IMG/VR virus record: IMGVR_UViG_3300007609_000005
Span: 32,001 to 96,000 of that record
DNA: 64,000 nt
Origin: a virus
Reading direction: 5' to 3' (one strand)
Part shown: piece after piece, positions 1-64,000 of the stretch
Layout: every line of letters begins with the position of its first letter
How positions within the stretch are numbered: position 1 is the first letter of the stretch
Notes under the pieces: generated by a model
Databases searched by the model: none
The model's input: the letters and a program-made list of their open reading frames with translations, nothing else
Told to the model about the DNA's origin: nothing
Position numbers and translations under genes: made by a program

Positions 1-1442
1 TTTAAATTAGGTTCGTGACCCAATTTAAGACCAATAGCAGCCATAAGATTGACCACCTCCTTATTTGATACAAACTTATCATTTGATATATCAGTAACAT
101 TCATAAATTTACCCTTCAATGGAAATGCACCCATTAATTCAGGTGTTCTGTATTTTCGGAAAGCACTAGTGGCTGAATCACCCTCAAATATTCCCAATTG
201 ACACTTCCACCGGGTCTTTCCTTTGGCATCGATCAACTTATCAACTTTTTTACTCGATAAAGACTTATTCAATTTTCTTTTTTTCCTCATCTCATCGGCA
301 AGTTCTTTCTGTTTTACCCAATCAAGTATAGAACTTACAATCTCAGACTTAAGTACTTGTTGAATGAATTTTTTAGATACTGTGTGAGTTGTTTTAAACT
401 CCTTCTGTTCAGTTATCAATTTATCCTTTGTCTGTGATTGGAAAAATGGATTAATGACCGTACAGTTAAGGTAAAGTGCCATATGATTCTTTATATTGGA
501 AGGTTTCACATCAACCTTGTGTTTTTTCTGAAAATATTCCCTCAATTCCTTCACAACTTGGTCTATTATGAAATCAACATGTGTTCCACCATCACTTGTT
601 TCAGTAGTATTCACAAAACTTATATGTTCAAACCCATTTTCGGATGGTGATAATGCAATTGTCCAATCTTTTGATGACTCACTTATATAATCTGTTGTAA
701 ACATCTCTATATAATCTTCAAATTTCTTGAAATCTATTTTCTTGCCATTGAAAGTAACATTCAATTTAGGATTACATGCTGCCACCTCATAACATCTCTT
801 CTCAATCATTGCAAAATGGTTGAGATCTATTTTTCTCATACCAAATTGTTTAAAATCCGGTACGTATGATATCTCAGTATGCTTCCTTGTGAATTTTGTT
901 ATTTTCGCCTTTGTTCTTTTCTTCATATTACTATTGAAAGTTTGAACAAATTTCTTTTTACCATCACTACTCGATACTTTGAATTCTGTTGAAAATATGT
1001 TAGTTAATTTTGCACCTAACCCATTCAATCCAGCAACATCCCTATCCTCTGCATCATCATAATTTGAACCAGAACGTAGAGAGCCGAATATCATCTCAGG
1101 TACATACTTCTTCTCAACCTTATGCATCACAATAGGTATCCCACCATTATCTTTAATGGTTATACGCCCAGTATCTCTATCTACCTTCACATCCAACTTA
1201 TTCAACCTCCCATTCCTCTTATGTTCATCTACCGAATTGGTTATTACCTCATCAAATATCTTTAAGAAAGATGGTATATAAGTAATATCCCTTTTGGACA
1301 TTTTATTGCCATTTTTAACCAACCATTTGGTTTCTGTATGTTTCTTGTTTGAACCCACATATGTCTGTGGCCTTTTCAATACGTGGTCGATCTCATCCAG
1401 TGATTGAAATTCTTCTTCGATTGTCTTCTTTCTCCTTGCCAT
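1..1442 (-). CDS. Type IIA DNA topoisomerase large (ATPase/TOPRIM) subunit, GyrB/T4 gp39-gp60-like; runs off window start
   Basis: Manual translation from ATG at 1442: MARRKKTIEEEFQSLDEIDHVLKRPQTYVGS, GHKL motif GLNGLGAKLTNIFS, TOPRIM motifs IFEGDSA and FPLKGKFMNV. Absent from the ORF track because its stop is outside the window. Confidence 0.93.
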   Translation of the reverse strand, partial: MARRKKTIEEEFQSLDEIDHVLKRPQTYVGSNKKHTETKWLVKNGNKMSKRDITYIPSFLKIFDEVITNSVDEHKRNGRLNKLDVKVDRDTGRITIKDNGGIPIVMHKVEKKYVPEMIFGSLRSGSNYDDAEDRDVAGLNGLGAKLTNIFSTEFKVSSSDGKKKFVQTFNSNMKKRTKAKITKFTRKHTEISYVPDFKQFGMRKIDLNHFAMIEKRCYEVAACNPKLNVTFNGKKIDFKKFEDYIEMFTTDYISESSKDWTIALSPSENGFEHISFVNTTETSDGGTHVDFIIDQVVKELREYFQKKHKVDVKPSNIKNHMALYLNCTVINPFFQSQTKDKLITEQKEFKTTHTVSKKFIQQVLKSEIVSSILDWVKQKELADEMRKKRKLNKSLSSKKVDKLIDAKGKTRWKCQLGIFEGDSATSAFRKYRTPELMGAFPLKGKFMNVTDISNDKFVSNKEVVNLMAAIGLKLGHEPNL

Positions 1443-1521
1443 CCATATTAACTTGATTTGATTTATATATACAATCAATGAGTCTTTCACGAATTATTAG
1501 GAATTCAAAATCAATATAATA

Positions 1522-1889
1522 TCAATTGTACTTTTCTTTATACATTGATTTCAGTTTATCTAAACGGGCTTCAAGTCTTTTAAATTTCGGTTCTTCTGCA
1601 GCCTGCTCCATTTCATCATCAGAATCATCATATTTATATAACAGGTCTTCTAATTTTTTTCCAATCGTTCAATTTCACCCTTATCTTTGATCTGTTGTTC
1701 AGTCATCTTATTTGATGATGATATATTCTTTAGACTACTTTCTAATTTAGATATGTCAGTATATGTTCCAGTTTTTGTACTTGGTTTCATTTTATCCAAT
1801 AATGATTCAAGTAATGATTTCATCATATTATATGCCTCATTACCATCATACTTATTGTTCTCGTTAAATTCTATCCAATTATCAATAAT
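1522..1889 (-). pseudogene. Frameshifted small gene with the N-terminal virion-targeting-like peptide (IIDNWIEFNE)
   Basis: Behind a TATATA element. The frame runs from ATT (1889) to TAG (1650-1652) through an A7 run (plus-strand T 1654-1660). One extra A continues it as KKLEDLLYKYDD...KEKYN to TGA at 1522. Confidence 0.55.
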
Positions 1890-1975
1890 ATACTATATAT
1901 TAATATAAATAAGATGCAAAGTACTATGTTATATATAACAAAAAACATAGATAATGTTTCACAATAGATAATATA

Positions 1976-3322
1976 ATGCATATGGAAAAGAAAAATATCG
2001 AAAACTTCCTCAATGAAGAATATAAAGAATTTGCAATGTATTCCCTGGAATCAAGGGCAATTGCATCAATGATCGATGGATTTAAACCGGTTCAAAGAAA
2101 AATCATCCACATATCATCCAATATATGGAAAACTGGAAATGAAAAAACACTTAGAGTGTTTCAATTGTCCGGTAAAGTTGCAAGTGATTCATTCTACCAC
2201 CATGGAGATAAATCACTGAATGATGCCATTATCAATATGGCACAAAGTTTTAAGAACAATGCACCATTATTGGACGAAGATGGACAATTTGGATCACTTA
2301 GATCCCCCGAATCAGGTGCACCACGATATATAGGGACTCGTTTAAATTCGAGTTTTAGAAAAATATACAAAGATTTCAACTTACTTGAAAATCAAATAGA
2401 AGAAGGAGAAATGATAGAACCTAAATTCCTTCTACCTATAATCCCAATGCTACTTATAAATGGTGGCGGTGGTATTGCAGTAGGATTCCGATCCGAAATA
2501 CTCAATAGAGATGTTAAAACAGTAGCAAGGGAATGTCTCAGATTCTTAAAATCCAATAGGGTCAATAAAATACCACCCCACTTAAATGGATTCAAAGGAA
2601 CTTATAGACAAGATGATGACAATCCCAATAAGTGGTGGGTAAAGGGTGTTTTCGAACGTGTTAATACGACAACAGTTAAAATAACAGAACTCCCACCATC
2701 TATAACATATCAGAATTATGAAGACCACCTCGAAAAATTGATTGAAAACGATGCAATAAAATCATATGAAGATAATTGCCGAGATGATGTTAATTATGTT
2801 ATCAAAATGAGTAGAAAAGACCTGAAAGAAATAACTGATGATAAATTGGTAAAGTTACTGAAGTTGGAAGAAACTCAATATGAATATCTAAATGTTTTGG
2901 ATGAAAATGGGAAACTGAAAACATTCACAGATGTTAAAGATATACTCAAATATTTTGTGAAATTCAGATTGAAATGGTATGATATCCGTAAGAAAACAAT
3001 CCTTGAAAATATGGAGAAAGACCTTAAGGTAATGACCAATAAGGCCAAATTCATATCCCTCATAATAAAAGGCGATATACTTATAAATAACATCAAAAAG
3101 ACAGACATTGAAAAATCAATTGCCAAATATAAATTAGATAAGGTATTGGGTTCTTACAATTACCTTTTTAAGATACCAATCCATAACCTCACCAAAGAAA
3201 ACTATGAAAAGATACAGAATGATATGAAAGCATCCAAGAAAGACATATCATATCTCAAAAAGGTGAAACCCAAGGATATGTATATCGATGAATTGGAAGA
3301 TTTTATAAAGAAATGGAAATAA
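1976..3322 (+). CDS. Type IIA DNA topoisomerase DNA-cleavage subunit, T4 gp52/GyrA-like
   Basis: DGFKPVQRK, YHHGD, GQFGS, catalytic APRY, GIAVG. 448 aa with no beta-pinwheel CTD, like gp52. Confidence 0.93.
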   Translation: MHMEKKNIENFLNEEYKEFAMYSLESRAIASMIDGFKPVQRKIIHISSNIWKTGNEKTLRVFQLSGKVASDSFYHHGDKSLNDAIINMAQSFKNNAPLLDEDGQFGSLRSPESGAPRYIGTRLNSSFRKIYKDFNLLENQIEEGEMIEPKFLLPIIPMLLINGGGGIAVGFRSEILNRDVKTVARECLRFLKSNRVNKIPPHLNGFKGTYRQDDDNPNKWWVKGVFERVNTTTVKITELPPSITYQNYEDHLEKLIENDAIKSYEDNCRDDVNYVIKMSRKDLKEITDDKLVKLLKLEETQYEYLNVLDENGKLKTFTDVKDILKYFVKFRLKWYDIRKKTILENMEKDLKVMTNKAKFISLIIKGDILINNIKKTDIEKSIAKYKLDKVLGSYNYLFKIPIHNLTKENYEKIQNDMKASKKDISYLKKVKPKDMYIDELEDFIKKWK

Positions 3323-3362
3323 TACGAAAATAATTATTACCTTTGTTCAAAATACTATAAAT

Positions 3363-3938
3363 ATGTTCATAGGTACTTATTTTGTAAAACGACTATTCTA
3401 TTTTAATATATTCATATCACTCTTAACATTCTTCACACCACTTGGTGAATATTTGTTAATGGGGTTTGGATTAATTGACTTTTGGAACCCGATTCAATTG
3501 ATAGGATACCTATTTCTTCATGGAAATTTTAATCATCTATTTGGAAATATGATTGGATTAATTGTTTTTGGACCTATTGTAGAACAATATACAGGTGCTA
3601 AAAAATTCATTTTATATTACTTAATAATGGGAATAGTTGCCGGTATATCTCAATTGTTATTAGGTTCATCCAATGCTATGTTAATTGGTGCATCCGGTTC
3701 AATATTCGGATTGATAACATTTGCATTCTTATTGAACCCAAATATGAAATTCTTGTTTGGAATACCATTTAAATTGGTATTCTATGCAATTATTGGATTT
3801 GAAATATTTGCACTGTTCGGTCCACTCGATAATATCGGACACATCGCCCATTTATTCGGTGCATTGACCGGACTTCTTCTATTCATTTACGAATGTGGTT
3901 TCAATCCACAGAAATGGAAAAAATTATACTTGTTTTGA
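3363..3938 (+). CDS. Rhomboid intramembrane serine protease
   Basis: Multiple TM helices, HLFGNM, catalytic GASG, AHLFG. Confidence 0.9.
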   Translation: MFIGTYFVKRLFYFNIFISLLTFFTPLGEYLLMGFGLIDFWNPIQLIGYLFLHGNFNHLFGNMIGLIVFGPIVEQYTGAKKFILYYLIMGIVAGISQLLLGSSNAMLIGASGSIFGLITFAFLLNPNMKFLFGIPFKLVFYAIIGFEIFALFGPLDNIGHIAHLFGALTGLLLFIYECGFNPQKWKKLYLF

Positions 3939-4387
3939 TAAAAGAAAAAATTTCAAATACATATAGGTACTTACTAATATGTTCCCCCTCTATGGGTGAA
4001 TATCATACGGTAGATTACATGGAAGAAAAATATAATTCCCTAATAGGAATCCATAATAAAGATCTATCAGAAAAGTATAAGCCTTTACTTCGCCTATCCG
4101 AAGAATTCTATAATTGGATGGATGTATTCCAAGTATCCGATGAAGAAGTTGAACGTATGGGGTATAATGTCTTATATTGGACATTGAAATTAAAACATTT
4201 TCCACCATTTAATGAACATATGAAAATTTTCAGAGAGATAATAGGTGACCCAAATGACATCAACCTAGATAATAATTGTTCAATACACCCACTCATTAAT
4301 GAAAGAATAGAAACTATAATACTCTCGCAGCCACAAATTAAAAGAAATATTAAAATATATGAGATATTAAATTATATTATATCATGA
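3935..4387 (+). CDS. Hypothetical protein with C-terminal RxxK[LI]xx[LI]L motif
   Basis: ORF (TTG start overlapping upstream stop; start uncertain); ends RNIKIYEILNYIIS. Confidence 0.65.
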   Translation: MIKEKISNTYRYLLICSPSMGEYHTVDYMEEKYNSLIGIHNKDLSEKYKPLLRLSEEFYNWMDVFQVSDEEVERMGYNVLYWTLKLKHFPPFNEHMKIFREIIGDPNDINLDNNCSIHPLINERIETIILSQPQIKRNIKIYEILNYIIS

Positions 4388-4752
4388 TGTTGCACAATTT
4401 TCACGAAAAAATAGATAACTTACTAGAAAACCATATTGAATATTACCGTAATTGGTGTATTGATGTCATACAAGACCTAGATGAAAAAATGACCCAGAGT
4501 GAATTAGCATTCTTTCTTTGTGTCTGTATATCTAAATATGGAACATATGATAAAATAAATGAAGTTACTCGCCTAAATTTCAAACACTATGCTGAACATT
4601 TGTCAAACATATTACACGATGATGAAGATTTAAAAAAACAATTTAATACATTTTTAACAGACCCAGACTTACATAAAAAAATCCCGGATACATATACGAA
4701 TCAAGAAATCCGTGAAATAAAATTAAAAAGATTATTGTCGGAAGAGAAATAA
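4384..4752 (+). CDS. Hypothetical protein with C-terminal motif
   Basis: ATGA overlap; ends IREIKLKRLLSEEK. Confidence 0.7.
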   Translation: MMLHNFHEKIDNLLENHIEYYRNWCIDVIQDLDEKMTQSELAFFLCVCISKYGTYDKINEVTRLNFKHYAEHLSNILHDDEDLKKQFNTFLTDPDLHKKIPDTYTNQEIREIKLKRLLSEEK

Positions 4753-4802
4753 TTTGTACATTTGTAATTCCAAATACGAAACATTAATAAAAACAAAAAG
4801 AA

Positions 4803-6602
4803 ATGCCAGAGAAAATTCAACTAAACCAATCAGAAGAAAACGAGATGAAAGAACCTAAAATTGGTAAATTTCGTCCAAAGAAATTGATGAAAACATTCCT
4901 TATGGTAAAAGGTAGAGGAAGAGTTCATACAGAAACTGCATTCCTTTCAGGAAAGGCACTAAGTGGCATGTTAGAACACGTTACTTTTAAATTGACAATT
5001 TGTGACGAAGGCACGGTCGATTTCGAAGAAGTTGATACCAACGAATGTGATGAAAATATGATGAAACGCCTTCTTGATGATATTACAGAACGTAATGTTG
5101 TATTGTATGCCGAAAAAACGGTTATCCCATCATTGAAGTTCAGTGCCGGTGAAGAATTCCAAAACCAATTGGTCTATTTGGAAATCGAAGAAGAAGCCAA
5201 ACCATTCAACAAACTACAAGGAATTTTCAACGAAAAACCAGAAGTTTCGAATAAAGCCAATGATTTCCTTGGAGATTTACTTGGGATTGACCCATCTGAA
5301 TCAAATTCCGAATCAAATGAAGAAGAAACTGAGGAAGAACAGGAAGAAGAAGTAACAGACACCACAGAAAAGCCCGAAGTGGTCGAAGAAGAAACTTCTG
5401 AAGGCTCTATGTATAAAGAGATGATGAAAGAAGCACTGGCAGAAGCAAATGCTAAGAAGAAAGCAGAACTTCAAAAAAGAATTGACCAATGTTTGGATGA
5501 TAAAAAGAAGCAAACATTTGCTCTCCAAACTGCTGAACAGCAACTTGATAAAATTGAAGAAGATCTAAAGATCTTGAATACTCGAAAAGAGTCAATGCAA
5601 CCACAACTCGACCCCAATGGATATGTTTTCTATGTAGCACCCGGTGAGAATTCCGGTGTTGATCCAACTGATACAACAACCATCGAAGTAATTGAGAAAT
5701 TAGCACCGTTGATGAAGTTGAATGTTCCGGCAGTACTCGATGTACTCGGACAAACAACATATGAGATCAGAATTGATCGTAAAGGGGTGTATGAAGACAC
5801 TGAAATTGCAGAAGATGAAATTAATGAACTTGTTATGAACTTTGACATTTTGGGACAAACAACAATGACAAATAAAAATGTTTTCTCATACCAAGGTGAA
5901 TTGACATGGCACCAGATTGTTGATAAACTTTTGAAACTTGGTTTTGAACAAGATTCAGAGTATGACAAACTGTGTGGATCTCCTTCTTACCAAAGTACTA
6001 CTGATAATTATGACACATCAAGTGTTGATGCGGAATCAGATGAAAATCCTACACCGGAAACTCCTGTGGGCGAAAAAAGTGAAAACTTCAAATCAAGAAA
6101 ACTTCGTTCATTCAAAGAACAGACAATCGTTATTCTTGATGCAAACGGTAGTGATGTAGCACCTTCGGTAGATGTTGAAATTAATGATGACGAAGAATAC
6201 CTTGACCTATATGTTGATGGTGCGAAACTTGATGTGAATGTAAGAACACAAGGATTCGCCAACATTATGACCAAAGAACAATTTGATAGAGTAATGGAGG
6301 AAGACGGTGAATTATTAAGTAGTTGCGATGGGTGGTTCAATGGTGTAGTTATTCCTAACTTCACAGGTGATATTGAAATCACAGGACATGATTACTCAAC
6401 CGGTGAATTCAAAACTGATTTTGATGAATCAAGTTTCATTAACCACCAAGAAGGTTTTGAAACTATTAATGTTGGTCTTAACTTCCCAGTAGGAACAGAA
6501 GTATATGAATTAAACAAAGATTTTTCATATCCAATGAATGTTTTGAGAGATGCAATGAACACAGGCGTTCTTGATGAAGACTCTGACAATTCAGAGGATT
6601 AA
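4803..6602 (+). CDS. Large acidic hypothetical protein with central coiled coil
   Basis: 599 aa ORF after a TAnnTTTG promoter (4757), followed by a terminator. Confidence 0.8.
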   Translation: MPEKIQLNQSEENEMKEPKIGKFRPKKLMKTFLMVKGRGRVHTETAFLSGKALSGMLEHVTFKLTICDEGTVDFEEVDTNECDENMMKRLLDDITERNVVLYAEKTVIPSLKFSAGEEFQNQLVYLEIEEEAKPFNKLQGIFNEKPEVSNKANDFLGDLLGIDPSESNSESNEEETEEEQEEEVTDTTEKPEVVEEETSEGSMYKEMMKEALAEANAKKKAELQKRIDQCLDDKKKQTFALQTAEQQLDKIEEDLKILNTRKESMQPQLDPNGYVFYVAPGENSGVDPTDTTTIEVIEKLAPLMKLNVPAVLDVLGQTTYEIRIDRKGVYEDTEIAEDEINELVMNFDILGQTTMTNKNVFSYQGELTWHQIVDKLLKLGFEQDSEYDKLCGSPSYQSTTDNYDTSSVDAESDENPTPETPVGEKSENFKSRKLRSFKEQTIVILDANGSDVAPSVDVEINDDEEYLDLYVDGAKLDVNVRTQGFANIMTKEQFDRVMEEDGELLSSCDGWFNGVVIPNFTGDIEITGHDYSTGEFKTDFDESSFINHQEGFETINVGLNFPVGTEVYELNKDFSYPMNVLRDAMNTGVLDEDSDNSED

Positions 6603-6620
6603 GAATGAAATCATATAAAC

Positions 6621-6653
6621 AAAAAAGGGATTCTATTCGAATCCCTTTTTTTT
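6621..6653. terminator. Bidirectional intrinsic terminator
   Basis: AAAAAAGGGATTC-TATTC-GAATCCCTTTTTTTT between convergent genes. Confidence 0.85.
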
Positions 6654-6665
6654 ATTCAATACATA

Positions 6666-7187
6666 TTATACTTTTGGTTCTTCACCATCAATATCACTCT
6701 TAGGTTCTTCAATAACCTCTTCTTCACCACTTGTAAGTTCAACCGGTTCATTATATACTTCATCAATATCTGAACGAGAATTATTTACCGTACTATCTTC
6801 TTTCATAGTTACTTCCATATCATCACCATATATCATTTCTTGGTCTGAATATTCCTTTTCTTGATAAGCACCATCATTGATAATCTCCTCTTTATATTCC
6901 ATATATGAACTATCATCCATATATTCTCCAGATGAGTATGTGCCATCTTCATAATCTTCTTCGTGTGTATCAGAAAGTGAATCACTTTCTTGACCATTAC
7001 AACAACCAGATGTACAACCACATGATACATTAGCACAGATTTCCTTTGCCCTTTTTGTTACCATCATATCAATTGCCTCACCAAATAAGTTTTTTTCCTC
7101 TTCGGTCATTGTACTGAAAAATGCACCTTCAGCAAATAACACAGATGTAATTTCATTAAGCCTTTGTTCGAAATAATTATCTTCCAT
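6666..7187 (-). CDS. Highly acidic hypothetical protein with Cys cluster (CANVSCGCTSGCC)
   Basis: 173 aa ORF preceded by TATATA. Confidence 0.7.
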   Translation of the reverse strand: MEDNYFEQRLNEITSVLFAEGAFFSTMTEEEKNLFGEAIDMMVTKRAKEICANVSCGCTSGCCNGQESDSLSDTHEEDYEDGTYSSGEYMDDSSYMEYKEEIINDGAYQEKEYSDQEMIYGDDMEVTMKEDSTVNNSRSDIDEVYNEPVELTSGEEEVIEEPKSDIDGEEPKV

Positions 7188-7288
7188 AATTTTGTTTGTT
7201 TTTAATATATATCAAGAACAAATACAATGATATTTCACAGAGGATTCTCTTTATTTTTATCCATTATGAATGAATCGAATAAATAAAT

Positions 7289-8968
7289 CTATACACACAA
7301 ATTATATTTTAACTTACCACAATCCCATATACGTTCAATTTTATTACTTTGCATATATGATTTTTCAGATTCTTTTTCGGAAATACTCTCTAATTTATCC
7401 CTTTGAAAACTTCTTTTATTGACCCTACTACCATTAACAATATATTTATAGTCCGGACCACTACTTTTCACCCTCTCAAATCCAAGTTTTTCATATAGAT
7501 TGCCTTCACTCCAACACCTATCTGCATAACTGATTATACGGGTTGCATTATATTCCCTTATAAACCATTTCAACAATTTCCCGGCACCACCAATAACATT
7601 CGTGTTCAATTTGTTACAGAACCTCGAAAGATTCCATTCACCATCATCCATCTTCACCCTCCCCTCGAATTTATTGAATGTCATTACTGCCACAAGTTCA
7701 TCATTGTATAAAAGACCAATATAAACAGAACTTCTATCATTCCCTTGTATATGATTTTCCTTTAAAAACTCAGAACACCGTCTAGTACTTAATTTAACAA
7801 CTTCACATTTCCGTGCCCCTATTTTCGTATCACTTATAGATAATATACTTGATATCTGACTCTTTATGATTGAACCTCTTTCAACCCAATCATCTTCCCA
7901 TATATGTATGATACGTATACCTTTATCATTGAAATATGATGTTTTATCAATGTGGTAGTTTTTATACTTATATTTCTCAGAATGCCAATAAAGCCCATTG
8001 AATTCAAAGCCTATTTTCAACTCCGGTAAGTAAATATCAATTTCCAAACCATCTCGATAAGACCTCACCACTTCACCATTATATATTGAATTGATGTATT
8101 CATATAACTCACCCTCCTTAATAGAAGTGGAATCCGATATTGGATTACAAACAGTACATAGGTTTACATTTGATTTTTTCCGATTATAGTACATATATGA
8201 TGATATCTCAAAATTATGATCACAACCTTTATCACAATTGAATTCTGAAATATTGTCACCAACATATCCAATGTAATTTTCATCATTTGATAAATGGACA
8301 CTATGACCTCTTATAGATTCAGAAGAATATGGCGAAGTTGAACCATATCTATCTAACATTGTTTTCTTAATTTTTTCTCTAACACCTGGGTCAGATAAAC
8401 TGGACCAATATCCCGTCTTATCATAATATGTTTTGGATATCCTATCATATATTTCTGGAACCTTTGATGGGTGATCCACCCCATACTTCTCCAAAAATGA
8501 ATTTCTTATCATTTCTTTATCATGGAATGGATTTTTAAATCCAAACTTCTCCATATTGGTTTTGGACTTACGTTCTTTATATTCATCCGTTTTAGAATAA
8601 TGATCCACCCCATATCTATCTAAGTTGGTTTCCTTAACTCGGTCTTTATATTGATTGGTCTTCGAATAATGATCCACCCCATATTTTTGAGAATTAGTTA
8701 CTTTATTCTTAACACTAGAACATTTAACACAAGTGTAAATAGGCAGTTCCTCACAAGAATTCACATTCTTGTTATAAGACTGATATGTTATGATATTCTC
8801 AGAAAAACAAACATCACAAGACACTTTAACCTTTTTATTACTCTTTTTCTGAAGATGTATAATATCAATATCTATCACATCGCCACATTCTATACCAACA
8901 TAATATTCACTGAAATGATCAATATTCCTCTTACTTATCTTAACCTTTATTGATTTATCTACTAACAT
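7289..8968 (-). CDS. Free-standing homing-endonuclease-like protein (Zn ribbon, KYGVDH repeats, PD-(D/E)XK/Vsr-like domain, C-terminal GNAT-like domain)
   Basis: Repeats KYGVDHYSK/RYGVDHYSK/KYGVDHPSK; EIDIYLPELKIGFEFNGLYWH; IHIWEDDW; ISYADRCWSEGNLY. Confidence 0.75.
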   Translation of the reverse strand: MLVDKSIKVKISKRNIDHFSEYYVGIECGDVIDIDIIHLQKKSNKKVKVSCDVCFSENIITYQSYNKNVNSCEELPIYTCVKCSSVKNKVTNSQKYGVDHYSKTNQYKDRVKETNLDRYGVDHYSKTDEYKERKSKTNMEKFGFKNPFHDKEMIRNSFLEKYGVDHPSKVPEIYDRISKTYYDKTGYWSSLSDPGVREKIKKTMLDRYGSTSPYSSESIRGHSVHLSNDENYIGYVGDNISEFNCDKGCDHNFEISSYMYYNRKKSNVNLCTVCNPISDSTSIKEGELYEYINSIYNGEVVRSYRDGLEIDIYLPELKIGFEFNGLYWHSEKYKYKNYHIDKTSYFNDKGIRIIHIWEDDWVERGSIIKSQISSILSISDTKIGARKCEVVKLSTRRCSEFLKENHIQGNDRSSVYIGLLYNDELVAVMTFNKFEGRVKMDDGEWNLSRFCNKLNTNVIGGAGKLLKWFIREYNATRIISYADRCWSEGNLYEKLGFERVKSSGPDYKYIVNGSRVNKRSFQRDKLESISEKESEKSYMQSNKIERIWDCGKLKYNLCV

Positions 8969-9036
8969 AACCTATATATTACAATTAAATTCTTCTTATT
9001 ATGGTAATTTTTTGTTGTTTGTTTAAAAAAAAGCAT

Positions 9037-9044
9037 TATCTTTG
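9037..9044 (+). promoter_or_regulatory. Bacteroidota housekeeping-sigma -7 element TAnnTTTG (representative)
   Basis: Same motif upstream of genes at 3338, 4757, 21283, 23459, 24907, 28570, 35575, 38889, 39244, 41431, 44217, 49348, 53324 and 63023 (minus). Confidence 0.75.
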
Positions 9045-9077
9045 TAAAACAAATCTTAAACATATAATAAAATTAAC

Positions 9078-10652
9078 ATGATTATAAACAAGAACATACA
9101 CGAAAAACTCCTTACGTCAATCCAAGAAATGTTGATCGATACGAAAGTTAATCTACCATACTATGGTGAATTTAACTTATTGGTGAACTTTCACGAGTCC
9201 AATAACCTTCCAACATGTGGTGTAAATGTTACATCAAAGGGGATGAACTTCTACTACAATCCGAAGTTCCTACAACACATGTCCCAAAAAGAAGTGAACT
9301 TCGTAACACTACACGAAGATTTCCACTTACTTTTCAATCACCCACGTAGAACAATCACGGGTCAATATAATCACAAATTGTCGAATATTGCACAAGATAT
9401 GATTATCAACTACATCATTTGGGACGATATCTCTCACAATTTTGTAGAAATTCCAAAGGATGAGAATGGTAAGAATATGGCACTGTTCCCACCAAAGGAA
9501 TACAAAGGTAAATTGATCTATGAAGAAGTCTATACTTGGTTGAAAGACGAAAAAGAAAAGTGGGACGAAGAACAGAAGAAAAACTCCGGTGATGGTGATT
9601 GCCAAACATGTAACGGCTCTGGTCAAAAACAAGACCAAAATGATCAAGGTCAAAGTGATGGTCAAGGTCAAGACCAAGGCCAAGGTCAAGGTGATGGTCA
9701 AGGTGATGGTCAAGGTGATGGAGAAGGTCAAGACCAAGGTCAAGGTCAAGGTGATGGTCAAGGTGATGGAGAAGGTCAAGGTCAAGGTGATGGTCAAGGT
9801 GATGGACACAATCACGGTCAATCAGGCGAACCTTGCCCAGATTGTAATGGCACGGGTAACCAAAATGGTATGGATTCATCTGGTAAGCCATCTTATGGTC
9901 CATATGGACAAAACCCATCCGGAGATGGTTCTATTGATACATGGTCAAAAGAACAGATCTTTAAGGACATGGATCAGAATGATGGACAATATATGGATTC
10001 CCACATCACCGATGATGTTCCTGAGGACATGAGAGAAACAATGGTACGAGATGCCATGGAAAGATTGGCTGCACGAGGACTTGCATCAGGTAATATTGAA
10101 ACAACTCTGAATAAACTTCAGAAGAAACGAAAAGATTACTTGAAAGAAATCAAACGTTCAATCTCAAATGAGATCTTCGGTACTAAAAAACAAAAGACTA
10201 TTACTCGAATCAATCGTAGAGGTATCAAAGGTCTTAAAGGTAACCGAAAGACCAAGACAACAATCAACGTTATTCTTGATACATCCGGTTCTATGGGTGG
10301 TCAAGGGACATTTGAAAGAGTTCTGTCGTATGTTTATAGGAACGACATTGAAATAAACTTCATCCAAGGTGATACTGATGTGAAGTGGGTTGAGAAGTTC
10401 AAGAAGAAACGTCAATTGGAAACAATGAAAATCCGAGGTCTTGGTGGCACTGTGCTCCAACCTAGCGTGGATTACTGTGTCGAACACTATAATGAGTACA
10501 ATACTTGTATACTTACGGATGGTTACACAGATACTCTTGACCTCTCTAAGTTGAATGGACGAGTTCTAATGATTTCTGTTGGTGTTGAAGTACCAACTAG
10601 CCGACCACCAAAGAAAGGTGTGAAGCAAATCGTACTTGAAGAAACTCACTAA
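9078..10652 (+). CDS. Metallopeptidase-like/VWA-domain protein (DUF2201 type), probable MoxR ATPase partner
   Basis: HEDFH (HExxH), MIDAS DTSGS, GGT and TDG motifs, Gly/Gln/Asp linker. Confidence 0.85.
   Translation: MIINKNIHEKLLTSIQEMLIDTKVNLPYYGEFNLLVNFHESNNLPTCGVNVTSKGMNFYYNPKFLQHMSQKEVNFVTLHEDFHLLFNHPRRTITGQYNHKLSNIAQDMIINYIIWDDISHNFVEIPKDENGKNMALFPPKEYKGKLIYEEVYTWLKDEKEKWDEEQKKNSGDGDCQTCNGSGQKQDQNDQGQSDGQGQDQGQGQGDGQGDGQGDGEGQDQGQGQGDGQGDGEGQGQGDGQGDGHNHGQSGEPCPDCNGTGNQNGMDSSGKPSYGPYGQNPSGDGSIDTWSKEQIFKDMDQNDGQYMDSHITDDVPEDMRETMVRDAMERLAARGLASGNIETTLNKLQKKRKDYLKEIKRSISNEIFGTKKQKTITRINRRGIKGLKGNRKTKTTINVILDTSGSMGGQGTFERVLSYVYRNDIEINFIQGDTDVKWVEKFKKKRQLETMKIRGLGGTVLQPSVDYCVEHYNEYNTCILTDGYTDTLDLSKLNGRVLMISVGVEVPTSRPPKKGVKQIVLEETH
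9645..9805 (+). repeat. Coding tandem repeat (GGTCAAGGTGAT-type units) encoding GQGD/GQGQ
   Basis: Visible imperfect 6/12-bp tandem repeats. Confidence 0.85.
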
Positions 10653-10682
10653 GAGTTTAACAAGTTGTGTATGTTTGTTTGT

Positions 10683-10714
10683 GAGTGGGGTTGAATTTCA
10701 ACCCCACTCTTTTT
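10683..10714 (+). terminator. Intrinsic terminator
   Basis: GAGTGGGGTTGA-ATT-TCAACCCCACTC-TTTTT. Confidence 0.85.
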
Positions 10715-10735
10715 AACTGAAAAAAGAAAAATAAC

Positions 10736-11875
10736 ATGAAAAGTATATTAACAGTAATATTTATCTTAATTTCCCAACTTTTATATGCTGGATGTGGTCC
10801 ATACGAAATTGTAGATGTTTATCCTGAGGTTGGGTCAATAGAAGTGCCAATAAATTTAACTTCAATAAAATTCATACCTGATAACCTACTATCATGTAGC
10901 ACTGCTGCAAAATTTAGAGATGGGTACTTACGAATATTTGAATCTACAACAAATCAGTTAGTTGATAGTATTGATGTAAATGATTATTACCCATATGGTT
11001 ATGAAGCACCATTTGGCGAAGAACTTATTTTTCCACTTAATACAACGTTACAATATTGTACTAATTATTATGTAACAATGGATATAGGTACTGTATATAA
11101 CCCGTGCTGTTCAAGTGGTGGGGATTTTGGGATGTATGGTCAAATTGATCCAAATACAGGGGATGGTTACTTTTGGGGAGAATGGGTAACAACACCTCAA
11201 CCACATTGGGAAGGATTTACTTGGGAATTTACAACAATAACACCGGAAATACAATTAGATGTCACCGATGCTTCTTGTTACAATTCCTGTGATGGTTCTA
11301 TCGAAATATATTCACCTTTAACCAATCAAGGACAAATTTATAATAATCATTGTCCAAATACATACTTCTTTGACCTGTCTGCAATAACATATGGATGTAT
11401 TGACAATTTTGAAGTTACTATAGATTCCCCAGATTCAATAGTTATTTATGAAACTGTTACGAATTCAAGTATTAATTTGTCTGTAAATGGAGGAATACCA
11501 CCATACCAATTTAATTGGACTGGACCAAATGGGTTTATATCAAATCAACCATATAACATAAACAATTTACAGGGCGGTATATACACATATACTATTACTG
11601 ATAATAATGGGTGTCAATCATCAAACGAAATATCTATTAGTATCATGTCCATTGAAGATATCACCCACATAAAAAATTCGGAACACATTTTATTTCCAAA
11701 TCCTTCGAAGATACAAATTAATATCAAACCAAATACTAATTATAGAATAATTGATATTTCTGGCAGAACAATATCAAAAAATTTTACAGAGAATGGGACA
11801 ATAAATGTATCACATTTGAATGGGGTGTATTATTTATTTGATAATAACCAAATTCATAAATTCATAGTTGAATAG
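10736..11875 (+). CDS. Secreted protein with signal peptide, Ig-like/SprB-like repeats and type A T9SS C-terminal sorting domain
   Basis: MKSILTVIFILISQLLYA signal peptide; ASCYNSCDGSI and GGIPPYQFNW...YTYTITDNNGC SprB-like; FPNPS...IIDISGR...GVYY...KFIVE CTD. Confidence 0.8.
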   Translation: MKSILTVIFILISQLLYAGCGPYEIVDVYPEVGSIEVPINLTSIKFIPDNLLSCSTAAKFRDGYLRIFESTTNQLVDSIDVNDYYPYGYEAPFGEELIFPLNTTLQYCTNYYVTMDIGTVYNPCCSSGGDFGMYGQIDPNTGDGYFWGEWVTTPQPHWEGFTWEFTTITPEIQLDVTDASCYNSCDGSIEIYSPLTNQGQIYNNHCPNTYFFDLSAITYGCIDNFEVTIDSPDSIVIYETVTNSSINLSVNGGIPPYQFNWTGPNGFISNQPYNINNLQGGIYTYTITDNNGCQSSNEISISIMSIEDITHIKNSEHILFPNPSKIQINIKPNTNYRIIDISGRTISKNFTENGTINVSHLNGVYYLFDNNQIHKFIVE

Positions 11876-12681
11876 CTTTCCTCAGTAAGAAAAGATTTAG
11901 ATGAATTGTGTCTCTTCTTTGTCATACATAAGTTTGACAGAGAAGAGATTTCTTCTTCAGATATATTGTTTTGAAACCCGTGAATAATACTCACTTTATG
12001 ATCCAACGTTGGATATTCTCTATCAGTGTGTTTGTATGAAAAGTTATTGGCAATATATTCACCATCATAATAATCATTACCATCCCAATTCTCCATCAAT
12101 ATCTTTCGGTTCCTTTCAGTGAGTTTCCTAACCCTTTTCCGGTAAATATCCCATTCAGTCAATTGTTCATCAGGAATTATTAAACCTCTTTCCATTTTGG
12201 TTATTAAACCTTTCTCAATTATCTTTGAATTAAATTCTTCTAATTTCATATAGTGACCACCATACCTTTCATTTAAAGTTCCCTTTAATTGTTCTTTGTG
12301 TTGATCAGAATCAACATAATATTCTGACCCATATTTCTCCAAGCAAGTTTTTTTCCTTTTCTCAACAACTTCTTCACACTTACTTGGATTATCAACACCA
12401 TATTTATCCAACATGGTCTTTTTGGCTGTGATGTTATTACACGATTTACAATTATAAGTCCCACTTCTATCTTTATTCTTTGAATACTTCAACATAGATA
12501 AATTTTTAGTGATAGAACCACAACTATCACATTGAGCATCAATCTTATACTTACAATACTTCATTAAATATTTGACCGGCATCATAACTTTCTTACCATA
12601 TTCAACTTCAATACCTTGTTCTCGGAAGTGCTTCATATTCTTAGGATTAAATGTTATCTCCACTTCTTTTGTCAGTATCAT
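11854..12681 (-). CDS. HNH homing-endonuclease-like protein with KYGVDNPS repeats
   Basis: Start MILTKEV after TATATA; CDSC/CKSC zinc ribbon; YPTLDHK...NLCMTKKRHNSSK HNH-like. Confidence 0.7.
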   Translation of the reverse strand: MILTKEVEITFNPKNMKHFREQGIEVEYGKKVMMPVKYLMKYCKYKIDAQCDSCGSITKNLSMLKYSKNKDRSGTYNCKSCNNITAKKTMLDKYGVDNPSKCEEVVEKRKKTCLEKYGSEYYVDSDQHKEQLKGTLNERYGGHYMKLEEFNSKIIEKGLITKMERGLIIPDEQLTEWDIYRKRVRKLTERNRKILMENWDGNDYYDGEYIANNFSYKHTDREYPTLDHKVSIIHGFQNNISEEEISSLSNLCMTKKRHNSSKSFLTEESYSTMNL

Positions 12682-12832
12682 AAGTCTATATATTATCTTT
12701 ACAAAATCCAAAAACTCATCGTTTTTATCACATAATGCTACTACTTGAGAAAATTTACGAACATTTTCAATAAATTAATAATTACTAATAGAGATAGGTA
12801 CTAAAACCTAATAAAAATAGAATTGATAAATT

Positions 12833-12952
12833 ATGGAATTTTTAATGGAAATAATTAAAGAATTAATAATTGAAATTATCAAACGAATGTTGGATAAGTA
12901 TTGTGCAAAAAGTGAACTAATACCATACTTAAAGAAGTGTGATCATTCATAA
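12833..12952 (+). CDS. Possible small amphipathic peptide (39 aa)
   Basis: MEFLMEIIKELIIEIIKRMLDKYCAKSELIPYLKKCDHS in an otherwise empty gap of about 400 bp. Confidence 0.35.
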   Translation: MEFLMEIIKELIIEIIKRMLDKYCAKSELIPYLKKCDHS

Positions 12953-13092
12953 ACACCGATGGTGAATTGATTAAACTGTGTAGTGGCTTATATCATTGTG
13001 ATATGGATATATGATTGTGGTAAGATAAAGTTCGAAAAATTGATATAAATTACCGTTCTATTTTATATATAGAAGAAACAACCAAATCACCA

Positions 13093-13773
13093 ATGAGTAA
13101 ACTCATAACGAGTCTATCAGAATACATCAAAGAAGAAACCACCAATGGTATTTGGTATCACGGAACACCGGATAGTAGAGGAATCGAAAAAAATGGATTC
13201 GATAAAAGAACTAAGAGTATAACATATCTAAAAGATATTGAAAAATACAAGGAAGCCCAATCAAAATTGAAATCTGCACGAGAAAATGATGATATGGATT
13301 TATATCATAGGATATTGGATACGATATCTTATTTCAAGTCTGATATGACATATAATTCTCCTATATTCTTAACTGATAACTACTCGGTTGCTAGAACATA
13401 TGCTGACCCAATGAGGGCATTTGATTACCAAGGGGCGATTGAAAAAGTTTATAAGGTAAGGGTCAATAACTGTAATAGGGTAGTTCGGATAAATGCAACT
13501 GGTGATAGGTTTCGTTTCATATCAGTTGATAAGGTTAAAAGAGGATTTATGGCATTTGGTATAACCGAGGAGGAAATAACTGACCTTATAAACAAATTCA
13601 ATTTTTATGTTCAGAATAACAAAGGTGTGCAAACTGATGTTATTGCAGCCATTGGTAATTGTCTCAAAATAGATTGTATTGATGTAATTGGTGTATATGA
13701 TTCATATAATGGGGGCAAAATAAAATCCACCGTTAGAATGGTATTAGACCCATCAAACATAGAGATAGTATAG
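13093..13773 (+). CDS. Putative ADP-ribosyltransferase-fold protein
   Basis: WYHGT...PIFLTDNYSVARTYA resembles the H-Y-E class ART core; TATATA promoter. Confidence 0.6.
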   Translation: MSKLITSLSEYIKEETTNGIWYHGTPDSRGIEKNGFDKRTKSITYLKDIEKYKEAQSKLKSARENDDMDLYHRILDTISYFKSDMTYNSPIFLTDNYSVARTYADPMRAFDYQGAIEKVYKVRVNNCNRVVRINATGDRFRFISVDKVKRGFMAFGITEEEITDLINKFNFYVQNNKGVQTDVIAAIGNCLKIDCIDVIGVYDSYNGGKIKSTVRMVLDPSNIEIV

Positions 13774-13826
13774 TGATGAATTAAAACAAGTATCAACTAT
13801 TCACATTATTTTACATAGAATAATGT

Positions 13827-14291
13827 ATGAATAGACATATTAAGAAATTTCAAGATAAGAATAACAATGAAATAAAATCAACTATATTGTTATCTGCCTT
13901 TCCGGGTACAGGTAAATCACACCTCTTTAAGAATAACAAAAACCTTAAAATTTTGGATAGTGACAGTAGTACATTCGATAAAAAAGATTTTCCGGAAAAT
14001 TATATAAAACACATCAAAGAAAATATTGGTGTTGTAGATATCATATGCATAAGTAGTCATGAAGAGGTAAGGAAGGCATTAGTTGATAACGGACTCATGT
14101 TCTTACTTGTATATCCTAATATAGAACTCAAAGATGAGTATATTGAGAGATATGAAACCAGAGGGAACGACAAAGGATTCATCGAATTATTGACAGATAA
14201 ATGGGATGAATGGATAACAGATGTTTCTGAACAGAAAAATTGCATAAGAATTGAATTGGGTAAAAATGAATTCATAGGAGATAAATTATGA
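13827..14291 (+). CDS. P-loop nucleotide kinase-like protein
   Basis: SAFPGTGKS Walker A, DSDS. Confidence 0.7.
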   Translation: MNRHIKKFQDKNNNEIKSTILLSAFPGTGKSHLFKNNKNLKILDSDSSTFDKKDFPENYIKHIKENIGVVDIICISSHEEVRKALVDNGLMFLLVYPNIELKDEYIERYETRGNDKGFIELLTDKWDEWITDVSEQKNCIRIELGKNEFIGDKL

Positions 14292-14482
14292 CAAGTATAT
14301 TACAAACAGGTCTAATACCAACCGTAGGATATTCATCAACACCGATCAAAACCATAATCGGTTATGAGGATGTTAAGGGACTAGGAACTATAGAACATTC
14401 TGTATTGAGTGGAAGGTCATTAACACTGGAAGAGATAAAGGAAGAAAAAGCCAAATTAAAGAAAAGATTAGATAAGGAATGA
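14288..14482 (+). CDS. Hypothetical protein
   Basis: ATGA overlaps at both ends. Confidence 0.55.
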   Translation: MTSILQTGLIPTVGYSSTPIKTIIGYEDVKGLGTIEHSVLSGRSLTLEEIKEEKAKLKKRLDKE

Positions 14483-15426
14483 ACGTATTAAGTCTATTTG
14501 ATGGTATGAGTTGTGGTCAAATTGCCCTCAATCGTCAAGGAATAAAATATAAGAATTATTATGCAAGTGAGATTGATAAACATGCAATCCAAGTAACTGA
14601 GAAAAACTATCCAAAAACCATACAACTCGGTGACGTAAAGGATATTACCAAAGAAACATTCGGTGATGAGAAGATAGATCTTTTGATAGGTGGTTCGCCT
14701 TGTCAGGGATTCTCCAAGGCAGGGAAGGGATTGAACTTCGAAGACCCAAGGTCAAAGTTATTTTTCGAATATGTACGTTTACTGAAAGAACTCAAACCAA
14801 AATATTTTCTTTTGGAAAATGTTAAAATGAAGAAGGAACACGAGGAAATAATAACCGATTTTCTTGGGGTATATCCAATGAAAATAGATTCACTGCACCT
14901 TACACCACAAACACGTAAAAGGTTATATTGGACAAATATTCCCGGTGGGGTCAATGTTATTCAGAATGATAGAAAAGAACTCAGAGATATTATCGAAAAG
15001 AATCACCCAATAACAGATAAAGAAATAAAGTATCTCGAAAAGTTCCCACTATTGGAACGAGTTGGTGATAAATTAATACATCCTGAGGCAACTAAGAAAG
15101 GTTATGCAGAGGCAAGTATTTATGAAGGACTTGATCTATCATTCCCCAATTCCCAAACAAGAAGAGGTCGGTCAATGAAAGATTATTCCAATTGTTTAAC
15201 TGCATCAGGTCATGACCTTGGTATAGTGGTAAAACATAATGATAAATTGATTTGGAGAAGATTCACACCAGTGGAATGTGAAAGATTACAAACAGTTCCT
15301 GATAATTACACATCAGTAAAAGATGAAGAAGGGAATGAATTAATATCCGATACACAAAGGTATAAAATGTTGGGCAATGGATGGACAGTTGATATTATTG
15401 GAAATATTTTGAAAAATATGGAATGA
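14479..15426 (+). CDS. dcm: DNA cytosine-5 methyltransferase
   Basis: SLFDG, GGSPCQGFS, ENV, QTRKRLY, LGNGW. Confidence 0.93.
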   Translation: MNVLSLFDGMSCGQIALNRQGIKYKNYYASEIDKHAIQVTEKNYPKTIQLGDVKDITKETFGDEKIDLLIGGSPCQGFSKAGKGLNFEDPRSKLFFEYVRLLKELKPKYFLLENVKMKKEHEEIITDFLGVYPMKIDSLHLTPQTRKRLYWTNIPGGVNVIQNDRKELRDIIEKNHPITDKEIKYLEKFPLLERVGDKLIHPEATKKGYAEASIYEGLDLSFPNSQTRRGRSMKDYSNCLTASGHDLGIVVKHNDKLIWRRFTPVECERLQTVPDNYTSVKDEEGNELISDTQRYKMLGNGWTVDIIGNILKNME

Positions 15427-15813
15427 TCATCTTTGGTAATTATTCTGTACTGCATATATGATTGACTTGAACCGGGTTTCAATTTCTTCATCTTGTGCCT
15501 TTTTTAATTCACCAAGATTTCTAACTATTCCTTTCAGAGCCTTTATATGTTCAAATTTTAAAAACATCAAATAAGGGAAGTATCTTATAGGCTTTTTGTC
15601 CTTATTCCATCGACCATACAATGCCGCCTTGAAATTTTTCTTAGTAATTTCCACTATATCATATTCATAATTAATGACATACATTTTAAGACCATATCCA
15701 AGCACAATATCATAATCATCTAACTTTAAAAGGCTTAGATCACTTATATGATAAAAATTCCTATCTTTAACATGTATCTCATATTCCTCATTGAATTTTT
15801 TAAGATGTTTCAT
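15427..15813 (-). CDS. Hypothetical protein with N-terminal MKHLKKFNE peptide
   Basis: ORF; likely paralog of 15800-16207. Confidence 0.75.
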   Translation of the reverse strand: MKHLKKFNEEYEIHVKDRNFYHISDLSLLKLDDYDIVLGYGLKMYVINYEYDIVEITKKNFKAALYGRWNKDKKPIRYFPYLMFLKFEHIKALKGIVRNLGELKKAQDEEIETRFKSIIYAVQNNYQR

Positions 15814-16207
15814 TTATACCACCTCCCTTTCTAGCCAATACTTTGACATATTCAAACATAGTCTTCATTTTTTTGTTGTATATTTTTTCCACCTCTGATA
15901 ATTTATCCAATAACTCTTGTACATCATCAAGTTGTTCACCTTTCAAGAATAAAAAGTACTTAAAAACATCAGGTGTATCAAATGTACTTTTATTATAATA
16001 AGCAGTCTTGGTCTTTACCTCCCAAAATCTTTTAATTTTTTCTAATTTATAATCCTTATTTACGAAATAAACCTCTTTACCCATTTTATTTAATTTTTTG
16101 AAATCCTCTGAATTCAACATATCCATTTTTTCAATAGGGAAAATGGAACTTGATAATATACTATCTCCAACAGATTTCTTTTCATTATAATTTTTAATAT
16201 GCTGCAT
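15800..16207 (-). CDS. Hypothetical protein with N-terminal MQHIKNYNE peptide
   Basis: Start reassigned to ATG 16207. Confidence 0.7.
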   Translation of the reverse strand: MQHIKNYNEKKSVGDSILSSSIFPIEKMDMLNSEDFKKLNKMGKEVYFVNKDYKLEKIKRFWEVKTKTAYYNKSTFDTPDVFKYFLFLKGEQLDDVQELLDKLSEVEKIYNKKMKTMFEYVKVLARKGGGINETS

Positions 16208-16211
16208 GATT

Positions 16212-16451
16212 TTAATATTCAATTTTATCAACACTGTGTAAATAAACCTCATGTTCCTCATTATCATATAAAACAGTAATAAGACCATCATTATCAATAC
16301 TTACAGGGACGAGAGATTTATCTGGATCTGCATCAGGAAAATCTTTAACGGTTGATGCATATAACCTTCCTTGATTCTTTATGGTTTCTACAACATCATC
16401 ATGTTCGATATTATTCACCTTAAACCCCTCATATGTTTTAATGTGTTTCAT
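16212..16451 (-). CDS. Hypothetical protein with N-terminal MKHIKTYE peptide
   Basis: Start at 16451 right after TATATA. Confidence 0.7.
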   Translation of the reverse strand: MKHIKTYEGFKVNNIEHDDVVETIKNQGRLYASTVKDFPDADPDKSLVPVSIDNDGLITVLYDNEEHEVYLHSVDKIEY

Positions 16452-16541
16452 TATAATATATATTAAAACCAATTCCTATCATTAATACAATTTTTAAAAC
16501 CACATGAGTCATTTAATATATAACAAAAACCAAGTATCAAT

Positions 16542-17360
16542 ATGTCATTTATAAAGAAGTATAACGAACTGAATAGTGATAAATATAAATTGGCAGGAGA
16601 AGAATTAACTAAACTAGGTCACTCTGGCCGCGGGAAAAAACTTATTGAATGGGGAGAACATAAACGATATTCGGAAATATCGGAAAAGGCAGAATATGCT
16701 AGAAATATTTATTCCAAATACGGAAAATTGCGAATTTATGTGGAGGGATTTCATGACACCAGGGATAAACAACTTTGGGGAGATTTAATTCCGGATGAGT
16801 TTGATTATTTTATACATTTTTCGAATGATGTTACAGTAGAAGAGTTTGGAACTGTTGATGATGGAAATGATTCGGAGATACTACACTTCAATCTTTATAT
16901 TATTCCAACCCAAGAAATGATAGACCGACTTTTCAACGCTGATCACAAAACAACTGACAAACAACTTATAACTTTTTACAAAGACGAACTTAGCATTGAT
17001 GATTTTTCATCTTACTTCTTTTTATGCACTTTTACAATCGAATTTAAGAAAGATCTCGAAAATCAAAAATTGAATTTATCAGATATAAGTATTTGCCCGG
17101 TTGAAATGGACTTTGGTAAAATAACATTAAAAACAAAAAGGGATGCAGCCAAATTCAGAGAGCTATTGTATTCAATATTCAATAAAGACATAGACTACCC
17201 AACATATCCGAATAATACACTTTCAAAAAAACCAATGTATGATGAAATTCAAGAAACATTGGTAGAACTTGATGTACTTACGAATTACGGACTTGAAATT
17301 GAAGATATTGCAGAACAGATAAAAATATTTTCAACAAATAAATTGTATAAAGAGATATGA
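16542..17360 (+). CDS. Hypothetical protein (MSFIKKYNE), paralog of next gene
   Basis: Shares LGHSGRGKKL, DYP and YGLEIEDIAE segments with 17357-18109. Confidence 0.8.
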   Translation: MSFIKKYNELNSDKYKLAGEELTKLGHSGRGKKLIEWGEHKRYSEISEKAEYARNIYSKYGKLRIYVEGFHDTRDKQLWGDLIPDEFDYFIHFSNDVTVEEFGTVDDGNDSEILHFNLYIIPTQEMIDRLFNADHKTTDKQLITFYKDELSIDDFSSYFFLCTFTIEFKKDLENQKLNLSDISICPVEMDFGKITLKTKRDAAKFRELLYSIFNKDIDYPTYPNNTLSKKPMYDEIQETLVELDVLTNYGLEIEDIAEQIKIFSTNKLYKEI

Positions 17361-18109
17361 AAAAACATTTAAGAAAGTATAACGAATTACACTCAAGTGT
17401 GTATAAGAAAGTCGGTAAAAAACTAACAGATATGGGACATATTAATCGTGGCGAAAAATTATCTGATTATGCAGAACACAAAAAACATTCAGAAATCCAT
17501 GAAAGAGCAACCGAAACAAGAGAACTTTATTCAAAATATCCCCAATTCAAACCAACAATAACATTTTACGATGGATGGGGTATGGAAGAACCCGAATACA
17601 CAACATTTATAACATTCAGCACACATGAGATATCGAATCTGTTTCATGGTATTGGAGACAATAAGAAATATTTAGAATTTGGACTATATATGGTACCATC
17701 TAAACAAATGATCGATTATATTTTTGAATTGCAAAAAGAAATGAAAATCTATAAATTCATATACACACCATACATTATATTAGGTTTGGTTAATATGGAG
17801 TTTCATGCAGATGCTGCAAAAATGACACTATCAAGATTATATTATGATGACGAACGATCCGATATATCCTCAGAATTTACAAGCCGCAGAGAAGCAGTTA
17901 GCCTGAAAAAACTAATATATGATATATTAAATAAAGAAACAGATTACCCAGTTGGTCCATGGAACGAAAACACAAAATCAAAACCACAATACCAAGAGTT
18001 CGAGGAAGCACTGTCTGAAGTTGATGTCCTTGGTGAATATGGACTTGATATGGAAGATATTGCAGAAATGGTCAAAAACCATACAGTAAATGAATTATAT
18101 AAGAATTAA
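17357..18109 (+). CDS. Hypothetical protein (MKKHLRKYNE), tandem paralog
   Basis: MGHINRGEKL, DYP, YGLDMEDIAE. Confidence 0.8.
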   Translation: MKKHLRKYNELHSSVYKKVGKKLTDMGHINRGEKLSDYAEHKKHSEIHERATETRELYSKYPQFKPTITFYDGWGMEEPEYTTFITFSTHEISNLFHGIGDNKKYLEFGLYMVPSKQMIDYIFELQKEMKIYKFIYTPYIILGLVNMEFHADAAKMTLSRLYYDDERSDISSEFTSRREAVSLKKLIYDILNKETDYPVGPWNENTKSKPQYQEFEEALSEVDVLGEYGLDMEDIAEMVKNHTVNELYKN

Positions 18110-19330
18110 ATGATACATAATTTTAAAAAATACAATGAAGCCCAAGAAGATACAGTTGGGAAACTTCCCTTGGAGGCAGAAGGTCTATATGATATGATGC
18201 CCGATTCCATAAAGGAGATATCCAAAGTATTCAGTGAATCAGGGAAAAGCCTTTACCTTGTGGGTGGTGCAATCAGAGATTATATCAAAGGTCAAGAACC
18301 AAAAGATTATGATGTTGCAACTGATGCAATGCCAGATGAAGTATTGGATATCCTTAAAGGGTATAAGACACAACTACAAGGAGAAGCTTTTGGAATCGTA
18401 GTGGTTTACACAGATGATCAACCAGAAGGAATGGAAATTGCCACCTTCCGCCAAGATATAAGCAAAGGCAGAAACCCAAAGGTAAAACTTGGTGTAACGA
18501 TTGAAGAAGATGTGGAAAGGCGTGACCTAACCTATAATGCAATGTTCTATCACATTGAGAAAAAGGAGATATATGACCTTGTTGGTGGTATGAAGGACTT
18601 AGAAGATGGCATAACACGAATGGTTGGAGATCCTTTCGAAAGAATAGAAGAAGATTCCCTTAGAATTTTGAGGGCTTTCCGGTTTGCATCCAGATACAAT
18701 CACATATTGGATGAACGTTCAATCGAGGCATTTGAAAAGAGAAATAATTTAGAGAACATCGATCCAGATACAGGGGAATTGAAAAGAATATCTTCCGAAC
18801 GTATTTATGAAGAAATGCAAAAGGCATGGAAACAATCACCTGACTATAACTATTATTTACAATTCTTCAATGAATTCAATATGTGGTCAGAGGTCTTTCC
18901 AGGTGCAAATATAAATGAGAATTTGATTGAAACCGATAGTTTCAGAGTATGCCTCGCCAATCTTTTCAGAAATGAGAATCCAAATGGATTGGCGAATAAA
19001 CTGATAAGTAAATATAAGATAGATGGTGGTACAGCCGACACCATCGAATTTTTAATTGAATTCAACAATATGACTGAAGAAAATGCCATTGAAGTTCAGA
19101 AAAAATTGAAAAAGAAAAATCTTGATGTGGAAAATATCAAGGAATCGGATATACTTGAATGGATACGAGTTGAAAATCTTGGTAACCTACATAAGAAATT
19201 TCTTCAATATAAACCAAAGAATTGGAGTGACGAATTGAAGAAACAAGGGTTTAAACCCGGTCCGGAATTCGGAAAAGAGATAAGAAAACGTAGTATAGAC
19301 GATTTTAAGACTTTCATTTCTAATAAATAA
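18110..19330 (+). CDS. cca: tRNA nucleotidyltransferase (CCA-adding, class II)
   Basis: LVGGAIRD, DYDVAT, EIATFR, RRDLTYNA, EDSLRILRAFRF, ERIYEE, GPEFG. Confidence 0.9.
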   Translation: MIHNFKKYNEAQEDTVGKLPLEAEGLYDMMPDSIKEISKVFSESGKSLYLVGGAIRDYIKGQEPKDYDVATDAMPDEVLDILKGYKTQLQGEAFGIVVVYTDDQPEGMEIATFRQDISKGRNPKVKLGVTIEEDVERRDLTYNAMFYHIEKKEIYDLVGGMKDLEDGITRMVGDPFERIEEDSLRILRAFRFASRYNHILDERSIEAFEKRNNLENIDPDTGELKRISSERIYEEMQKAWKQSPDYNYYLQFFNEFNMWSEVFPGANINENLIETDSFRVCLANLFRNENPNGLANKLISKYKIDGGTADTIEFLIEFNNMTEENAIEVQKKLKKKNLDVENIKESDILEWIRVENLGNLHKKFLQYKPKNWSDELKKQGFKPGPEFGKEIRKRSIDDFKTFISNK

Positions 19331-19334
19331 CTAT

Positions 19335-20084
19335 ATGATACACTATTTAACACACGTAAAAGATGTTATTGGACAGAACTATATTGGTATTAAGTTCAAT
19401 AAAACGCAATTGACACCATTCCTTGATCAATTAAAGGAACACCTTGGGGATGATTATGAGGAATATGTTAAAAATCAACAGAATCGTGATAGAGGAGGTC
19501 ATCATATGACCGTTATAAATGTCCGAGATTATAATAAACTCACAAAAGAAATCGGTATGGACGAATTTACAAAACAAGTAAGTGAGTTATTCAAATATCC
19601 AATAAATGACCTTAAACTCATGGGAGTTGGTACGGGGACAAATGGAACAAACACTACATACTTCGTTGTAGGTAAATCAGATAAATTAGATGCCATCCGA
19701 AAAAGATATGACCTCAAAGAACATGATTTCCACATAACCATCGGTTTTAAACACAAAGATGTTTTCGGTATTCGAAAAAATGAGGTTATGAAGAAGAAAA
19801 GCAAATTTGTTGATGTTTTCAGAGAAAAATTCATGGAAAGGGAGAATTTTCACTTTTTAAAACAAATAGATAATTGGAAGGAGAATCCCGATAAAGATAT
19901 AATACCTATATCAATATCAGACGAAGATCTAATTGTTAAGGTTGATGATACTGTATTGAGAATAAGTCTTGTTGATCTGGGAAAGGGTGATGTTCTATGG
20001 GTTACCAATCGTTATAAAGATGAAAAAAACCTAAAACGAATGCCACTTACAGATGTTATCGGTTTCCTGAAAGAAAAAAATTGA
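19335..20084 (+). CDS. 2H phosphoesterase (RNA repair-type)
   Basis: Two HxT motifs (HMTV, HITIGF); adjacent to cca. Confidence 0.7.
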   Translation: MIHYLTHVKDVIGQNYIGIKFNKTQLTPFLDQLKEHLGDDYEEYVKNQQNRDRGGHHMTVINVRDYNKLTKEIGMDEFTKQVSELFKYPINDLKLMGVGTGTNGTNTTYFVVGKSDKLDAIRKRYDLKEHDFHITIGFKHKDVFGIRKNEVMKKKSKFVDVFREKFMERENFHFLKQIDNWKENPDKDIIPISISDEDLIVKVDDTVLRISLVDLGKGDVLWVTNRYKDEKNLKRMPLTDVIGFLKEKN

Positions 20085-20088
20085 TGAA

Positions 20089-20343
20089 ATGAAATTATAC
20101 CGATATTATTCATTTGTCGAATGTTCAGATGAAAGTGAAGTAACAGATTACCTTGAAGATCTAAGGTACGAGGGGAAAATACAATGGGAAATGATCGATC
20201 AATGGTCATTCCATATTGAGGATTCTGACCTATCAGAATTTGATGAAAGATTACTTATCGAATATTTAGATGAAAAGAATGTTTTACCATCATCAGATTT
20301 TGAAGATGGAGATGAAATGGGCGGATACTATTATGATTATTGA
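20089..20343 (+). CDS. Acidic hypothetical protein
   Basis: ORF in operon. Confidence 0.6.
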   Translation: MKLYRYYSFVECSDESEVTDYLEDLRYEGKIQWEMIDQWSFHIEDSDLSEFDERLLIEYLDEKNVLPSSDFEDGDEMGGYYYDY

Positions 20344-20347
20344 TTCT

Positions 20348-20737
20348 TTACTTGAAATTTGAAAACTTTACAATATCAAAATTGTTATCAACACTATCCA
20401 TTATTTTATCCATCACCTTAGGTTTAGATAATGGTAATAAATTCTTCAATGCCTGTTGAATTCTATTCTTTTGGTCAAGTGCAAGTTCAACAACTTCACC
20501 ATCTTTCTTAACAACAAGGTCTTTGGCTTTAATAATTTCAATAGGGGCTTCTATATCAACCCGTCCAGATAAAACTTCAATGGTTATTTTCATGACATTT
20601 TCATCACGATAGACATCCGGTTTTACATCATGGAGCATTGAAGTTATTTCATTCACCAGATCCTTATTCTTATTGGCACTTCTTCCAATGCCGAACATTT
20701 CCTCATTTACTTGGTCGAAAGTTTTAATATTATTCAT
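20348..20737 (-). CDS. Hypothetical protein (MNNIKTFDQVNEE)
   Basis: TATATA promoter and N-terminal motif. Confidence 0.7.
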   Translation of the reverse strand: MNNIKTFDQVNEEMFGIGRSANKNKDLVNEITSMLHDVKPDVYRDENVMKITIEVLSGRVDIEAPIEIIKAKDLVVKKDGEVVELALDQKNRIQQALKNLLPLSKPKVMDKIMDSVDNNFDIVKFSNFK

Positions 20738-20803
20738 ACACTATATATTATTATATGAATCCCTTTTTTCAAACTTACCAATCCATATTACATATATAAA
20801 TGT

Positions 20804-21190
20804 ATGTATAAAGTGAGATTCAATTTAGGAAGAGGTTCTAACTTTCGGAAATGGCAAGTACGGGATAAAGACAACAAACCAACCCACTTCGATCCAATGG
20901 AAGTAACATTGGTAATGTCTAAATGCCAACTCAAAAATAATAAAAATACAGCCAATAAGATATTCGAGGGCTCACATAAAACAGTTTGTGCATGGATAGA
21001 ATGCGAATCTGTTAATGTTATTCGAAAAAATCACCCAATGGATATGGAAACAATGGAATTGAAATATAACCCAAGAAAAAATCCATATTGGACAATTGGA
21101 GACAGTAACGAGGATATAGACAATGAAAAGTATGATCTTATATATTCTGGTAACACACATTTATACACTCCAAAATTATTTTTTGACTAA
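20804..21190 (+). CDS. Conserved phage hypothetical protein
   Basis: 128 aa ORF with YNP motif after AAAC-N18-TATA. Confidence 0.7.
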   Translation: MYKVRFNLGRGSNFRKWQVRDKDNKPTHFDPMEVTLVMSKCQLKNNKNTANKIFEGSHKTVCAWIECESVNVIRKNHPMDMETMELKYNPRKNPYWTIGDSNEDIDNEKYDLIYSGNTHLYTPKLFFD

Positions 21191-21328
21191 ATAAATACCA
21201 CATTTGAACTTAAATTGGAATAAATTTCAAAAAATTTCAAAAAAAGTTCACACAATATTTGTTTGTATCAAAAAGAAATGCATATCTTTGTAATCGTAAA
21301 TCAATTATTAATCATAAACAACAGTAAA

Positions 21329-22498
21329 ATGTCAGAAGAAAAAGAAAAAAATGTGCAACGGATTAAAGACCGAGAGGCAAAATCCGAAAGTGGAATGATC
21401 TCTAACCAAGAGTTCTCTCCACGAATGAAAAACCTCACAAAGAAAGAGGAAGCCTACTTCCGTTCAATGTGGCCAAAGTATGGTGTTCTCTTCATCACAG
21501 CAAAACCAGGTGTTGCTAAATCAGCAATTGCCCGTTCCATTGCTGAGAAGATGGGATTCCGTTACATGGACCTTCGCCTTTCAATGGTTGATGAGACTGA
21601 TGTCGGTCTTTTCCCAAATGTGAGTGAAGTTGATGGTTCTAAAGTTCTTGATCACGTTGTTCCACGTTGGGCAGTTGAATCCAACAAGCAACCAACCATC
21701 ATCCACTTCGAGGAGTTGAACCGTGCAACCCAACAGGTTCGTAATGCAGCACTTCAAATCCTTCTTGAAAGAGAAATCGGTACGAATTTCAAATTCAATG
21801 ACAATGTATTGATGATGGCTTCAGGTAACCTTGGTGACGAAGATGGTACTGATGTCGAGGAATTTGACTCAGCATTGAACGGTCGTCTTATCCACGTTCA
21901 ACACACATTGAGTGTAGATGAGTGGATGGAAAACTTCGCAAAGGAGAATGTTCACCCAACAATCGTTGGATATCTGAACTCTCACCCGGAGAAACTTTAT
22001 GTTGATCCAAACCAGGATGACAAATTCAATGCATACGCATCACCACGTTCATGGACAATGATGAGTGAGTTTATTGTGAAGAACTACGGCATCAATGCAA
22101 CTGCGAAGGATTTCCTTCCTGCATTGAAACAACAAGCCGGTTCTTATATCGGTGCAACTGCGGTGAAGTACATCCAATACTGTGAGGATATGTTGCGTAT
22201 CAGCATCATGGATGTATTGAACAACTACAAGAAAGTTAAAAACGATCTTGAGCAGTACAACCGTGACAAGAAGTCTGAACTAATTCAATCTCTTAAAGAG
22301 ATGGAGGTAACAGAACTTACTGATAAGCAGATGAAAAACTGCGTAGCTTTCTTGAAGACTGTGGATGATGATGAATTGACTGCATACCTTCTTCACCTAG
22401 TAGATACCAATTACGAAGTGACAAGTGATAAACTGAAGAAATTTCTTTTGAATTTCAGAGATACACTTCAGACAATCCACAGTATTAACAACAAATAA
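21329..22498 (+). CDS. MoxR-like AAA+ ATPase
   Basis: Variant Walker A AKPGVAKS, Walker B IHFEELNRA, SPRSW; start reassigned to MSEEK. Confidence 0.85.
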   Translation: MSEEKEKNVQRIKDREAKSESGMISNQEFSPRMKNLTKKEEAYFRSMWPKYGVLFITAKPGVAKSAIARSIAEKMGFRYMDLRLSMVDETDVGLFPNVSEVDGSKVLDHVVPRWAVESNKQPTIIHFEELNRATQQVRNAALQILLEREIGTNFKFNDNVLMMASGNLGDEDGTDVEEFDSALNGRLIHVQHTLSVDEWMENFAKENVHPTIVGYLNSHPEKLYVDPNQDDKFNAYASPRSWTMMSEFIVKNYGINATAKDFLPALKQQAGSYIGATAVKYIQYCEDMLRISIMDVLNNYKKVKNDLEQYNRDKKSELIQSLKEMEVTELTDKQMKNCVAFLKTVDDDELTAYLLHLVDTNYEVTSDKLKKFLLNFRDTLQTIHSINNK

Positions 22499-22536
22499 GT
22501 GTATGTTGTATAGACATATAATACTGTGATACTGTT

Positions 22537-22572
22537 GAGAGGGGCTTTGGTAAAACAAAGCCCCTCTTTTTT
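22537..22572 (+). terminator. Intrinsic terminator
   Basis: AGAGGGGCTTTG-GTAAAA-CAAAGCCCCTCT-TTTTT. Confidence 0.85.
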
Positions 22573-22584
22573 CGTATAAAGATA

Positions 22585-22797
22585 ATGAGAATCAGAATTC
22601 GTGTCATATCAGAACTTGGGGAATTCATAGGTGATACCTTAGAAGTAACACCCGATGAATATAAAGGACTTTGTGAAATATCTAAAGACTATTATAACCA
22701 AAATGGATTCGAAATGATAACGGAAGATGGTGGTTTGGTAATAATACCACCAAATATAATAACTGATTCCATATTAAAAATAGATGTTATGAAATGA
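22585..22797 (+). CDS. Hypothetical protein
   Basis: 70 aa ORF. Confidence 0.65.
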   Translation: MRIRIRVISELGEFIGDTLEVTPDEYKGLCEISKDYYNQNGFEMITEDGGLVIIPPNIITDSILKIDVMK

Positions 22798-23453
22798 GTA
22801 GGTTTAAAAATATGTTTAAGAAATTCGGAGGTGAAAAAATCCCGGACATTATAGAGTATTTAAGAGAACGGATAGATGAAAACCCCAATCTCACAATTAC
22901 TGTTGGATGTGATTCCATACAAAAACGTAGAAAAACCATTTACGCATGTACAATAATGTTCTATGATATGGATATCCGTAGAGGGGCACACGTTGTCTTT
23001 TTCCGTGAAAAGGTAGATAAGGTAAGGGATGACCTTGAAAGACTTTATAAGGAGTCTGTATATGCATATGAGATTGCAGAGTACTTGGATTCTGAGTTAT
23101 CATCTTTCTATGTTCGAAAAGACATAACAGATTATGAAAGAAAGAGATATAAATACCACCTACAGGAATGTGACGGTAACAATTCTTGGATAAAAGACCA
23201 CCATGTTGAGAAATACATCGATAACATGGTGCTTTCTGACCAAGAAAAATCTATGGAATATAAAATGGTTGATATACACTTGGATTATAACCCAAAGAAA
23301 TATACATTGAACCGAGGCAGGAAGCAAGTAAATATATCCAATGAATCTTTTTTAAGTTACGTTCCATGGTTGAAAGGACTTAATTACAGAGTGTTCTGTA
23401 AAAAGGATAGCCATGCTGCAACTTCTGCTGCTGACTTGTTATTGAAAGATTAA
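22794..23453 (+). CDS. RNase H-like YkuK (DUF458) family protein
   Basis: VGCDS, IHLDYN, AATSAAD. Confidence 0.75.
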   Translation: MSRFKNMFKKFGGEKIPDIIEYLRERIDENPNLTITVGCDSIQKRRKTIYACTIMFYDMDIRRGAHVVFFREKVDKVRDDLERLYKESVYAYEIAEYLDSELSSFYVRKDITDYERKRYKYHLQECDGNNSWIKDHHVEKYIDNMVLSDQEKSMEYKMVDIHLDYNPKKYTLNRGRKQVNISNESFLSYVPWLKGLNYRVFCKKDSHAATSAADLLLKD

Positions 23454-23509
23454 ATCCTTATATTTGTAATCAATCATTAAACAAAATCATAAAATAAGAT
23501 ATAAGTAAT

Positions 23510-24076
23510 ATGAATAGAGAAGTAAGTGTACATGGATTACATTATTCACAAAGTCAAGTTGGTACATATGTATGCCTTTTATCAGAAGATATTGGCACAC
23601 GCAAATTACCCATCATTGTAAATTCTGCAGATGCACAAGTAATAGCATTGAAAGTTGAGAATATGAAATCTCCAAGACCTTTGATGGCAGATGTTGTCGA
23701 TAATGTTATTGATGCATTCGGTGGATTTTGTAGAGAAGTTGTGATATATAACATTCTTGAAGGTGTTTTTTATGCAAAAATCGTAGTTAGCAATCATGTT
23801 GATACATTTGATATTGAATGTACTGCCGGTGCTGCCATTACATTATCAAAGGTATTTAATTGCCCTCTTTTCGTTGATGAAAAGGTTCTTGATAGTACTG
23901 GGATTGAAATTGGGGATGATGGAGAACCGGTTGAAGAAGAACATCAACCAAGTGAAAGTGTTGTTCGGATTGAAGACCTTGAACGAATGTTAGAAGATGC
24001 ACTCGATTCCGAGGATTATATGTTGGCTGCTGAATTACGTGATAAGATCCAAGACCGAAAGGAACAAGAGCAGTAA
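23510..24076 (+). CDS. Bifunctional nuclease (DUF151) with C-terminal UVR domain
   Basis: LPIIV, PRPL, GVFYAKI; EDYMLAAELRD. Confidence 0.85.
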   Translation: MNREVSVHGLHYSQSQVGTYVCLLSEDIGTRKLPIIVNSADAQVIALKVENMKSPRPLMADVVDNVIDAFGGFCREVVIYNILEGVFYAKIVVSNHVDTFDIECTAGAAITLSKVFNCPLFVDEKVLDSTGIEIGDDGEPVEEEHQPSESVVRIEDLERMLEDALDSEDYMLAAELRDKIQDRKEQEQ

Positions 24077-24147
24077 TAAAGGTTTATTCTGCCTTATTGC
24101 AATCACACGGTTCTTTCATCAGGTGAACACTTAAAGGATATATTTTA

Positions 24148-24504
24148 ATGCCAGAATACACCAATATAAGTAAAGAAGTAAGGGGAACATTGATGGATAC
24201 AACATCAACCGAATTAATCGCAAATTGGCTAAAGCCGTATTTCCCAGAAATAACATATGAAAATATAGATATATCAAAAACACCATTTAATAATTTAACG
24301 CTAAATTATAAAGATATCCCAATACTGTTTGAGAGGGATTTTGTTTTAACCATAAACCCTGTAAAAGATAAACATGGTAATTACCAAACTACCGAATTCA
24401 AACGATGGATAATTGAGGATCTTCCGGCATTAACAATTAAACACAAAAGGAGAAAACTTCTTGATACAATAATGAATGAGAAAAGGAGCACAAACATTCA
24501 ATGA
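24148..24504 (+). CDS. Hypothetical protein with C-terminal motif variant
   Basis: RRKLLDTIM near the C-terminus. Confidence 0.6.
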   Translation: MPEYTNISKEVRGTLMDTTSTELIANWLKPYFPEITYENIDISKTPFNNLTLNYKDIPILFERDFVLTINPVKDKHGNYQTTEFKRWIIEDLPALTIKHKRRKLLDTIMNEKRSTNIQ

Positions 24505-24872
24505 AGATCAAACTCAAAAAAGCAAAAATACAACTCCGCCACAGGATAAAGATATTTAAACATTTTTACCTCAAAAGATATTTTATCATAAATGGTATTA
24601 TTCTAATTATTGCGATACACAACTATGTAATGCATGGTGACTTAACAGGATTCATTTGTTTTGGTTCAACATTGGCAATATTCCTATTACTTTTTTTATC
24701 AGTTGATATTCAGGCAAGATCAGATAATAATTTCAATCACCCAATCGATAAACTTCTCCAAAGAGAAATAGGTAATGACCAAGAATATAAATCAATACTC
24801 GAAGAAGAGAAATTTACAAAGAACAAAAAAGAACGTGAAAAGAAACTTAAGAAAATATTAAATGATAATTGA
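24501..24872 (+). CDS. Two-TM membrane protein with C-terminal motif
   Basis: Two hydrophobic segments; ends REKKLKKILNDN. Confidence 0.7.
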   Translation: MKIKLKKAKIQLRHRIKIFKHFYLKRYFIINGIILIIAIHNYVMHGDLTGFICFGSTLAIFLLLFLSVDIQARSDNNFNHPIDKLLQREIGNDQEYKSILEEEKFTKNKKEREKKLKKILNDN

Positions 24873-24918
24873 CATATGGAACACTTGCCATTCCATTTAA
24901 AATCTGTATATTTGTATT

Positions 24919-25641
24919 ATGGATATTACAAAACCATTTTATATATTCGGGTCAGAAAACTCACAAGATTATGATGTGTTGGTCTCCGTTGATGAAATAC
25001 CACAGGAAATTGATAAAGCACATAAAATCTGTAAGTTTTGGAATCAAAGATTATCTCTTATTCTAACAGACAAACCATTAAACTGTAACATCGGTGTTTT
25101 TAATGATGGTGATCTGGTTTCTTGTTTTAAAGGAACTGTTGACGAATTATCAAATGTGTTGTATTATACATATGATAACCACACACAATATTTCCCCAAC
25201 CCCATTAAAAATCCAGTTGAACGGGACTTGGATGAAAAATTGGTAAGAGTTGCAAGATTCATCATTTCCTTTTATTCACGTACAGAACTCAGAAGTGATA
25301 TTAAGAAGGCACTACGTGGAAACATATCGGATAGAACCAATGTCATTAAAAAGATAGATTTTACCAAAATGACCGAATTCCCCGGTAAAAAAGAAAAGAA
25401 AGAAGACATATACAAAGTACTTGCTTTCCAATTTGGACAAGTATTCTCTATGGTGGATGATAAAGAATCTGAATCTTATACCAAAACCGAGATAATGAAA
25501 AACTATCCCGATCTGGGAAATATGTTAGTTAGGGGAGAAACCAAACAAACCGACCTGGAAACTCTCAATGAGTACCGTGATCGGTTTGTCGATTATGTGG
25601 AGAAAAACTTGGATAGTAAGTTAGTAGAGACTCTTATTTAA
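24919..25641 (+). CDS. Putative Pol-beta-superfamily nucleotidyltransferase
   Basis: FGS-x4-DYD motif at the N-terminus. Confidence 0.6.
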   Translation: MDITKPFYIFGSENSQDYDVLVSVDEIPQEIDKAHKICKFWNQRLSLILTDKPLNCNIGVFNDGDLVSCFKGTVDELSNVLYYTYDNHTQYFPNPIKNPVERDLDEKLVRVARFIISFYSRTELRSDIKKALRGNISDRTNVIKKIDFTKMTEFPGKKEKKEDIYKVLAFQFGQVFSMVDDKESESYTKTEIMKNYPDLGNMLVRGETKQTDLETLNEYRDRFVDYVEKNLDSKLVETLI

Positions 25642-25798
25642 GAAGCCTCTCTGCCTTTATCTTTTTCCACTTCTCTATATCATTCTCCATAAGCTTTCGG
25701 ATTCTCTTAGACATAGTAAAACTATTTTCTTCACAGAAATCTTTATAATCTTTATGTAATTTCTTAGGGATTCGGATATTCATTAACTTATCGTGCAT
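25634..25798 (-). CDS. Ribbon-helix-helix DNA-binding protein (54 aa)
   Basis: Manual translation MHDKLMNIRIPKKLHKDYKDFCEENSFTMSKRIRKLMENDIE...; TATATA upstream. Confidence 0.7.
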   Translation of the reverse strand: MHDKLMNIRIPKKLHKDYKDFCEENSFTMSKRIRKLMENDIEKWKKIKAERLLK

Positions 25799-25878
25799 AA
25801 TTCAGACTTTTATTTACTTGTATATATATGTATTTCTCCTCTCCCTAAACCATTTATTAAATTTATCATATAAAACAC

Positions 25879-26118
25879 ATGTGCAATTCACGAATATATG
25901 ACGAAAAGATATTTAAGGATAAAATTGAGAAACTTAGAACGGAGTATTACTATTGCCCTCACTGCTTTGCGAATAATTTAACATCCATAACAAGTGGTGG
26001 TGCTATATTAATACATGATTACCTATGCATCAATTGCAATGAAACATTCGATATTATTTTAGCATTGACCAAGACGGAAATTAGGGAATTGAAACTCAAT
26101 AAACTACTTTCTAATTGA
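25879..26118 (+). CDS. Zn-ribbon protein with C-terminal motif
   Basis: CPHC...CINC; ends IRELKLNKLLSN. Confidence 0.7.
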   Translation: MCNSRIYDEKIFKDKIEKLRTEYYYCPHCFANNLTSITSGGAILIHDYLCINCNETFDIILALTKTEIRELKLNKLLSN

Positions 26119-26472
26119 CTTTCTATGTTGAATTACCCTATGACAACGATAACCTACATATAATTGAACAAAACATGGATAAACATTCACAAATAGGTTA
26201 AATAACCACCACATTGGAGGTATGTGCCCAATTATAGATAAGGGTATAATTATATAAGTAAGAAAACCAATAATATGTATAGTGAATATTCGTACTGCAC
26301 TCGCCTTTCTAATTTTAACACTTTTTAAAGCCGATAACCCACTTGCAATAAAACGTATGATAGGGTTCTTTGATTGCCCATTTGTCACAAGTAACCAGTT
26401 CATATAGAATTTAGTACCGGTAACAATTGCTAACACCTCAACAACATCTCTGATCTTATCTGAATCATACAT
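26104..26472 (-). CDS. Membrane protein, weakly CrtO acyltransferase-like
   Basis: Hydrophobic; NLFVNVYPCFVQLY resembles the CrtO-family motif. Confidence 0.45.
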   Translation of the reverse strand: MYDSDKIRDVVEVLAIVTGTKFYMNWLLVTNGQSKNPIIRFIASGLSALKSVKIRKASAVRIFTIHIIGFLTYIIIPLSIIGHIPPMWWLFNLFVNVYPCFVQLYVGYRCHRVIQHRKSIRK

Positions 26473-26511
26473 ATGATGTAAATATACAACAAAAAATTTA
26501 ATATATGTAAT

Positions 26512-26862
26512 ATGAAGTTAGATTTTCAATTACTTAGACACAACTATATCAAACGACTTGTTATATTTTCTCTATTTCTATATAAGAACCAAAGAAAAAA
26601 TGAAGTGACATATTCCAACTTAGTCCGTTCGTTCATTGACAAAAGACTTAATATAAACATAGAATTGGATATTGATGTTGGTCCAAAAATGCCAAAGGTC
26701 GATGTGAGAAATGTTCTATTAGATGACATACTTGGTGATTCAGATATGGATGTGGGAGTAATGAATCTTGTCATTGTTAATTTCAAAACAGGACACAAAG
26801 AGGAAACACTACAAATAAATTTGAACGATGAAGAAAAATACGAACTATTTTTAGAATCTTAG
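26512..26862 (+). CDS. Hypothetical protein
   Basis: 116 aa ORF with internal RNVLLDDIL. Confidence 0.6.
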   Translation: MKLDFQLLRHNYIKRLVIFSLFLYKNQRKNEVTYSNLVRSFIDKRLNINIELDIDVGPKMPKVDVRNVLLDDILGDSDMDVGVMNLVIVNFKTGHKEETLQINLNDEEKYELFLES

Positions 26863-27500
26863 TTCGAAACTGGAACATATTTATCAACTTTCCTTTTGTG
26901 CAGCCGGTTGCTGCGTAATTTAAAATATTTCCACTTACGTCTCATGTTCATTGCAACATAATATGCATCAGGTTTCAATAGATCATTGAATATTTTCATA
27001 TTATGAAATTGTCTTTTATAAACCATCTCAATGAATCCATCATCTACATTATGACCACCTTTTTCCGAACGTTCTTTATTTTGTTTTTTCGCAGTTTCGA
27101 GATCAACAATAATATGTACAAACATTAGTTTATATCCATATTTCTTAGATTCCTCCTTCACCCTCAAAAGTACTCTATCATTGGTTGCTGTTGTATCATA
27201 TACAAAGTTTTGTCCAGACTCCATAAAGGCAAATAATCTTTTAATATTCAATTCAGACGAACCCGAAACATATTCCTCACTCGAACCACCTAATAAAGTA
27301 CGTGAAACATCATCTGTTGAAAAAATTTTAACATTTTTCATCTTTCTCTTTATCTCATTCATAGCAAATGTTGATTTCCCAGCACCGGGTGCTCCGGTCA
27401 ATATTATTCCCAATTTAGAATTTTCTCTGAATTCTGGAATTGGGTCATTCTTGGAATACTCTTCATTTATATGTTCTTTATACTTTAAAATTTCCATCAC
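26859..27500 (-). CDS. P-loop kinase (zeta toxin/AAA_33-like) with N-terminal targeting-like peptide
   Basis: GAPGAGKST, STDD, VYDTT, GGHNV. Confidence 0.75.
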   Translation of the reverse strand: MMEILKYKEHINEEYSKNDPIPEFRENSKLGIILTGAPGAGKSTFAMNEIKRKMKNVKIFSTDDVSRTLLGGSSEEYVSGSSELNIKRLFAFMESGQNFVYDTTATNDRVLLRVKEESKKYGYKLMFVHIIVDLETAKKQNKERSEKGGHNVDDGFIEMVYKRQFHNMKIFNDLLKPDAYYVAMNMRRKWKYFKLRSNRLHKRKVDKYVPVSN

Positions 27501-28504
27501 CCATCATGCCTTATTGTTATATCCACACTATTATATGCTGAATTAGATATCCATATATCATATGGTACTTGGTAAGAAAAATCATTTGAAAATGTATAAC
27601 CATCCTTTATCTTGGTGAAATCATTTGAAAACATGTTACCAACATAGAATCCATCATTTGGTAGGTTACCATAAACACTTGGGTGAGCATATACGAAATA
27701 AGAACCAGTCCCAAAACTCATATGAGTCTCAAAATCAAACCCGTTCTGTAATGAACTTACCGTAAGACCCTTTATACGTGTATCTGTTATATATGCTCTT
27801 GTAGTAGTAACTGATGATGGAAGACTTGGTGTATATCCCCCAATAGGTGTGAGGTCAATCGGACCATAATAAACCTTGTGTTTATAAATAGCAGAGGATG
27901 TTGCACTAAAAGTCATACCATCACCAGTAACAACACTCATTGTAAATATATTCAATTCTGTAACTGCTGGAGTTGATGAGAATGTAGGCGAAATACCACT
28001 TTGAGTACCTACTTCCGGGTAACTACCGGTCGGTACCACTGTACCTAACAATCCGGTAGGACCATTGAATGATATGGAAAATAATGGAGAGTACCCGGGT
28101 GTTATCTGATATGATAAAGATTGTATAGGTGCTAATTGACCAAATTGATACTCATCAATAACAGCATCAAACCCATCTATCAATGGTTCTCTGTATGATT
28201 CTAACATTTGACCAAACAGTTGATATGGTGTCAAATCGGATAATGTTATTCCCCTTGGAACACCACCAACCTCATACGTTGTCCTTCTCAATGAAGAAAA
28301 AGTTACACCACTTGCAGTTGCAACAGACTGTGATCCTATTTCAAGAACACGGTTATGTAATGTCCATGCCATATCACGAACATCTTTTGCATCAATTAAA
28401 TTACCGGTGTTATCTTGTAACCTTTGTAATAACTGAGTAAAATCGTCCTCATATTCCGAGTACCAATTCGATCCTGTTCCAGTTGATGGTGTTCCTAATG
28501 ACAT
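27497..28504 (-). CDS. Probable virion structural protein (Ser/Thr/Gly-rich)
   Basis: 335 aa with beta-rich composition; TATATA promoter. Confidence 0.55.
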   Translation of the reverse strand: MSLGTPSTGTGSNWYSEYEDDFTQLLQRLQDNTGNLIDAKDVRDMAWTLHNRVLEIGSQSVATASGVTFSSLRRTTYEVGGVPRGITLSDLTPYQLFGQMLESYREPLIDGFDAVIDEYQFGQLAPIQSLSYQITPGYSPLFSISFNGPTGLLGTVVPTGSYPEVGTQSGISPTFSSTPAVTELNIFTMSVVTGDGMTFSATSSAIYKHKVYYGPIDLTPIGGYTPSLPSSVTTTRAYITDTRIKGLTVSSLQNGFDFETHMSFGTGSYFVYAHPSVYGNLPNDGFYVGNMFSNDFTKIKDGYTFSNDFSYQVPYDIWISNSAYNSVDITIRHDG

Positions 28505-28604
28505 TCAATGAAATTCTTTTATCTATATATTATTTTGAAAAAGCCTATTGTTAATCCAAAAGTTATATGTATCTTTGTACAACAAATCAAAAACACACAC
28601 AAAA

Positions 28605-29492
28605 TTGAGTTATTACAGAAGAACACCAAATTTCCAACCTTACAACAAACAAAATCTTCTTGATCGAATCAACAAGATTGAAATTATCCGTGAGGAAAAC
28701 CAAGTCATTACTAAATATGACGGAAGAGTAACTGCAATTTCAGATGTTTCCAATAAGTATGAGGTCTTTGATATCAAGAAGTATATCCAAGAAAAACTTG
28801 ACCTTATTGAGAAAAACTTTGAAATCAAAGAGTTTTATTTTAGTGTAACAAAAGGAATCCAACAATTGAAACTGATCAGTGATACTATCGAGATCAATGG
28901 TATGGAATTCCACAAAACGTTTTTCATCATCAACTCATCTGATCGTTCAAGAAGACTTCAATTCAATTCAGGACTTTACTCAAAAGGAAGTAACTTCTAC
29001 ATGGTGAGTACAACACAAAACCTCGGACTCTCCAAAAAGCATTACCGAGGAATCACAGATGCAGCCGAGGAAGCAACAAAAGACATCAATGTTGAAACAT
29101 TTGACGAGCAGATTGAAGCAATTCAGAAATTAGTGGGACACAAGGTTGCATTCTCAAAACTACGTAAGGTCATGGTCGGTGATGGTAGTGTAAAAACAAA
29201 TCACCTTAAATTTGATAAACTCAAAGAACATCTTCTGTGGGCACTCCGAGAGGATAAATCTGTAACAATGACCGGTGAAAATTATTCACTCCTCAGAAAA
29301 CGGTCACAATATGCAGGAGATGTCGACCCAAATAAAGATTTCTATATGGATGCATTCATGGTATTCCAAGTTTATATGAAATTGTATTCACACTTGGACT
29401 CACACATTGTTAAAACAGAAACAGAAAGAATTCTTGGAATTACACAGTGGGCTGTGAGAAATGAATTATTGGGTGATCTTTTAGCAGTATAA
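28605..29492 (+). CDS. DUF932-like protein with C-terminal motif
   Basis: IINSSDRS...GLY; TTG start after TAnnTTTG; ends RNELLGDLLAV. Confidence 0.55.
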   Translation: MSYYRRTPNFQPYNKQNLLDRINKIEIIREENQVITKYDGRVTAISDVSNKYEVFDIKKYIQEKLDLIEKNFEIKEFYFSVTKGIQQLKLISDTIEINGMEFHKTFFIINSSDRSRRLQFNSGLYSKGSNFYMVSTTQNLGLSKKHYRGITDAAEEATKDINVETFDEQIEAIQKLVGHKVAFSKLRKVMVGDGSVKTNHLKFDKLKEHLLWALREDKSVTMTGENYSLLRKRSQYAGDVDPNKDFYMDAFMVFQVYMKLYSHLDSHIVKTETERILGITQWAVRNELLGDLLAV

Positions 29493-29497
29493 GTATT

Positions 29498-29713
29498 GTG
29501 GAAATAATACACCAAATAATAGCAGAAAGTGTCAGTGGCGGGGTTTTCAACTTCATTGGATATTGGTTAATGATAACGATATTCATTGGAGTTCCCGCCA
29601 AATTAATAGGATTTATAATAAATAGGATTCTAAGACACTGGACAATCAGAAAACATGGATACCCACCACCACATTGTGATGCAGATGGGGATTTTAAAGA
29701 AAAGGATAATTGA
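29498..29713 (+). CDS. Small membrane protein
   Basis: TM helix, then HGYPPPHCDADGDF. Confidence 0.65.
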   Translation: MEIIHQIIAESVSGGVFNFIGYWLMITIFIGVPAKLIGFIINRILRHWTIRKHGYPPPHCDADGDFKEKDN

Positions 29714-29728
29714 CATGATAGTTTGCAA

Positions 29729-30403
29729 TTAATCTCCCATAGCATCCCAATATCCCCAAAGGTATTTCTTAAATCGTTTCATTTGTTTGGCATTAAGAAC
29801 TTTCTTATAAACATCCCAAACCCAAGATTTTATATCCTTGGGATTATTCAATAACTGTAAAATATCATCCTTACTTTTACCTTGCTCAACTAACTGATCA
29901 ATCAATGATTGTGCATAGGCCATCAATTCCTTTTTATCATTCCAATATTTTTTAGGATTATGCGTTGGTGATGAATCTAACAAATATAAATCTGAATTAC
30001 CCATTCTACTAACTTGTTGTAGATGTATAGATTCATGTCTAAGAACCTCATTTAAAAAGGTGCATATATTTCTAACCATTTCTTTATCAGATAATGATTT
30101 TATGAACTTGTCTTCAATAACAACAATCATTATCATATCTTTATACTTATTATAAAGTGCGAATTTTATTCCAGCAAACAATTCTAACTCACGTGGTGCC
30201 ATTTCTTTCTCAATTTCAGTACCAAGGGAATCATGAAACGTGTCAAAATCAGCAAATTCTACTTTATACTCCCTTGACATTTTATTTAACGAAGAAATGC
30301 CATCAAACTTCTCATTTTTCAAACTCTGTAAAAGTTTATCGAAATTAAGTGGTTTTATTACACCTTCACTGAACGATATATAATTATCAAGATATTTCAT
30401 CAC
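29729..30403 (-). CDS. Putative zincin metallopeptidase with N-terminal targeting-like peptide
   Basis: HESIH (HExxH) plus downstream ELMAYA. Confidence 0.65.
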   Translation of the reverse strand: MMKYLDNYISFSEGVIKPLNFDKLLQSLKNEKFDGISSLNKMSREYKVEFADFDTFHDSLGTEIEKEMAPRELELFAGIKFALYNKYKDMIMIVVIEDKFIKSLSDKEMVRNICTFLNEVLRHESIHLQQVSRMGNSDLYLLDSSPTHNPKKYWNDKKELMAYAQSLIDQLVEQGKSKDDILQLLNNPKDIKSWVWDVYKKVLNAKQMKRFKKYLWGYWDAMGD

Positions 30404-30708
30404 ATACCCAATGCACTATTATCTTTATCCTCATAATATTCTTGTTCAGCCTTAACCTCATCAATAACTGATTGATCAACATTATTTGCTTCAAGTATAT
30501 TAACCACATTCTGATAAACATCCCTTTGTGCAGTTTTGCATATTGTAGTTGCATCACTCCGTTCTATAAACTTTTTCTTACGGAAATCTTCACCATATAA
30601 CTCTTCCCAATACCTTCCACTTCCTAACTGTTTCTTGAAAATATGTTCCCACATTTCACTTCTTATTTTGTCATCAGATGACTCATTGAATTTCTTTAAA
30701 TGTTTCAT
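30400..30708 (-). CDS. Hypothetical protein (MKHLKKFNE)
   Basis: Start at 30708 after TATATA. Confidence 0.75.
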   Translation of the reverse strand: MKHLKKFNESSDDKIRSEMWEHIFKKQLGSGRYWEELYGEDFRKKKFIERSDATTICKTAQRDVYQNVVNILEANNVDQSVIDEVKAEQEYYEDKDNSALGM

Positions 30709-30721
30709 ATGGTTATATATT

Positions 30722-30748
30722 AAACATTCCACCTGAAAAAATGTATAA
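30722..30748 (+). promoter_or_regulatory. AAAC-N18-TATA putative phage promoter (representative)
   Basis: Same spacing at 20771, 22553, 25847, 44911, 48736, 51129, 56810 and 58893; N17 at 23479. Confidence 0.6.
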
Positions 30749-30753
30749 AAATT

Positions 30754-31494
30754 ATGAACATTGACGAAGTAAAAAAGAAATTAGAGGTATTCAATGACCC
30801 ACAATTCACATTTAATGAGGAGAAACATATGTATCACTACAAAGGTGAGAGGTATATATCAGCAACTCAATTCCTTGAAAAATTCCATAAACCATTCGAT
30901 CAAAATTATTGGTCGAAAAGGAAAGCAGATGAACGTGGTGTTGAGCAACAAGTAGTACTTGATGAATGGCAAGAACTGAATGACTATGCAAATATAGTAG
31001 GATCTGCTACACATGAATGGATAGAGAATTACTTTAACCGAGTATATCAAGAACTACCAACCAATTTAGATATAATCGACCGAATCAACAAATTCAATAA
31101 GATATACCCAACACACCTTTCCAAATTAGAACCGATAAAAATGGAAACCCGGGTATTTTCCAAGAAATACCCAATTGCAGGAACTATTGATTCACTGTTT
31201 CTCTACAAGGGGAAAATTGTCATTGTTGATTATAAGACCAATAAAAAATTTACAACGGATGAAGATAATAGATGGAATATGTTGTTACCTCCATTTGATG
31301 ATCACTATGAGAATCATCACAATGAATATTCCATACAAGTATCATTATATGCATACATTTTGAAAGAGTGGGGATTTGATGTTGCTGGCGGCTATCTACT
31401 ATACATTGGACCTAATGATGATGCAAAATTTTACAAATCACACAACTTTATTGATAGACTTGGTGAATATTTACCACAACATAAGTTTGAATAA
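30754..31494 (+). CDS. PD-(D/E)XK exonuclease (Cas4/RecB-like)
   Basis: GSATH, AGTID, VDYKT, QVSLY. Confidence 0.8.
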   Translation: MNIDEVKKKLEVFNDPQFTFNEEKHMYHYKGERYISATQFLEKFHKPFDQNYWSKRKADERGVEQQVVLDEWQELNDYANIVGSATHEWIENYFNRVYQELPTNLDIIDRINKFNKIYPTHLSKLEPIKMETRVFSKKYPIAGTIDSLFLYKGKIVIVDYKTNKKFTTDEDNRWNMLLPPFDDHYENHHNEYSIQVSLYAYILKEWGFDVAGGYLLYIGPNDDAKFYKSHNFIDRLGEYLPQHKFE

Positions 31495-31527
31495 TTAGTA
31501 TAACAATTATAAAAAAGATATAAAATT

Positions 31528-31983
31528 ATGGATTTTAGAATAGTAAACACCGAAACACTTCTTAAAAACTTCAAACCATATCACGAGTCTATGGATTTGA
31601 TCAATGAGGAGAAAAAGAAATTCACTGATAGAGTTGATAGTATCAGAAATGAAATGGAAGGACTTGTCAAATCATCACAATTGATATTAGACGACAAGAG
31701 TACTCAGTCAAAAAAGGAAAGATTCAATGAATTGCAAACAGAGGCAGTTGAACTAGAAAACGAATTCAGACAGATGATATCTAAAATGCAAAACGAAGAG
31801 TTGGATAAGAACTTCAAAGATATTACTGACATCACACAAGAATGGGCAGTTAATAATGATGTAAAACACGTATTCAATGCACTTCAAATGGCATATACTG
31901 ATGGTACTGCAGATTGTACAGATGAAATCATTGAACTTATCAAAGAAAGAAACTTATATAAAGAATTTACTGAGGAAACCTAA
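31528..31983 (+). CDS. OmpH/Skp-like chaperone lacking a signal peptide
   Basis: VNTETLL N-terminus, long coiled coil, C-terminal DCTDEII. Confidence 0.6.
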   Translation: MDFRIVNTETLLKNFKPYHESMDLINEEKKKFTDRVDSIRNEMEGLVKSSQLILDDKSTQSKKERFNELQTEAVELENEFRQMISKMQNEELDKNFKDITDITQEWAVNNDVKHVFNALQMAYTDGTADCTDEIIELIKERNLYKEFTEET

Positions 31984-31988
31984 AACCA

Positions 31989-32378
31989 ATGATTGATTAT
32001 CCACAATATAGAATATTAAAATATTTCTATAGTGATAGAACAATTTCAGACTCATTTATAGATTCACGTGAGCGATTCGTTGTTGGTTATACTCTAATAA
32101 CTCAAGATGGATATTTGTATTTTAACCAAAGTAATGGAGATGTATGCAATATTAACACGGAACAATTAAAAGAACAAGATGTTCTATTAGAAAAAGAATG
32201 GGCAAATCCTAAACAAATTTCAGAAATTCTTAGAACACAACCATATGACCTTGGATCAAATGAATGGTCAAGTGGATATGGAATGTACTCAAAAGAACTT
32301 TGGAGACTTGTTCTCAAAGAGTTCAGAAATCATAAAATGGAGATATTATTGGATAAATTTGATTATAAACACCAATAA
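31989..32378 (+). CDS. Hypothetical protein with C-terminal motif
   Basis: RNHKMEILL. Confidence 0.65.
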   Translation: MIDYPQYRILKYFYSDRTISDSFIDSRERFVVGYTLITQDGYLYFNQSNGDVCNINTEQLKEQDVLLEKEWANPKQISEILRTQPYDLGSNEWSSGYGMYSKELWRLVLKEFRNHKMEILLDKFDYKHQ

Positions 32379-32423
32379 CGGAATTTGGATACCATTAAAA
32401 AAAAAGAAATTCTTCTTAAATGA

Positions 32424-32909
32424 TCATTTAAACTCATTTAAAAACTTCCTTTCTTTGCTTATAGGCTTTTTTTCGGATTCGTATCTAAGTTTAATCCAAT
32501 CAAGTATTTTAGCCTCATCGATATCCAATTCTAATTTTTCTAACCTATCGTCAGTGTAACCTGCCCAAATTTCAATATCCGGTCCAAAAGTACTATCAAC
32601 TGCCAATATTTTAATATTCTTGGACAACACACCCTTATTACCCAACCACCCATGGAATAAATAAACATCATGCTGTGAGGAGTGCTTTTCTTGCATCTTG
32701 GATATAGACTGTCTTAACTTGTTTGATTCAGTTTTTATTTCATCATTTTTTTCTACCTCTCTCGTATCACTACCTTTCTCCTTGTCCTTAATGGCCCTTT
32801 TCAATAACTTCATAGCATCTCTCCTATCCATAAACTTATTTAACTTATCTTTAACTTTGTGTTTGAACATATCAAAGTCAAACTCTTCATACGTTTTAAT
32901 ATTTTCCAT
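32424..32909 (-). CDS. Hypothetical protein (MENIKTYEE)
   Basis: TATATA promoter and N-terminal motif. Confidence 0.7.
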   Translation of the reverse strand: MENIKTYEEFDFDMFKHKVKDKLNKFMDRRDAMKLLKRAIKDKEKGSDTREVEKNDEIKTESNKLRQSISKMQEKHSSQHDVYLFHGWLGNKGVLSKNIKILAVDSTFGPDIEIWAGYTDDRLEKLELDIDEAKILDWIKLRYESEKKPISKERKFLNEFK

Positions 32910-32928
32910 AACCTATATATTATATTTT

Positions 32929-33723
32929 TTAACGAAAATTTTCATCAATCACCTTCTTATAAAACTTATTACAAACCTTCATAAAAGGTTCATCTAATTT
33001 GGCAAATTTACTATCAAGGTAATCCAAATCGGGGAATAATGTTTCTCCACCATCACAGTATTCACATGCTGTGTATACTTCACCGGAACCACCACATTCA
33101 TAACAAGTATCACCATAACCATCTTCCCCCTCCCCATTACAATCACTACACACTTCTTCTTCTTCACCTGCACCGTGACACATATCACATATCACATTAT
33201 AATCCTCTAATTCTCTACTAAACTCCTTCATTACATCCCAAACCATCTTACTAATTTGATAAACATCCATTAACCCGGATTCTTCCATATATTCCATCAT
33301 GTCCAAATGAAGTTGTATATCCTCATGGCTACTACTAAAACTCCTCCCACCACTTGATGCATAACCATTGAAGTAATATTGTGAGTGCCCCCCATTATTA
33401 ACCTGACCAATATAATTCATTATCATTATGACAAGAGCCAACCTATGGTCCTTTCTCCTAACGAATTCCAAAAAATCATCATAATTCCATGTTGAAGAAT
33501 CAAATCTCAGGTCATTTTCGTGTTCTTTCCATACACGATAATAATATTCATATATGGCCTCACAATAATTACCCACTCCATATGATGCTAAATTAAATAT
33601 CTTATGTTTCTTACCAACTGATTCAGAAAGACCCCTATCCTTTATTTTATCAAGAATGTTATTCAACATATCGTCTGATAATCTTTCGGATTCAAATATT
33701 CTCCAAGTTTTCAAGTGTTCCAT
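32929..33723 (-). CDS. DMP19/DUF4375-like protein with inserted DnaJ-type zinc finger
   Basis: QVNNGGHSQYYFN; four CxxCxG(xG) repeats. Confidence 0.6.
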   Translation of the reverse strand: MEHLKTWRIFESERLSDDMLNNILDKIKDRGLSESVGKKHKIFNLASYGVGNYCEAIYEYYYRVWKEHENDLRFDSSTWNYDDFLEFVRRKDHRLALVIMIMNYIGQVNNGGHSQYYFNGYASSGGRSFSSSHEDIQLHLDMMEYMEESGLMDVYQISKMVWDVMKEFSRELEDYNVICDMCHGAGEEEEVCSDCNGEGEDGYGDTCYECGGSGEVYTACEYCDGGETLFPDLDYLDSKFAKLDEPFMKVCNKFYKKVIDENFR

Positions 33724-33739
33724 TTAATATATATTAAAT
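33724..33739. promoter_or_regulatory. Palindromic bidirectional TATATA (late-type) promoter
   Basis: TTAATATATATTAA sits in the 16-bp gap between two divergent ATGs. Confidence 0.65.
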
Positions 33740-34681
33740 ATGAAACATTTAAAGAGCTTTTTTGAAAGTAGAATTGAACATTTATACCAACCATGTGGTA
33801 TATCTTGTGGGAACACTGTTCTCAAAATGTTATTGAATTTTTATGGAATATGTCCAGACACATCAATAGAAGAACTTATACGTATATGTGGCACAGACAA
33901 TAAAACTGGTACAACAGATAAGAAGTTAAAAGTTGGATTAGAATATGCTAACATACCACACGAACAAAATACAGTCATTGGAGAGGATTCTATAACTGAT
34001 CTCAAATCAAGATTAGGCAACGAACTATTCCTTATGAGAACTTTAACCAAAGGAATACCACATTGGATACTTGTATATCATTATGACGGTTCTATGTGGG
34101 ATGTTATGGACCCTTGGTTGGGTGAAATACAGTACAATGACCAAGAGATATTAGATATATGGGAACCAAGAAATTATGATGGGTTTTATGTACCAAGGAC
34201 ATTACCCCAATTGGAAAGATTTAATTTCTTTAATAAGAAAGAGAAATATCCAATTTCCCTTATTGGAAAAGAAGATATAGATGATGTTCTTGAATTGGCT
34301 GATAAAGTTTTTTGGGATTCCGGAATGGATAATAAGTTATATATCGGCTCAAATGCAGATTGGAGTATATCAGTTAAGATGGTGGATAGTGATCGAATAA
34401 TTGGGTTCTACATATTTAACAAAGAAGGATTACCATTCTCAAATGATAAATTCTCAGGTAAGGCAGTTCAGGGTGTTGCACTTGGAATAGATGAAGAATA
34501 TAAAGGGAAAGGACTTGGTAAGAAACTTATACAATATCCGTATGAGAATTTGGGAAACCAGTTCGATTATATATGGGGTATGCAACTTAAATCATTAAAG
34601 AACATCGATGATTGGTTGAAGAGAAGAGAAATTGTTGCAGATATGGGTGGTATGTACATAACTGCCGGATTATTAAACTAA
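33740..34681 (+). CDS. Peptidase C39-like domain fused to GNAT acetyltransferase
   Basis: Q...SCG, HW, DPW; YKGKGLGKKL acetyl-CoA motif A; starts MKHLKSFFE. Confidence 0.75.
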   Translation: MKHLKSFFESRIEHLYQPCGISCGNTVLKMLLNFYGICPDTSIEELIRICGTDNKTGTTDKKLKVGLEYANIPHEQNTVIGEDSITDLKSRLGNELFLMRTLTKGIPHWILVYHYDGSMWDVMDPWLGEIQYNDQEILDIWEPRNYDGFYVPRTLPQLERFNFFNKKEKYPISLIGKEDIDDVLELADKVFWDSGMDNKLYIGSNADWSISVKMVDSDRIIGFYIFNKEGLPFSNDKFSGKAVQGVALGIDEEYKGKGLGKKLIQYPYENLGNQFDYIWGMQLKSLKNIDDWLKRREIVADMGGMYITAGLLN

Positions 34682-34690
34682 TATACTAAT

Positions 34691-35263
34691 ATGAAACACC
34701 TAAAGAAATTCAATGAAATCAGTGGCTATCGGTCTAACTTCGACTTCGATAAGAATGAAATATACTACCACGGAACTACAGAACCGTTTGACAATTTCAC
34801 ATTGGGGAACAGAGTTACTACAAAAACCTATGGAAATAAAGCACCTGATCAAGGTCTCGGAACATTTTTCACTGATAATCTAACTATGGCAAAATGGTTT
34901 GCCGGTCGAACAGAATATGATCTCGATACCGAGAAGTATGAGGAACTATCTGGAACAGGTAGGGTAGTATCTGCCAATCTCAATATAAAGAAACCTTGGA
35001 TACTTAACGATAATTACTTAGACTATATGTCAAAAGAAGATTTTATTAATTGGGAAGACCCAATACAAGTTTATTTTGATATAATCAATACTGAAAGTGG
35101 TGGTGAAAATTTTAAAGAAAAGTTAAAAACTGATGGATATGATTCTGTAATAGTCAAAGGCGGTACAACAAATTATTATGAATACCCAAATACATATGAC
35201 ATTATTGTAGTGTTCAACCCATCACAGATCAATGTTATCTCAAAGAACGTTTTATCTGACTGA
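34691..35263 (+). CDS. ADP-ribosyltransferase-like (ART-PolyVal-type) protein
   Basis: YYHGT, GTFFT, GYDSV, VVFNPSQI; starts MKHLKKFNE. Confidence 0.7.
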   Translation: MKHLKKFNEISGYRSNFDFDKNEIYYHGTTEPFDNFTLGNRVTTKTYGNKAPDQGLGTFFTDNLTMAKWFAGRTEYDLDTEKYEELSGTGRVVSANLNIKKPWILNDNYLDYMSKEDFINWEDPIQVYFDIINTESGGENFKEKLKTDGYDSVIVKGGTTNYYEYPNTYDIIVVFNPSQINVISKNVLSD

Positions 35264-35302
35264 ATTTCTAATATATATATATATATAAACCTATTTAGAA
35301 TT

Positions 35303-35569
35303 ATGAAACACTTAAGCACATTCAATGAACATTATGGACCAATTTATGACATAGGTGATAAATATGAAAGAATATCACCAATTGGACCAGGAGTTGCTGG
35401 AATGGGTAGAAAATTCAATAGTTTCACAATAGTTGATGATACACCAACCCATTATAAGATTCGCGGTAAGATTGTAAGTGGTATAGACGATACACGTAAA
35501 ATACACAAGAAGGACTTCAATGAGTTCATGAAAAATTTCAAAAGAGTACTACATATAGGAAAAGATTAA
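35303..35569 (+). CDS. Hypothetical protein (MKHLSTFNE)
   Basis: ORF after an (AT)8 run. Confidence 0.7.
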   Translation: MKHLSTFNEHYGPIYDIGDKYERISPIGPGVAGMGRKFNSFTIVDDTPTHYKIRGKIVSGIDDTRKIHKKDFNEFMKNFKRVLHIGKD

Positions 35570-35586
35570 TTTATTATCTTTGTTAA

Positions 35587-35880
35587 ATGACTGAAAAGGA
35601 TGTTCAAAAACTAAATGAATTAGTAACTGATAGTTTCCATTTCCATTTACATAATACACATACCAAAAAATGGCTAATCATTATTCATAAAGAAAGCAAA
35701 ACAACATTATTTAAATTCGAAAGTCACACATTCACCCTAGAGAAATTAATGAAAACTCTTAGACAAAACATGAAAAGTAAGCATATATATGGGTCTAGTA
35801 GGAAATACCGAGAAGAATTATATAAACAACTCAAACATTATGACCGAAATAGAAAACTAAAAGAACTTCTTGATATATAA
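35587..35880 (+). CDS. Hypothetical protein with C-terminal motif
   Basis: Ends RNRKLKELLDI; TAnnTTTG at 35575. Confidence 0.7.
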   Translation: MTEKDVQKLNELVTDSFHFHLHNTHTKKWLIIIHKESKTTLFKFESHTFTLEKLMKTLRQNMKSKHIYGSSRKYREELYKQLKHYDRNRKLKELLDI

Positions 35881-35886
35881 AGAGTA

Positions 35887-35949
35887 ATGAATAATAAATC
35901 TGAAAATAACTTAGTGGTCGTCACTGATATCGTCAAGATGTTGGTGTAG
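35887..35949 (+). CDS. Val-rich attenuator leader peptide
   Basis: MNNKSENNLVVVTDIVKMLV*; five Val codons (GTG GTC GTC, GTC, GTG) directly upstream of valS. Confidence 0.75.
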   Translation: MNNKSENNLVVVTDIVKMLV

Positions 35950-36014
35950 ATAACTAATTCATTATATCCCAAGTGAATCCCAACATCTGAAACAGGTGTT
36001 GGGATTCTCCGTTT
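35936..36014 (+). promoter_or_regulatory. Attenuator terminator/antiterminator of valS
   Basis: 15-bp hairpin 35975-35989/35993-36007; AGATGTTGG (35936-35944) is complementary to CCAACATCT (35980-35988). Confidence 0.72.
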
Positions 36015-36037
36015 ACAAAAAATTAAAATCAAAAATT

Positions 36038-37366
36038 ATGAAAACTAAAAAATATTTAATAGATACTCCACCTGCAACAATTTCAGGTAAATTGCACATA
36101 GGACATCTGTTCTCTTATACACAGGCAGATATTATCGCCCGATACCATAGATACAAAGGCGATGAACTGATATATCCTTGGTGCTTCGATAACAATGGGT
36201 TACCTACATATAAATTGGCAAACAATCGAAAGATTAAAGGTCATGACAACATACTCAACTTCTCAATCGAACGTTCTAATGAGTACATAGACACATTCAA
36301 TAATGCAGGTATAGAGTTCGGAAATACCGAGTACCACACATTTTCTGAATCATCCATAGATATTGCATATAAGGCATTCGAGTTACTGAAGTCAAAGGGT
36401 ATAATCTATAAAAAGGAAACTGAATTCATGTGGTGTCCTAAACAAAAATGTTCCATATCACAATCTGAACTGGGTGATGATGGTAGAATAGAACGTAGTG
36501 GTGAATTTCCAGAGATAAAGACGGGGTGGGGCTGGTTCATAGACATCAAGAACCATATTCCACAGATAAAGGAAAAAATAGAGGAAATAGATTGGAAGCC
36601 TGAGAGGTTTAAACAGAATGCACTAAATTGGGCAGATAACATTGAATGGGATTGGTCCATATCAAGAGAACGGTATTATGGTATTCCGATACCAGGTGAA
36701 GAAAGAATGACATTTGACACTTGGTTCATCTCTTCCCTATCGCCACAACTGGCTTGGAACTCATATACGGGTGATACTAGCCTAGATATCCCTATATTTG
36801 ATATGAGATACCAAGGACATGATATTATTCGAACATGGGCTTTCTATACGATTGCAATGTCATATTTTTTAAACAATCAAATACCTTGGAAGACACTTAT
36901 GATAACAGGACATACACTTGATGGTAAGGGAGATAAGTTCTCCAAGTCATCTGGAAATGCCACTGATCCAAGACCATATATCGATAGACACAAACCATCA
37001 GGAATAAGATGGTGGGCATGTTCAACAACCTTGGGGAATGATATAAAACTAGATGAGCCAAAGATGAAAATGGGTTGGCGTATTGAGAACAAACTTCTAA
37101 ACGCCAAGAAATTCATAAAAATGCAAATAGATAATGAGTGGATAGGTGAAGATGAAAGCCTTATGACGGAATATTTAGACCATAAGGATCGGATACTTGA
37201 ACATTTCGAAAATTATGAACTGGATAAGGCAACTGATCACATATACACATTCTTTTGGAATATATTCTGTGATAAGTGGATAGAGGCATCCAAGAAAAAC
37301 CCAACTTCAATAACATTGAATAATATAATTACTGACTTCGAAAAAATAATGAATATCATATTATGA
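36038..37366 (+). CDS. valS: Minimal valyl-tRNA synthetase lacking CP1 editing domain
   Basis: DTPPATISGKLHIGH, WDWSISRERYYGIPIP, FDTWF, QGHDIIRTW, KFSKS; 442 aa. Confidence 0.88.
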   Translation: MKTKKYLIDTPPATISGKLHIGHLFSYTQADIIARYHRYKGDELIYPWCFDNNGLPTYKLANNRKIKGHDNILNFSIERSNEYIDTFNNAGIEFGNTEYHTFSESSIDIAYKAFELLKSKGIIYKKETEFMWCPKQKCSISQSELGDDGRIERSGEFPEIKTGWGWFIDIKNHIPQIKEKIEEIDWKPERFKQNALNWADNIEWDWSISRERYYGIPIPGEERMTFDTWFISSLSPQLAWNSYTGDTSLDIPIFDMRYQGHDIIRTWAFYTIAMSYFLNNQIPWKTLMITGHTLDGKGDKFSKSSGNATDPRPYIDRHKPSGIRWWACSTTLGNDIKLDEPKMKMGWRIENKLLNAKKFIKMQIDNEWIGEDESLMTEYLDHKDRILEHFENYELDKATDHIYTFFWNIFCDKWIEASKKNPTSITLNNIITDFEKIMNIIL

Positions 37367-37998
37367 GAAATAAAACATATTACCCAAATGATATGCTTGA
37401 TATAGTGGAATATGTCAAAGAAAACCCAAGTGATAAATCACCAGAAGAAATTTATAACGACTGGACAATTCATACTAATAATAAATTAACAGAACATGAA
37501 AGAGGAACACTAGGGGATATTAAAATATTCAGAGAAAAATTAAAAGGGGATTCAGAACTTGTTCTTTTTTGGGATGGTCGACAATCATCAAGAGTATTTG
37601 AACTCGCCCAAAATAAATATTTCAATGATACTAAATATTGGGATTTCAATCAAAATTCTTTTATACACGCATTCAGAATGGACATCAGTAATATAAATAG
37701 TCTATGGAGTCCATATAAGGATGATAAATATTTCCAATTTTATAAACACACATTCGATAATGGTAATGAGATGATATTATTGTTCGGTTCTTTATCACCC
37801 GAAGACGATTCTTATAAATATGATAAATATACACTCAGTGATGTTATACGAGAAGAGGGAATATCTAAATATATGACATTCATAGAATCATCATTGTCAA
37901 ATCCATGGCTTATGGTATTATTCAAGGATAATCCCGAATATGGATTTGAATATGAGAATGGTATTGAGGTAATAGAGAAAAGATTCTCCAAAAAATAA
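37363..37998 (+). CDS. Hypothetical protein
   Basis: 211 aa ORF. Confidence 0.7.
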   Translation: MRNKTYYPNDMLDIVEYVKENPSDKSPEEIYNDWTIHTNNKLTEHERGTLGDIKIFREKLKGDSELVLFWDGRQSSRVFELAQNKYFNDTKYWDFNQNSFIHAFRMDISNINSLWSPYKDDKYFQFYKHTFDNGNEMILLFGSLSPEDDSYKYDKYTLSDVIREEGISKYMTFIESSLSNPWLMVLFKDNPEYGFEYENGIEVIEKRFSKK

Positions 37999-38011
37999 AT
38001 AAACCAGTAAT

Positions 38012-38506
38012 ATGAAAAAGCCAACACGACAAGAAATCGCCAATAAGTTTGATACTTGGGTAGAGAACTATGAACCGGATACACACGATCTACAATCTAT
38101 TTTTGAGGCGGGAATTGAATATGCATTTGAGTATCAAAAACCATCAAGAGTGATGAGAACTTATACAGAACTTGGATTCCCAATAGATGTTAAACTCATA
38201 CATGATATAATGACCAATAAAGTTGATCATGAATTATACGATGAGTTATACAATATGGATAATATAGAAATCACTAAGGTTGATACATCCAGAACAGAAA
38301 GTAATTGGACTGATACGTGGATAACGATTATTTTCACTGCATGGGATAGTAATCAGGAATATAAAAACAATACTATCAAAATTGATAACTTAGGCAGAGT
38401 GACTGTGGATATAAATGATACACCATGGGAAAGTGGGGGTGTTTCTAGAGAAATTGAAGAAATTGTTATGGGTCTAGTTACAAAAGCTAAATATGTAACT
38501 GATTGA
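38012..38506 (+). CDS. Hypothetical protein
   Basis: 164 aa ORF. Confidence 0.7.
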   Translation: MKKPTRQEIANKFDTWVENYEPDTHDLQSIFEAGIEYAFEYQKPSRVMRTYTELGFPIDVKLIHDIMTNKVDHELYDELYNMDNIEITKVDTSRTESNWTDTWITIIFTAWDSNQEYKNNTIKIDNLGRVTVDINDTPWESGGVSREIEEIVMGLVTKAKYVTD

Positions 38507-38533
38507 TATAATTAAAAACGAAGAACCATAGCA

Positions 38534-38842
38534 ATGAAGAATGAATTAGTTCCAAAAATAGGACAGCAAATAATCTGTATAAAAAGTGATCATATCACTG
38601 ATATAAATGATGGTATATCTAAAGGCAAAACTTATACCATTCATGATATAACTACTCCAGAGGATAACAGAAATGGTTGGGCACATGGAACAAAAAGCTG
38701 TGTTTTCTTATTTGAACCAAAGTGGTCGATTATTATTGATAACGGAACAATAGTCAGTTATAACCTTTCAGAATTATGTGAATATTTCAATGCTAAAGGA
38801 CTACTCAGAAATGATACAATAAATAGCATACTATATGGATAG
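38534..38842 (+). CDS. Hypothetical protein with C-terminal motif
   Basis: Ends RNDTINSILYG. Confidence 0.7.
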   Translation: MKNELVPKIGQQIICIKSDHITDINDGISKGKTYTIHDITTPEDNRNGWAHGTKSCVFLFEPKWSIIIDNGTIVSYNLSELCEYFNAKGLLRNDTINSILYG

Positions 38843-38915
38843 TTATTTTCACGGCAAAGAAAATATTGGGTAACTAAATTTCATTCCGTATATTTGTTCA
38901 TATAATAAATATGCA

Positions 38916-39227
38916 ATGAAAATAAACCTAAGCGAAAATGTTATCATATACCCAAGTAAAGAAGGTTGGATAAAAATCTATGAAACATTTGCAAATAGGT
39001 ATAGGAAACCCTATAATGAAGCAATAAACCATATAGATGAGTATAACCGAACAGATGATAATGGATTTAAGGAACAATTATGGGTAATTATGGAAATGTA
39101 TAATGGGTTATTATATAATGGAAGTACATTACTCTCTAATATGGATGTGGACCTATTGAATAATTATACCCTATCTGAACAAGATAAAAGAAGTATTAAA
39201 TTACAAAATATCTTAGACAATAAATAA
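38916..39227 (+). CDS. Hypothetical protein with C-terminal motif
   Basis: Ends RSIKLQNILDNK. Confidence 0.7.
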   Translation: MKINLSENVIIYPSKEGWIKIYETFANRYRKPYNEAINHIDEYNRTDDNGFKEQLWVIMEMYNGLLYNGSTLLSNMDVDLLNNYTLSEQDKRSIKLQNILDNK

Positions 39228-39270
39228 TATTAAATTATTTTTGTATATTTGTACAAACAAACACTCACAA

Positions 39271-39705
39271 ATGGAAATTTACGAAGTAACTTACAAGAAC
39301 GAATTAGCAAGAGTAAAAAAATACCCATCAGATTATTATGATATCGATGGGAAAATAGCATTCCGTGTTGTAATCGAAGAGAATGTTCATACAGTTGTGG
39401 TTATGGCAAAAAACATAGAAGCAGTTCGTAACGTGTATAAAGAGGAAACTCACACATGTAATGGATTCACAAAACGAACATTATATGATGTTGAAATAAA
39501 ACACTTACGTTCCGAAGAAAATCAATTTGAAGCACTTTTCCCAGATGATAAAGTGACTACAGTCAAGCCACAGAAAACCAAAACAACCAGAGACATCCGG
39601 GAAGAAGATGCATTCTGTGCAGACGAAGTTCAAGAAAGGTATAGTAAATTGGATGACTCAGGTAAAGAATATATGAGAACTCACAGAGAATACTCAGATT
39701 TTTGA
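39271..39705 (+). CDS. Hypothetical protein
   Basis: ATG after TAnnTTTG (39244). Confidence 0.7.
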   Translation: MEIYEVTYKNELARVKKYPSDYYDIDGKIAFRVVIEENVHTVVVMAKNIEAVRNVYKEETHTCNGFTKRTLYDVEIKHLRSEENQFEALFPDDKVTTVKPQKTKTTRDIREEDAFCADEVQERYSKLDDSGKEYMRTHREYSDF

Positions 39706-39738
39706 TTAAATATATAATATACAAAAAAAAGAGTCAAA

Positions 39739-40011
39739 ATGACAAAAATCAAAAAATTCACCGAAAATACATCACCGAAAGCAAAAGATAAGTACCTAAC
39801 AGTTGGGAAAATGAAAGAATTGCTTAATAAATACCAAGATGATATGCTTATTGGAGCAATTGGACACTTTGGTGAATTCATGGAAATGACGGATTTTGAT
39901 GTTTCATCAAGAAAATCATATTTAACCAATGGGTCAAGTTGGAGAAACCGTGGTGAAGAAGTAACAGTAGTGGAACTCACAGTTCCTGAAAAGGGTCCAG
40001 AGCCAGACTAA
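39739..40011 (+). CDS. Hypothetical protein (MTKIKKFTE)
   Basis: TATATA promoter and N-terminal motif. Confidence 0.7.
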   Translation: MTKIKKFTENTSPKAKDKYLTVGKMKELLNKYQDDMLIGAIGHFGEFMEMTDFDVSSRKSYLTNGSSWRNRGEEVTVVELTVPEKGPEPD

Positions 40012-41390
40012 CCATAGAACTGTTTCTTATACTCTTCCTTATACTTATTGGAGATTTCATAATAATCATAATCAACAGTCCGTATTACATTTTCAAAAAT
40101 CTCTTTCATATATTTATCAATGTAGCCATCCTCATATTTATATGACATATCGGTTACATTTACTTTATCAGACAATTTAACCTCATTCAAGTCGAAATGG
40201 GGTTTTATATAATCAGTACCCATATAGAAAGAGTATTCTAAAATATCATTCTCATTACTGAAAATAATCATTTTATAAATTCCTTTCAATTTTTCCAAAT
40301 AACTTTCAACAACCTCTTTTATCTCTTTTGAGACATATGCATTATTATAATACTCACCATCTATTTCAACATAGTCATGGTAATTATTCTTATACATCTC
40401 CCACACCTCATTATCAATTATCCTTTCGATGTCCCGGTAAAACTCTTTCTTTATATCCCCTTTGGTTTTTTTACCTACCCATTGTTTCTTTTTAAAATAA
40501 TCTTCCAAGGTATCTGACTTATGTTTTCTCATATCATCACTCAACATTTTCAGAAGAAACCTTGACATTTTGTCCGGCTTAGAACGGATGTTATGTACCA
40601 TATTAGAAATAACATACACCGCCTCGTGTTCATATGGTGAACCCAATCGATAATGATTGTGTGTTTCTTTCCCCAATGTTTCGTCCAATTCTTTCTTCAA
40701 CTTATCACTATTCATAAATTTAACAATCCTATCATAGTTCTTTTCATCGTTAAAAGATAAAAATGATGCCAATTTAATTTGATCATACTTAGGTACCCAA
40801 GTAGTTTTGGATTCACCATCACCCTCTTCGAAATCAGAAGATACATTTTTAATGGGGTTCTTTTGGTTTAGGAAATCTTCTTTATTTTTATATAGATACA
40901 ATGGAATATCACGTTTATTACAATAATGAATCAATTCAGAAACACCATCATAATATTCATCATCTCTCTGATATGCATCACAATGTATTTCTAAGATATA
41001 CTTACTTGCATTCGGTATAACAGCATCATTTGATACCAATCTATCCTCTTGTTCAGTTTCCAATGCACTCTTATAAGAACTCACTGTTTGGTACTCATTG
41101 GGGTCCTTCGACCATTGCCAATAATCAACGGGGATTATTTTATACTTGTTCCTTAATTTACGATCATCAAGTAATATTTTAGTATTACCCGATCGATAAC
41201 CACTACTCTTACTCCTAGTCATTGAGAAAAAGAAAAATCTACCCTTATTTATTTTAAGATCGGACGATGTTCCTGCAGCCGATGTCAAACTTATTTCATC
41301 ATTCTTAAGTATGTTGGCAACATAACCACTATTTGTGAAATGGTATAAACCATAACCTACTTTTTCCAAAAAGGTTTTTAGGAACTTCAT
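40008..41390 (-). CDS. Protein with N-terminal ART-like domain (MKFLKTFLE)
   Basis: LYHFT, FSMTRS, EQEDR pattern. Confidence 0.6.
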   Translation of the reverse strand: MKFLKTFLEKVGYGLYHFTNSGYVANILKNDEISLTSAAGTSSDLKINKGRFFFFSMTRSKSSGYRSGNTKILLDDRKLRNKYKIIPVDYWQWSKDPNEYQTVSSYKSALETEQEDRLVSNDAVIPNASKYILEIHCDAYQRDDEYYDGVSELIHYCNKRDIPLYLYKNKEDFLNQKNPIKNVSSDFEEGDGESKTTWVPKYDQIKLASFLSFNDEKNYDRIVKFMNSDKLKKELDETLGKETHNHYRLGSPYEHEAVYVISNMVHNIRSKPDKMSRFLLKMLSDDMRKHKSDTLEDYFKKKQWVGKKTKGDIKKEFYRDIERIIDNEVWEMYKNNYHDYVEIDGEYYNNAYVSKEIKEVVESYLEKLKGIYKMIIFSNENDILEYSFYMGTDYIKPHFDLNEVKLSDKVNVTDMSYKYEDGYIDKYMKEIFENVIRTVDYDYYEISNKYKEEYKKQFYG

Positions 41391-41442
41391 AATTTTATAT
41401 ATTAAAAATAACTTTTAACGATTAAAATCGTATATTTGTAGT

Positions 41443-42723
41443 ATGTCAAAGAATAAAAAGTATATTAATGTGATGTTCCCATACCCAAGTGGTTCAGGCC
41501 TTCACATCGGACATGTTTATAATTATGCAATAATGGATTCCTATTCCAGGTATTGGCGGTATAGAGGATATGATGTATTTCAACCATTCGGATTTGACTC
41601 ATTCGGACTTCCTGCCGAAAATTATGCCAAAAAAGTTGGAAGGAAGCCAAGTGAAGTCACATATGAGAATATTGAAAACTTCAGAAAACAAATGAGAGAC
41701 ATGAATACTGAATATACTGAGTTGCTAACGACTTCGGATGTTTCATATTATAAATGGACACAGTGGATATTCAGTAAGTTGAGAGAACATGGTTTGGCAT
41801 ACAAAAAAGATGGTGAAGTGAATTGGTGTACATCGTGTGAAACTGTCTTGGCAAGAGAACAAGTTAAAGATGGTGTGTGTAAAAGGTGTAGTTCTACCGT
41901 GGAAGAGAAGGTAATGAACCAATGGTATTTCAAGATAACCGATTACAAGGACAGGTTGATCAAAAATTTGGATCACATCGACTACCCACAATCAACTATC
42001 AATGCACAAAGAAATTGGTTGGAGAATTTGCACGATTGGTGTGTTTCAAGACAAAGAAGTTGGGGATGTCCAATTCCCGTTGAAAATGAAACAGACACAT
42101 TGGATACATTTGTCGATTCATCTTTCTATTTTGTTCGATATTGTGACCCATTCAATGATGAAGAATTGTGTTCAAGAGATAAATACCAACAAGTCGATAT
42201 GTATGTTGGTGGAAGTGAACACGCCTGTATGCACTTGATATATGCCAGGTTCATTCATATGTTCTTGTACGATATTGGTGTTGTCCCGGTCGAAGAACCA
42301 TTCAAAAGTGTAAGACACCAAGGTATGATATTGAATGATGGTGAAAAGATGTCAAAGTCAAAAGGAAATACAATAAATCCCGATGATTACGACCCAGATG
42401 AGTTGAGAATGTACTTGATGTTCATTGGCCACTATTTCGATGGTGGTTCGTGGTCAGATAAGAATATAAAGGGAATTAGACGATTCATCGGCAGGTTTAA
42501 GGAATGGATGTCGAGAGAAGGTGATCATGTTATTGACATCGAACCATTCAAAGAGAAAGTTTTCAATTATACGGAATCTTTCAAATTCAACAAAGTTGTT
42601 TCTGAGTATATGACATTGGTGAATAAGAATAGAAAATACAACATAACCCCTGAAGTTAAAAAAGAATTGACCAATATTTTGAAAATATATATCCCCGGTT
42701 TAGAATTGGGTGATGGTGATTAA
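41443..42723 (+). CDS. leuS: Minimal leucyl-tRNA synthetase lacking CP1 editing domain
   Basis: MFPYPSGSGLHIGH, GFDSFGLPAEN, DWCVSRQRSWGCPIP, DTFVDSS, YVGGSEHA, KMSKS; 426 aa. Confidence 0.92.
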   Translation: MSKNKKYINVMFPYPSGSGLHIGHVYNYAIMDSYSRYWRYRGYDVFQPFGFDSFGLPAENYAKKVGRKPSEVTYENIENFRKQMRDMNTEYTELLTTSDVSYYKWTQWIFSKLREHGLAYKKDGEVNWCTSCETVLAREQVKDGVCKRCSSTVEEKVMNQWYFKITDYKDRLIKNLDHIDYPQSTINAQRNWLENLHDWCVSRQRSWGCPIPVENETDTLDTFVDSSFYFVRYCDPFNDEELCSRDKYQQVDMYVGGSEHACMHLIYARFIHMFLYDIGVVPVEEPFKSVRHQGMILNDGEKMSKSKGNTINPDDYDPDELRMYLMFIGHYFDGGSWSDKNIKGIRRFIGRFKEWMSREGDHVIDIEPFKEKVFNYTESFKFNKVVSEYMTLVNKNRKYNITPEVKKELTNILKIYIPGLELGDGD

Positions 42724-42788
42724 CTTCACTTTATGATTTGGTAATACATATATTTTTCGTAAATTTACATAAACAAATCAAAAATCAG

Positions 42789-42986
42789 ATGAATATCACA
42801 AACGAAAAAATGCTTTCTGATCAAGAAAACTCAAAACTGTGGTTCAATAACTTGACATCAGGTGAAGAACAAATGTTATTGTATAAATATAATCACAAAA
42901 ATGCATTCCTATCAACAAAGGAGGTTGAGGAAATGTGGAAATCCGAATTATCTGAATCATTGACCAATAGAGTGAATGACATCTGA
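42789..42986 (+). CDS. Hypothetical protein
   Basis: Small ORF. Confidence 0.55.
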   Translation: MNITNEKMLSDQENSKLWFNNLTSGEEQMLLYKYNHKNAFLSTKEVEEMWKSELSESLTNRVNDI

Positions 42987-43308
42987 AATTAAAAAAAGTA
43001 TATTAATATCATTATTCACAACCCAAGGAAATTATGTGAGCAATGATGGTATATTCCGAGTTGGTCCGGACTTCAAGCCATTTGACATTTTCATATTTCA
43101 TAAATTAGTGGAAAGCTCAATATTACTTGAGATAAGTACTGGTATTGATGGTTCGGAAAAAGATACTAAATACAACTGGTGCTATATACTCAACCATAAT
43201 AGACTTATAGAAAAAATCAAATCAATAGATGAAAAATTTACAGACTATGATTGGAATTATCTATTAAGATTGTCAAGGGAAAATAAACTAAACAATATTC
43301 TAAGTTGA
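42976..43308 (+). CDS. Hypothetical protein with C-terminal motif
   Basis: Ends RENKLNNILS. Confidence 0.7.
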   Translation: MTSEIKKSILISLFTTQGNYVSNDGIFRVGPDFKPFDIFIFHKLVESSILLEISTGIDGSEKDTKYNWCYILNHNRLIEKIKSIDEKFTDYDWNYLLRLSRENKLNNILS

Positions 43309-43326
43309 TCATTCAATAATATTTAT

Positions 43327-43728
43327 ATGAGAACAACACCCAAAAATATTAAGAAACTTGAAAGTAACCAAATATTTGTATTTGGCAGCAACCAATCCGG
43401 AAGACATGGGAAAGGTGCTGCGAAAACAGCACTTGGTTGGGGTGCTGTATATGGACAAGCAGAGGGTTTGCAAGGTAAAACCTATGGAATTCCAAGTAAA
43501 GATAAAAGCATAAGACGAACGTTATCCATAGAGGAAATTAAACCTTACGTTGATAGATTTATAGAATTTGCTGAAACCCACCCCGAACTAACATTCTTAG
43601 TAACTGAAATCGGTTGTGGTTTGGCAGGATTAAAGCCCAAGAATGTAGCACCCCTTTTTACAGAATGCAAGAATCTTGAAAATGTTTGGCTACCTGCTAG
43701 GTTTTGGCATAAGTTAGGTGGAACATAA
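43327..43728 (+). CDS. A1S_2505-family (macro-like) phage protein
   Basis: IFVFGSN..GRHGKGAA, TEIGCGLAG. Confidence 0.75.
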   Translation: MRTTPKNIKKLESNQIFVFGSNQSGRHGKGAAKTALGWGAVYGQAEGLQGKTYGIPSKDKSIRRTLSIEEIKPYVDRFIEFAETHPELTFLVTEIGCGLAGLKPKNVAPLFTECKNLENVWLPARFWHKLGGT

Positions 43729-43756
43729 TAACATACCCAAAACTAATATATAATCA

Positions 43757-44209
43757 ATGGATCATATATTAAATTACAATAATTTCCCAATACTTGAACA
43801 ACGCAACGATGGATTAGTGGCGTATCACGGAACATCTGATAAGAACATCCAAAACATCCAAAACAATGGATTGAATAAGCCATTTTTAGCAAAAACATAT
43901 GAATTGGCAGAATATTATGCAGAAGAAGCATGTGATGATATCGGTGGGAATCCAATAATTATCGAACTTGTAGTCCCTGATATTTCAAAATTAAGATATG
44001 ATGGTGCTGCGATGGATGAACCGGTTCTAGTCGATGAAAATACTGTCCAAAAGGAGTTAGATAAAGCAGAGGAAGAACACCCGGAGTGGGTCAAAGGCGA
44101 TGTTATTATTATTCCAAGTGATGAGTGGGAATATTCATGGAGAGGTGCAAATTCAATTTGGTATGATGGTTATATATCAAGTGATAATTTCATTAGTGAA
44201 TATGACTAA
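43757..44209 (+). CDS. ART-like protein with N-terminal targeting-like peptide
   Basis: AYHGT...FLAKTYELAEYYA. Confidence 0.6.
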   Translation: MDHILNYNNFPILEQRNDGLVAYHGTSDKNIQNIQNNGLNKPFLAKTYELAEYYAEEACDDIGGNPIIIELVVPDISKLRYDGAAMDEPVLVDENTVQKELDKAEEEHPEWVKGDVIIIPSDEWEYSWRGANSIWYDGYISSDNFISEYD

Positions 44210-44254
44210 TTATTTTTATATTTGTGTTAGTATTCACAGCAAATTAAAACTAAT

Positions 44255-44449
44255 ATGGAAAACATAACAGTAAATGCATTAGAATTGGCATCAGAATTAG
44301 CCGACCAAAAACTCAGAGCCGATTGGAGTGAATCCATCACCATTGATGCAGGAGATGGTGAAGAAGTATTTTACACGGAAGAGGCACAAGACCTTTTTAA
44401 TGAATACTATGACAAATATTTCACCTTGATAAATTCTTGCAAGGCGTGA
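44255..44449 (+). CDS. Hypothetical protein
   Basis: ORF after TAnnTTTG (44217). Confidence 0.65.
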   Translation: MENITVNALELASELADQKLRADWSESITIDAGDGEEVFYTEEAQDLFNEYYDKYFTLINSCKA

Positions 44450-44880
44450 TGTATAAAATAGAACGCCATAATCTAGTAACCGAAACCATTAAAGACATTC
44501 TTTATGTTTTTGGTGGTAGGAAAATCTATACCATAGATACACATTCATCGTCTTATAATAGTAAAAAAGCATATTTTCTAAATACTGAAGAAGAAATCCC
44601 CATACACATATACACGAAACTGTATAATGCACATCTTTTAAGTATTGAGGGTGATGTCTACCTTGGGGAATCAAAACCATGGTATAATCAATTGAAAAGA
44701 TTTCTACCCAAAGACCCAAGTGTGGAAAATAAAGTTATAACAGTTTACACATTTAACGAACCATTGATACGGTTTCGAGTACACGGCTTAATTTCAAGTG
44801 GTGATTGGAAACAAACTGAACGGGATACATTGAAGACAATGAAGCGTAACATAAGAATAAATGAAATTTTGAGTAACTAA
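44449..44880 (+). CDS. Hypothetical protein with C-terminal motif
   Basis: Ends RNIRINEILSN. Confidence 0.7.
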   Translation: MYKIERHNLVTETIKDILYVFGGRKIYTIDTHSSSYNSKKAYFLNTEEEIPIHIYTKLYNAHLLSIEGDVYLGESKPWYNQLKRFLPKDPSVENKVITVYTFNEPLIRFRVHGLISSGDWKQTERDTLKTMKRNIRINEILSN

Positions 44881-44942
44881 TTGCGTACAGAAATTATACC
44901 GAACTATATTAAACTTTATCACAATAAATGTGTATAGTAAGT

Positions 44943-45152
44943 ATGGCAATATACAAACCAGACTATAAATTCAAAAAGGCAAAAGAGTTAATTAATAGCC
45001 TTGATGACACAGAAGAAAATGAATTGATTAAATACTATATCAAAAAGAAACAAGATCGTATTGATGAACTAAACAATAGGTTGAATGAACACAACGACTT
45101 TTTCGAAAAACTTGACCGATTTTTACCAAATAGAAATCCTATCATTCGGTAG
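44943..45152 (+). CDS. Small coiled-coil hypothetical protein
   Basis: After AAAC-N18-TATA. Confidence 0.6.
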   Translation: MAIYKPDYKFKKAKELINSLDDTEENELIKYYIKKKQDRIDELNNRLNEHNDFFEKLDRFLPNRNPIIR

Positions 45153-45205
45153 ATTTTGACTAAATGTATATAATTATACAAGTGATAATTTTATATATAT
45201 ATTTA

Positions 45206-45910
45206 ATGAAACACTTGAAGAGTTTTGAGTCTAAGAATTATCCAACTTTATACCACTATATCCCCTTATACAACCTTATCAAAGTATTTGAGGAATATAC
45301 AAGAACCGGTAAATTCTTATTAAAGACCGATGTCTGCCCAGAAAGAACCAATAACAAACCCGTTGTTAGTTTAAGTAGAAACTCACAGATGAACAGTGTC
45401 GATTTATCGATGTCAAAACAACTATGTAGAATATCCTTTGATGGAGAAAAATTATCACATAGATTTAAAATGAAACCATATGCCGATTCAACATACACAA
45501 AAGGTATTGATGGTGAAGAAGAAGAAATGCTATTTCTAAATGATGATGGCACTTACACAAATACAATCAACAACCAAATACCTTGTAGATATGAGGGTGA
45601 TGTTACAGATTGCATAATACGAATAGATATACTCACAAAGGTCACTGAAGTCAGAAATGGTCAATCTGGGTATGTTTCTTGGTCGGATAAGTATGATGAT
45701 TACAACCCAAAATACCTTAACCGAAAAGATGAACACGATGATATGCAAAGAGACCATGATAACATGGTCCGTAAGTTATTCCAAACCATACGTGAAAATA
45801 AAATACCTTTCCCTGTCAGACTTGTTAAAAAGTTCTCAAATATAAAGTATCAAGATCGTTATATTGATAAATGGAACAGACGAAGTTATCGATATAATAA
45901 AGGTAATTGA
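45206..45910 (+). CDS. ART-like protein (MKHLKSFES), related to 40008-41390
   Basis: LYHYI, VSLSRN, EEEE pattern. Confidence 0.6.
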   Translation: MKHLKSFESKNYPTLYHYIPLYNLIKVFEEYTRTGKFLLKTDVCPERTNNKPVVSLSRNSQMNSVDLSMSKQLCRISFDGEKLSHRFKMKPYADSTYTKGIDGEEEEMLFLNDDGTYTNTINNQIPCRYEGDVTDCIIRIDILTKVTEVRNGQSGYVSWSDKYDDYNPKYLNRKDEHDDMQRDHDNMVRKLFQTIRENKIPFPVRLVKKFSNIKYQDRYIDKWNRRSYRYNKGN

Positions 45911-45925
45911 GTTAATATATACTCA

Positions 45926-46354
45926 ATGAAACACATACTCCCATTCAATGAAGATAATAATGACAATGGTCTAAGTGATGACGACATTAAAGAACATTTC
46001 TATGATCTACTGGATAAAGGCTACGAGTATTCAGCCATCGATACAAGTGATTCTCGTTATATGAACATAAGCAAGGGATTAATGCAATCAGAGTTGAGTA
46101 GAGTTCCTGATGATGAACACCCATGGAAGAAGAAGAAAATATGTCTAAGTGGTCGAATAATAGATAACATCCCGTTAAATATTTTTAAAAAGAAAACCGA
46201 AAATGAACAGATAGTGGTGAATGGATGTGAAACTTTAGAGAAATTGTATGATGGTAGTGTTTTGTTATACCACGTAAATACTGAGGTAAATAATCTTTAT
46301 GGTGAGGGAATTCACCATGAAATAACTGTAATATTCATAGAAAGAACGTCTTAG
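45926..46354 (+). CDS. Hypothetical protein (MKHILPFNE)
   Basis: TAATATATA promoter and N-terminal motif. Confidence 0.7.
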   Translation: MKHILPFNEDNNDNGLSDDDIKEHFYDLLDKGYEYSAIDTSDSRYMNISKGLMQSELSRVPDDEHPWKKKKICLSGRIIDNIPLNIFKKKTENEQIVVNGCETLEKLYDGSVLLYHVNTEVNNLYGEGIHHEITVIFIERTS

Positions 46355-46378
46355 GTTATACACAACCAATAATAAAAA

Positions 46379-46945
46379 TTACACTAAGTAATCGAAAGCC
46401 TCTTTGTATAGGTTTATCAAATTCTTATCATACCTAGACTCATCTCTCCAAGCAGAGAATGATGCACTCATAGTAGAACCATCCAAAGTAGCAACCAAAT
46501 ATGTTTTTTTGTTTCCAACTATTTTCTGTAATTCCGATGGAGATAAACCATCCACATCTTCTTCGAAATAATCAATCTCTTGGATAGTACCAAGTGGATT
46601 CGTGTATGTTGCAGTTACCGGCAACTCTTCATAATATGTTACACCCAATTGATAAATTCCCTTTTTGACCATTAGTGCAGCCTTCTTCTCATCCACACTC
46701 GGAACAGTGTGCTTCATTATGGCAGACCAACTTGGTCTTTTCATATCTCCAACGTTCAAATAATCTTCTACATCAAAATTATAGTGATGATAAAGAACTT
46801 GTGACAGTAACCAATACTGATTACGTTCAATGCAATCATCTACGAACGAATAATATTTTATGAAGTTTTCACTGCCAAGTTTGGCAATTTTGTCTATCTT
46901 TCGATAGAAATTGTTCATTTGTCGTTTCTGTGATATCCAAGCCAT
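46379..46945 (-). CDS. Hypothetical protein
   Basis: 188 aa ORF behind TATATA. Confidence 0.7.
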   Translation of the reverse strand: MAWISQKRQMNNFYRKIDKIAKLGSENFIKYYSFVDDCIERNQYWLLSQVLYHHYNFDVEDYLNVGDMKRPSWSAIMKHTVPSVDEKKAALMVKKGIYQLGVTYYEELPVTATYTNPLGTIQEIDYFEEDVDGLSPSELQKIVGNKKTYLVATLDGSTMSASFSAWRDESRYDKNLINLYKEAFDYLV

Positions 46946-46955
46946 ATCCTATATA

Positions 46956-48005
46956 TTAGAATGTACCATCAGTCCGAACTTTATCTTCGGTAGGTTGCAC
47001 CTCTTCCTCATTCTGGCTTGCTTCTGCTTCTGCCTCAACTTTAACCTCTTCCTTTGGTTCTTCTGTGGCCTCTCCACTCTCTTCACTTCCTTTCTTGGTC
47101 TTTTCATCATACCTATCTACTTGGATAACTTTACCTAGATCTATTTTGAATCCCTCATTATCACCTTCATCGGTTCTCACTTGAACTTGCCGTTTAGGAC
47201 CAGAACCATCAAGTAGTTCGATGACAGTTGCCCTAGTTCCTTCATAATTATCATTATCTTGTGCATTTGACTTTGAGAAATATGTTATTTTATCACCCTT
47301 CTCTATTTCATTCTTAGGATCAAGGAAGGGAGATTCTTCCCACTGATAATTATCTGGGTCATCCATTGCCATTTCCATATCAAACTCAGAAGAAACCTCC
47401 TTAGGCTCTTTTTTAAGTGTTTCTGTTTCTTGTTTCTCCAATTCGACATTTTGTTCAGTCTTTTTTTGGAGATCGTTGGCAATATTGCTCAGATCATTAT
47501 TATTCTTCAACTGTTCCTCACTTATGCCCACTTGGTCATAGATAATTGCCCTTTCCCTTTCGAGAAGTTCTTGTTGCATTTCTATTTTCATTAACTTGAT
47601 ATAGTTTTTCATTCGTGGGTCTTTTTCCTCTTTCATCTGTTCTTTGAAACGAATGTCAAACTTCTCCTTGGATAATTTTATTTGCTTTTCAAAATTTTCC
47701 TTATTCTCTTTATAAGCATTACTCAGTTCTTCCATTTTCTTATCATCGACTTCCGGTTCTCCTTCTTGTGTAGTTTTAACATATTCTGCAAAATCTCTCA
47801 GAGATTTCAACATAATATTCTGTTTGGCAATCAATTCTGCTTTATAATCTTCGATTATTTTCTCAACTTCGGCTGCCGAGCCGAACATTTTGGAGAATTC
47901 TTTTGATACTTTGTTCTTAACCATATTCTTTAGTTTGTTGAACATATCTCCAACAACACCCTCATTATATTTCTTGTGTGATTCAAATGTCCTTATATAC
48001 CTCAT
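46956..48005 (-). CDS. Coiled-coil protein (MRYIRTFES)
   Basis: 349 aa, Glu/Lys-rich. Confidence 0.75.
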   Translation of the reverse strand: MRYIRTFESHKKYNEGVVGDMFNKLKNMVKNKVSKEFSKMFGSAAEVEKIIEDYKAELIAKQNIMLKSLRDFAEYVKTTQEGEPEVDDKKMEELSNAYKENKENFEKQIKLSKEKFDIRFKEQMKEEKDPRMKNYIKLMKIEMQQELLERERAIIYDQVGISEEQLKNNNDLSNIANDLQKKTEQNVELEKQETETLKKEPKEVSSEFDMEMAMDDPDNYQWEESPFLDPKNEIEKGDKITYFSKSNAQDNDNYEGTRATVIELLDGSGPKRQVQVRTDEGDNEGFKIDLGKVIQVDRYDEKTKKGSEESGEATEEPKEEVKVEAEAEASQNEEEVQPTEDKVRTDGTF

Positions 48006-48047
48006 AATAGCTCTTTTATTGTAACATATATATTAAATACCAATTCA

Positions 48048-48719
48048 TTAAACCTCTTCAACAAGAACTTGGCCCTTTCCCATTTCCACCAATGCTGCAA
48101 ACCGGTGGTTGAAATCCGTTAACGTATATTCTTTATTATCTTTCCAATATTCCAATATTTCTTTAAATCCCATATACAGATCGTGGTCATAATCACCTTC
48201 CCTATCCTCATCATCCATTATATCTTTATTATAAACAATATCCAGATCATCTACATCTCTCACATCGGACAGTTCCATTTCATCATTGAACCCAAATTCC
48301 CAAGGGCTACTTATAATATCAAATTTACTAAGGTCAAATAACTTCATATATTCCTTAGATAGTATCTCCCAAGCAATTTCGAAATTTTCATTTTCATCCA
48401 AATATTCTAACATCTCTTCCAAATTATTACACAACCCTAAAGGATTTGACTGAACAGGGAAGGTCTGAGTTATACCACCCTCATTGAAATATTGGATATA
48501 CCTCTTTATTTGGTCCGGATAAAATAAATTCTCTTCCGTATACTCTATCAAATCCACACTCACCATTGTATCATTCCCGGATAACTCATAAAGTATTCCA
48601 TCACAATACTCATAATCATGACCATCATCAGCTACCGTTTTAGTGATATCATATTCATCACCATCATTCAACGTATGATAAGAGGTTGCCTCATTGAATT
48701 CTTTAAAGTTTTTGATCAT
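48048..48719 (-). CDS. Acidic protein with split ParB/Srx-like motif (MIKNFKEFNE)
   Basis: LTDFNHRFAAL resembles DGxHR. Confidence 0.6.
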   Translation of the reverse strand: MIKNFKEFNEATSYHTLNDGDEYDITKTVADDGHDYEYCDGILYELSGNDTMVSVDLIEYTEENLFYPDQIKRYIQYFNEGGITQTFPVQSNPLGLCNNLEEMLEYLDENENFEIAWEILSKEYMKLFDLSKFDIISSPWEFGFNDEMELSDVRDVDDLDIVYNKDIMDDEDREGDYDHDLYMGFKEILEYWKDNKEYTLTDFNHRFAALVEMGKGQVLVEEV

Positions 48720-48785
48720 GTCATATATATATTAAAAACTTAGACATATATACATAGTATAATAATTAAAATAGATACACAGAAT

Positions 48786-49343
48786 ATGAATTGGAAAGAA
48801 TACTTACAGCTATCAGAAAAAACATTATCGACAGAATTCCATGTTGGTACAAAAACCGAAAACCTATTGCATGCAATAATGGGCATTCTCACTGAACTTG
48901 AAGAACTTATAATAAATCACGATGACGAATATGATGATGCCAATGTACTGGAAGAAGTTGGTGATATCACTTGGTATTTGGCAATAATCGGAAGGGAATA
49001 TGATATTGACTGGACACCGGATGAAGATGTTTATACACAAGTTCAATGCTCCAAGACAGAATATATAATGAAAATGATAAAAGCATCACTTAAAATGTTA
49101 GATGTGATGAAAAAGAAAATTTACTATAACAAACCAATTAATGACCAATTCATAATTGAACAAACAAGAATTGTTATGACAAACCTATATCTGTATTTTG
49201 ATAAATCAAATACAAAATTCAATTCTTGTTTTGATGTTAATATTGCAAAATTGAAACAGAGATATGGTGATAAATTCACATCAGAAAAAGCAATCAATAG
49301 AGATTTGGGTTCTGAAAGAAAAATTTTGGAAAATGGAAATTAA
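48786..49343 (+). CDS. MazG-like NTP pyrophosphohydrolase
   Basis: ELEEL, EEVGDITWY, NIAKLKQRY. Confidence 0.8.
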   Translation: MNWKEYLQLSEKTLSTEFHVGTKTENLLHAIMGILTELEELIINHDDEYDDANVLEEVGDITWYLAIIGREYDIDWTPDEDVYTQVQCSKTEYIMKMIKASLKMLDVMKKKIYYNKPINDQFIIEQTRIVMTNLYLYFDKSNTKFNSCFDVNIAKLKQRYGDKFTSEKAINRDLGSERKILENGN

Positions 49344-49381
49344 TTTATAATTTTGTAAAACAAACTAAAACAAACGAAGTA

Positions 49382-49645
49382 ATGAGCCACCAACAAGGAG
49401 AAATGACATTTCAAGAATTCAATGAGAGAGTTATGACCACGAAACATTCTGTGTGGTTTGATGCATTACATATCCAAAAAAGAAAAAGACTTTATAGAGA
49501 ATGGGGATATTTCTCAAATGACCTAATTGGGAAAAATAAAAAACCATCACTCAGAAAGTTTATTTACAACATAAGAAATAATAGACAGTATTATACAGTA
49601 CCCAAGCAGGCATTGAGAAAAAATATTTTAGATAAAATACTATGA
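49382..49645 (+). CDS. Hypothetical protein with C-terminal motif
   Basis: Ends RKNILDKIL. Confidence 0.65.
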   Translation: MSHQQGEMTFQEFNERVMTTKHSVWFDALHIQKRKRLYREWGYFSNDLIGKNKKPSLRKFIYNIRNNRQYYTVPKQALRKNILDKIL

Positions 49646-50610
49646 AGATTTTTGCAGGATCAAATTACGAACACCTAACAGACCTGGTTATTGATGGTCT
49701 GAATGAAACAAGGTTATCAACATCGAAAGTTGATATCGGTAAATTAAAAATAGACCATTTCAAAGATGGTGAAATGTTGCCACTGTTCAAAGAATCTATT
49801 CGATCAGAACATGTTTTCTATTTGAACTCAACATCATCTTCTGATGAATGGGTGGAGACATTCTTGGCAATGGATGCTATCAAACGATCAGGTTGCAAAA
49901 GACTAACTCTTTTGATTCCATTCCTTGGGTATTCACGCCAAGATAAAGCCGACCACCTACGCACTTCCATAGGTGCAAAGATGTTTGCAGATATCTTTGA
50001 TAAATTGAGTGAAAAGATGCACGTTGATATGATTACATTAGACCTCCATTCCAAGGCGGTTCAAGGATTTTATGATATTCCGGTCATCCACCTTATGGGC
50101 ACTCGTCTATTTGTTGAATATATCAATAAAATGAACCTTGATAATATCTGCATTGTTGCTCCGGACCGAGGTGCTGCAGACCGAGCAAATGCAGTACATA
50201 AAAAAATTCCAGGTTCAGAATTGGCAATCATCAATAAACAACGCATTGTTCCCAATAAAGTACATTCTATGGATTTGTTAGGTTCTGTTGAAGGAATGAA
50301 TGTCATAATAATCGATGATATGGCAGATACTTGTGGAACTTTATGCAAAGCATCTGACCTCCTATTGGAGAATGGTGCTGAGTCAGTAAGGGCAATGACC
50401 ACGCACGGCATTCTGTCAGGTGATGCACTAAATAAATTAGAAAACTCAAGTCTTGAATACCTTATGGTATTCGACACCATATCATCTGTATCTGATAAGG
50501 AAAAGAAATGTAGCAAGTTGAAAGTAGTTACTTGCTCAACAATGCTTTACGAATCGATAAATGCATTGAACAGACATATTTCAATTCAAACAAACGTAAA
50601 CGATAAGTAA
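49642..50610 (+). CDS. prs: Ribose-phosphate pyrophosphokinase family protein
   Basis: FKDGE, YSRQDK, DLH, PDRGA, IIDDMADTCGT, THG. Confidence 0.9.
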   Translation: MKIFAGSNYEHLTDLVIDGLNETRLSTSKVDIGKLKIDHFKDGEMLPLFKESIRSEHVFYLNSTSSSDEWVETFLAMDAIKRSGCKRLTLLIPFLGYSRQDKADHLRTSIGAKMFADIFDKLSEKMHVDMITLDLHSKAVQGFYDIPVIHLMGTRLFVEYINKMNLDNICIVAPDRGAADRANAVHKKIPGSELAIINKQRIVPNKVHSMDLLGSVEGMNVIIIDDMADTCGTLCKASDLLLENGAESVRAMTTHGILSGDALNKLENSSLEYLMVFDTISSVSDKEKKCSKLKVVTCSTMLYESINALNRHISIQTNVNDK

Positions 50611-51111
50611 ATGGAACCATCTGTGGCTTTCACATCCTTCGGTATTCTTTTGGGCATTATATTCACTTGTATGTGTCTTCTAATATTCACCTTGACCATT
50701 TCAAATAAATCACTTAAAAATGAAGTGGATTCACTTAAAAAATATAGGGAGAAATTTTCAAAACGAAAGAATAAACTAAGAAAGGGAATTTATCAGACAA
50801 AATGGTTTAATGTTAAGGATAAAGAAATAAACCCAAACAACTATGCATCATGGTCTACGACTTTTACAGTACAAGAACTTGGAGAAAAGACCGGTAACAA
50901 AACAAAGGTTGAAATAATCGATTGCTTTTGTAGTGACCGTTCAAAGTTAGAAACATTGGATTATTATAAGAATTGGTTGAATGATAAATATGGTGGTTAT
51001 GTCGATTTGAGTAATATTGAATGGATAGAAACAAAGTCCAAAGACGAAATAAGGGGAGAAAAATTAGAAGAGATCCTATCTTCCGAAGATACAGATAAAC
51101 AATATTCATAA
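50611..51111 (+). CDS. N-terminal TM protein with C-terminal motif
   Basis: RGEKLEEIL; similar architecture to 54540-55004. Confidence 0.7.
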   Translation: MEPSVAFTSFGILLGIIFTCMCLLIFTLTISNKSLKNEVDSLKKYREKFSKRKNKLRKGIYQTKWFNVKDKEINPNNYASWSTTFTVQELGEKTGNKTKVEIIDCFCSDRSKLETLDYYKNWLNDKYGGYVDLSNIEWIETKSKDEIRGEKLEEILSSEDTDKQYS

Positions 51112-51176
51112 ATTAGTGGGATATGTATAAACAAACCATACAAAATATTCTATAATTAAAAAATAGAATATTATGA

Positions 51177-52376
51177 ATGGCAGTAAAGCTTATATTAACC
51201 CAGATAATGAAAGACGAGGCACACGTTGCCCATCGAATGCTGAATTCGATTAAACCCATTGTTGATGGCATCGTTGTTATCGATACCGGTTCAACAGACG
51301 ACTCTATAAATATCGTAAAGAAATGGGGTGAAGACAATGGTGTAGAAACACACGTATTCGAAAGACCATTTGATAACTTTGAAGACTCACGTAACGAATC
51401 TTTTAAAAAGGCAAGAGAAGTATTCCTTGGTCGAGATGATAATCACACTTACTACAATTTTTGGTTGGACTTTGATGAACAATTGATAATCGACCCAAGC
51501 TTCAAAAAGAATAAACTCAATAAAGACCTTTATATGTTCAACACATATATCAAGACGATGAAATATACTCGTAATGAACTATGTAGATTGGACAAGGATT
51601 TCCGATTCTATGGTCCGGTACATGAGTTTATTGTCCCGCCAAATGGACCAGATGGGAAACCCGATAAAACAATTACATCTGCACTCTTAGATGGTATTAC
51701 TGTCAAGGTTGAAATGGATGGTGGTTCATGGCAAGGTAATATATCACACAAATATAAATCACATGCACATTCATTGGAGAAATATATCGATGAAAGTAGG
51801 GAAGATCCGAGATGGGTATTTTACACTGCACAATCATATCACGACTCTGCATGTGTTCCGGAAAATAAACAAGAGAATGATGAACGGCTAAGAAGATCTT
51901 TGTACTATTATAAGGAAAGAGTTCAAAGACCAGATGGTTATTATGAGGAGATTTTCTACTCACAATACCGAATTGCCACGATAATGAGGGCAATGGAAGA
52001 ACCTTGGAACTTGTGTCTTAACGAATTCTTAAAGGCACATAGTATGGATCCACTAAGGGGAGAACCAATAAAAGCAATTTCCGATTATTATTTAGCACTT
52101 GGTGAATGGAATAATGCATATATATTCACCTCACTTGGTAAAAAGTTATACCATGGAAATAACCCATACCCAAAACGACTTCTTTTTGTTGATGAAACCA
52201 TGTATGTTTGGAAATTCTTGGAGGCACATGCGGCAGCCTGTTTTTATACAAATCGAAAATCTGAGGCAAAACAGACATATTTGGAAATGAGTTCAATAAT
52301 GAAATCTCAACCACAGTTTTTCACACAAGATGATATCCAAAAAATACAATCCAATGCACAGTTTTTCACTCAGTAG
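51177..52376 (+). CDS. Glycosyltransferase family 2 with TPR repeats
   Basis: IMKDE, DTGSTD, LDFDE, GPVHE, then a helical TPR region. Confidence 0.85.
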   Translation: MAVKLILTQIMKDEAHVAHRMLNSIKPIVDGIVVIDTGSTDDSINIVKKWGEDNGVETHVFERPFDNFEDSRNESFKKAREVFLGRDDNHTYYNFWLDFDEQLIIDPSFKKNKLNKDLYMFNTYIKTMKYTRNELCRLDKDFRFYGPVHEFIVPPNGPDGKPDKTITSALLDGITVKVEMDGGSWQGNISHKYKSHAHSLEKYIDESREDPRWVFYTAQSYHDSACVPENKQENDERLRRSLYYYKERVQRPDGYYEEIFYSQYRIATIMRAMEEPWNLCLNEFLKAHSMDPLRGEPIKAISDYYLALGEWNNAYIFTSLGKKLYHGNNPYPKRLLFVDETMYVWKFLEAHAAACFYTNRKSEAKQTYLEMSSIMKSQPQFFTQDDIQKIQSNAQFFTQ

Positions 52377-52380
52377 TTTT

Positions 52381-52740
52381 GTGAATAATGCAATAGACCT
52401 CTTCATAGTTTTTTGTTATTTCCTTGGTGAAAGGAAGTTACCAAAATATGTGAAGAGGTCTTTTTTATTCAATAATGAACTTGAAGTAAAAGTTTGGGCA
52501 CTTACTGGAAATGAGGAGGATATAACAGATGCCATCAACTCAGTATTCTTATTTGAAAAACCCACTATCACTAATTTCCATAAACTAAGAAAACACAAAC
52601 TATTGAGTAAATTCATAGAATTATGTTTAAAAAGGGAAATTTATACAAAGCCAAAGTCAATGCTGCCATATATTAGGTGTACAACAGAATCCATACAAGT
52701 AGCCAGACGTAAAAAACTTAAAAAGATATTAGGTAAATAG
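52381..52740 (+). CDS. Hypothetical protein with C-terminal motif
   Basis: Ends RRKKLKKILGK; start uncertain. Confidence 0.6.
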   Translation: MNNAIDLFIVFCYFLGERKLPKYVKRSFLFNNELEVKVWALTGNEEDITDAINSVFLFEKPTITNFHKLRKHKLLSKFIELCLKREIYTKPKSMLPYIRCTTESIQVARRKKLKKILGK

Positions 52741-52794
52741 GTTCATTTAACTAAATGCAAACCTTGTTTCAGGACTATCAATCAAATATTTCGA

Positions 52795-53295
52795 TTAAGC
52801 AAATAAATCTTCATCTGGCCCACTCATTCCGTCCAATTCAATTCCATCTATAAAATTGAAAAGTTCTATCAGATATTTATCTTTAATATCCTCTATATAC
52901 CCATTTATTATCGATGGGTCCAATGATACTTCTTCTGTCTGAATATCTTTCCACTCACCCACTTCATAATTCTCATCAGGATCATCTGCAGAAACTTTTT
53001 TATAAAGAGTTATCCCAAGAGTATATTGGTGATTGTGAAATAAATCAACTTCTATTTGATAGTTTTCATTTTCTGTTACCCAAGTTATATCGTCTGTATC
53101 ATAATTGTGTTCCAATGCAAACCCACGGAGTTCGTGTCTAAGTGGCCACTTCTCGTAGTACTCATCATATAATAAATCATCAAGTTCTTTGGATATTCTA
53201 TCCATATCCTCTGCCTCAGAATCCACACCAACTAATTCACCTTTATCATTTACCATAAATGATTCTTTGAATTTATTATATTTAAGTAATGCCAT
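52795..53295 (-). CDS. Acidic hypothetical protein (MALLKYNKFKE)
   Basis: TATATA promoter and N-terminal motif. Confidence 0.7.
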   Translation of the reverse strand: MALLKYNKFKESFMVNDKGELVGVDSEAEDMDRISKELDDLLYDEYYEKWPLRHELRGFALEHNYDTDDITWVTENENYQIEVDLFHNHQYTLGITLYKKVSADDPDENYEVGEWKDIQTEEVSLDPSIINGYIEDIKDKYLIELFNFIDGIELDGMSGPDEDLFA

Positions 53296-53336
53296 TATTC
53301 TTTGTTTTCTTATATATTAATATTACCTTTGTATAA

Positions 53337-53987
53337 ATGAGTAAGTACGGATCAACATTTCATTTACCATTCTCACCTGGTCTATCAAGAGATGATAAAA
53401 GGTCAAATGACCAATCACAATTGTTAGGTAAGGAAATAATCATTACTGAGAAATTAGATGGCGAGAACACGGGGATAACAAGGCCCGGAGTTTATGCAAG
53501 AAGTCATGTTGAATTCACAAAAAACCCTTGGGCAACAATGGTTCGACAATTACACGGTCGAATCGGATATGAAATACCGGAAAATGTATTTCTATTCGGT
53601 GAAAATATGGAAGGTATCCATAGTATTGAGTATTCAAATCTAACATCACCTTTCTACCTTTTCGGAATCCGAGAGAATACAACTTGGTGGTCTTGGGATG
53701 AAGTTGAAGAATGGGCTTACCTTTTGGACATACCAGTTGCCCCCGTTCTCTTCCGAGGAAGTGTGGAATCCATAAAAGAATTACAAAACAAAATTGAAAC
53801 TTTTATGGAAAGTGGTTCTATATTAGGTGGTCTTATAGAAGGGGTTGTTGTAAGAACAGCCACCGAATTTGAAGATAGTGAGTTCCAAACACACGTACAA
53901 AAGTATGTAAGAGAGAACCATGTTCAAACTGATGAACACTGGAGAGTGAATTGGAAAAGAGCAAACATTAAATTTGGAAATATTTAA
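53337..53987 (+). CDS. RNA ligase family protein
   Basis: TEKLDGEN (motif I), FGEN, EGVVVR, KYVR. Confidence 0.85.
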   Translation: MSKYGSTFHLPFSPGLSRDDKRSNDQSQLLGKEIIITEKLDGENTGITRPGVYARSHVEFTKNPWATMVRQLHGRIGYEIPENVFLFGENMEGIHSIEYSNLTSPFYLFGIRENTTWWSWDEVEEWAYLLDIPVAPVLFRGSVESIKELQNKIETFMESGSILGGLIEGVVVRTATEFEDSEFQTHVQKYVRENHVQTDEHWRVNWKRANIKFGNI

Positions 53988-54018
53988 TGTTATCAATAAT
54001 TAGAAAAACGAATAAAAG

Positions 54019-54519
54019 ATGACAACAACAATCAAAAATCAAAAACTGTTTTGTTCTAAATGTGGTGGGGAATTTTCACTACAATACCCATTAGGAGTGT
54101 CCGAACTAGCAGAAAAAACCAAAGCATTTGACGAGTTACACAAAGACTGTAAACAAACTTGGACCGAACCAAAAGCAGATCAAACAAAAAGTATAAAAGA
54201 AAAGGCCATATGGTGGATGGGATGTGGTGAAAGGGGAATGAGTTCCGAAACAATGTGGAATTTTTTTATGGGTGAAAGAAACTTCCCAATCCATCACCCA
54301 TATGACCCTGGCGATTTCAAACGATGCTACAAACTATTGGAAGCCGTTCCGGAATGGAAAACGGAACTTTATGAACTCAAATCACTGTCAACTGCTTGGA
54401 GCAACTTAGTTGATAATTGGCCCGAACTAACCGAAATGTTTGAGGAAAATGTAAGAACTGAATGGAAGGAAACCAAACGAATTGGTATGTATGAATTTAT
54501 GCAGACCTTAATTCGTTAA
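54019..54519 (+). CDS. Conserved hypothetical protein
   Basis: GMSS, PYDPGDFKRC. Confidence 0.7.
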   Translation: MTTTIKNQKLFCSKCGGEFSLQYPLGVSELAEKTKAFDELHKDCKQTWTEPKADQTKSIKEKAIWWMGCGERGMSSETMWNFFMGERNFPIHHPYDPGDFKRCYKLLEAVPEWKTELYELKSLSTAWSNLVDNWPELTEMFEENVRTEWKETKRIGMYEFMQTLIR

Positions 54520-54539
54520 TAGAGATAAAAAAGTATCAA

Positions 54540-55004
54540 ATGAAACCATTGACAATGTATATTATTTGTGCGTTATTAATACTTGCAATAATTATAACTG
54601 TTATATCATATCAATCCAAAATTAATTCACTGAATAAAGAATATCATGGGTCAATATCAACTGTGAAAAACTACTTAAAAGACCAACGATCATTAAAGGT
54701 AGGTGATGTCGGTATTATTCGTAACTATAAATTGGAAGTCACATCCACCGGTGAAAATTTTAAAGTTGACTTTGAAGTTATAATAACTGATGTGAGTGAG
54801 AAAGATGCAAAAATTCAAATAACTGATATGTCAAGTGTTTATTCATATGCAAAAGACCCATCAAACCATCAAAGCATAATAAACTTTGTTGATAAAACTT
54901 GGGTATCAAAATCTACAATAAGTCCAATTATCGGAGCAAAATCATTAAGAAACGATAAGATAGAAAAGTTATTAAACGAATACGAAGATAAAGAAAATGA
55001 TTAA
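54540..55004 (+). CDS. N-terminal TM protein with C-terminal motif
   Basis: RNDKIEKLL. Confidence 0.7.
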   Translation: MKPLTMYIICALLILAIIITVISYQSKINSLNKEYHGSISTVKNYLKDQRSLKVGDVGIIRNYKLEVTSTGENFKVDFEVIITDVSEKDAKIQITDMSSVYSYAKDPSNHQSIINFVDKTWVSKSTISPIIGAKSLRNDKIEKLLNEYEDKEND

Positions 55005-55473
55005 ATTAGTAGTTGCAATGTCTAATAACCATGTAATTGGCAAAGACAATAAACTTATATGGAAACAATCCAATGACCTTAAAAGGTTCAAAGAACTTAC
55101 ATCCGGAAACACATGTATAATGGGTCGTAAAACATTTGAATCTATTGGAAAACCCCTTCCAAACCGAAAAAACTGCATCATTTCAAGAACACACCAGTCA
55201 ATAGAAGGGTGTCATGTATATGACTCATTGGAAGTTGCCTTACAAGACAACCCGGAATGCTTTGTTATAGGTGGTTCTACAATATACGAACAAACAATCA
55301 ATAAAGCAGATGAAATATATCTCACACTTGTTGATTGTGTAGTAGAGGGCGATGCATTCTTCCCACAATTTGAAGGATTCAAGATTGAATCCGAAGAACA
55401 ATACACAAAGGATGATAAAAACCAATATGACTACAAATTTATTAAATATACAAAAGAAAACAACAATGAATAA
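54997..55473 (+). CDS. folA: Dihydrofolate reductase
   Basis: VIG, DLKRFK, MGRKTFESI, PLPNR, IGG, GDAFFP. Confidence 0.95.
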   Translation: MIKLVVAMSNNHVIGKDNKLIWKQSNDLKRFKELTSGNTCIMGRKTFESIGKPLPNRKNCIISRTHQSIEGCHVYDSLEVALQDNPECFVIGGSTIYEQTINKADEIYLTLVDCVVEGDAFFPQFEGFKIESEEQYTKDDKNQYDYKFIKYTKENNNE

Positions 55474-55861
55474 CTCAACAGATGAAAACGATACTAAGAA
55501 ATATATGATGAAATTAAAATCCATCATAGTTCATAATATGAAGAATTCAGAATGGTCATTTGGCGATACAAATGATGAATTTGTATCAGAATACATAGAA
55601 ATATTTTACAACACCACATTTCAACAATGGAAGATTACAATATACACAAGTAAAGAACCAACAATCATAAATACCATAAATGCACCTCAATTATTCAATT
55701 GGTTCGAGTTTCATTATTACCGTGTTTTCTATATTGTTAAAAGTGCCAAAAACCACGTGAAAAGAAAAGAAGAAAAACGATTGGCCAAAATAACCAAATC
55801 CTTTATTGAGAATAACCAATCCGAAAATAGAAATGCTATATTTGAAGAATTACTAAATTAA
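55466..55861 (+). CDS. Hypothetical protein with C-terminal motif
   Basis: Ends RNAIFEELLN. Confidence 0.65.
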   Translation: MNNSTDENDTKKYMMKLKSIIVHNMKNSEWSFGDTNDEFVSEYIEIFYNTTFQQWKITIYTSKEPTIINTINAPQLFNWFEFHYYRVFYIVKSAKNHVKRKEEKRLAKITKSFIENNQSENRNAIFEELLN

Positions 55862-56704
55862 CTAGCCAACCTTTATCATTAAACAAGGTTGGTCGGTCCA
55901 ACATTCTGTCCGACTATCACGGTCAATAGTAGTCTCATTATTATATTCCAATAATTGAAATTCACCGATATATTTAGAACCCATAGGGTCAATAATCTCA
56001 TCTAGTACATCATAAAACCCATTAGGGTAATTCCTTTTGAATCTCAATAGATCCTCTTTTGTATCAAACCATTTATGCCCAGCTTGATCAAATTTGCTTT
56101 TGACAATTGGGTTTTTCTCAATATCTATTTCTTGACACCGTTTCTTAAAATCATCCAATGATAGATCTTTGGGTGCATCACCTGCATAATAATAGTCAAC
56201 CAATTTTTTTGTCAGTGAATCGATATCCAATGAGCGTACATTCAATTTATTATCAACTGTCCATAGTCCAACACCAAATGAACTCCATATATCACTTGAT
56301 GGTGTGAATGCAACCAAAGAATTTTCCTTTATCGGGATTACTCTATAAAGATTCTTACCATATACACTCAATCCATAATCCTTTGTCGAACATATAACAC
56401 TTTCTGACCTATTTGGCCACCCTTTCCATTCATCTATGAATAGTTGATATAATACCGGTGAATGCCTTGGACCCCTTTTATGTTTTTTTGGATCAATAAA
56501 CCTTACTGCAGAATCTGCATCGACCATCCGGTACATTTTAGTCTCACAATTTTCCCAATCATACCAAGGTGCATATTTATCAAGTGCTTCCTCTTTGGTC
56601 ATTTCAAGTTTTTCTGCACGGCTTTTATTTTTATAACCATACTTCTTCCATGGATCATTGGGGTTACTATCTTCATTCACAAATTGATCAAATTTAAATA
56701 TCAT
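55862..56704 (-). CDS. Hypothetical protein (MIFKFDQFVNE), possibly R-S-E ART-like
   Basis: TATATA promoter; MYR...SVICST...TECW. Confidence 0.6.
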   Translation of the reverse strand: MIFKFDQFVNEDSNPNDPWKKYGYKNKSRAEKLEMTKEEALDKYAPWYDWENCETKMYRMVDADSAVRFIDPKKHKRGPRHSPVLYQLFIDEWKGWPNRSESVICSTKDYGLSVYGKNLYRVIPIKENSLVAFTPSSDIWSSFGVGLWTVDNKLNVRSLDIDSLTKKLVDYYYAGDAPKDLSLDDFKKRCQEIDIEKNPIVKSKFDQAGHKWFDTKEDLLRFKRNYPNGFYDVLDEIIDPMGSKYIGEFQLLEYNNETTIDRDSRTECWTDQPCLMIKVG

Positions 56705-56743
56705 AACATATATATTCAGTTATATGTTCCTCAATTAACCAAA

Positions 56744-56878
56744 TGACATTTTGTCAGTATTATTCAATACATTTTTCACAAATTGTCTCATTTTTTTTAA
56801 TTTACATATAAACTTTGCCAACTTTAATGCATATATTACACATCGATGCCGTTGAAACCAAATGGCATTGAAATTGTA
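56744..56878 (+). promoter_or_regulatory. Possible sigma54-type promoter with upstream palindrome for dnaK
   Basis: TGGCA-TTGAAA-TTGT (56863-56877; GG-N10-GT) and TGACA-TTT-TGTCA (56744-56756). Confidence 0.45.
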
Positions 56879-56904
56879 CATAGAACATAAAAACAATATA
56901 AATT

Positions 56905-58785
56905 ATGAGTAAAGAAACAACAATAATAGGAATCGACCTCGGAACAACAAACTCTGCTGTATCCGTTGTAGAAAATGGAGAATCAGTTATCATACCCAAC
57001 AGTGAGGGCAAAAGAACTACACCTTCCATTATAGCATTCACCAAAGACGAAAGAAAAGTTGGTGATTCTGCTAAAAGACAAGCAGTTACCAATCCAGAAA
57101 AAACAATCTATTCAATTAAAAGATTTATCGGTAAAGATTTTACAAAATGTAAGGATGAAGTAAAACGTGTCCCATACAAAGTTACTAAGACCGGTAACAA
57201 CGTACCTGCTGTATCAATTGATGATAAGAACTATACACCTCAGGAAATTTCTGCAATGGTCTTACAGAAGATGAAAAAGACCGCAGAGGATTATCTTGGA
57301 CATGATGTTGAAAGAGCAGTCGTGACAGTACCCGCATATTTTGGGGATGCTGAACGACAAGCAACAATCGAAGCCGGTGAAATTGCCGGGCTTAAAATTG
57401 AGAGAATTATCAATGAACCAACTGCTGCTTCTCTTGCATATGGTCTTGATAAAAAGGCCAATGATACCAAGATCCTTGTGTTTGACCTTGGTGGCGGAAC
57501 ACATGACGTATCAATCCTTGATATTGGTGATGGTGTATTTGAAGTACTTGCGACCGAAGGAGATGTTCATTTAGGTGGAGATGATTTTGATAACAAGATT
57601 ATTGACCATATGGTTAATGATTTCAAATCACAACATAACTTGGATGTATCCAAAGACCCAATGGCACTACAAAGACTTAAAGAAGCAGCAGAAAAGGCAA
57701 AAATTGAGTTATCTTCATCAACATCAACAGATATCAATTTGCCATACTTGATGCCTGGTTCAGATGGTGTCCCTGTACATTATACATCAACGATGACCAG
57801 ATCAGACTTTAACAAGATCACATCTGACCTTGTTGACCGAGCAATTTCAAGTGCTAAGAAAGCACTGAAAGCCAAAAAACTAAAAAAGGATGATATCAGT
57901 GAGATTATCCTTGTAGGTGGTTCAACACGAATCCCTGCTATTCAAGAAGCACTTAAAAAAGAATTCGGCAAAGAACCAAACAAGAGTGTAAATCCCGATG
58001 AAGTTGTTGCTATGGGTGCTGCTATTCAAGGTGCTGTACTTACAGGAACAATAAATGATGTCCTCTTACTTGATGTAACACCACTCTCACTTGGTATTGA
58101 AACAATGGGAGGTGTTTTCACCAAATTGATCGAGGCAAATACAACCATCCCAACAAAGAAATCAGAAACATTTTCAACGGCTGCTGATAACCAACCATCG
58201 GTTGAGGTACATGTTCTTCAAGGAGAAAGACCAATGGCAAAAGATAATAAATCACTTGGTCGTTTCCACTTAGATGGAATTATGCCTGCCCCAAGAGGAA
58301 TTCCTCAGATTGAAGTTCTCTTTGATATTGATGCAAACGGAGTCCTATCTGTATCTGCAAAAGACAATGCATCCGGCAAAGAAAACCAAATCCGTATTGA
58401 AGGTGGTTCTCAATTATCAGAAGAAGAAATAGAAAGAATGAAGGCGGAAGCCGAAGAAAATGCAGAGGCTGATAGAGTTGAAAAGGAAAAAGTTGATAAA
58501 TTGAACACTGCAGATACTCTCATCTTCCAAACAGAGAAACAGATCAAGGAATTCGAGGACAAACTTGAAGATTCTGATAAAGAAGAACTAAATGAGAAAT
58601 TGGAAAGCCTCCGTGAATCATATAAATCACAAGATATTGATTCAATAGATGAATCTGTTGAGGCATTAAACACAACGTGGACATCCATCTCACAAAAATT
58701 GTATCAACAAACAGAGTCAACTGATACACCAGGAGAAACCGGTGATGATGACGTAACAGATGTTGATTTCGAAGAGGTGAAGTAA
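56905..58785 (+). CDS. dnaK: Chaperone DnaK (Hsp70)
   Basis: [35 protein letters not shown]. Confidence 0.98.
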
Positions 58786-58950
58786 GTTAAATTGGCCGGG
58801 TACTTTATGGTATCCGGTCAAAATAATACCAAGAAACGTTATAAATTCAGTGACAAATTCAAATATATCAAGAAAGATTAATGACTTTTTTGAAACTTAA
58901 TTGATACCCAACCTTATAAGAGTACATACAAAAAAGAATAAAAATCACAT

Positions 58951-59439
58951 ATGACAATTAAAGTTTATCCAGAAGACCTCATAAAATTAGGAGTATGGGA
59001 CTCTTATGTTTATTATGTTGTAGGATCAGAATCCGAAGCAGAAGAACAACTTAAAAAGAATGAAGAATTTGAAATCAAAGACACCGATGCATTGGTCATT
59101 GGACTATTGAAAGTTATCGAAACCAACAACCTCATTCACAGATTGAATGGTTATGTGACAGACTTCTTAACAAATAAGTCAAGTAAGATGCAGGGGAAAG
59201 CACTCATTCGCAAAAAACTCATACTCAGTGCCTTTGATAAGTTCCGTAACAAATACCCATCTTATTGGGATGCCCCAATAGATTACAAGAATGGCATTGA
59301 TAATATGGATAAGTATATTGAATCAGTTGTGGAAAAAATAGAGAATTTAGAAACACATAAAGTGACTATTCAATTCGGAACTTTTGAATACCTTAGTTCA
59401 AAACAAGTTAAAAAATTATTAGAATTCAATTATCAATGA
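58951..59439 (+). CDS. Hypothetical protein
   Basis: 162 aa ORF after AAAC-N18-TATA. Confidence 0.7.
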   Translation: MTIKVYPEDLIKLGVWDSYVYYVVGSESEAEEQLKKNEEFEIKDTDALVIGLLKVIETNNLIHRLNGYVTDFLTNKSSKMQGKALIRKKLILSAFDKFRNKYPSYWDAPIDYKNGIDNMDKYIESVVEKIENLETHKVTIQFGTFEYLSSKQVKKLLEFNYQ

Positions 59440-59957
59440 TGGAAACAAAAAGCATTCAAAATATCCAAGATAAGATAACAGTAGACCAAGATGGAAATCC
59501 GGTCATTATCACTGACCAAGATGGAAACAAACATAATTTGCAAAAACTTCTTGATGATTATGCAAATTACAAAACCGAAGATCTTAAATTAAGGAACATT
59601 GCTGAGATTTCAAACATTAAGAAAAGAAAAGCCATTGAACTAAGAGATAGGACTGATAAGGTGAAGTTTGATTCACTTGAATCACTTATTGAATTAGATG
59701 ACGACTTTTACAAAGCATCTAAAATGCTCAATGATGAACAACTTGCAATCATCAAACCCTTTAACGATAAACTGAAAGGAATTCTAACCAAGAATGGTAT
59801 ATCTGATATAGAACCAAGTGAATATGATTCAGACCAACAAGAAGTAATTTCTGTTGTTCAATCAAACCAAAATAAGATTGATGTTATATCAAAAGGCTAT
59901 AAAATAGGTGAACATATATTAAGACACCCAAAAGTAGTTTTATTTAAAAATGCCTAA
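59436..59957 (+). CDS. grpE: Divergent nucleotide exchange factor GrpE
   Basis: AEISNIKKR, C-terminal KGYKIGEHILRHPKVV; lies between dnaK and dnaJ. Confidence 0.8.
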   Translation: MMETKSIQNIQDKITVDQDGNPVIITDQDGNKHNLQKLLDDYANYKTEDLKLRNIAEISNIKKRKAIELRDRTDKVKFDSLESLIELDDDFYKASKMLNDEQLAIIKPFNDKLKGILTKNGISDIEPSEYDSDQQEVISVVQSNQNKIDVISKGYKIGEHILRHPKVVLFKNA

Positions 59958-60402
59958 TGTCGATAGAACATTTGACTACAACCACCCAAGATTAGACAAT
60001 GGTCAATATAACAAAGCATCTATTATACACTATATGAATTTTGATAGATTCGAATCACTTGAACACTTAGACGAAGGCACATTCACTCTTATGTTTCATA
60101 GGATATACACTGATGTGTATTTAGATACACCCGAAATATTGAACAATAAGAAAGATAGATTGAATCTCTTCCAACTGTTATTTGATTGGGAGGAATTTTA
60201 TGACATAGCATATAAACAGGCCATAGAAAACAGTAACATATTTGATAATTTTGATCATGTTGATAAAGACATTAAACTTTTATACACGATATCAGATAAT
60301 CATGTTGGTAAAATATTAGAACAAACTATGAATGTTTTACAAGAAGATGTTAAAAAGGAAATAAGAAGATTGAAAATGCAAAAAATAACTGATCAGAAAT
60401 GA
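59950..60402 (+). CDS. Hypothetical protein with C-terminal motif variant
   Basis: Ends [13 protein letters not shown]. Confidence 0.65.
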
Positions 60403-61460
60403 ACACAGAATATTATGATATACTAGGCGTGAATAAAAATGCCACAAAAGATGAAATTAAAAAAGCATATCGTAAGATGGCAGTTAAATATCATCCAGAT
60501 AAGAACCCTGATAATCCAGAGGCAGAGGACAAATTTAAAAAGGCTGCCGAAGCATATGAAGTTTTATCAGATGATAATAAGAAACAACAGTATGACCGAT
60601 TCGGTAAAGCCGGGTCCGGACAAGGCTTTGGTGGTGGATTTTCCATGGATGATATTTTTAGCCAATTCGGTGATATATTCGGTGGTGGTTTCGGTGGTGG
60701 TGGTTTCGGTGGACAAACTCACCGAAGAAGAAGAAGAGGTAACGACCTAAGAATAAACGTAGAACTTACACTTAATGATATTATAAATGGTTGCACAAAA
60801 AAACTAAAATACACAAGAAAAGTTGAGTGTTCAAGTTGTAATGGACAAGGTGGGACAGATGTGGTGAATTGTGGTCAGTGCAAGGGTTCTGGGCATGTTG
60901 TTTATACACAACAAACAAACTTCGGAACAATACAACAGTCATATACCTGCCCAAAATGTCAAGGTGAGGGAAACGAAATCAAAAATGTATGTGGTAGTTG
61001 TAATGGATCAGGAACAAAAAAGAGTACCGAAATAATTGAAGTTGAAATACCTAAGGGAGCAACTGAGGGAACATATTTAAAAAAGCCACTATCCGGACAT
61101 TACACGAAAAATGGAGATTTTGGTGACCTACATATACAAATATCTGAAAAACCTGAATTCAATTACATAAGAGATGGATTAAATTTAGTCCATATTGAAA
61201 CTATTTCAATTATTGATGCTATAATTGGATGTAAAAAAGAACTTACACTACCAGATGGAACAAAAACCACATATAAGATCAACCCGGGGACTGAACACGG
61301 ATCTGATGTCGTATTACGTGGAAAAGGGATTCCTGATGTCAATGGGCATTACCAACCAGGAGACATTGTTATACGTTTTGGTATAAATATCCCAACAAGT
61401 ATAACAAGAGAAGAAAGGGAATTAGTAGAACAATTAAGAAACCATAAAAACTTTAAATAA
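60399..61460 (+). CDS. dnaJ: Chaperone DnaJ
   Basis: HPD J-domain, G/F region, four CxxCxGxG. Confidence 0.97.
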
Positions 61461-62128
61461 TGAGAGACTTATTCCATTTTGATATTGAAACAGCAGGAAA
61501 TTACCCCACTTGGGATGAATTTGAACTTAATGACCAAAGAGGTGCAGACCTATTCAGAAAGAAATATGATAACTATTGGATAGAAAGATATGATACAATA
61601 GAAGAAGCATATACTTCACTTGCACCAGTAGTTTCTACATTCGGTAGAATCTGTTGTATATCTTGTGGTTATTGGAGTGGCGATGAGAAACGTATAAGGT
61701 CATCCACTTCCACTACCAATGACGAAAAGGATATATTATTAGACTTTAAGAAAACACTTGAACAGATTGAAGTTAAGAACTTTGATCTCACTGGCTTTCG
61801 AATACGATATTTCGACATCCCATTTGTTTTACACCGAATGCACAAATATGACATAAAACCACCTTCAATACTTCAAATATATGATAAAAAGCCTTGGGAG
61901 ATGAGAGTCCGGGATATTTCGGATGATTGGAGGCAAAGTTTTGCACGAGCATTCTCATTCGATGAAGTGTGTTATGAGTTGGACTTGGAAAGTCCGAAGG
62001 ATGAAATTAATGGATCAGAAGTCCATAATGAGTTTTGGAAACAAACACCCCAATCACTTGAAAGAATAAAAGTATATTGTGAAAAGGATGTTTCTTCTTC
62101 CCTTGATGTTGAACGTAAAATGTATTAA
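61460..62128 (+). CDS. PolB-like 3'-5' exonuclease (DEDD)
   Basis: FDIET, FDIPF, YCEKDV. Confidence 0.85.
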   Translation: MRDLFHFDIETAGNYPTWDEFELNDQRGADLFRKKYDNYWIERYDTIEEAYTSLAPVVSTFGRICCISCGYWSGDEKRIRSSTSTTNDEKDILLDFKKTLEQIEVKNFDLTGFRIRYFDIPFVLHRMHKYDIKPPSILQIYDKKPWEMRVRDISDDWRQSFARAFSFDEVCYELDLESPKDEINGSEVHNEFWKQTPQSLERIKVYCEKDVSSSLDVERKMY

Positions 62129-62217
62129 TCATGACTGATTCAGCCACAGCAAGAGATAACTCCATAGTGTACTCGGAATATATTTTTAAAAGATTATAAT
62201 ATCCAAAGCAATAAAAA

Positions 62218-62568
62218 ATGAAAGGAAAAAAGAAATTTTTTTATAACGAAGAAGAATTAGATAGAATTCTAATAAACATAATAAACTCAGATAAGAGTTA
62301 CATCAAAAAGGTTAAAGCACTCGAAAAATATACCAAAAGTGCCAAGGAAAATCGATACGGTAAATGGGAATTGGGTGGTGCAGAAGAAATGGAACACATA
62401 TGTGAATATTTTGACTCTGAATATGAACTTATTGAACGGGGGCACCAACTTGAAAAGGAATCCAAAAAATCCGCAGATATAGATGTAACAAAGTTATGGG
62501 TCACAAAACCAGATGGAACTGAATATTGCCTTTGTGATAAACTATGGGAACGTAATCTTGAATTTTAA
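62218..62568 (+). CDS. Hypothetical protein
   Basis: 116 aa ORF. Confidence 0.65.
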   Translation: MKGKKKFFYNEEELDRILINIINSDKSYIKKVKALEKYTKSAKENRYGKWELGGAEEMEHICEYFDSEYELIERGHQLEKESKKSADIDVTKLWVTKPDGTEYCLCDKLWERNLEF

Positions 62569-62571
62569 TAC

Positions 62572-62742
62572 ATGAGCAATGAAGGAGAATATAACCCAGA
62601 TAAAGAGTTTACCAAACATGAATTGGCATTAGAAGTGTTAAAACTTGTTAATAATTTCAAATCTGATAATTATGAACTTAGTGAAGATGATAAATTGGCA
62701 GTACTCGCCAAATTGGTCAGTAAAAATTTAGATAATAGGTAA
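62572..62742 (+). CDS. Hypothetical protein (56 aa)
   Basis: Manual translation MSNEGEYNPDKEF...SKNLDNR. Confidence 0.55.
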   Translation: MSNEGEYNPDKEFTKHELALEVLKLVNNFKSDNYELSEDDKLAVLAKLVSKNLDNR

Positions 62743-62744
62743 TA

Positions 62745-63017
62745 CTACTTGCCATCAAGTATAGCATTAAGTTTATTATTTCTAGTAGCCTTTGCATCAA
62801 TCGTAAGCCAATGTACGCCTAGTTCAGTATACTTATCAAGTGCTATGACGTAACAGTTGTATGAATACCATTCTTCATTGGTTTCCTTAGAAATGTTGTG
62901 AATAATTGATGTTATACGAACTTTATTTTCACTAAATATTTCTTTAGTTGCATTTTCTCTGAAACTAAAGCTACAATCACAAATATCACCCACCATGAAT
63001 TTTGGTTTCTTTTCCAT
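62745..63017 (-). CDS. Hypothetical protein with C-terminal motif
   Basis: MEKKPKF start after TAnnTTTG (63023-63030, minus); ends RNNKLNAILDGK. Confidence 0.7.
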   Translation of the reverse strand: MEKKPKFMVGDICDCSFSFRENATKEIFSENKVRITSIIHNISKETNEEWYSYNCYVIALDKYTELGVHWLTIDAKATRNNKLNAILDGK

Positions 63018-63054
63018 ACTTACAAATATAAAAATTATTCTACAATTTCGAAAT

Positions 63055-64000
63055 CTATAATTCCAACATAAAAACACTCCCTTCTTCTTTGAATAAATAG
63101 TTCTGATATGCATCTTCTGCCAGAAATGGTGTCATTGGTGCTAAGACTCTCAACATCTTATCTACACAATTCTTCAAAACATATTGACAATTCCGCCTCT
63201 CATTACTATCAAGATCATATTCATATAGGAATGATTTTGTTGCATCGTCAAGGTAGAAACTCGACAACTCAGATACCCATGTAACCAATTCTCTTAGTAC
63301 GAATTTAAATTCATACTCTTCATAATATTTCATAGAATCAACATACATTTTATTTGTCATATCCAATACTTTCTTACCTCTATCAGATAAGTCGAGTGTA
63401 TGGTCAACATCATAGCCATACATATTACCTAATAAGTATTTCATTGTATTTCGTAACTTGAAGTAATAACTAGCACATGTCTTTAATACATCATCACCGA
63501 GTGTTACATCATTCCCATAACTTGTCTGCGCCACCCACAACCTCAACACATCAGTATTGAACTTATCTTGTACATCTTTTGGATCAACAACATTCTTCAT
63601 TGATTTACTCATCTTATGACCATTTTGATCAAGAACAAACCCATGTGTAAGAACCTTTTTATAAGGGGCTTTACCCATCGATGCAACAGATGTTAAGAGA
63701 GATGATTGGTACCACCCTCTGAACTGATCAGAGCCTTCGAGGTAGAGGTCTGAAACTTTACCATCCATAACAGACAACCAAGACGACCCAGAGTCAAACC
63801 ACACATCCAACGTATAAGTACATTTTTCCAACCCCATATTATGAAATTCAGTTGGTAGGAGTTCTTTATCTGTCATAGAAAACCACACATCTGAACCAAG
63901 TTCATTAAATAACTTATATAGATGTTTGTAAACTTTATCATCAGTGAATGGGTTTCCGTCTTTTAAGAAAACTGCCAACGGAAACCCCCATTGTCTTTGC
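63055..64000 (-). CDS. ileS: Isoleucyl-tRNA synthetase, C-terminal part (5' end outside window)
   Basis: QRQWGFP, LDVWFDSG, EGSDQFRGW, THGF, KMSKS, RNTMKYLLGN; ends without a C-terminal zinc finger. Confidence 0.92.
   Translation of the reverse strand, partial: QRQWGFPLAVFLKDGNPFTDDKVYKHLYKLFNELGSDVWFSMTDKELLPTEFHNMGLEKCTYTLDVWFDSGSSWLSVMDGKVSDLYLEGSDQFRGWYQSSLLTSVASMGKAPYKKVLTHGFVLDQNGHKMSKSMKNVVDPKDVQDKFNTDVLRLWVAQTSYGNDVTLGDDVLKTCASYYFKLRNTMKYLLGNMYGYDVDHTLDLSDRGKKVLDMTNKMYVDSMKYYEEYEFKFVLRELVTWVSELSSFYLDDATKSFLYEYDLDSNERRNCQYVLKNCVDKMLRVLAPMTPFLAEDAYQNYLFKEEGSVFMLEL

What the first reader, a model, noticed from the sequence alone, without database searches (positions are those of the whole stretch)
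3935..63017. About 20 unrelated proteins share a C-terminal helix tag R-x-x-(K)-[LI]-x-x-[LI]-L
Seen near or at the C-terminus (ORF end in brackets): RNIKIYEIL (4387), REIKLKRLL (4752), RRKLLDTIM (24504), REKKLKKIL (24872), RELKLNKLL (26118), RNELLGDLL (29492), RNHKMEILL (32378), RNRKLKELL (35880), RNDTINSIL (38842), RSIKLQNIL (39227), RENKLNNIL (43308), RNIRINEIL (44880), RKNILDKIL (49645), RGEKLEEIL (51111), RRKKLKKIL (52740), RNDKIEKLL (55004), RNAIFEELL (55861), RRLKMQKIT (60402), RNNKLNAIL (62745). The protein bodies differ (Zn ribbon, TM proteins, DUF932-like, orphans) and the codons vary, so conservation looks protein-level. Carriers lie mostly in TAnnTTTG or AAAC-N18-TATA units and never carry the N-terminal peptide below. 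Inference: a docking or sorting tag that recruits many early/middle proteins to one hub, such as the MoxR-VWA chaperone, a protease, RNA polymerase or a phage compartment. I know of no named function for this tag.
Basis: partly seen in the sequence, partly recalled or inferred. Interest (0 to 1): 0.9.

Follow-up and report, generated by a model that had tools for sequence, protein, structure and literature searches.

The report
Shared C-terminal helix tag, huge phage
About one protein in five of this fragment of an uncultured huge phage, and of its 635-642-kb relatives, is a small, otherwise unrelated protein that ends in the same ten-residue helix, which behaves like a portable address or disposal label whose reader is still unknown.

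Summary
In the whole 132-kb contig, R-x-x-x-[LIM]-x-x-[LI]-L lies within 15 residues of the C-terminus in 29 of 196 called proteins. Shuffles give 0.3-0.5 (maximum 3 of 500), and the motif is 41-fold enriched over internal positions.

Selection acts on the protein:
- Codon use at tag positions matches genome-wide use.
- Carrier bodies are unrelated: 220 carriers fall into 213 BLAST groups.
- 0 of 38 carriers reaches a Pfam cut-off.

The tag is shared across a clade. The published 642-kb phage LR756502.1 has 137 strict carriers among 962 proteins against 3.7 expected, and LR745206.1 has it too. The sampled parts of two other huge phages lack it. In one carrier family, 97 of 103 distant homologues keep the tag, and its Arg is one of only two invariant residues.

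My leading guess, at about 20%, is the phage's own ClpC-like/ClpP protease. MoxR-VWA is not favoured.

I found no description in the papers I searched. This scan has noted the same tag on at least seven other genomes of this clade.

The parts
3992..4387 (+). carrier, 131 aa; tag RNIKIYEIL at 4343-4369, tail NYIIS
4384..4752 (+). carrier, 122 aa; tag REIKLKRLL at 4711-4737, tail SEEK
4803..6602 (+). 599-aa protein with a decayed tag (RDAMNTGVL, 6546-6572); its LR756502.1 homologue (622 aa) ends in an intact tag RDGKISTIL-DENKK
24148..24504 (+). carrier, 118 aa; weak tag RRKLLDTIM at 24448-24474, 9-residue tail
24630..24872 (+). carrier, 80 aa (start uncertain; the longest ORF begins at 24501); tag REKKLKKIL at 24834-24860
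25879..26118 (+). carrier, 79 aa, four-Cys protein; tag RELKLNKLL at 26083-26109. This ORF was not kept by my gene call and was added by hand.
26512..26862 (+). 116-aa protein with an internal copy of the motif (RNVLLDDIL, residues 66-74, 26707-26733)
28575..29492 (+). carrier, 305 aa. All 38 homologue C-termini printed of the 119 found end in ...RNxxLxxLGI or a close variant. In the AlphaFold2 model the tag is the end of helix 276-304.
31989..32378 (+). carrier, 129 aa; tag RNHKMEILL at 32325-32351
35587..35880 (+). carrier, 97 aa; tag RNRKLKELL at 35845-35871; TAnnTTTG box 12 nt before the ATG
38534..38842 (+). carrier, 102 aa; tag RNDTINSIL at 38807-38833
38916..39227 (+). carrier, 103 aa; tag RSIKLQNIL at 39189-39215
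42976..43308 (+). carrier, 110 aa; tag RENKLNNIL at 43276-43302
44449..44880 (+). carrier, 143 aa; tag RNIRINEIL at 44845-44871
49382..49645 (+). carrier, 87 aa; tag RKNILDKIL at 49616-49642, ending exactly at the C-terminus
50671..51111 (+). carrier, 146 aa; tag RGEKLEEIL at 51052-51078, 10-residue tail
52330..52740 (+). carrier, 136 aa; tag RRKKLKKIL at 52705-52731. The ORF overlaps the end of gene 51177..52376 by 47 nt and was added by hand.
54540..55004 (+). carrier, 154 aa, with an N-terminal hydrophobic helix; tag RNDKIEKLL at 54948-54974. 97 of 103 distant homologues keep a C-terminal tag. Arg137 is one of two invariant columns. The AlphaFold2 model puts the tag in terminal helix 133-152.
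55352..55861 (+). doubtful carrier: RNAIFEELL at 55829-55855. It is below the matrix threshold and the ORF overlaps called gene 54997..55473.
59950..60402 (+). carrier, 150 aa, between grpE (59436-59957) and dnaJ (60399-61460); weak tag RRLKMQKIT at 60364-60390
62745..63017 (-). carrier, 90 aa; tag RNNKLNAIL at 62757-62783 (joint top matrix score); TAnnTTTG box 13 nt before the ATG

Best explanation
The motif is a portable, protein-level peptide label: Arg, then Asn/Asp/Glu, x, Lys, Leu/Ile, x, x, Ile/Leu, then Leu (or Gly-Ile). It is usually followed by only 0-5 polar residues before the stop codon.

Shape (inferred). I read it as a self-capped two-turn helix. The Asn/Asp would act as the N-cap. 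Three hydrophobic residues and the Arg/Lys would sit on one face. In the Gly-Ile dialect, the helix would end in a Schellman-type C-cap.

Where it sits (shown). It is attached to about 20% of the proteins of a clade of huge Bacteroidota-type phages, namely this contig and the 635- and 642-kb genomes. The carriers are mostly small (median about 110-120 aa), mostly soluble, fast-evolving orphans. None of them belongs to the gene class with a TATATA box just before the start codon.

How it works (inferred). One shared receptor groove grips the Arg, the hydrophobic face and the nearby free C-terminus. The phage can then handle all these unlike proteins as one group.

Most likely reader (guess, about 0.2 on its own). 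The phage's own AAA+ protease is my leading candidate. It consists of a ClpC-like unfoldase without an N-domain, which carries a VGF tripeptide at the place where, as I recall, ClpC-type unfoldases carry their ClpP-docking loop, plus the ClpP pair seen in the complete relatives. The tag would then be a degron or an adaptor tether that clears or deploys non-late proteins on schedule.

The confidence given here is for 'portable label read by one common partner', not for the Clp reading.
For: Shown:
- Enrichment at C-termini is far beyond composition (LR756502.1: 137 of 962 against 3.7 expected, maximum 10 in 200 shuffles).
- Synonymous codon use at tag positions equals genome-wide use.
- Bodies are unrelated. 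220 carriers fall into 213 BLAST components and 199 are singletons. 0 of 38 reach a Pfam cut-off. Of the 10 largest LR756502.1 carriers, one is a riboflavin kinase, one is BtpA-like and 8 have no family.
- The tag outlives the body. In a family with 25% mean column identity, the only invariant columns are W121 and the tag's Arg137, and Lys140 is 90% or more conserved. 97 of 103 homologues keep the tag. Arg295 is invariant in the 305-aa family.
- Arg is specific. Given the rest of the motif at a C-end, position 1 is R in 14 of 16 cases here and 86 of 87 in LR756502.1, and never K.
- Tags are gained, lost and swap dialect (IL-x against LGI) between homologues.
- The tag sits close to the C-end. 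In LR756502.1, one residue follows position 9 in 92 of 173 carriers, and R is the commonest residue at position 10 from the end.
- It is helical in both AlphaFold2 models, at the very end, with lower pLDDT in or just before the tag.
- Carriers are a distinct class. 0 of 29 genes with the TATATA box are carriers (p = 0.0017). 5 of 38 carriers against 59 of 161 other proteins have a BLAST homologue in LR756502.1 (p = 0.006).

For the Clp guess only:
- A ClpC-like protein of 705 aa is present, with D1, a UVR middle domain, a D2 domain carrying a VGF tripeptide, and no N-domain.
- Two high-scoring ClpP genes occur in both complete tag-bearing genomes. One of them is followed on the same strand by two carriers.
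Against: No reader was found, so 'one common partner' remains an inference.

Against the Clp reading:
- LR756508.1 has a similar N-domain-less ClpC-like protein and DnaK. Yet it shows 0 carriers in 209 proteins from the sampled 150 of its 484 kb, and no other fixed C-terminal signal.
- This contig itself shows no ClpP, though it is a fragment.
- The strict i, i+3, i+4 spacing and the capping residues suggest that a folded groove reads the tag. A pore that grips an extended chain would not need that spacing.
- The tail after the motif is longer in this genome (up to 10 residues) than in LR756502.1.
- Internal copies of the motif exist.

Against a purely cytoplasmic reader: 5 of 38 carriers have a membrane-like segment.
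Confidence: 0.6

Rival explanations
1. Host hub. The tag docks the small non-late proteins onto one host protein or structure. Examples are the host's own ClpXP, Lon or FtsH, RNA polymerase, the ribosome, the nucleoid or the inner face of the membrane. This would be part of host take-over.
For: Carriers are small, fast-evolving orphans outside the TATATA-box class, which fits the usual profile of host take-over genes. In the circular LR756502.1 they form two dense divergent arrays around the record's start: 49 of 91 genes in the last 42 kb and 32 of 114 in the first 50 kb (the circular state is from PMC7162821, passages read). No phage-encoded clamp, HslV, BMC or encapsulin shell was found.
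Against: No host genome is known, so nothing could be tested. The tag is stable across phages whose other proteins are only 25-70% identical, so the host target would have to be very conserved.
Confidence: 0.18
2. Virion-loading signal. The helix binds the inner capsid, scaffold or portal, so that many small proteins are packed and injected with the DNA. Comparable cases, from my knowledge, are the T4 capsid-targeting sequence, scaffolding-protein C-terminal helices and encapsulin cargo peptides.
For: As I recall, C-terminal basic or hydrophobic helices are a recurrent way to dock cargo on capsid proteins of the HK97 fold. A very large capsid has room for such cargo. The contig and its relatives encode a T4 gp13-like neck protein and a head maturation protease.
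Against: No carrier belongs to the TATATA-box class, which holds the larger conserved genes. If that class is late, the carriers are made at the wrong time, but the timing was not measured. No protease-site-like residue is conserved next to the tag. About 140-180 different cargo proteins would be without precedent.
Confidence: 0.1
3. Chaperone tag. The helix recruits the phage's own DnaK-DnaJ-GrpE system (window 56905-61460) to fold, hold or hand over the small proteins.
For: A complete dnaK-grpE-dnaJ set lies in the window. A carrier sits inside that operon here (59950-60402), and another follows dnaJ in LR756502.1. HSP70 is present in the three tag-bearing records and absent from LR756500.1.
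Against: LR756508.1 has HSP70 but no tag in the sampled 150 kb. As far as I know, Hsp70 binds extended hydrophobic stretches. The capped helical spacing with an invariant Arg is not what that mode requires.
Confidence: 0.07
4. MoxR-VWA hub. The VWA/metallopeptidase protein (9078-10652) together with the MoxR ATPase (21329-22498) captures or processes the tagged proteins.
For: Both genes are present and well conserved (66-68% identity to LR756502.1). Their domains were confirmed.
Against: DUF2201_N is found in all four huge phages tested, including LR756500.1, whose sampled 100 kb lacks the tag. The tag has no invariant acidic residue of the kind a metal-site ligand would need, because position 2 is often Asn.
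Confidence: 0.04
5. No common reader. The capped helix is an intrinsic element that stabilises or oligomerises small proteins, or shields their C-terminus from exoproteases.
For: The sequence has the look of a self-capping helix (inference). In the 154-aa model the terminal helix is confident, with pLDDT 94 over residues 141-150.
Against: An intrinsic stabiliser would not need an Arg that is never Lys. It would not need one fixed sequence on more than 200 unrelated bodies. It would also not be expected to avoid one promoter class completely.
Confidence: 0.07
6. One hyper-diverged paralogous family. The carriers share ancestry, and only the C-terminal helix has stayed recognisable.
For: Dense tandem arrays of small tagged genes in LR756502.1 look like gene-family expansion.
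Against: Lengths run from under 60 to 622 aa. Carriers include a riboflavin kinase, a BtpA-like protein, a four-Cys protein and proteins with a membrane-like segment. The two AlphaFold2 models have different architectures. 199 of 220 carriers have no BLAST neighbour once the tag is masked. Homologues differ in whether they have the tag at all.
Confidence: 0.04

Closest known systems
C-terminal degrons and adaptor tails of Clp AAA+ proteases: the ssrA tag, the MuA-type C-motif 2 and the SspB C-terminal ClpX-binding peptide (my knowledge, recalled)
   Same: A short peptide at the extreme C-terminus, with basic plus hydrophobic residues. It is portable between unrelated proteins and is read by one machine. 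The phage clade encodes a Clp unfoldase and ClpP.
   Different: The sequence and spacing differ. No ClpX zinc-finger domain was found in any of the four records. The ClpC-like protein has no N-domain. The motif is encoded on about 20% of a viral proteome rather than added by tmRNA or carried by a few substrates. Neither binding nor degradation has been shown.
Capsid-targeting sequence of phage T4 internal proteins (my knowledge, recalled)
   Same: A short shared peptide on several unrelated phage proteins that sends them to one place.
   Different: The T4 signal is N-terminal, sits on a handful of late proteins and is cut off by the prohead protease. This tag is C-terminal, sits on more than 100 proteins per genome, lies outside the TATATA-box gene class and has no conserved cleavage-site residue.
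PIP-box and other sliding-clamp-binding peptides (my knowledge, recalled)
   Same: Often at the extreme C-terminus. They share the spacing polar-x-x-hydrophobic-x-x-hydrophobic-hydrophobic and serve many unlike clients of one hub.
   Different: There is no Gln and no aromatic pair. No beta-clamp or gp45-type clamp family was found in this contig or in the three huge-phage records tested with it.
Encapsulin cargo-loading peptides and microcompartment encapsulation helices (my knowledge, recalled)
   Same: A terminal amphipathic peptide, joined by a linker, that loads unrelated cargo into a shell.
   Different: No BMC or encapsulin shell family was found in the three tag-bearing records.
Poxvirus ankyrin proteins with a C-terminal PRANC/F-box-like domain (my knowledge, recalled)
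   Same: A large virus gives many variable proteins one common C-terminal docking element that plugs them into a degradation machine.
   Different: That element is a domain of about 30 residues read by the host's Skp1.
ChAD element of antitoxins in toxin-antitoxin-chaperone systems (10.1101/2024.02.24.581848; only the abstract in the listing was seen)
   Same: A C-terminal extension recognised by a dedicated chaperone.
   Different: It sits on one protein per system and is read by a SecB-like chaperone. It is not a proteome-wide tag.

Membership tests
Clp C-terminal degron (ssrA / C-motif type) | Lies at the extreme C-terminus with a free, mostly non-polar end | tested here: inconclusive
   In LR756502.1 one residue follows position 9 in 92 of 173 carriers, and 13 carriers end exactly at position 9. 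In this contig the tails run from 0 to 10 residues and are polar.
Clp C-terminal degron (ssrA / C-motif type) | A cognate Clp unfoldase and ClpP are available | tested here: met
   A ClpC-like protein of 705 aa with a VGF tripeptide is on this contig. Two strong ClpP genes occur in LR756502.1 and in LR745206.1. No ClpP is on this fragment.
Clp C-terminal degron (ssrA / C-motif type) | The tag makes a reporter unstable in a Clp-dependent way | not testable with these tools
   This needs a degradation assay.
SspB-type adaptor tether (XB peptide) | Docks on the ClpX N-terminal zinc-binding domain | tested here: not met
   PF06689 was not found in any of the four records.
McsB / phospho-arginine degron of ClpC | Read by the ClpC N-terminal domain | tested here: not met
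   The ClpC-like protein has no N-domain. Its first 50 or so residues are low in complexity, and D1 follows at once.
T4 capsid-targeting sequence | An N-terminal peptide removed by the prohead protease | tested here: not met
   The tag is C-terminal. There are 0 strict matches in the first 24 residues.
PIP-box / clamp-binding motif | Gln and two aromatic residues, with a sliding clamp as reader | tested here: not met
   The consensus has no Gln and no aromatic pair. PF00712, PF02768 and PF02916 were not found.
HbYX / HslU-tail type activator peptide | Inserts into an HslV or proteasome ring | tested here: not met
   PF00227 was not found in any of the five records.
Encapsulin or microcompartment cargo peptide | A shell protein is encoded | tested here: not met
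   PF00936 and PF04454 were not found in the three tag-bearing records.
vWA-MoxR peptide-handling system | The system co-occurs with its peptide substrates | tested here: inconclusive
   DUF2201_N is in all four records tested, including one whose sampled part lacks the tag.

The most novel reading that the evidence does not exclude
These 600-kb phages may run their own proteome-wide disposal code. One protein in five, mainly the small non-late proteins, would carry a C-terminal address read by the phage-encoded ClpC-like/ClpP machine. The virus could then clear, or deploy through adaptors, a whole temporal class of proteins on schedule. That would be a viral counterpart of cell-cycle degron systems.
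Probability: 0.2. Interest if true: 0.85.

Novelty: new variant of a known kind. Interest (0 to 1): 0.7.

Why it matters
Shared peptide labels such as signal peptides, degrons and clamp-binding tails are how cells handle many unlike proteins as one group. I found no published case of a phage that writes one such label on about a fifth of its proteome.

It would also give a 10-residue handle for pull-downs, for localisation and for controlled degradation in Bacteroidota. Finally, it would show how half-megabase phages organise a long infection.

Tried and rejected
Chance or composition: rejected.

A DNA- or RNA-level signal, such as the next gene's promoter, a terminator or a re-initiation site: rejected. 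Codons at every conserved position follow genome-wide synonymous use.

Kin of this contig:
- The search for related loci with the 599-aa protein in viral contigs found none.
- Megablast gave only a 9% match to LR745206.1.
- A word-based protein search for the 154-aa carrier found only the carrier itself. The full HMMER search then found 110 relatives.

Fold search of the 305-aa model against the PDB gave no match at E of 0.001 or better.

Reader candidates looked for and not found as Pfam families: beta-clamp domains, the gp45 clamp, the ClpX zinc finger, HslV/proteasome, BMC shell and encapsulin.

The most conserved protein of unknown family (266 aa, 73% identical to LR756502.1) was examined as a possible hub. 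By the protein atlas it is a T4 gp13-like neck protein.

A complex prediction of the ClpC-like protein (705 aa) with the 90-aa carrier 62748-63017 gave no answer (score 0.10, mark 0.34). This is neither support for binding nor evidence against it.

Sequencing runs: no RNA holder was listed, so nothing can be said about expression, and read laying was not used.

Literature:
- Searches found no description of such a tag.
- PMC7550191 appeared only as a listing. From recall, its C-terminal motif concerns ribosomal protein bS21.
- For PMC7162821 I read only the passages returned. Its main text holds 0 occurrences of 'C-terminal', 'Clp' or 'chaperone'. Its supplements are closed and might bear on this.

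Limits:
- Genes were called with my own simple caller, so start codons are uncertain. C-termini are fixed by stop codons.
- Tag counts for LR745206.1, LR756500.1 and LR756508.1 rest on 100, 100 and 150 kb samples only.

Full report
WHAT THE WINDOW IS. The window is bases 32001-96000 of a single 132,459-bp virus contig with 33% G+C. CheckV rates the contig as about half complete. It encodes a topoisomerase subunit, several class I aminoacyl-tRNA synthetases, a CCA/poly(A) polymerase-type enzyme, HSP70, a MoxR-type AAA protein and a DUF2201 VWA/metallopeptidase protein. It also encodes GrpE and DnaJ. Further genes are an RNA ligase, a PRPP synthetase, a NusG-like protein and a T4 gp13-like neck protein.

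Its only relatives among deposited phage records are uncultured huge phages: LR756502.1 (642 kb), LR745206.1 (635 kb) and, more distantly, LR756500.1 (462 kb). The passages of PMC7162821 that I read describe genomes of 634, 636 and 642 kb as complete and circular. They place them in the 'Mahaphage' clade and predict that they replicate in Bacteroidetes.

THE OBSERVATION. The one at 62745 is on the minus strand. I called 196 genes on the contig with a simple codon-usage caller. C-termini do not depend on the choice of start codon.

The strict pattern R-x-x-x-[LIM]-x-x-[LI]-L lies within 15 residues of the C-end in 29 proteins. Only 8 matches occur in the remaining 35,546 positions. Shuffling whole proteins gives a mean of 0.33 carriers, and shuffling only the last 24 residues gives 0.50. 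The maximum was 3 in 500 shuffles. The first 24 residues and reversed proteins give 0.

A position matrix splits the proteome in two, with the weakest carrier at 11.7 and the next protein at 9.0. With two ORFs that my caller had dropped, there are 38 carriers, 18 of them in the window. The consensus is K-K-x-x-R-N-x-K-L-x-x-I-L-[ND]-[EN]-[EK].

PROTEIN LEVEL, NOT NUCLEOTIDE LEVEL. Arg is coded by five codons and the last Leu by four, in the same proportions as in the rest of the genome. When the rest of the motif is present at a C-end, position 1 is Arg in 14 of 16 cases here and 86 of 87 in LR756502.1. It is never Lys, although Lys is more than twice as common in these proteins.

THE BODIES ARE UNRELATED.
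- With the tag masked, no two of the 38 carriers match by BLASTP. One carrier matches a protein without the tag.
- None of the 38 reaches a Pfam gathering score.
- Pooling this contig with LR756502.1, 220 carriers fall into 213 components, and 199 of them are singletons.
- Of the ten largest LR756502.1 carriers, one is a riboflavin kinase with a tagged extension, one has a BtpA-like stretch and eight have no family.
- Two AlphaFold2 models have different architectures. One is a 305-aa alpha/beta protein (pLDDT 87.8). The other is a 154-aa protein with a long N-terminal helix and a small beta domain (pLDDT 94.4). In both, the tag lies in the terminal helix, and confidence is lower in or just before the tag.
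- Carriers are mostly soluble. 5 of 38 have a membrane-like segment here. In LR756502.1 the figure is 17 of 173, against 80 of 789 other proteins.

CLADE-WIDE AND UNDER SELECTION. I fetched all of LR756502.1 and called 962 genes. 137 of them carry the strict motif near the C-end, against 3.7 expected (maximum 10 in 200 shuffles). A looser pattern gives 173-182.

Two endings coexist and replace each other between homologues...[IL]-L-x-stop and ...L-G-I-stop. One residue follows position 9 in 92 of 173 carriers.

Carriers are densest on both sides of the record's start: 49 of 91 genes in the last 42 kb, all on the minus strand, and 32 of 114 in the first 50 kb.

Two 50-kb pieces of LR745206.1 hold 19 carriers among 83 genes and 15 among 78. 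Two pieces of LR756500.1 hold 1 of 78 and 0 of 75, which is chance level. Three pieces of LR756508.1 hold 0 of 77, 0 of 87 and 0 of 45, and show no other positional signal at the C-end.

The 305-aa carrier has 119 database homologues. All 38 C-termini that I printed end in ...R-N-x-x-L-x-x-L-G-I or a close variant. In an alignment of 50 of the homologues, Arg295 is invariant.

The 154-aa carrier has 110 relatives in the full HMMER search. 97 of the 103 that are 100-200 aa long keep a C-terminal tag. In an alignment of 75 of them, with 25% mean column identity, the only invariant columns are W121 and the tag's Arg137.

Tags are also lost or decay. The 599-aa protein at 4803-6602 has a degraded copy where its LR756502.1 homologue has an intact one. 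One paralogue in LR756502.1 is truncated just before the tag.

Carriers evolve fast. 5 of 38 have a BLAST homologue in LR756502.1, against 59 of 161 other proteins (p = 0.006).

GENE CLASS. Twenty-nine genes have a TATATA box ending 3-8 nt before the start codon, and none of them is a carrier (p = 0.0017). Those genes tend to begin with the MKHLKKFNE-type peptide that other first-stage notes describe.

By a rough pattern, the N-terminal peptide and the C-terminal tag coincide in 1 of 199 proteins here. In LR756502.1 they coincide in 2 of 962, where independence would give 26.6 (173 x 148 / 962).

Only 5 of the 36 carriers listed have a TAnnTTTG box within 70 nt upstream.

HOW IT PROBABLY WORKS. 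The following is inference. Asn/Asp at position 2 is a typical helix N-cap. The hydrophobic residues at positions 5, 8 and 9 lie on one helical face together with Arg1 and Lys4. In the L-G-I ending, Gly would close the helix and bring the last Ile back onto the same face. That would explain why the two endings are interchangeable.

A fixed, Arg-specific ten-residue helix close to the free C-end sits on more than 200 unlike bodies and is kept while the bodies diverge. This is best explained by one shared receptor groove.

WHO READS IT. No sliding clamp, ClpX zinc finger, HslV, BMC or encapsulin shell was found.

The contig encodes a 705-aa ClpC-like unfoldase outside the window, at contig position 119132-121249. 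It has D1, a UVR middle domain, a D2 domain with a VGF tripeptide and no N-domain. It is 72% identical to its LR756502.1 counterpart. The two complete tag-bearing genomes each have two high-scoring ClpP genes, plus a third ClpP-like gene that PHROGs calls a head maturation protease. These facts make a phage-encoded degron or adaptor tether my leading guess.

The co-occurrence is imperfect. LR756508.1 has a similar N-domain-less ClpC-like protein and HSP70 but no tag in the parts sampled. Its only ClpP-like match is weak. HSP70 shows the same pattern as ClpC. DUF2201 is present in all four records tested. I therefore put the Clp reading at about 0.2, and the broader reading, a label read by one partner, at about 0.6.

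NOVELTY. Six literature searches found no description of such a tag.

This scan has noted the same tag before, in the neighbouring window of this genome and in at least seven other genomes of the clade. Follow-up agents there reached similar readings. I found the ClpC-like gene before I read those notes. I treat them as agreement and not as independent evidence.

Noticed in passing
window, e.g. 15427-15813 (-), 16542-17360 (+), 30400-30708 (-), 34691-35263 (+); 29 genes contig-wide: A TATATA box ends 3-8 nt before the ATG of 29 genes. Many of them start with an MKHLKKFNE-type peptide. The spacing suggests leaderless or near-leaderless transcripts, so the shared N-terminal peptide may partly reflect a nucleotide-level start-site signal. 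This class and the C-tag class are almost mutually exclusive.
   Followed up: partly
window 56905-61460: A phage chaperone operon in the order dnaK (626 aa), a 162-aa ORF, grpE, a tagged 150-aa carrier and dnaJ. In LR756502.1 a different carrier follows dnaJ.
   Followed up: partly
contig 119132-121249 (outside the window; L004:6132-8246): A ClpC-like unfoldase without an N-domain, with a UVR middle domain and a VGF tripeptide. In both genomes the gene just upstream encodes a small protein with a tag-like motif and a longer polar tail. Two further upstream ORFs (160 and 201 aa) have BLAST homologues in the LR756502.1 cassette.
   Followed up: partly
window 26512-26862; contig 2879-3583, 19933-20400, 99133-99582: Four proteins carry a copy of the motif internally, at residues 64-75, followed by a further domain. 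Three score 17 or more on the matrix and the fourth scores 11.3. They may be fusions of a tagged module with a second module.
   Followed up: no
window 36038-37366, 41443-42723, 63055-64000: Two paralogous short class I aminoacyl-tRNA synthetase genes (442 and 426 aa), plus a third, larger gene that runs out of the window.
   Followed up: no
LR756502.1 38954-39598 (L006:38957-39598, minus strand): A riboflavin kinase domain (residues 2-128) with an extension of about 85 residues that ends in the tag RNIKIRKII-E. It is a metabolic enzyme among the carriers.
   Followed up: no
LR756502.1 first 50 kb and last 42 kb: Two dense arrays of small tagged genes point away from each other across the record's start: 49 of 91 genes in the last 42 kb, all on the minus strand, and 24 of the 32 carriers in the first 50 kb on the plus strand. 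In the circular genome this is one region of roughly 55 kb.
   Followed up: partly

Follow-up and report, generated by a model that had tools for sequence, protein, structure and literature searches.

In E. coli, the synthetase operon pheST is controlled through pheM by classical ribosome-mediated attenuation, and trpL, hisL, leuL, thrL and ilvL are attenuators of enterobacterial amino-acid operons. Classical attenuation of bacterial aminoacyl-tRNA synthetase operons is reportedly also the subject, to judge by its title, of a 2010 paper by Lopatovskaya, Seliverstov and Lyubetsky. As far as the accessible parts of the respective papers go, the attenuators of the enterobacterial amino-acid operons have been modelled (PMC1183508), T-box riboswitches precede valS, ileS and other synthetase genes in Firmicutes and Actinobacteria (PMC1262725), amino-acid biosynthetic enzymes show a cognate bias, i.e., less of the scarce amino acid in the proteins that are needed (PMC4209129), and huge phages carry up to 15 synthetases (PMC7162821). 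Our literature search retrieved no paper on leader-peptide attenuators before phage synthetases, with the reservation that the supplements of PMC7162821 may list these genes, and none on synthetases lacking their own amino acid. The type of mechanism considered here is already known (classical trp/pheM-type); its use on viral synthetase genes did not turn up in this search.

The locus lies in a 64,000-nt stretch (the window; positions 32,001 to 96,000 of IMG/VR record IMGVR_UViG_3300007609_000005) of a 132-kb phage record. In the absence of RNA data (the single sequencing run that contains this DNA is a DNA library), we consider it quite probable that transcription is attenuated here through a ribosome-mediated leader-peptide switch of the trp/his/pheM kind, set for Val. 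The original prediction had called it a translational attenuator; this title is wrong because it is transcription that would be controlled, by way of leader translation.

The leader, its alternative helices and the downstream gene

The leader peptide of 20 codons quoted in the original prediction is identical to the one encoded by the ORF at 35887-35949 (Table 1). Its Val codons had been described as uncommon, and codon usage agrees: across the phage record (171 ORFs, each 100 aa or longer), 10% of Val codons are GTC and 15% are GTG, so that all five leader codons, i.e., the VVV run, GTC at 35932-35934 (codon 16) and GTG at 35944-35946 (codon 20), fall in the rare quarter. The chance of five leader Val codons all being rare is about 0.25^5 = 0.001. 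Among the 20 residues, Val also shows the strongest enrichment (5 of the 19 following the initiator, binomial P = 3e-3). In four Val leaders Asn ranked second in enrichment; hence, AT bias may explain part of the leader composition. Codons 16 and 20 are located inside or beside segment 2, and a stall there would favour termination, against read-through. Rare-codon sensing was rejected as a general rule, as the Ile and Asn leaders are built from common codons. No Shine-Dalgarno sequence was present at the leader, and its translation is an assumption. Because the leader ends in TAG and the relative G002 has tRNAs with CTA and TCA anticodons, an alternative genetic code was considered for the phage record and discarded: under code 11 the coding share is 89%, with every one of the three stop codons in use (TAG in 19 of 171 ORFs).

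Table 1. Positions of the leader, the predicted RNA structures and the synthetase genes in the window, and of the Ile attenuator beyond it
Feature	Position	Strand	Remarks
Promoter-like TATATAA box	35874..35880	+	7 nt before leader ATG; inferred only
Leader ORF	35887..35949	+	ATG at 35887, 20 sense codons, TAG stop 35947-35949
Regulatory codons GTG GTC GTC (VVV)	35914..35922	+	rare Val codons in phage genome
Helix 1:2 (anti-antiterminator)	35922..35946	+	35922-35931 pairs with 35937-35946, loop 35932-35936
Segment 2, antiterminator strand	35936..35944	+	about 1-3 nt before leader stop codon
Terminator-type hairpin (segments 3, 4)	35976..36008	+	15 bp, loop AAA
Weak U-tract (TCCGTTTACA)	36009..36018	+	4 T in first 8 bases
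Regulated gene, ValRS-like class Ia synthetase, 442 aa	36038..37366	+	no CP1 editing domain, no Val
LeuRS-like gene, 426 aa	41443..42723	+	leuS_bact 417 bits vs 548-bit cut-off
IleRS 3' part	63055..64000	-	whole product 738 aa, gene extends beyond window end; TIGR00392 690 bits vs 621-bit cut-off
Ile attenuator	G000 97311-97432		~1.3 kb past window end

The 160-nt region has a predicted fold of -45.2 kcal/mol (z = -5.7) that none of 200 shuffles equalled. In this minimum-free-energy fold, helix 1:2 is a 10-bp stem that begins at the final Val codon of the VVV run. The hairpin is the one predicted originally, with 15 bp and an AAA loop some 30 nt before the valS ATG: all bases of 35976-35990 and 35994-36008 are paired, its end is 29-30 nt from 36038, and alone it reaches -22.4 kcal/mol with 7 GC pairs in the 15-bp stem. 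The pairing proposed for the 3' segment of the leader, 35936-35944 with the 5' arm of the hairpin at 35980-35988, was likewise recovered. With a ribosome placed on VVV and the 3' arm not yet made, folding paired 14-15 of the 15 bases of the 5' arm with upstream sequence, and an equally stable fold arose from just 1-2 of 300 shuffled versions of this upstream sequence. The antiterminator helix 2:3 and the terminator exclude each other in the predicted folds. Under assumed footprint sizes, the geometry fits as well: segment 2 would be freed by a stall at VVV and covered by a ribosome that has reached the stop codon. As the original prediction had cautioned, the U-tract is weak, the tail TCCGTTTA having 4 T in 8 in an interrupted run. 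It fails our filter of at least 5 T, which the relatives all pass with 5-8 T, and would not pass a standard intrinsic-terminator scan. An Rfam scan of positions 35000-36500 with E up to 10 returned five chance-level matches (miRNA, CRISPR, sRNA) and no T-box; a T-box or other known riboswitch was rejected, as no family exceeded chance level.

On the upstream side, the TATATAA box overlaps the stop codon of an ORF at 35587-35880. Boxes of the TATATA(A/C) type or TATATTTG lie within 30 nt upstream of the ATG in 15 of the 16 tabulated leaders; the DNA is AT-rich and no background test was made. In the 16th row, Val_G002, the wrong hairpin and ORF had been picked. A consensus promoter and terminator scan of positions 28000-46000 found sites no more frequently than in shuffles and did not list the valS hairpin. 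The promoter, with transcription starting just upstream of the leader ATG, is our inference from the short AT-rich box.

The name valS stands, with one reservation. The product is a class Ia enzyme and closest to ValRS, but it is not a full-length equivalog with a CP1 editing domain. It matches PF00133 (8e-49) and PF08264, and its top NCBIfam models are three for valS (345, 256 and 249 bits), against 153 bits for ileS, with all valS models below their own cut-offs (345 vs 738 bits). In the PDB it comes closest to T. thermophilus ValRS (1gax, E = 1.5e-34); because the alignment to 1gax skips from residue 189-232 to 378, the CP1 region is absent. The 442 residues include no Val, which is the sole residue type missing, and among 120 ValRS homologues 76 have no Val and 104 have at most two. 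The nearest relative, P0002 (78% identity), is known at the protein level only. This Val-free ValRS is the strongest supporting fact and had been overlooked in the original prediction; without valine, the enzyme would still be translatable when charged tRNA(Val) is scarce.

Conservation at related loci and sister synthetase genes

Seven AT-rich Val loci were compared, namely the window and the retrieved loci L004, L085, L086, L087, L088 and L096. They are few and related (L086 and L087 are near identical, L004 and L085 close), and the more than 100 closest ValRS homologues, known as proteins only, remained outside this comparison. Among short ORFs, we took as leader the one with the highest number of cognate residues; in most loci there was no other candidate, but the choice is still a selection. 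All seven loci keep a Val-rich leader, the 1:2 helix, the antiterminator and the terminator, with helix sequences that vary. The leaders have 14-20 codons with Val as the most enriched residue; six contain a VVV run and L088 has V-I-V. The original prediction would have been refuted by a leader ORF or Val codons not conserved at homologous loci; both are conserved in 7/7, and on this point it survives. The distance from the stop codon to the 5' arm is 21-31 nt, the equivalent of segment 2 overlaps or abuts the leader stop codon in every relative, and a canonical terminator, T-run included, is present in all six relatives of the window. From locus to locus the terminator core varies (CAACAT, CGACAT, CACCAG), and segment 2 covaries with it. 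The covariation in related phages that had been proposed as a check was found by RNAalifold, which recovered helix 1:2 and the terminator from an untouched MAFFT alignment of the seven sequences, with both sides changed and pairing kept in 9 of 18 pairs. In L086, an inserted GIY-YIG-type gene separates the terminator from valS without having damaged the attenuator.

Four of six GC-richer, distant loci (L005, L090, L092 and L093) lack the leader. The matches listed in a metagenome family-alignment search were almost all long cellular ValRS, the short-type one among them being the leaderless L005, and a viral sequence search with P0002 gave no match. A search of genome contigs yielded one usable locus, L096, and blastn and tblastn against the 'phages' collection a single related record, LR745206.1.

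The same 132-kb record encodes IleRS, AsnRS and a GlnRS operon behind leaders with IIII, NNNN and QQ.QQQ, respectively, each followed by a terminator. A look upstream of ileS, which the original prediction had suggested, uncovered an antiterminator and a canonical terminator together with a leader of 19 codons, among them four Ile codons in a row. Further cases (Asp, Leu and Phe-type) come from a 634-kb relative. The LeuRS-like gene in the window, a sister from this set, has neither leader nor terminator; it lies behind a 52-nt divergent intergenic region with a TATATTTG box, and 19 of its 23 Leu codons are TTG, vs 25% genome-wide.

A blind scan of five records for strong hairpins with a T-run and a gene within 160 nt downstream returned 29 sites. 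Typed synthetase genes or operons follow 12 of them, and a His-free mini class II gene follows one more. The NCBIfam types of the downstream genes were glnS, asnS, ileS, aspS and PheS-related ligase. A cognate run of at least three residues occurred in the leaders of 9 of the 12 synthetase sites, and any run of three in 2 of the 16 others (LLL, KKK). In 13 of 15 leaders, the cognate residue topped the ranking of the 20 residues (the exceptions were Leu, second, and Asp, third), and in all 15 an antiterminator was predicted to overlap the leader stop codon; for 14 of these, 0-9 of 300 shuffles were as stable, and the one in G003 was weak (29-41 of 300). The own residue is missing from sister enzymes as well: in the same phage, IleRS has 0 Ile in 738 residues, AsnRS 0 Asn in 388 and GlnRS 1 Gln in 522, and in the 634-kb relative AspRS (0/433) and the PheS-like enzyme (0/359) are devoid of theirs.

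Proposed mechanism, rival explanations and implications

In the mechanism that we propose, a ribosome would translate the 20-codon leader while RNA polymerase proceeds. With plentiful Val-tRNA(Val), the ribosome would reach the TAG and cover segment 2 (35936-35946), the hairpin at 35976-36008 could form, and transcription would end before the synthetase gene. With charged tRNA(Val) scarce, the ribosome would stall at GTG GTC GTC (35914-35922) and helix 1:2 would melt; the freed segment 2 could then base-pair with the hairpin's 5' arm, no terminator would form, and the ValRS gene would be transcribed. Sequence and comparison show the ORF, the three alternative helices along with how they are conserved and covary, the cognate leaders of sister genes and a product without Val; the ribosome footprints, and that transcription really terminates and responds to charged tRNA, are inferred here. 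With a Val-rich leader and a switchable stop ahead of a Val-free ValRS, the phage probably restricts production of the enzyme to times when charged tRNA(Val) is in short supply.

The hairpin could instead be the terminator or stabilising 3' hairpin of the upstream cluster (ORF 35587-35880), and the short ORF a product of chance in an AT-rich spacer. The leader ATG indeed follows just 7 nt after the upstream stop codon, hairpins of the type AAACCC...GGGTTT follow many other genes of these phages, and 16 of the 29 scan sites precede non-synthetase genes. A chance ORF, however, would not retain its Val run in 7/7 loci, runs of Ile, Asn, Gln, Asp, Leu and Phe recur before exactly matching enzymes, and a stop-codon-overlapping antiterminator in 15/15 leaders is not expected by chance, which leaves this explanation very improbable. 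That the short ORF serves translation, as a reinitiation loading site for the synthetase gene or as a small functional peptide, we find scarcely credible. In the accessible part of PMC4833913, leader genes near structural genes are proposed to boost translation by reinitiation, and the mRNAs here lack Shine-Dalgarno sequences; yet the same source gives a gap of about 10-16 nt for reinitiation and at least 40 nt for attenuation, whereas the 88 nt between leader stop and ATG contain a 15-bp hairpin, and conservation of the peptide is confined to the cognate run and the RNA-pairing segment.

It is also conceivable, though unlikely, that the stall sensor is real and that the window copy has another output, such as Rho-type termination, RNase cleavage or stability, or pausing of a phage polymerase. 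Its tail is U-poor, its hairpin, at -22.4 kcal/mol, exceeds all others of the set in stability, and it is not known which polymerase reads the TATATA-type boxes; against this stand textbook U-tracts directly after the stem in all six relatives. Masking of the start site as the output is excluded, since 29-30 nt separate the hairpin from the ATG. We retain transcription attenuation as the preferred reading.

More tentatively, and with somewhat less than even confidence, we suggest that this attenuator is a unit of a phage 'charging-failure backup' with one leader-peptide sensor per amino acid, placed also before tRNA arrays in relatives, each switching on a stripped-down synthetase purged of its own amino acid. 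The trigger would be defence or takeover during infection and not nutritional starvation, a distinction that sequence alone cannot make; examples are shut-off of synthetases by the host or defence systems of the host that cleave certain tRNAs or strip them of their amino acid. If so, the phage could restore any single failed tRNA-charging step from near-zero charged tRNA. Cognate sensors combined with enzymes free of their own amino acid point to phage synthetases as on-demand emergency parts rather than constitutive boosters, which makes their timing and purpose testable with simple reporters. Leader run and missing residue together permit specificity to be assigned to odd synthetase-like genes from sequence only, e.g., the PheS-related ligase of the 634-kb relative. 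Although RNA data are lacking, the findings would also imply coupled transcription-translation sensing in viruses of apparently Bacteroidota-type hosts. One basis of this host assignment is the promoter motif, which we take to be Bacteroidota-type; the other is the host prediction for the 634-kb relative in the available part of PMC7162821.

Comparison with described systems

Like pheM-pheST, the phage locus combines a short cognate-rich leader, 1:2, 2:3 and 3:4 helices and a terminator before an aminoacyl-tRNA synthetase gene, and by inference its output would likewise rise when the cognate charged tRNA is scarce. It differs in being viral, in its near-leaderless start without a Shine-Dalgarno sequence and in being set for Val; moreover, together with Ile, Asn and Gln sisters it forms a bank within a single genome, and the amino acid that it would sense has been purged from its product. 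Logic and geometry are also those of trpL, hisL, leuL, thrL and ilvL, and ilv leaders contain Val codons, too. However, attenuators of the trpL type control biosynthetic enzymes and sense amino-acid supply, whereas the phage device would control an enzyme that charges tRNA, so that its useful signal would be charging failure and not only lack of the amino acid. With T-box riboswitches, as far as the available part of their description (PMC1262725) reaches, it shares the principle that a synthetase is made when the cognate tRNA is uncharged, through a choice between terminator and antiterminator; the T-box binds uncharged tRNA directly and without translation, in contrast to the phage leader of about 120 nt, which we assume to be translated. 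Compared with the cognate bias of biosynthetic enzymes, again within what is accessible of PMC4209129, the depletion in the phage is total, with 0 residues in synthetases of 388-738 aa, and is paired with a sensor for the same amino acid.

The Val leader and hairpin upstream of the ValRS gene

The source record, of which the window covers bases 32001-96000, is linear, comprises 132,459 bases at an estimated completeness of 52%, and has a G+C content of 33%, the standard code and 89% coding sequence. A spacer of 157 bases extends from the stop of a 97-codon ORF (window position 35880) to the ATG of a 442-codon gene at 36038. The leader ORF and hairpin that the original prediction had placed before valS were both recovered within it. 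The claimed use of uncommon codons was borne out as well, as all five leader Val codons are GTG or GTC, which together account for 25% of the Val codons genome-wide. The minimum-energy fold also includes another helix, whose 5' end falls on the final codon of the Val run and whose 3' end stops a single base short of the stop codon. The spacer region folds at -45.2 kcal/mol vs -24.1 kcal/mol for shuffles (z = -5.7; 0 of 200 shuffles as good). The U-tract had been described as weak, and only four T are present in the eight bases after the stem; therefore, the termination efficiency of this copy is uncertain. A TATATAA box is located 7 nt upstream of the leader ATG, from which we infer a putative promoter. 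Similar boxes or TATATTTG, presumably the Bacteroidota -7 motif, precede 15 of the 16 tabulated leaders, without comparison with background.

Features of the proposed Val attenuator region and the synthetase genes of the source record (w, window coordinates; r, coordinates of the whole record)
Feature	Coordinates	Strand	Details
Leader ORF	w 35887-35949	+	20 codons
Hairpin	w 35976-36008	+	15 bp, perfect, loop AAA
Second helix	w 35922-35931 with 35937-35946		part of minimum-energy fold
GlnRS	r 958-2526		glnS 612 bits, above cut-off
AsnRS	r 8951-10117	minus	asnS 393 bits, above cut-off
ValRS	r 68038-69366		nearest valS models, below cut-off
LeuRS-like, 426 aa	r 73443-74723		leuS_bact 417 bits, below 548 cut-off
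IleRS	r 95055-97271	minus	ileS 691 bits, above cut-off

The 442-aa protein belongs to the class Ia synthetases (PF00133, 8e-49; PF08264) and is nearest to ValRS, with 345, 256 and 249 bits for valS models vs 153 bits for ileS; its best match among solved structures is T. thermophilus ValRS (1gax, E = 1.5e-34). It missed all equivalog cut-offs because it lacks the CP1 editing insertion. The family is large, with 548 proteins at E ≤ 1e-20, many of them from contigs of 350-770 kb. Just upstream, window 33740-35263 contains two ORFs, one of 313 aa matching peptidase C39 and GNAT, the other of 190 aa matching an ADP-ribosyltransferase (ART-PolyVal).

Conservation of the Val leader and its alternative helices

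The Val set consists of few, mutually related loci. Seven members of an AT-rich clade could be placed on DNA: the window locus, L004 from the 634,780-base uncultured phage LR745206.1, L085, L086, L087 and L088 from IMG/VR, and L096 from a MAG-binned contig. As the leader, we took the short ORF with the highest number of cognate residues, which was usually the sole candidate. A leader of 14-20 codons was found in all seven loci, with Val the most enriched residue in each; six contain a VVV run; the seventh has V-I-V and one further Val. The distance from leader stop to hairpin is 21-31 nt throughout, and in all six relatives of the window locus the stem is canonical, with 5-8 T among the 8 bases behind it. 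The distance from hairpin end to ATG is 28-41 nt, and in L086 the hairpin ends 65 nt ahead of an inserted gene. This GIY-YIG-type homing-endonuclease-like ORF (L086 690-1490) separates the Val terminator from valS and leaves the attenuator upstream undamaged; its flanks are nearly identical to L087, which has no insert.

No leader was detected in four of the six GC-richer distant loci. The other two, L089 and L091, possess a Val-rich upstream ORF in a different architecture, which may represent a Val sensor of another type. The ORF (Val in 9/55 and 5/51 residues, respectively, with F-V-V-x-V common to both) comes after a tRNA gene and a TATAAT box, some 200 nt ahead of the ValRS start, which it overlaps out of frame, and is embedded in a long-range stem.

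In 15 of 15 attenuators, the terminator 5' arm pairs with a segment overlapping or abutting the leader stop codon. For the antiterminator test, a ribosome was placed on the cognate run, the RNA was masked to 11 nt past the A-site codon, and the remainder was folded without the terminator 3' arm. Shuffled upstream segments equalled the antiterminator in 0-9 of 300 cases for 14 of the 15 attenuators (1-2 of 300 for the window) and in 29-41 of 300 for the related record G003. Terminator cores vary by locus (CAACAT, CGACAT, CACCAG), and segment 2, the antiterminator strand near the leader stop, varies along with them. RNAalifold recovered the terminator and helix 1:2, the anti-antiterminator, from the raw MAFFT alignment, and 9 of 18 pairs had both sides changed with pairing kept. 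As predicted from sequence, the arrangement is of trp-type geometry. A ribosome stalled on the Val run would open helix 1:2 and allow the antiterminator (2:3) to form; a ribosome at the leader stop codon would cover segment 2, and the terminator (3:4) would form.

Cognate leaders and depleted products at sister synthetases

The original prediction had also proposed a look upstream of ileS, where a leader with four consecutive Ile codons and a terminator was indeed present. Altogether, four of the five synthetases encoded in the record (Ile, Asn, Gln, Val) are preceded by a terminator and a leader enriched in the cognate amino acid. The AsnRS leader contains NNNN.N, and the GlnRS leader, with 7 Gln in 19 codons, heads a two-gene operon. 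Upstream of the LeuRS-like gene there is only a 52-nt divergent spacer and no attenuator; the 634-kb relative has a Leu-rich leader with a terminator upstream of a small ORF, which is followed by the LeuRS-like gene. Of the 20 residues, the cognate one shows the strongest enrichment in 13 of 15 leaders.

Five records were scanned blind, and 29 sites passed the filter: a stem no shorter than 8 bp with 4 or more GC pairs, 5 or more T among the 8 bases that follow it, and an ORF of 120 aa or longer that begins within 160 nt. A typed synthetase gene or operon follows twelve of them (Val four times, Ile three times, Asn twice, and Gln, Asp and a PheS-related ligase), and at a 13th the downstream gene is of a His-free mini class II type. 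Cognate runs of at least three were found in 9 of these 12 synthetase-site leaders, any run of three in only 2 of the 16 other sites.

The enzymes themselves are depleted of their own amino acid. In this record, ValRS has no Val in 442 residues, IleRS no Ile in 738, AsnRS no Asn in 388 and GlnRS one Gln in 522. In the 634-kb relative, ValRS has no Val, IleRS no Ile in 735, AsnRS no Asn in 392, AspRS no Asp in 433, the PheS-like protein no Phe in 359 and GlnRS one Gln in 532. Wherever the count is zero, this residue is the sole one absent from the enzyme; genome medians are 2.4-8.7%. Among the best 120 ValRS homologues, 76 contain no Val, 18 one, 10 two and 16 at least three. The LeuRS-like genes of this record (window 41443-42723; 426 aa, without CP1) and of the relative do contain Leu, encoded by TTG in 19/23 and 18/18 codons, vs genome-wide shares of 25% and 14%; the Leu leader of the relative is written with CTT, CTA and TTA, not TTG. 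Synthetases translatable without their own charged tRNA and coupled to a sensor of its shortage are predicted by attenuation and by no rival reading. We regard it as quite likely, without RNA data and with the promoter only inferred, that the Val-leader site is a genuine and conserved leader-peptide attenuator that senses valine, and that it belongs to a bank of such devices on the synthetase genes of this phage.

Several further genes of LR745206.1 were noted. The gene at 613818-614897 (minus) matches NCBIfam "PheS-related mystery ligase SrmL" (423 bits, cut-off 300); its leader with an FFF run and its Phe-free product suggest that it handles phenylalanine. Another short class Ia synthetase adjoins valS (32198-33619, minus; L004 5299-6672). 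Its 474-codon open frame has no Met codon and hence no ATG start either, and it may be a Met-free MetRS-like enzyme with a non-ATG start; no leader was found in the 200 nt upstream. Smaller synthetase-like ORFs are depleted in the same manner: a 248-aa AlaRS-like one has no Ala, 207-211-aa class II ones no His, a 392-aa one directly after AsnRS no Arg, a 246-aa class IIb-like one a single Gly and a GluRS-like one 6 Glu in 492. tRNA clusters at 342554, 366228, 387898 and 406869 each follow a short ORF and a terminator, and the residues of these ORFs match the tRNAs behind them (His/Lys/Phe/Ser/Trp; Ile/Gly; Asn/Leu/Thr/Val/Ile; Pro/Gln/Asp, respectively); the unit at 406869 also covers GlnRS at 408154.

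In the related record G002, a terminator and a His-, Lys- and Phe-rich leader precede a 207-aa His-free class II ORF (86590-87390), behind which lie tRNA genes for Tyr, Phe and His (87485-87808). Three suppressor-like tRNAs, two of them with the anticodon CTA and the third with TCA (20356-20507 and 31661-31756), hint at stop-codon reassignment in G002, of which the window's own record gave no sign. Common to all five records is a terminator design, (G)AAACCC...loop...GGGTTT followed by a T-run (window example 10683-10709), located both after ordinary genes and within attenuators.

Relation to known regulatory systems

According to the accessible passages of one study, huge phages carry many synthetases and the 634-kb class is predicted to infect Bacteroidetes; these passages state nothing on the regulation of such synthetases (PMC7162821). 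Our full-text literature search returned no account of phage synthetase leader-peptide attenuators, nor of synthetases that lack the amino acid they charge. In Firmicutes and Actinobacteria, the purpose proposed for the Val leader is served by T-boxes (PMC1262725), but the Rfam scan detected no T-box at the window Val locus. The proposed mechanism is that of classical leader-peptide attenuation. For a synthetase operon, pheM-pheST of E. coli provides a precedent for it, and attenuation of synthetase operons in bacteria is reportedly, judging by its title, the subject of a comparative paper from 2010.

Follow-up and report, generated by a model that had tools for sequence, protein, structure and literature searches.

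A huge phage, probably Mahaphage-like and with a Bacteroidota as its host, carries a valyl-tRNA synthetase (ValRS) gene whose 442-amino-acid product lacks the entire CP1 editing domain and has no valine codon. This gene (valS) lies at 36038..37366 on the plus strand of the window, i.e., the 64,000-nucleotide stretch of viral DNA analyzed here. We consider it likely, judging from the sequence and its conservation, that the encoded mini-ValRS is an active, editing-free enzyme that would be induced by, and could be made during, a shortage of Val-tRNA.

Identity of the enzyme

The open frame extends over 35996..37366, and initiation at the ATG at 36038 yields a 442-residue protein whose N-terminus agrees with those of its homologues; both the frame and the homologue N-termini uphold the first-pass annotation of this DNA, which had described the product as a miniature ValRS. 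The protein scores 345 bits against the ValRS model PRK13208, compared with 153 for IleRS, 102 for MetRS and 99 for LeuRS; it matches PF00133 with an E-value of 8.3e-49, and among solved structures the T. thermophilus ValRS (1gax) is the best match. The motifs DTPPATISG and QGHDIIRTW, on which an archaeal or actinobacterial affinity had been proposed, are both present, and the higher score for PRK13208 than for the bacterial-type PRK05729 (185 bits) supports an archaeal-like type. Scores fall below the curated NCBIfam equivalog cut-offs (345.1 vs. 738 bits for PRK13208 and 249.1 vs. 612.1 bits for TIGR00422), a shortfall in keeping with the lost domains; in the case of PRK13208 it arises because the protein has no counterpart to some 45% of the model. 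Since proteins of this kind score far under such cut-offs, annotation pipelines need to treat them with caution. The nearest full-length relatives are ValRS of 775–910 amino acids, some of which are labeled by source as Nanoarchaeota, Woesearchaeota, Absconditabacteria or Clostridia.

Domains lost and residues kept

Mini-ValRS shares with PRK13208-type enzymes, for which the T. thermophilus ValRS–tRNAVal complex (1GAX) served as structural reference, the catalytic core, the HIGH and KMSKS motifs, the valine pocket and the helix-bundle motif, but it is without the N-extension, the entire CP1 domain, an insert of 40–45 amino acids and the last ~135 amino acids. Residues 6–146 align with 36–189 of 1gax, 183–220 with 378–414, and 221–421 with 448–656; 1gax residues ~190–377 (CP1) have no counterpart, about 150 amino acids having given way to D-G-R. 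The 801-position PRK13208 model is matched at 28–193, 344–411 and 457–664, with no counterpart to positions 194–343 (CP1), 412–456 and 665–801, and a search of the protein for PF13603, a CP1-type editing domain, returned no match. The absence of CP1 and of the C-terminal tRNA-binding part, both claimed previously, is thereby confirmed, in that the protein ends at about position 664 of 801 in PRK13208 and near residue 683 of 862 in 1gax. The strings that had been quoted as flanking the missing domain do adjoin one another: WCPKQKCSISQSELGDDGRIERSGEFPEIKTGWGWF. Without its C-terminal tRNA-binding domain, the enzyme might bind tRNA far more weakly, a consideration against activity.

Residue conservation was counted over 80 mini-ValRS family members. 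The CP1 junction (G146-D-D-G-R150; 36473..36487, plus strand) keeps the consensus S-E-L-x-[DE]-x-G-x-I-E-R-[TS]-G, with G149 in 78/80 and E152 in 77/80 members, and Cys133 and Cys138 beside it are retained in just 39/80 and 26/80, respectively. At the second internal junction, P219-G-E221 (36692..36700, plus strand), the 40–45-residue insert corresponding to PRK13208 positions 412–456 is gone; in several full-length relatives this insert is Cys-rich. There are also ValRS of 570–673 amino acids that lack CP1 and are otherwise complete (P0258, P0261, P0269, P0271, P0298 and P0347). When genome contigs were scanned with P0298, one relative and one short fragment were recovered, and because the match to the former takes up 2340 nt against 627 residues of the query, that relative probably contains a CP1.

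The Rossmann-fold catalytic domain has both of its signature motifs. The HIGH motif (H20-I21-G22-H23; 36095..36106, plus strand) retains H20 in 78 and G22 and H23 in all 80 family members, and the KMSKS-type loop, which reads KFSKS as had been noted (residues 300–304; 36935..36949, plus strand), retains K303 in 80/80 and S304 in 77/80; position 300 is K in 77 members and R in 3, and position 301 varies. Residues P11, P12, D51, W229, I263 and W267 align, respectively, with P41, P42, D81, W456, I491 and W495 of 1gax, which we take to be its valine-binding pocket, and are kept in 78–80 of the 80 members. PF08264 (31.7 bits vs. a cut-off of 25.1, over profile positions 11–76 of 148), residue conservation and superposition on 1gax support a retained anticodon-binding helix bundle at 37181..37363 (plus strand), ending at residue 442. 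Its motif, FCDxWIE..K, is near-invariant (W407 in 74/80, C411 in 78/80, I415 in 79/80, E416 and K419 in 80/80).

Searches at E ≤ 1e-5 returned 561 proteins of 243–774 amino acids; the best 120 clusters of these matches have lengths of 387–534 and identities of 47–78%, and nearly all are 423–460 amino acids long. The AF2 model of mini-ValRS is of high confidence (pLDDT 93.5, pTM 0.90) and superposes over residues 1–442 on residues 31–683 of 1gax, with a VIA alignment to 1gax_A of Z 35.9 and 2.1 Å rmsd for 435 of 442 residues. Gene decay or a faulty assembly is a hardly credible explanation for valS. At one related locus (L033) the gene does lie broken over several frames, but this phage and the relatives examined have an intact frame, the narrow length range and the predicted fold speak against decay, and the family alignment holds 28 invariant columns across sequences down to 31% identity, a degree of conservation that already contradicts the idea.

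An intact synthetic core from which CP1 is wholly absent is the arrangement of the M. mobile LeuRS, a class Ia enzyme that lacks CP1 naturally and mistranslates. The two structures are similar (query-normalized Foldseek TM-score 0.84, VIA Z 32.3), but the LeuRS handles a different amino acid, is cellular, keeps its C-terminal tRNA-binding parts and is ~200 amino acids longer; it is not known to have a cognate-free composition or a leader switch. Its solved structure is PDB 3ZIU, of 637 amino acids (PMC3643597). With target-normalized scores, MetRS chains reach 0.64–0.75 and the M. mobile LeuRS 0.66.

With two tRNA-contacting modules lost, it is conceivable that the protein is a paralogue that does not charge tRNA, and instead forms only Val-AMP or binds tRNAVal, acting as a regulator or decoy, or supplying a reaction outside the ribosome, e.g., a tRNA-dependent modification. 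A precedent exists among class Ia paralogues with a disrupted CP1: the Sulfolobaceae LeuRS-I is described as binding tRNA and making adenylate with no aminoacylation (PMC9437257), and a 2026 paper deals with tRNA-dependent hypermodification of phage DNA (PMC13219725). We nevertheless regard this explanation as improbable. Even the most divergent sequences preserve the full catalytic set unchanged, together with the KMSKS loop and the residues of the anticodon bundle, and MetRS functions with an equal set of domains. Moreover, the valine-stall leader and total valine avoidance described below are hard to account for unless the enzyme's product makes up for scarce Val-tRNAVal. There is also a viral counterexample in the Tupanvirus mini-AlaRS, which reportedly charges tRNA and complements yeast without its editing and C-terminal tRNA-binding domains (PMC10036535). 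Like mini-ValRS, that enzyme is a trimmed viral synthetase and a precedent for activity in such forms, but it belongs to class II, comes from a eukaryotic giant virus and is a single case rather than a large family.

Possible proofreading in trans and the neighboring synthetases

The editing domain could have been relocated rather than lost, e.g., in a split gene. However, when seven ValRS CP1 segments were compared by tblastn with the 132-kb contig, the sole match at E < 1e-4 was the CP1 of the IleRS, and a PF13603 search of this contig and of a complete relative (LR745206.1; 634,780 bp) gave in each a sole match, inside IleRS. As far as these two sequences go, a split-gene CP1 is thus rejected.

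Fidelity might still be provided by other proteins: an active mini-ValRS would release Thr-tRNAVal, to be hydrolyzed by the CP1 of the host ValRS through resampling or by an unrecognized phage factor. The host presumably retains a full-length ValRS; in 14 control genomes, which the analysis does not tell apart, matches over the cut-off were found for PRK05729 in 10 and for PRK13208 in 4. In other systems, moreover, synthetases are established to resample mischarged tRNA. Against such an arrangement stand the lack of a free-standing or split CP1-type domain in the two phage sequences searched and the consideration that a failure of host charging, should this be the reason for the module, would extend to host editing. 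We judge editing in trans to be somewhat unlikely, though far from negligible; it is a variant of, and compatible with, the active-enzyme reading, and would imply that phage proteins are not mistranslated.

The first-pass annotation had further proposed that the Ile, Leu and Val synthetases of this phage were streamlined in parallel; as regards the loss of CP1, this holds for two of the three. The LeuRS (41443..42723, plus strand; 426 amino acids, bacterial type) is without CP1, as shown by the absence of a PF13603 match and by its best solved relative, the CP1-less M. mobile LeuRS 3ziu. Its junction reads NWLE-NLHDWCVSRQR, TTG accounts for 19 of the 23 Leu codons in the gene, and LR745206.1 has an intact 422-amino-acid orthologue. 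The IleRS, by contrast, is trimmed at its C-terminus only. The window contains the 3' part of ileS (63055..64000, minus strand), the entire gene being G000 95055–97271 and encoding 738 amino acids. Residues 6–726 align contiguously with residues 7–771 of the 921-residue IleRS 8c9e and then stop, leaving ~150 amino acids missing; we take these to be the zinc-binding domain, whose absence had been claimed. The suspicion that its N-terminal half, outside the window, might lack CP1 is refuted by this alignment, by the motifs WTTQPWT and GTGLVHLCPAHG, and by the PF13603 and tblastn matches, which are the only ones on the contig.

Depletion of valine

Mini-ValRS has no valine among its 442 residues, where 25.1 are expected (binomial 5.8e-12). 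When all 20 amino acids were scanned without bias in 79 ORFs, the top three depletions were Ile in IleRS, Val in mini-ValRS and Asn in AsnRS; on the contig, IleRS has 0 Ile in 738 residues, AsnRS 0 Asn in 388, and GlnRS 1 Gln. Together with the Val leader described below, this suggests a design principle common to phage synthetases. Valine is absent from 76 of the closest 120 clusters and occurs 1–3 times in another 30, as compared with a median of 5.0% in 120 full-length ValRS relatives. Not every mini form is free of valine: family members beyond the Val-poor clade have a normal content of 12–26 valines (L033 was excluded from the counts, its gene being spread over several frames). In a 63-row tree, the mini forms with valine fall outside the clade that is poor in it, and this topology suggests that miniaturization preceded the loss of valine. 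Seligmann reportedly studied cognate bias in synthetases in 2012. Biosynthetic enzymes are depleted in the amino acid that they supply, according to Fasani and Savageau (PMC4209129).

The protein is also very rich in isoleucine (53/442), and without CP1 non-cognate products would not be removed. Both could point to a shifted specificity, i.e., to the charging of a near-cognate (Thr, Ile or alpha-aminobutyrate) or of another tRNA. This is very improbable: at the pocket positions characteristic of ValRS, the protein agrees with the full-length enzymes, the leader senses Val codons, and it is valine, and no other residue, that the protein avoids.

The valS leader

Directly upstream of valS lies a short ORF in which several cognate codons follow one another. 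This leader ORF, MNNKSENNLVVVTDIVKMLV (35887..35949, plus strand; stop TAG at 35947–35949), has 20 codons, five of them for Val, including GTG GTC GTC in succession at 35914–35922. A candidate promoter, the ATATATAA box (TATATA; 35873..35880, plus strand), was read from the sequence only 7 nt 5' of the leader ATG, so that the ORF would be nearly leaderless; a scan for sigma-70 consensus promoters did not flag it, and relatives L026 and L028 have TATAAT at the same distance. At 6 of 13 homologous loci (the window, L006, L022, L024, L029 and L033), an ATG-start leader with three consecutive valines precedes the gene; as background, 19 of the 2983 small ORFs that start with ATG on the 132-kb contig contain such a run. 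The leader of L025 is of the V-I-V type, those of L026 and L028 are Val-rich by eye, and none was found at the other four loci (L023, L027, L030 and L031); L032 was left out of the survey, its match beginning at base 3 of the locus.

The leader region can form mutually exclusive 1:2, 2:3 and 3:4 pairings. In the minimum free energy fold (−45.2 kcal/mol, z −6.05; none of 200 shuffles equally stable), 1:2 and 3:4 are both present: segment 1, CACTGATATC (35922–35931, plus strand), pairs with segment 2, GATGTTGGTG (35937–35946, plus strand), and a 15-bp hairpin, GAATCCCAACATCTG-AAA-CAGGTGTTGGGATTC (35975..36007, plus strand), forms a candidate terminator or 3:4 structure ~30 nt 5' of the valS ATG. 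In the alternative 2:3 pairing of 8 bp, read from the sequence, GATGTTGG of segment 2 pairs with CCAACATC (35981–35988), a part of the 5' arm of the 15-bp hairpin. In relatives, too, segment 2 mimics the terminator's 3' arm, though the sequences differ. In the window the hairpin is followed by TCCGTTTAC, a poor U-tract that sets it apart from attenuators with a hairpin and a good U-tract, and since it has no T-run, a terminator consensus scan did not flag it; in L006, L022, L024, L025, L029 and L033, the hairpins are followed by clear U-tracts. A look-up of sequencing runs covering 35850–37400 of the window gave no RNA run and one DNA run, which may be the source sample itself. Ribosome-mediated attenuators control amino-acid operons and pheST, and the valS leader resembles them in its wealth of cognate codons and its mutually exclusive hairpins. 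It differs from these, and from known cognate-biased enzymes, in that both devices occur on a phage synthetase gene and that the depletion is total.

Relatives, tRNAs and a convergent enzyme

Some relatives of mini-ValRS sit on phage contigs of 354–770 kb, and all 23 mini forms in the tree make up one clade (SH-aLRT 99). The relatives with available DNA are 40–67% identical at the protein level, and synonymous sites would be saturated. LR745206.1 encodes, beside its mini-ValRS, tRNA-Val(TAC) and tRNA-Val(GAC), both with discriminator A and with CCA not encoded. A neighboring 457-amino-acid PF00133 gene in that genome was considered as a second ValRS paralogue and rejected, reading as MetRS-like by motifs. 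The 132-kb contig, a fragment, has a single tRNA gene (Met) and none for tRNA-Val, and a CCA-adding-type enzyme is encoded within the window. Mini-ValRS probably acts on the tRNAVal of the phage itself, and host tRNAVal may be a further substrate.

A protein of Stenotrophomonas phages RAS14 and CM1 (WAX21612.1), named valyl-tRNA synthetase by GenBank annotation only, shows equal domain losses, a similar size (449 amino acids), 0 Val and a jumbo-phage carrier. It differs in being of bacterial type (PRK05729, which matches in two stretches, 314 bits vs. 173 for PRK13208). Because of this origin and of an identity to mini-ValRS of only 25%, the RAS14 enzyme is, by its sequence, the product of an independent and convergent reduction from a bacterial-type ValRS. 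Selection for a compact form, as proposed earlier for this phage, is borne out by the conserved family together with this second case. RAS14 is cultured and hence experimentally tractable.

Discussion

The features assembled here favor mini-ValRS as an active enzyme. It would keep the Rossmann core, valine pocket, KMSKS loop and anticodon helix bundle in an architecture the size of MetRS, and, with the CP1 post-transfer editing domain, the insert and the C-terminal tRNA-binding domain lost, it would make Val-tRNAVal without proofreading of its own. From textbook ValRS enzymology, we expect mischarging with Thr and raised Thr-for-Val errors. The leader and the Val-free enzyme would together form a self-starting module: when Val-tRNAVal is lacking, ribosomes would stall in the VVV leader, and alternative hairpins would then let transcription or translation enter valS. 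Because it has no valine, the enzyme could be made under that very shortage. Both the aminoacylation activity and this attenuation mechanism are what we infer from conserved features.

Editing by ValRS is regarded as a universal protection against the misincorporation of Thr. In our literature search (phage/ValRS editing-domain loss, the M. mobile LeuRS, synthetase cognate bias), we found no CP1-less ValRS or cognate-free phage synthetase described. Huge phages encode up to 15 synthetases each; domain loss goes unmentioned in the accessible portion of Al-Shayeb 2020 (PMC7162821), whose supplements may list such genes. A conserved and twice-evolved family of ~440-amino-acid, CP1-less enzymes would comprise the smallest natural ValRS. 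Its Val-free composition and Val leader provide sequence-level evidence for its use, namely, the restoration of scarce Val-tRNAVal. Such enzymes may also serve as compact scaffolds for an orthogonal ValRS, and the cultured phages RAS14 and CM1 offer a system for testing these ideas.

The family would also constitute a natural test of the need for proofreading in a short-lived viral proteome. More tentatively, and with considerable doubt as to the whole, huge phages may run a starvation-proof, proofreading-free kit for decoding valine. Stalled Val codons would switch on an enzyme whose synthesis does not need its own product and which, being free of valine, would be immune to corruption by its own Thr-for-Val errors; its MetRS-like core would read nothing of the tRNA but the anticodon and the acceptor end. 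This design, a cognate-free synthetase behind a cognate leader, would extend to the IleRS, AsnRS and GlnRS of this phage, and would have arisen twice for ValRS. If so, the collapse of host tRNA charging would be a routine condition of infection, and phage proteomes would tolerate, or be buffered against, Val-to-Thr mistranslation.

Identity and anatomy of the miniature synthetase

The ORF at 36038–37366 (+) encodes a 442-aa protein, the mini-ValRS, and the N-termini of its relatives agree with the ATG at 36038. ValRS models rank above those of all other families (archaeal-like PRK13208, 345 bits; TIGR00422, 249; bacterial-type PRK05729, 185; IleRS, 153; MetRS, 102; LeuRS, 99), yet every score lies far below the curated cut-off. 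Residues 6–146, 183–220 and 221–421 correspond to 36–189, 378–414 and 448–656 of the T. thermophilus ValRS structure 1gax, and 28–193, 344–411 and 457–664 of the 801 positions of PRK13208 are covered. Alignment with the closest full-length relatives (775–822 aa, 31–38% identical) reveals four clean deletions: an N-extension of ~30 aa; the CP1 editing domain (about 150 aa), with D-G-R in its place after QSELGD; a 40–45-aa insert after GIPIP, which is Cys-rich in several relatives; and the C-terminal ~135 aa past the helix bundle. The first-pass annotation had described an enzyme resembling the archaeal/actinobacterial type and devoid of CP1 and of a C-terminal coiled coil, and it was right on both counts, as these deletions, the split matches and the PRK13208 and PRK05729 scores attest. 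Because the Cys pair flanking the CP1 site is retained in just 39/80 and 26/80 relatives, a zinc knuckle at this site is not conserved.

At E≤1e-5 the mini-ValRS matches 561 proteins (243–774 aa), of which the best 120 clusters measure 387–534 aa at 47–78% identity, several deriving from contigs of 354–770 kb; an exhaustive profile-free search recovered more mini clusters, with identity down to about 31%. Throughout an 80-sequence alignment, little or no variation is seen in HIGH, K..SKS and FCDxWIE..K, the last being the signature of the helix bundle, or in P11, P12, D51, W229, I263 and W267, which align with the valine-pocket residues of 1gax. Beside this conservation, we find it scarcely credible that the gene is a decaying remnant or an assembly artefact. 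An AlphaFold2 model built from the same alignment (pLDDT 93.5, pTM 0.90) superimposes on 1gax_A over 435/442 residues (VIA-align, Z 35.9, rmsd 2.1 Å), and Foldseek gives target-normalised TM-scores of 0.64–0.75 for MetRS and 0.66 for the CP1-less M. mobile LeuRS; as modelled, the enzyme equals these two in overall size and architecture.

In a ValRS tree (63 rows, 448 columns; IQ-TREE quick, LG+G4), all 23 mini forms fall into a single clade (SH-aLRT 99), which we interpret as a single reduction event with long diversification afterwards. Six metagenomic ValRS of 570–673 aa (P0258, P0261, P0269, P0271, P0298 and P0347) lack CP1 only, retaining the N-extension, insert and C-terminal domain; they are dispersed among full-length ValRS, which forces at least three independent changes. 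One of them, P0298, sits on a 548,986-bp contig.

Absence of the cognate amino acid

The mini-ValRS contains no valine in 442 residues, against 25.1 expected (binomial 5.8e-12). When 79 ORFs (≥200 aa) were scanned for each of the 20 amino acids, none being selected in advance, IleRS/Ile, mini-ValRS/Val and AsnRS/Asn came out as the three most strongly depleted pairs. The IleRS (95055–97271 of the 132,459-bp parent contig; window 63055 to beyond its end) has Ile 0/738 (4e-26), and the AsnRS (contig 8951–10117; TIGR00457 392.6 bits, above cut-off) has Asn 0/388; the GlnRS (contig 958–2526; TIGR00440 612 bits), with Gln 1/522, was also top-ranked.

Among the closest 120 clusters, 76 have no Val, 30 have 1–3 and 14 have at least 4. 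By locus, valine is absent in L006, L022–L025 and L029 and numbers 19–22 in L026–L028, L030 and L031; more distant mini forms contain 14–26, and the median for full-length ValRS is 5.0%. An informal reading of these counts on the 63-row tree suggests that the Val-poor members are one clade, embedded among mini forms that do contain Val, and that miniaturisation probably preceded Val loss.

The same purge is seen in a second lineage. The cultured Stenotrophomonas phage RAS14 (319,635 bp; OP752703.1) carries an annotated 449-aa 'valyl-tRNA synthetase' of bacterial type (314 bits to PRK05729, matched over two separate stretches, vs 173 bits to PRK13208), which is only 25% identical to the window mini-ValRS and likewise has 0 Val. 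We therefore infer that loss of CP1 and tail, together with the Val purge, occurred at least twice in jumbo phages.

A valine leader upstream of valS

A 20-codon leader ORF, MNNKSENNLVVVTDIVKMLV (35887–35949), begins 7 nt past a ATATATAA box and is followed by a 15-bp hairpin (35975–36007); the region has a folding energy of -45.2 kcal/mol (z -6.05). Two alternative pairing partners are predicted for GATGTTGG, at the 3' end of the leader: the segment that immediately follows the VVV codons, and CCAACATC in the hairpin 5' arm. These pairings have the classical 1:2 / 2:3 / 3:4 layout. An ATG-start VVV leader occurs at 6/13 homologous loci (window, L006, L022, L024, L029 and L033), compared with VVV in 19/2983 small ORFs on the parent contig; L025 has V-I-V, L026 and L028 have Val-rich leaders read by eye, and at L023, L027, L030 and L031 a Val leader is absent. 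In six relatives the hairpin is followed by a clear U-tract, and segment 2 mimics the 3' arm despite differing sequences; in the window itself the U-tract after the hairpin is poor, and a promoter/terminator scan did not flag this hairpin.

In L026 and L028, both higher-GC relatives, a T-arm-like tRNA sequence, GGTTCGAGTCC, lies about 150–250 nt upstream of the mini-ValRS and is directly followed by a TATAAT box and then by a leaderless, Val-rich ORF; a tRNA gene would thus immediately precede the valS leader there. At L033 (3001–4700) the mini-ValRS homologue runs over all three frames, whether through genuine disruption or through sequencing errors, and the VVV leader and terminator are kept upstream. 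In RAS14 (L036, 1274–1390), a 6-codon upstream ORF, MSPLNV, ends GTA-TGA with its stop overlapping the ATG of the Val-free mini-ValRS; it may be another kind of Val-dependent coupling device.

Leucyl- and isoleucyl-tRNA synthetases

The mini-LeuRS (41443–42723; 426 aa, no CP1, bacterial type; TIGR00396 417.6 bits, cut-off 548.4) gave no match to the CP1-type editing domain PF13603 in a domain search, and among solved structures it is best matched by 3ziu, the M. mobile LeuRS that naturally lacks CP1. An intact 422-aa orthologue is present in the uncultured phage LR745206.1. The mini-LeuRS is not Leu-free, having 23 Leu, of which 19 are encoded by TTG vs 514/1991 (26%) genome-wide. The full 738-aa IleRS aligns contiguously with residues 7–771 of 921 of IleRS 8c9e, CP1 included, and IleRS gives the only CP1 match on the parent contig and likewise in LR745206.1. 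The trio was thus correctly recognised as trimmed throughout, but the idea that proofreading was lost in parallel by every member is wrong: the IleRS, whose N-terminal half beyond the window had been a candidate for CP1 loss, keeps this domain and is shortened at the C-terminus alone.

Genomic setting and tRNAs

The window spans bases 32001–96000 of the parent contig, a 132,459-bp IMG/VR virus record. It is ~32% G+C and densely packed with small ORFs, and it further bears genes for GyrB- and GyrA-type topoisomerases, a CCA-adding-type nucleotidyltransferase, DnaK and DnaJ, PRPP synthetase and a T9SS sorting-domain protein, the last of which hints at a Bacteroidota host. At 33740–34681 lies a 313-aa protein with a C39-type peptidase domain (E 6.6e-06) and a weak GNAT match. 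The nearest phage record to the mini-ValRS is LR745206.1 (634,780 bp), with an orthologue 65.8% identical across the entire protein; genomes above 634 kb are assigned to the Mahaphage clade, with Bacteroidetes as predicted hosts, and up to 15 synthetases are recorded per huge phage, domain loss going unmentioned in the available text (Al-Shayeb et al. 2020, PMC7162821). The sole tRNA on the contig fragment is tRNA-Met. The complete LR745206.1 has 61 tRNA matches, among them tRNA-Val(TAC) and tRNA-Val(GAC), both with discriminator A and no encoded CCA, and it also encodes a mini-ValRS, a mini-LeuRS, a 739-aa IleRS and a MetRS-like gene. Two tRNAs reported in it by ARAGORN (L017 865–938 and L018 337–424) are odd, the anticodon having four bases (gtag) in one and two (gt) in the other.

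Discussion

A natural CP1-less LeuRS is already in print for M. mobile. So are synthetases in huge phages (PMC7162821), a viral mini-AlaRS (PMC10036535) and cognate bias of biosynthetic enzymes (PMC4209129). Literature searches, supplements excluded, turned up neither a description of a ValRS without CP1 nor one of a phage synthetase free of its cognate residue.

The case for the mini-ValRS is well supported at the sequence level. Three independent arguments of this kind, namely the conserved residues of pocket and bundle, the leader with its Val codons and the purging of Val from the enzyme, point to valine as the substrate and to tRNA charging as the function; alongside them, a non-charging paralogue appears unlikely, and a shift in specificity considerably more so. 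We consider it likely that the mini-ValRS is an active ValRS, which would recognise tRNAVal by its acceptor end and anticodon bundle, would have no proofreading of its own, would be induced by ribosome stalling at Val codons, and could be translated without Val-tRNAVal. Because threonine is isosteric with valine and is normally removed by CP1, such an enzyme is expected, on textbook enzymology, to raise Thr-for-Val error. Compatible with an active, non-editing mini-ValRS, though on balance improbable, is that the host ValRS restores fidelity in trans.
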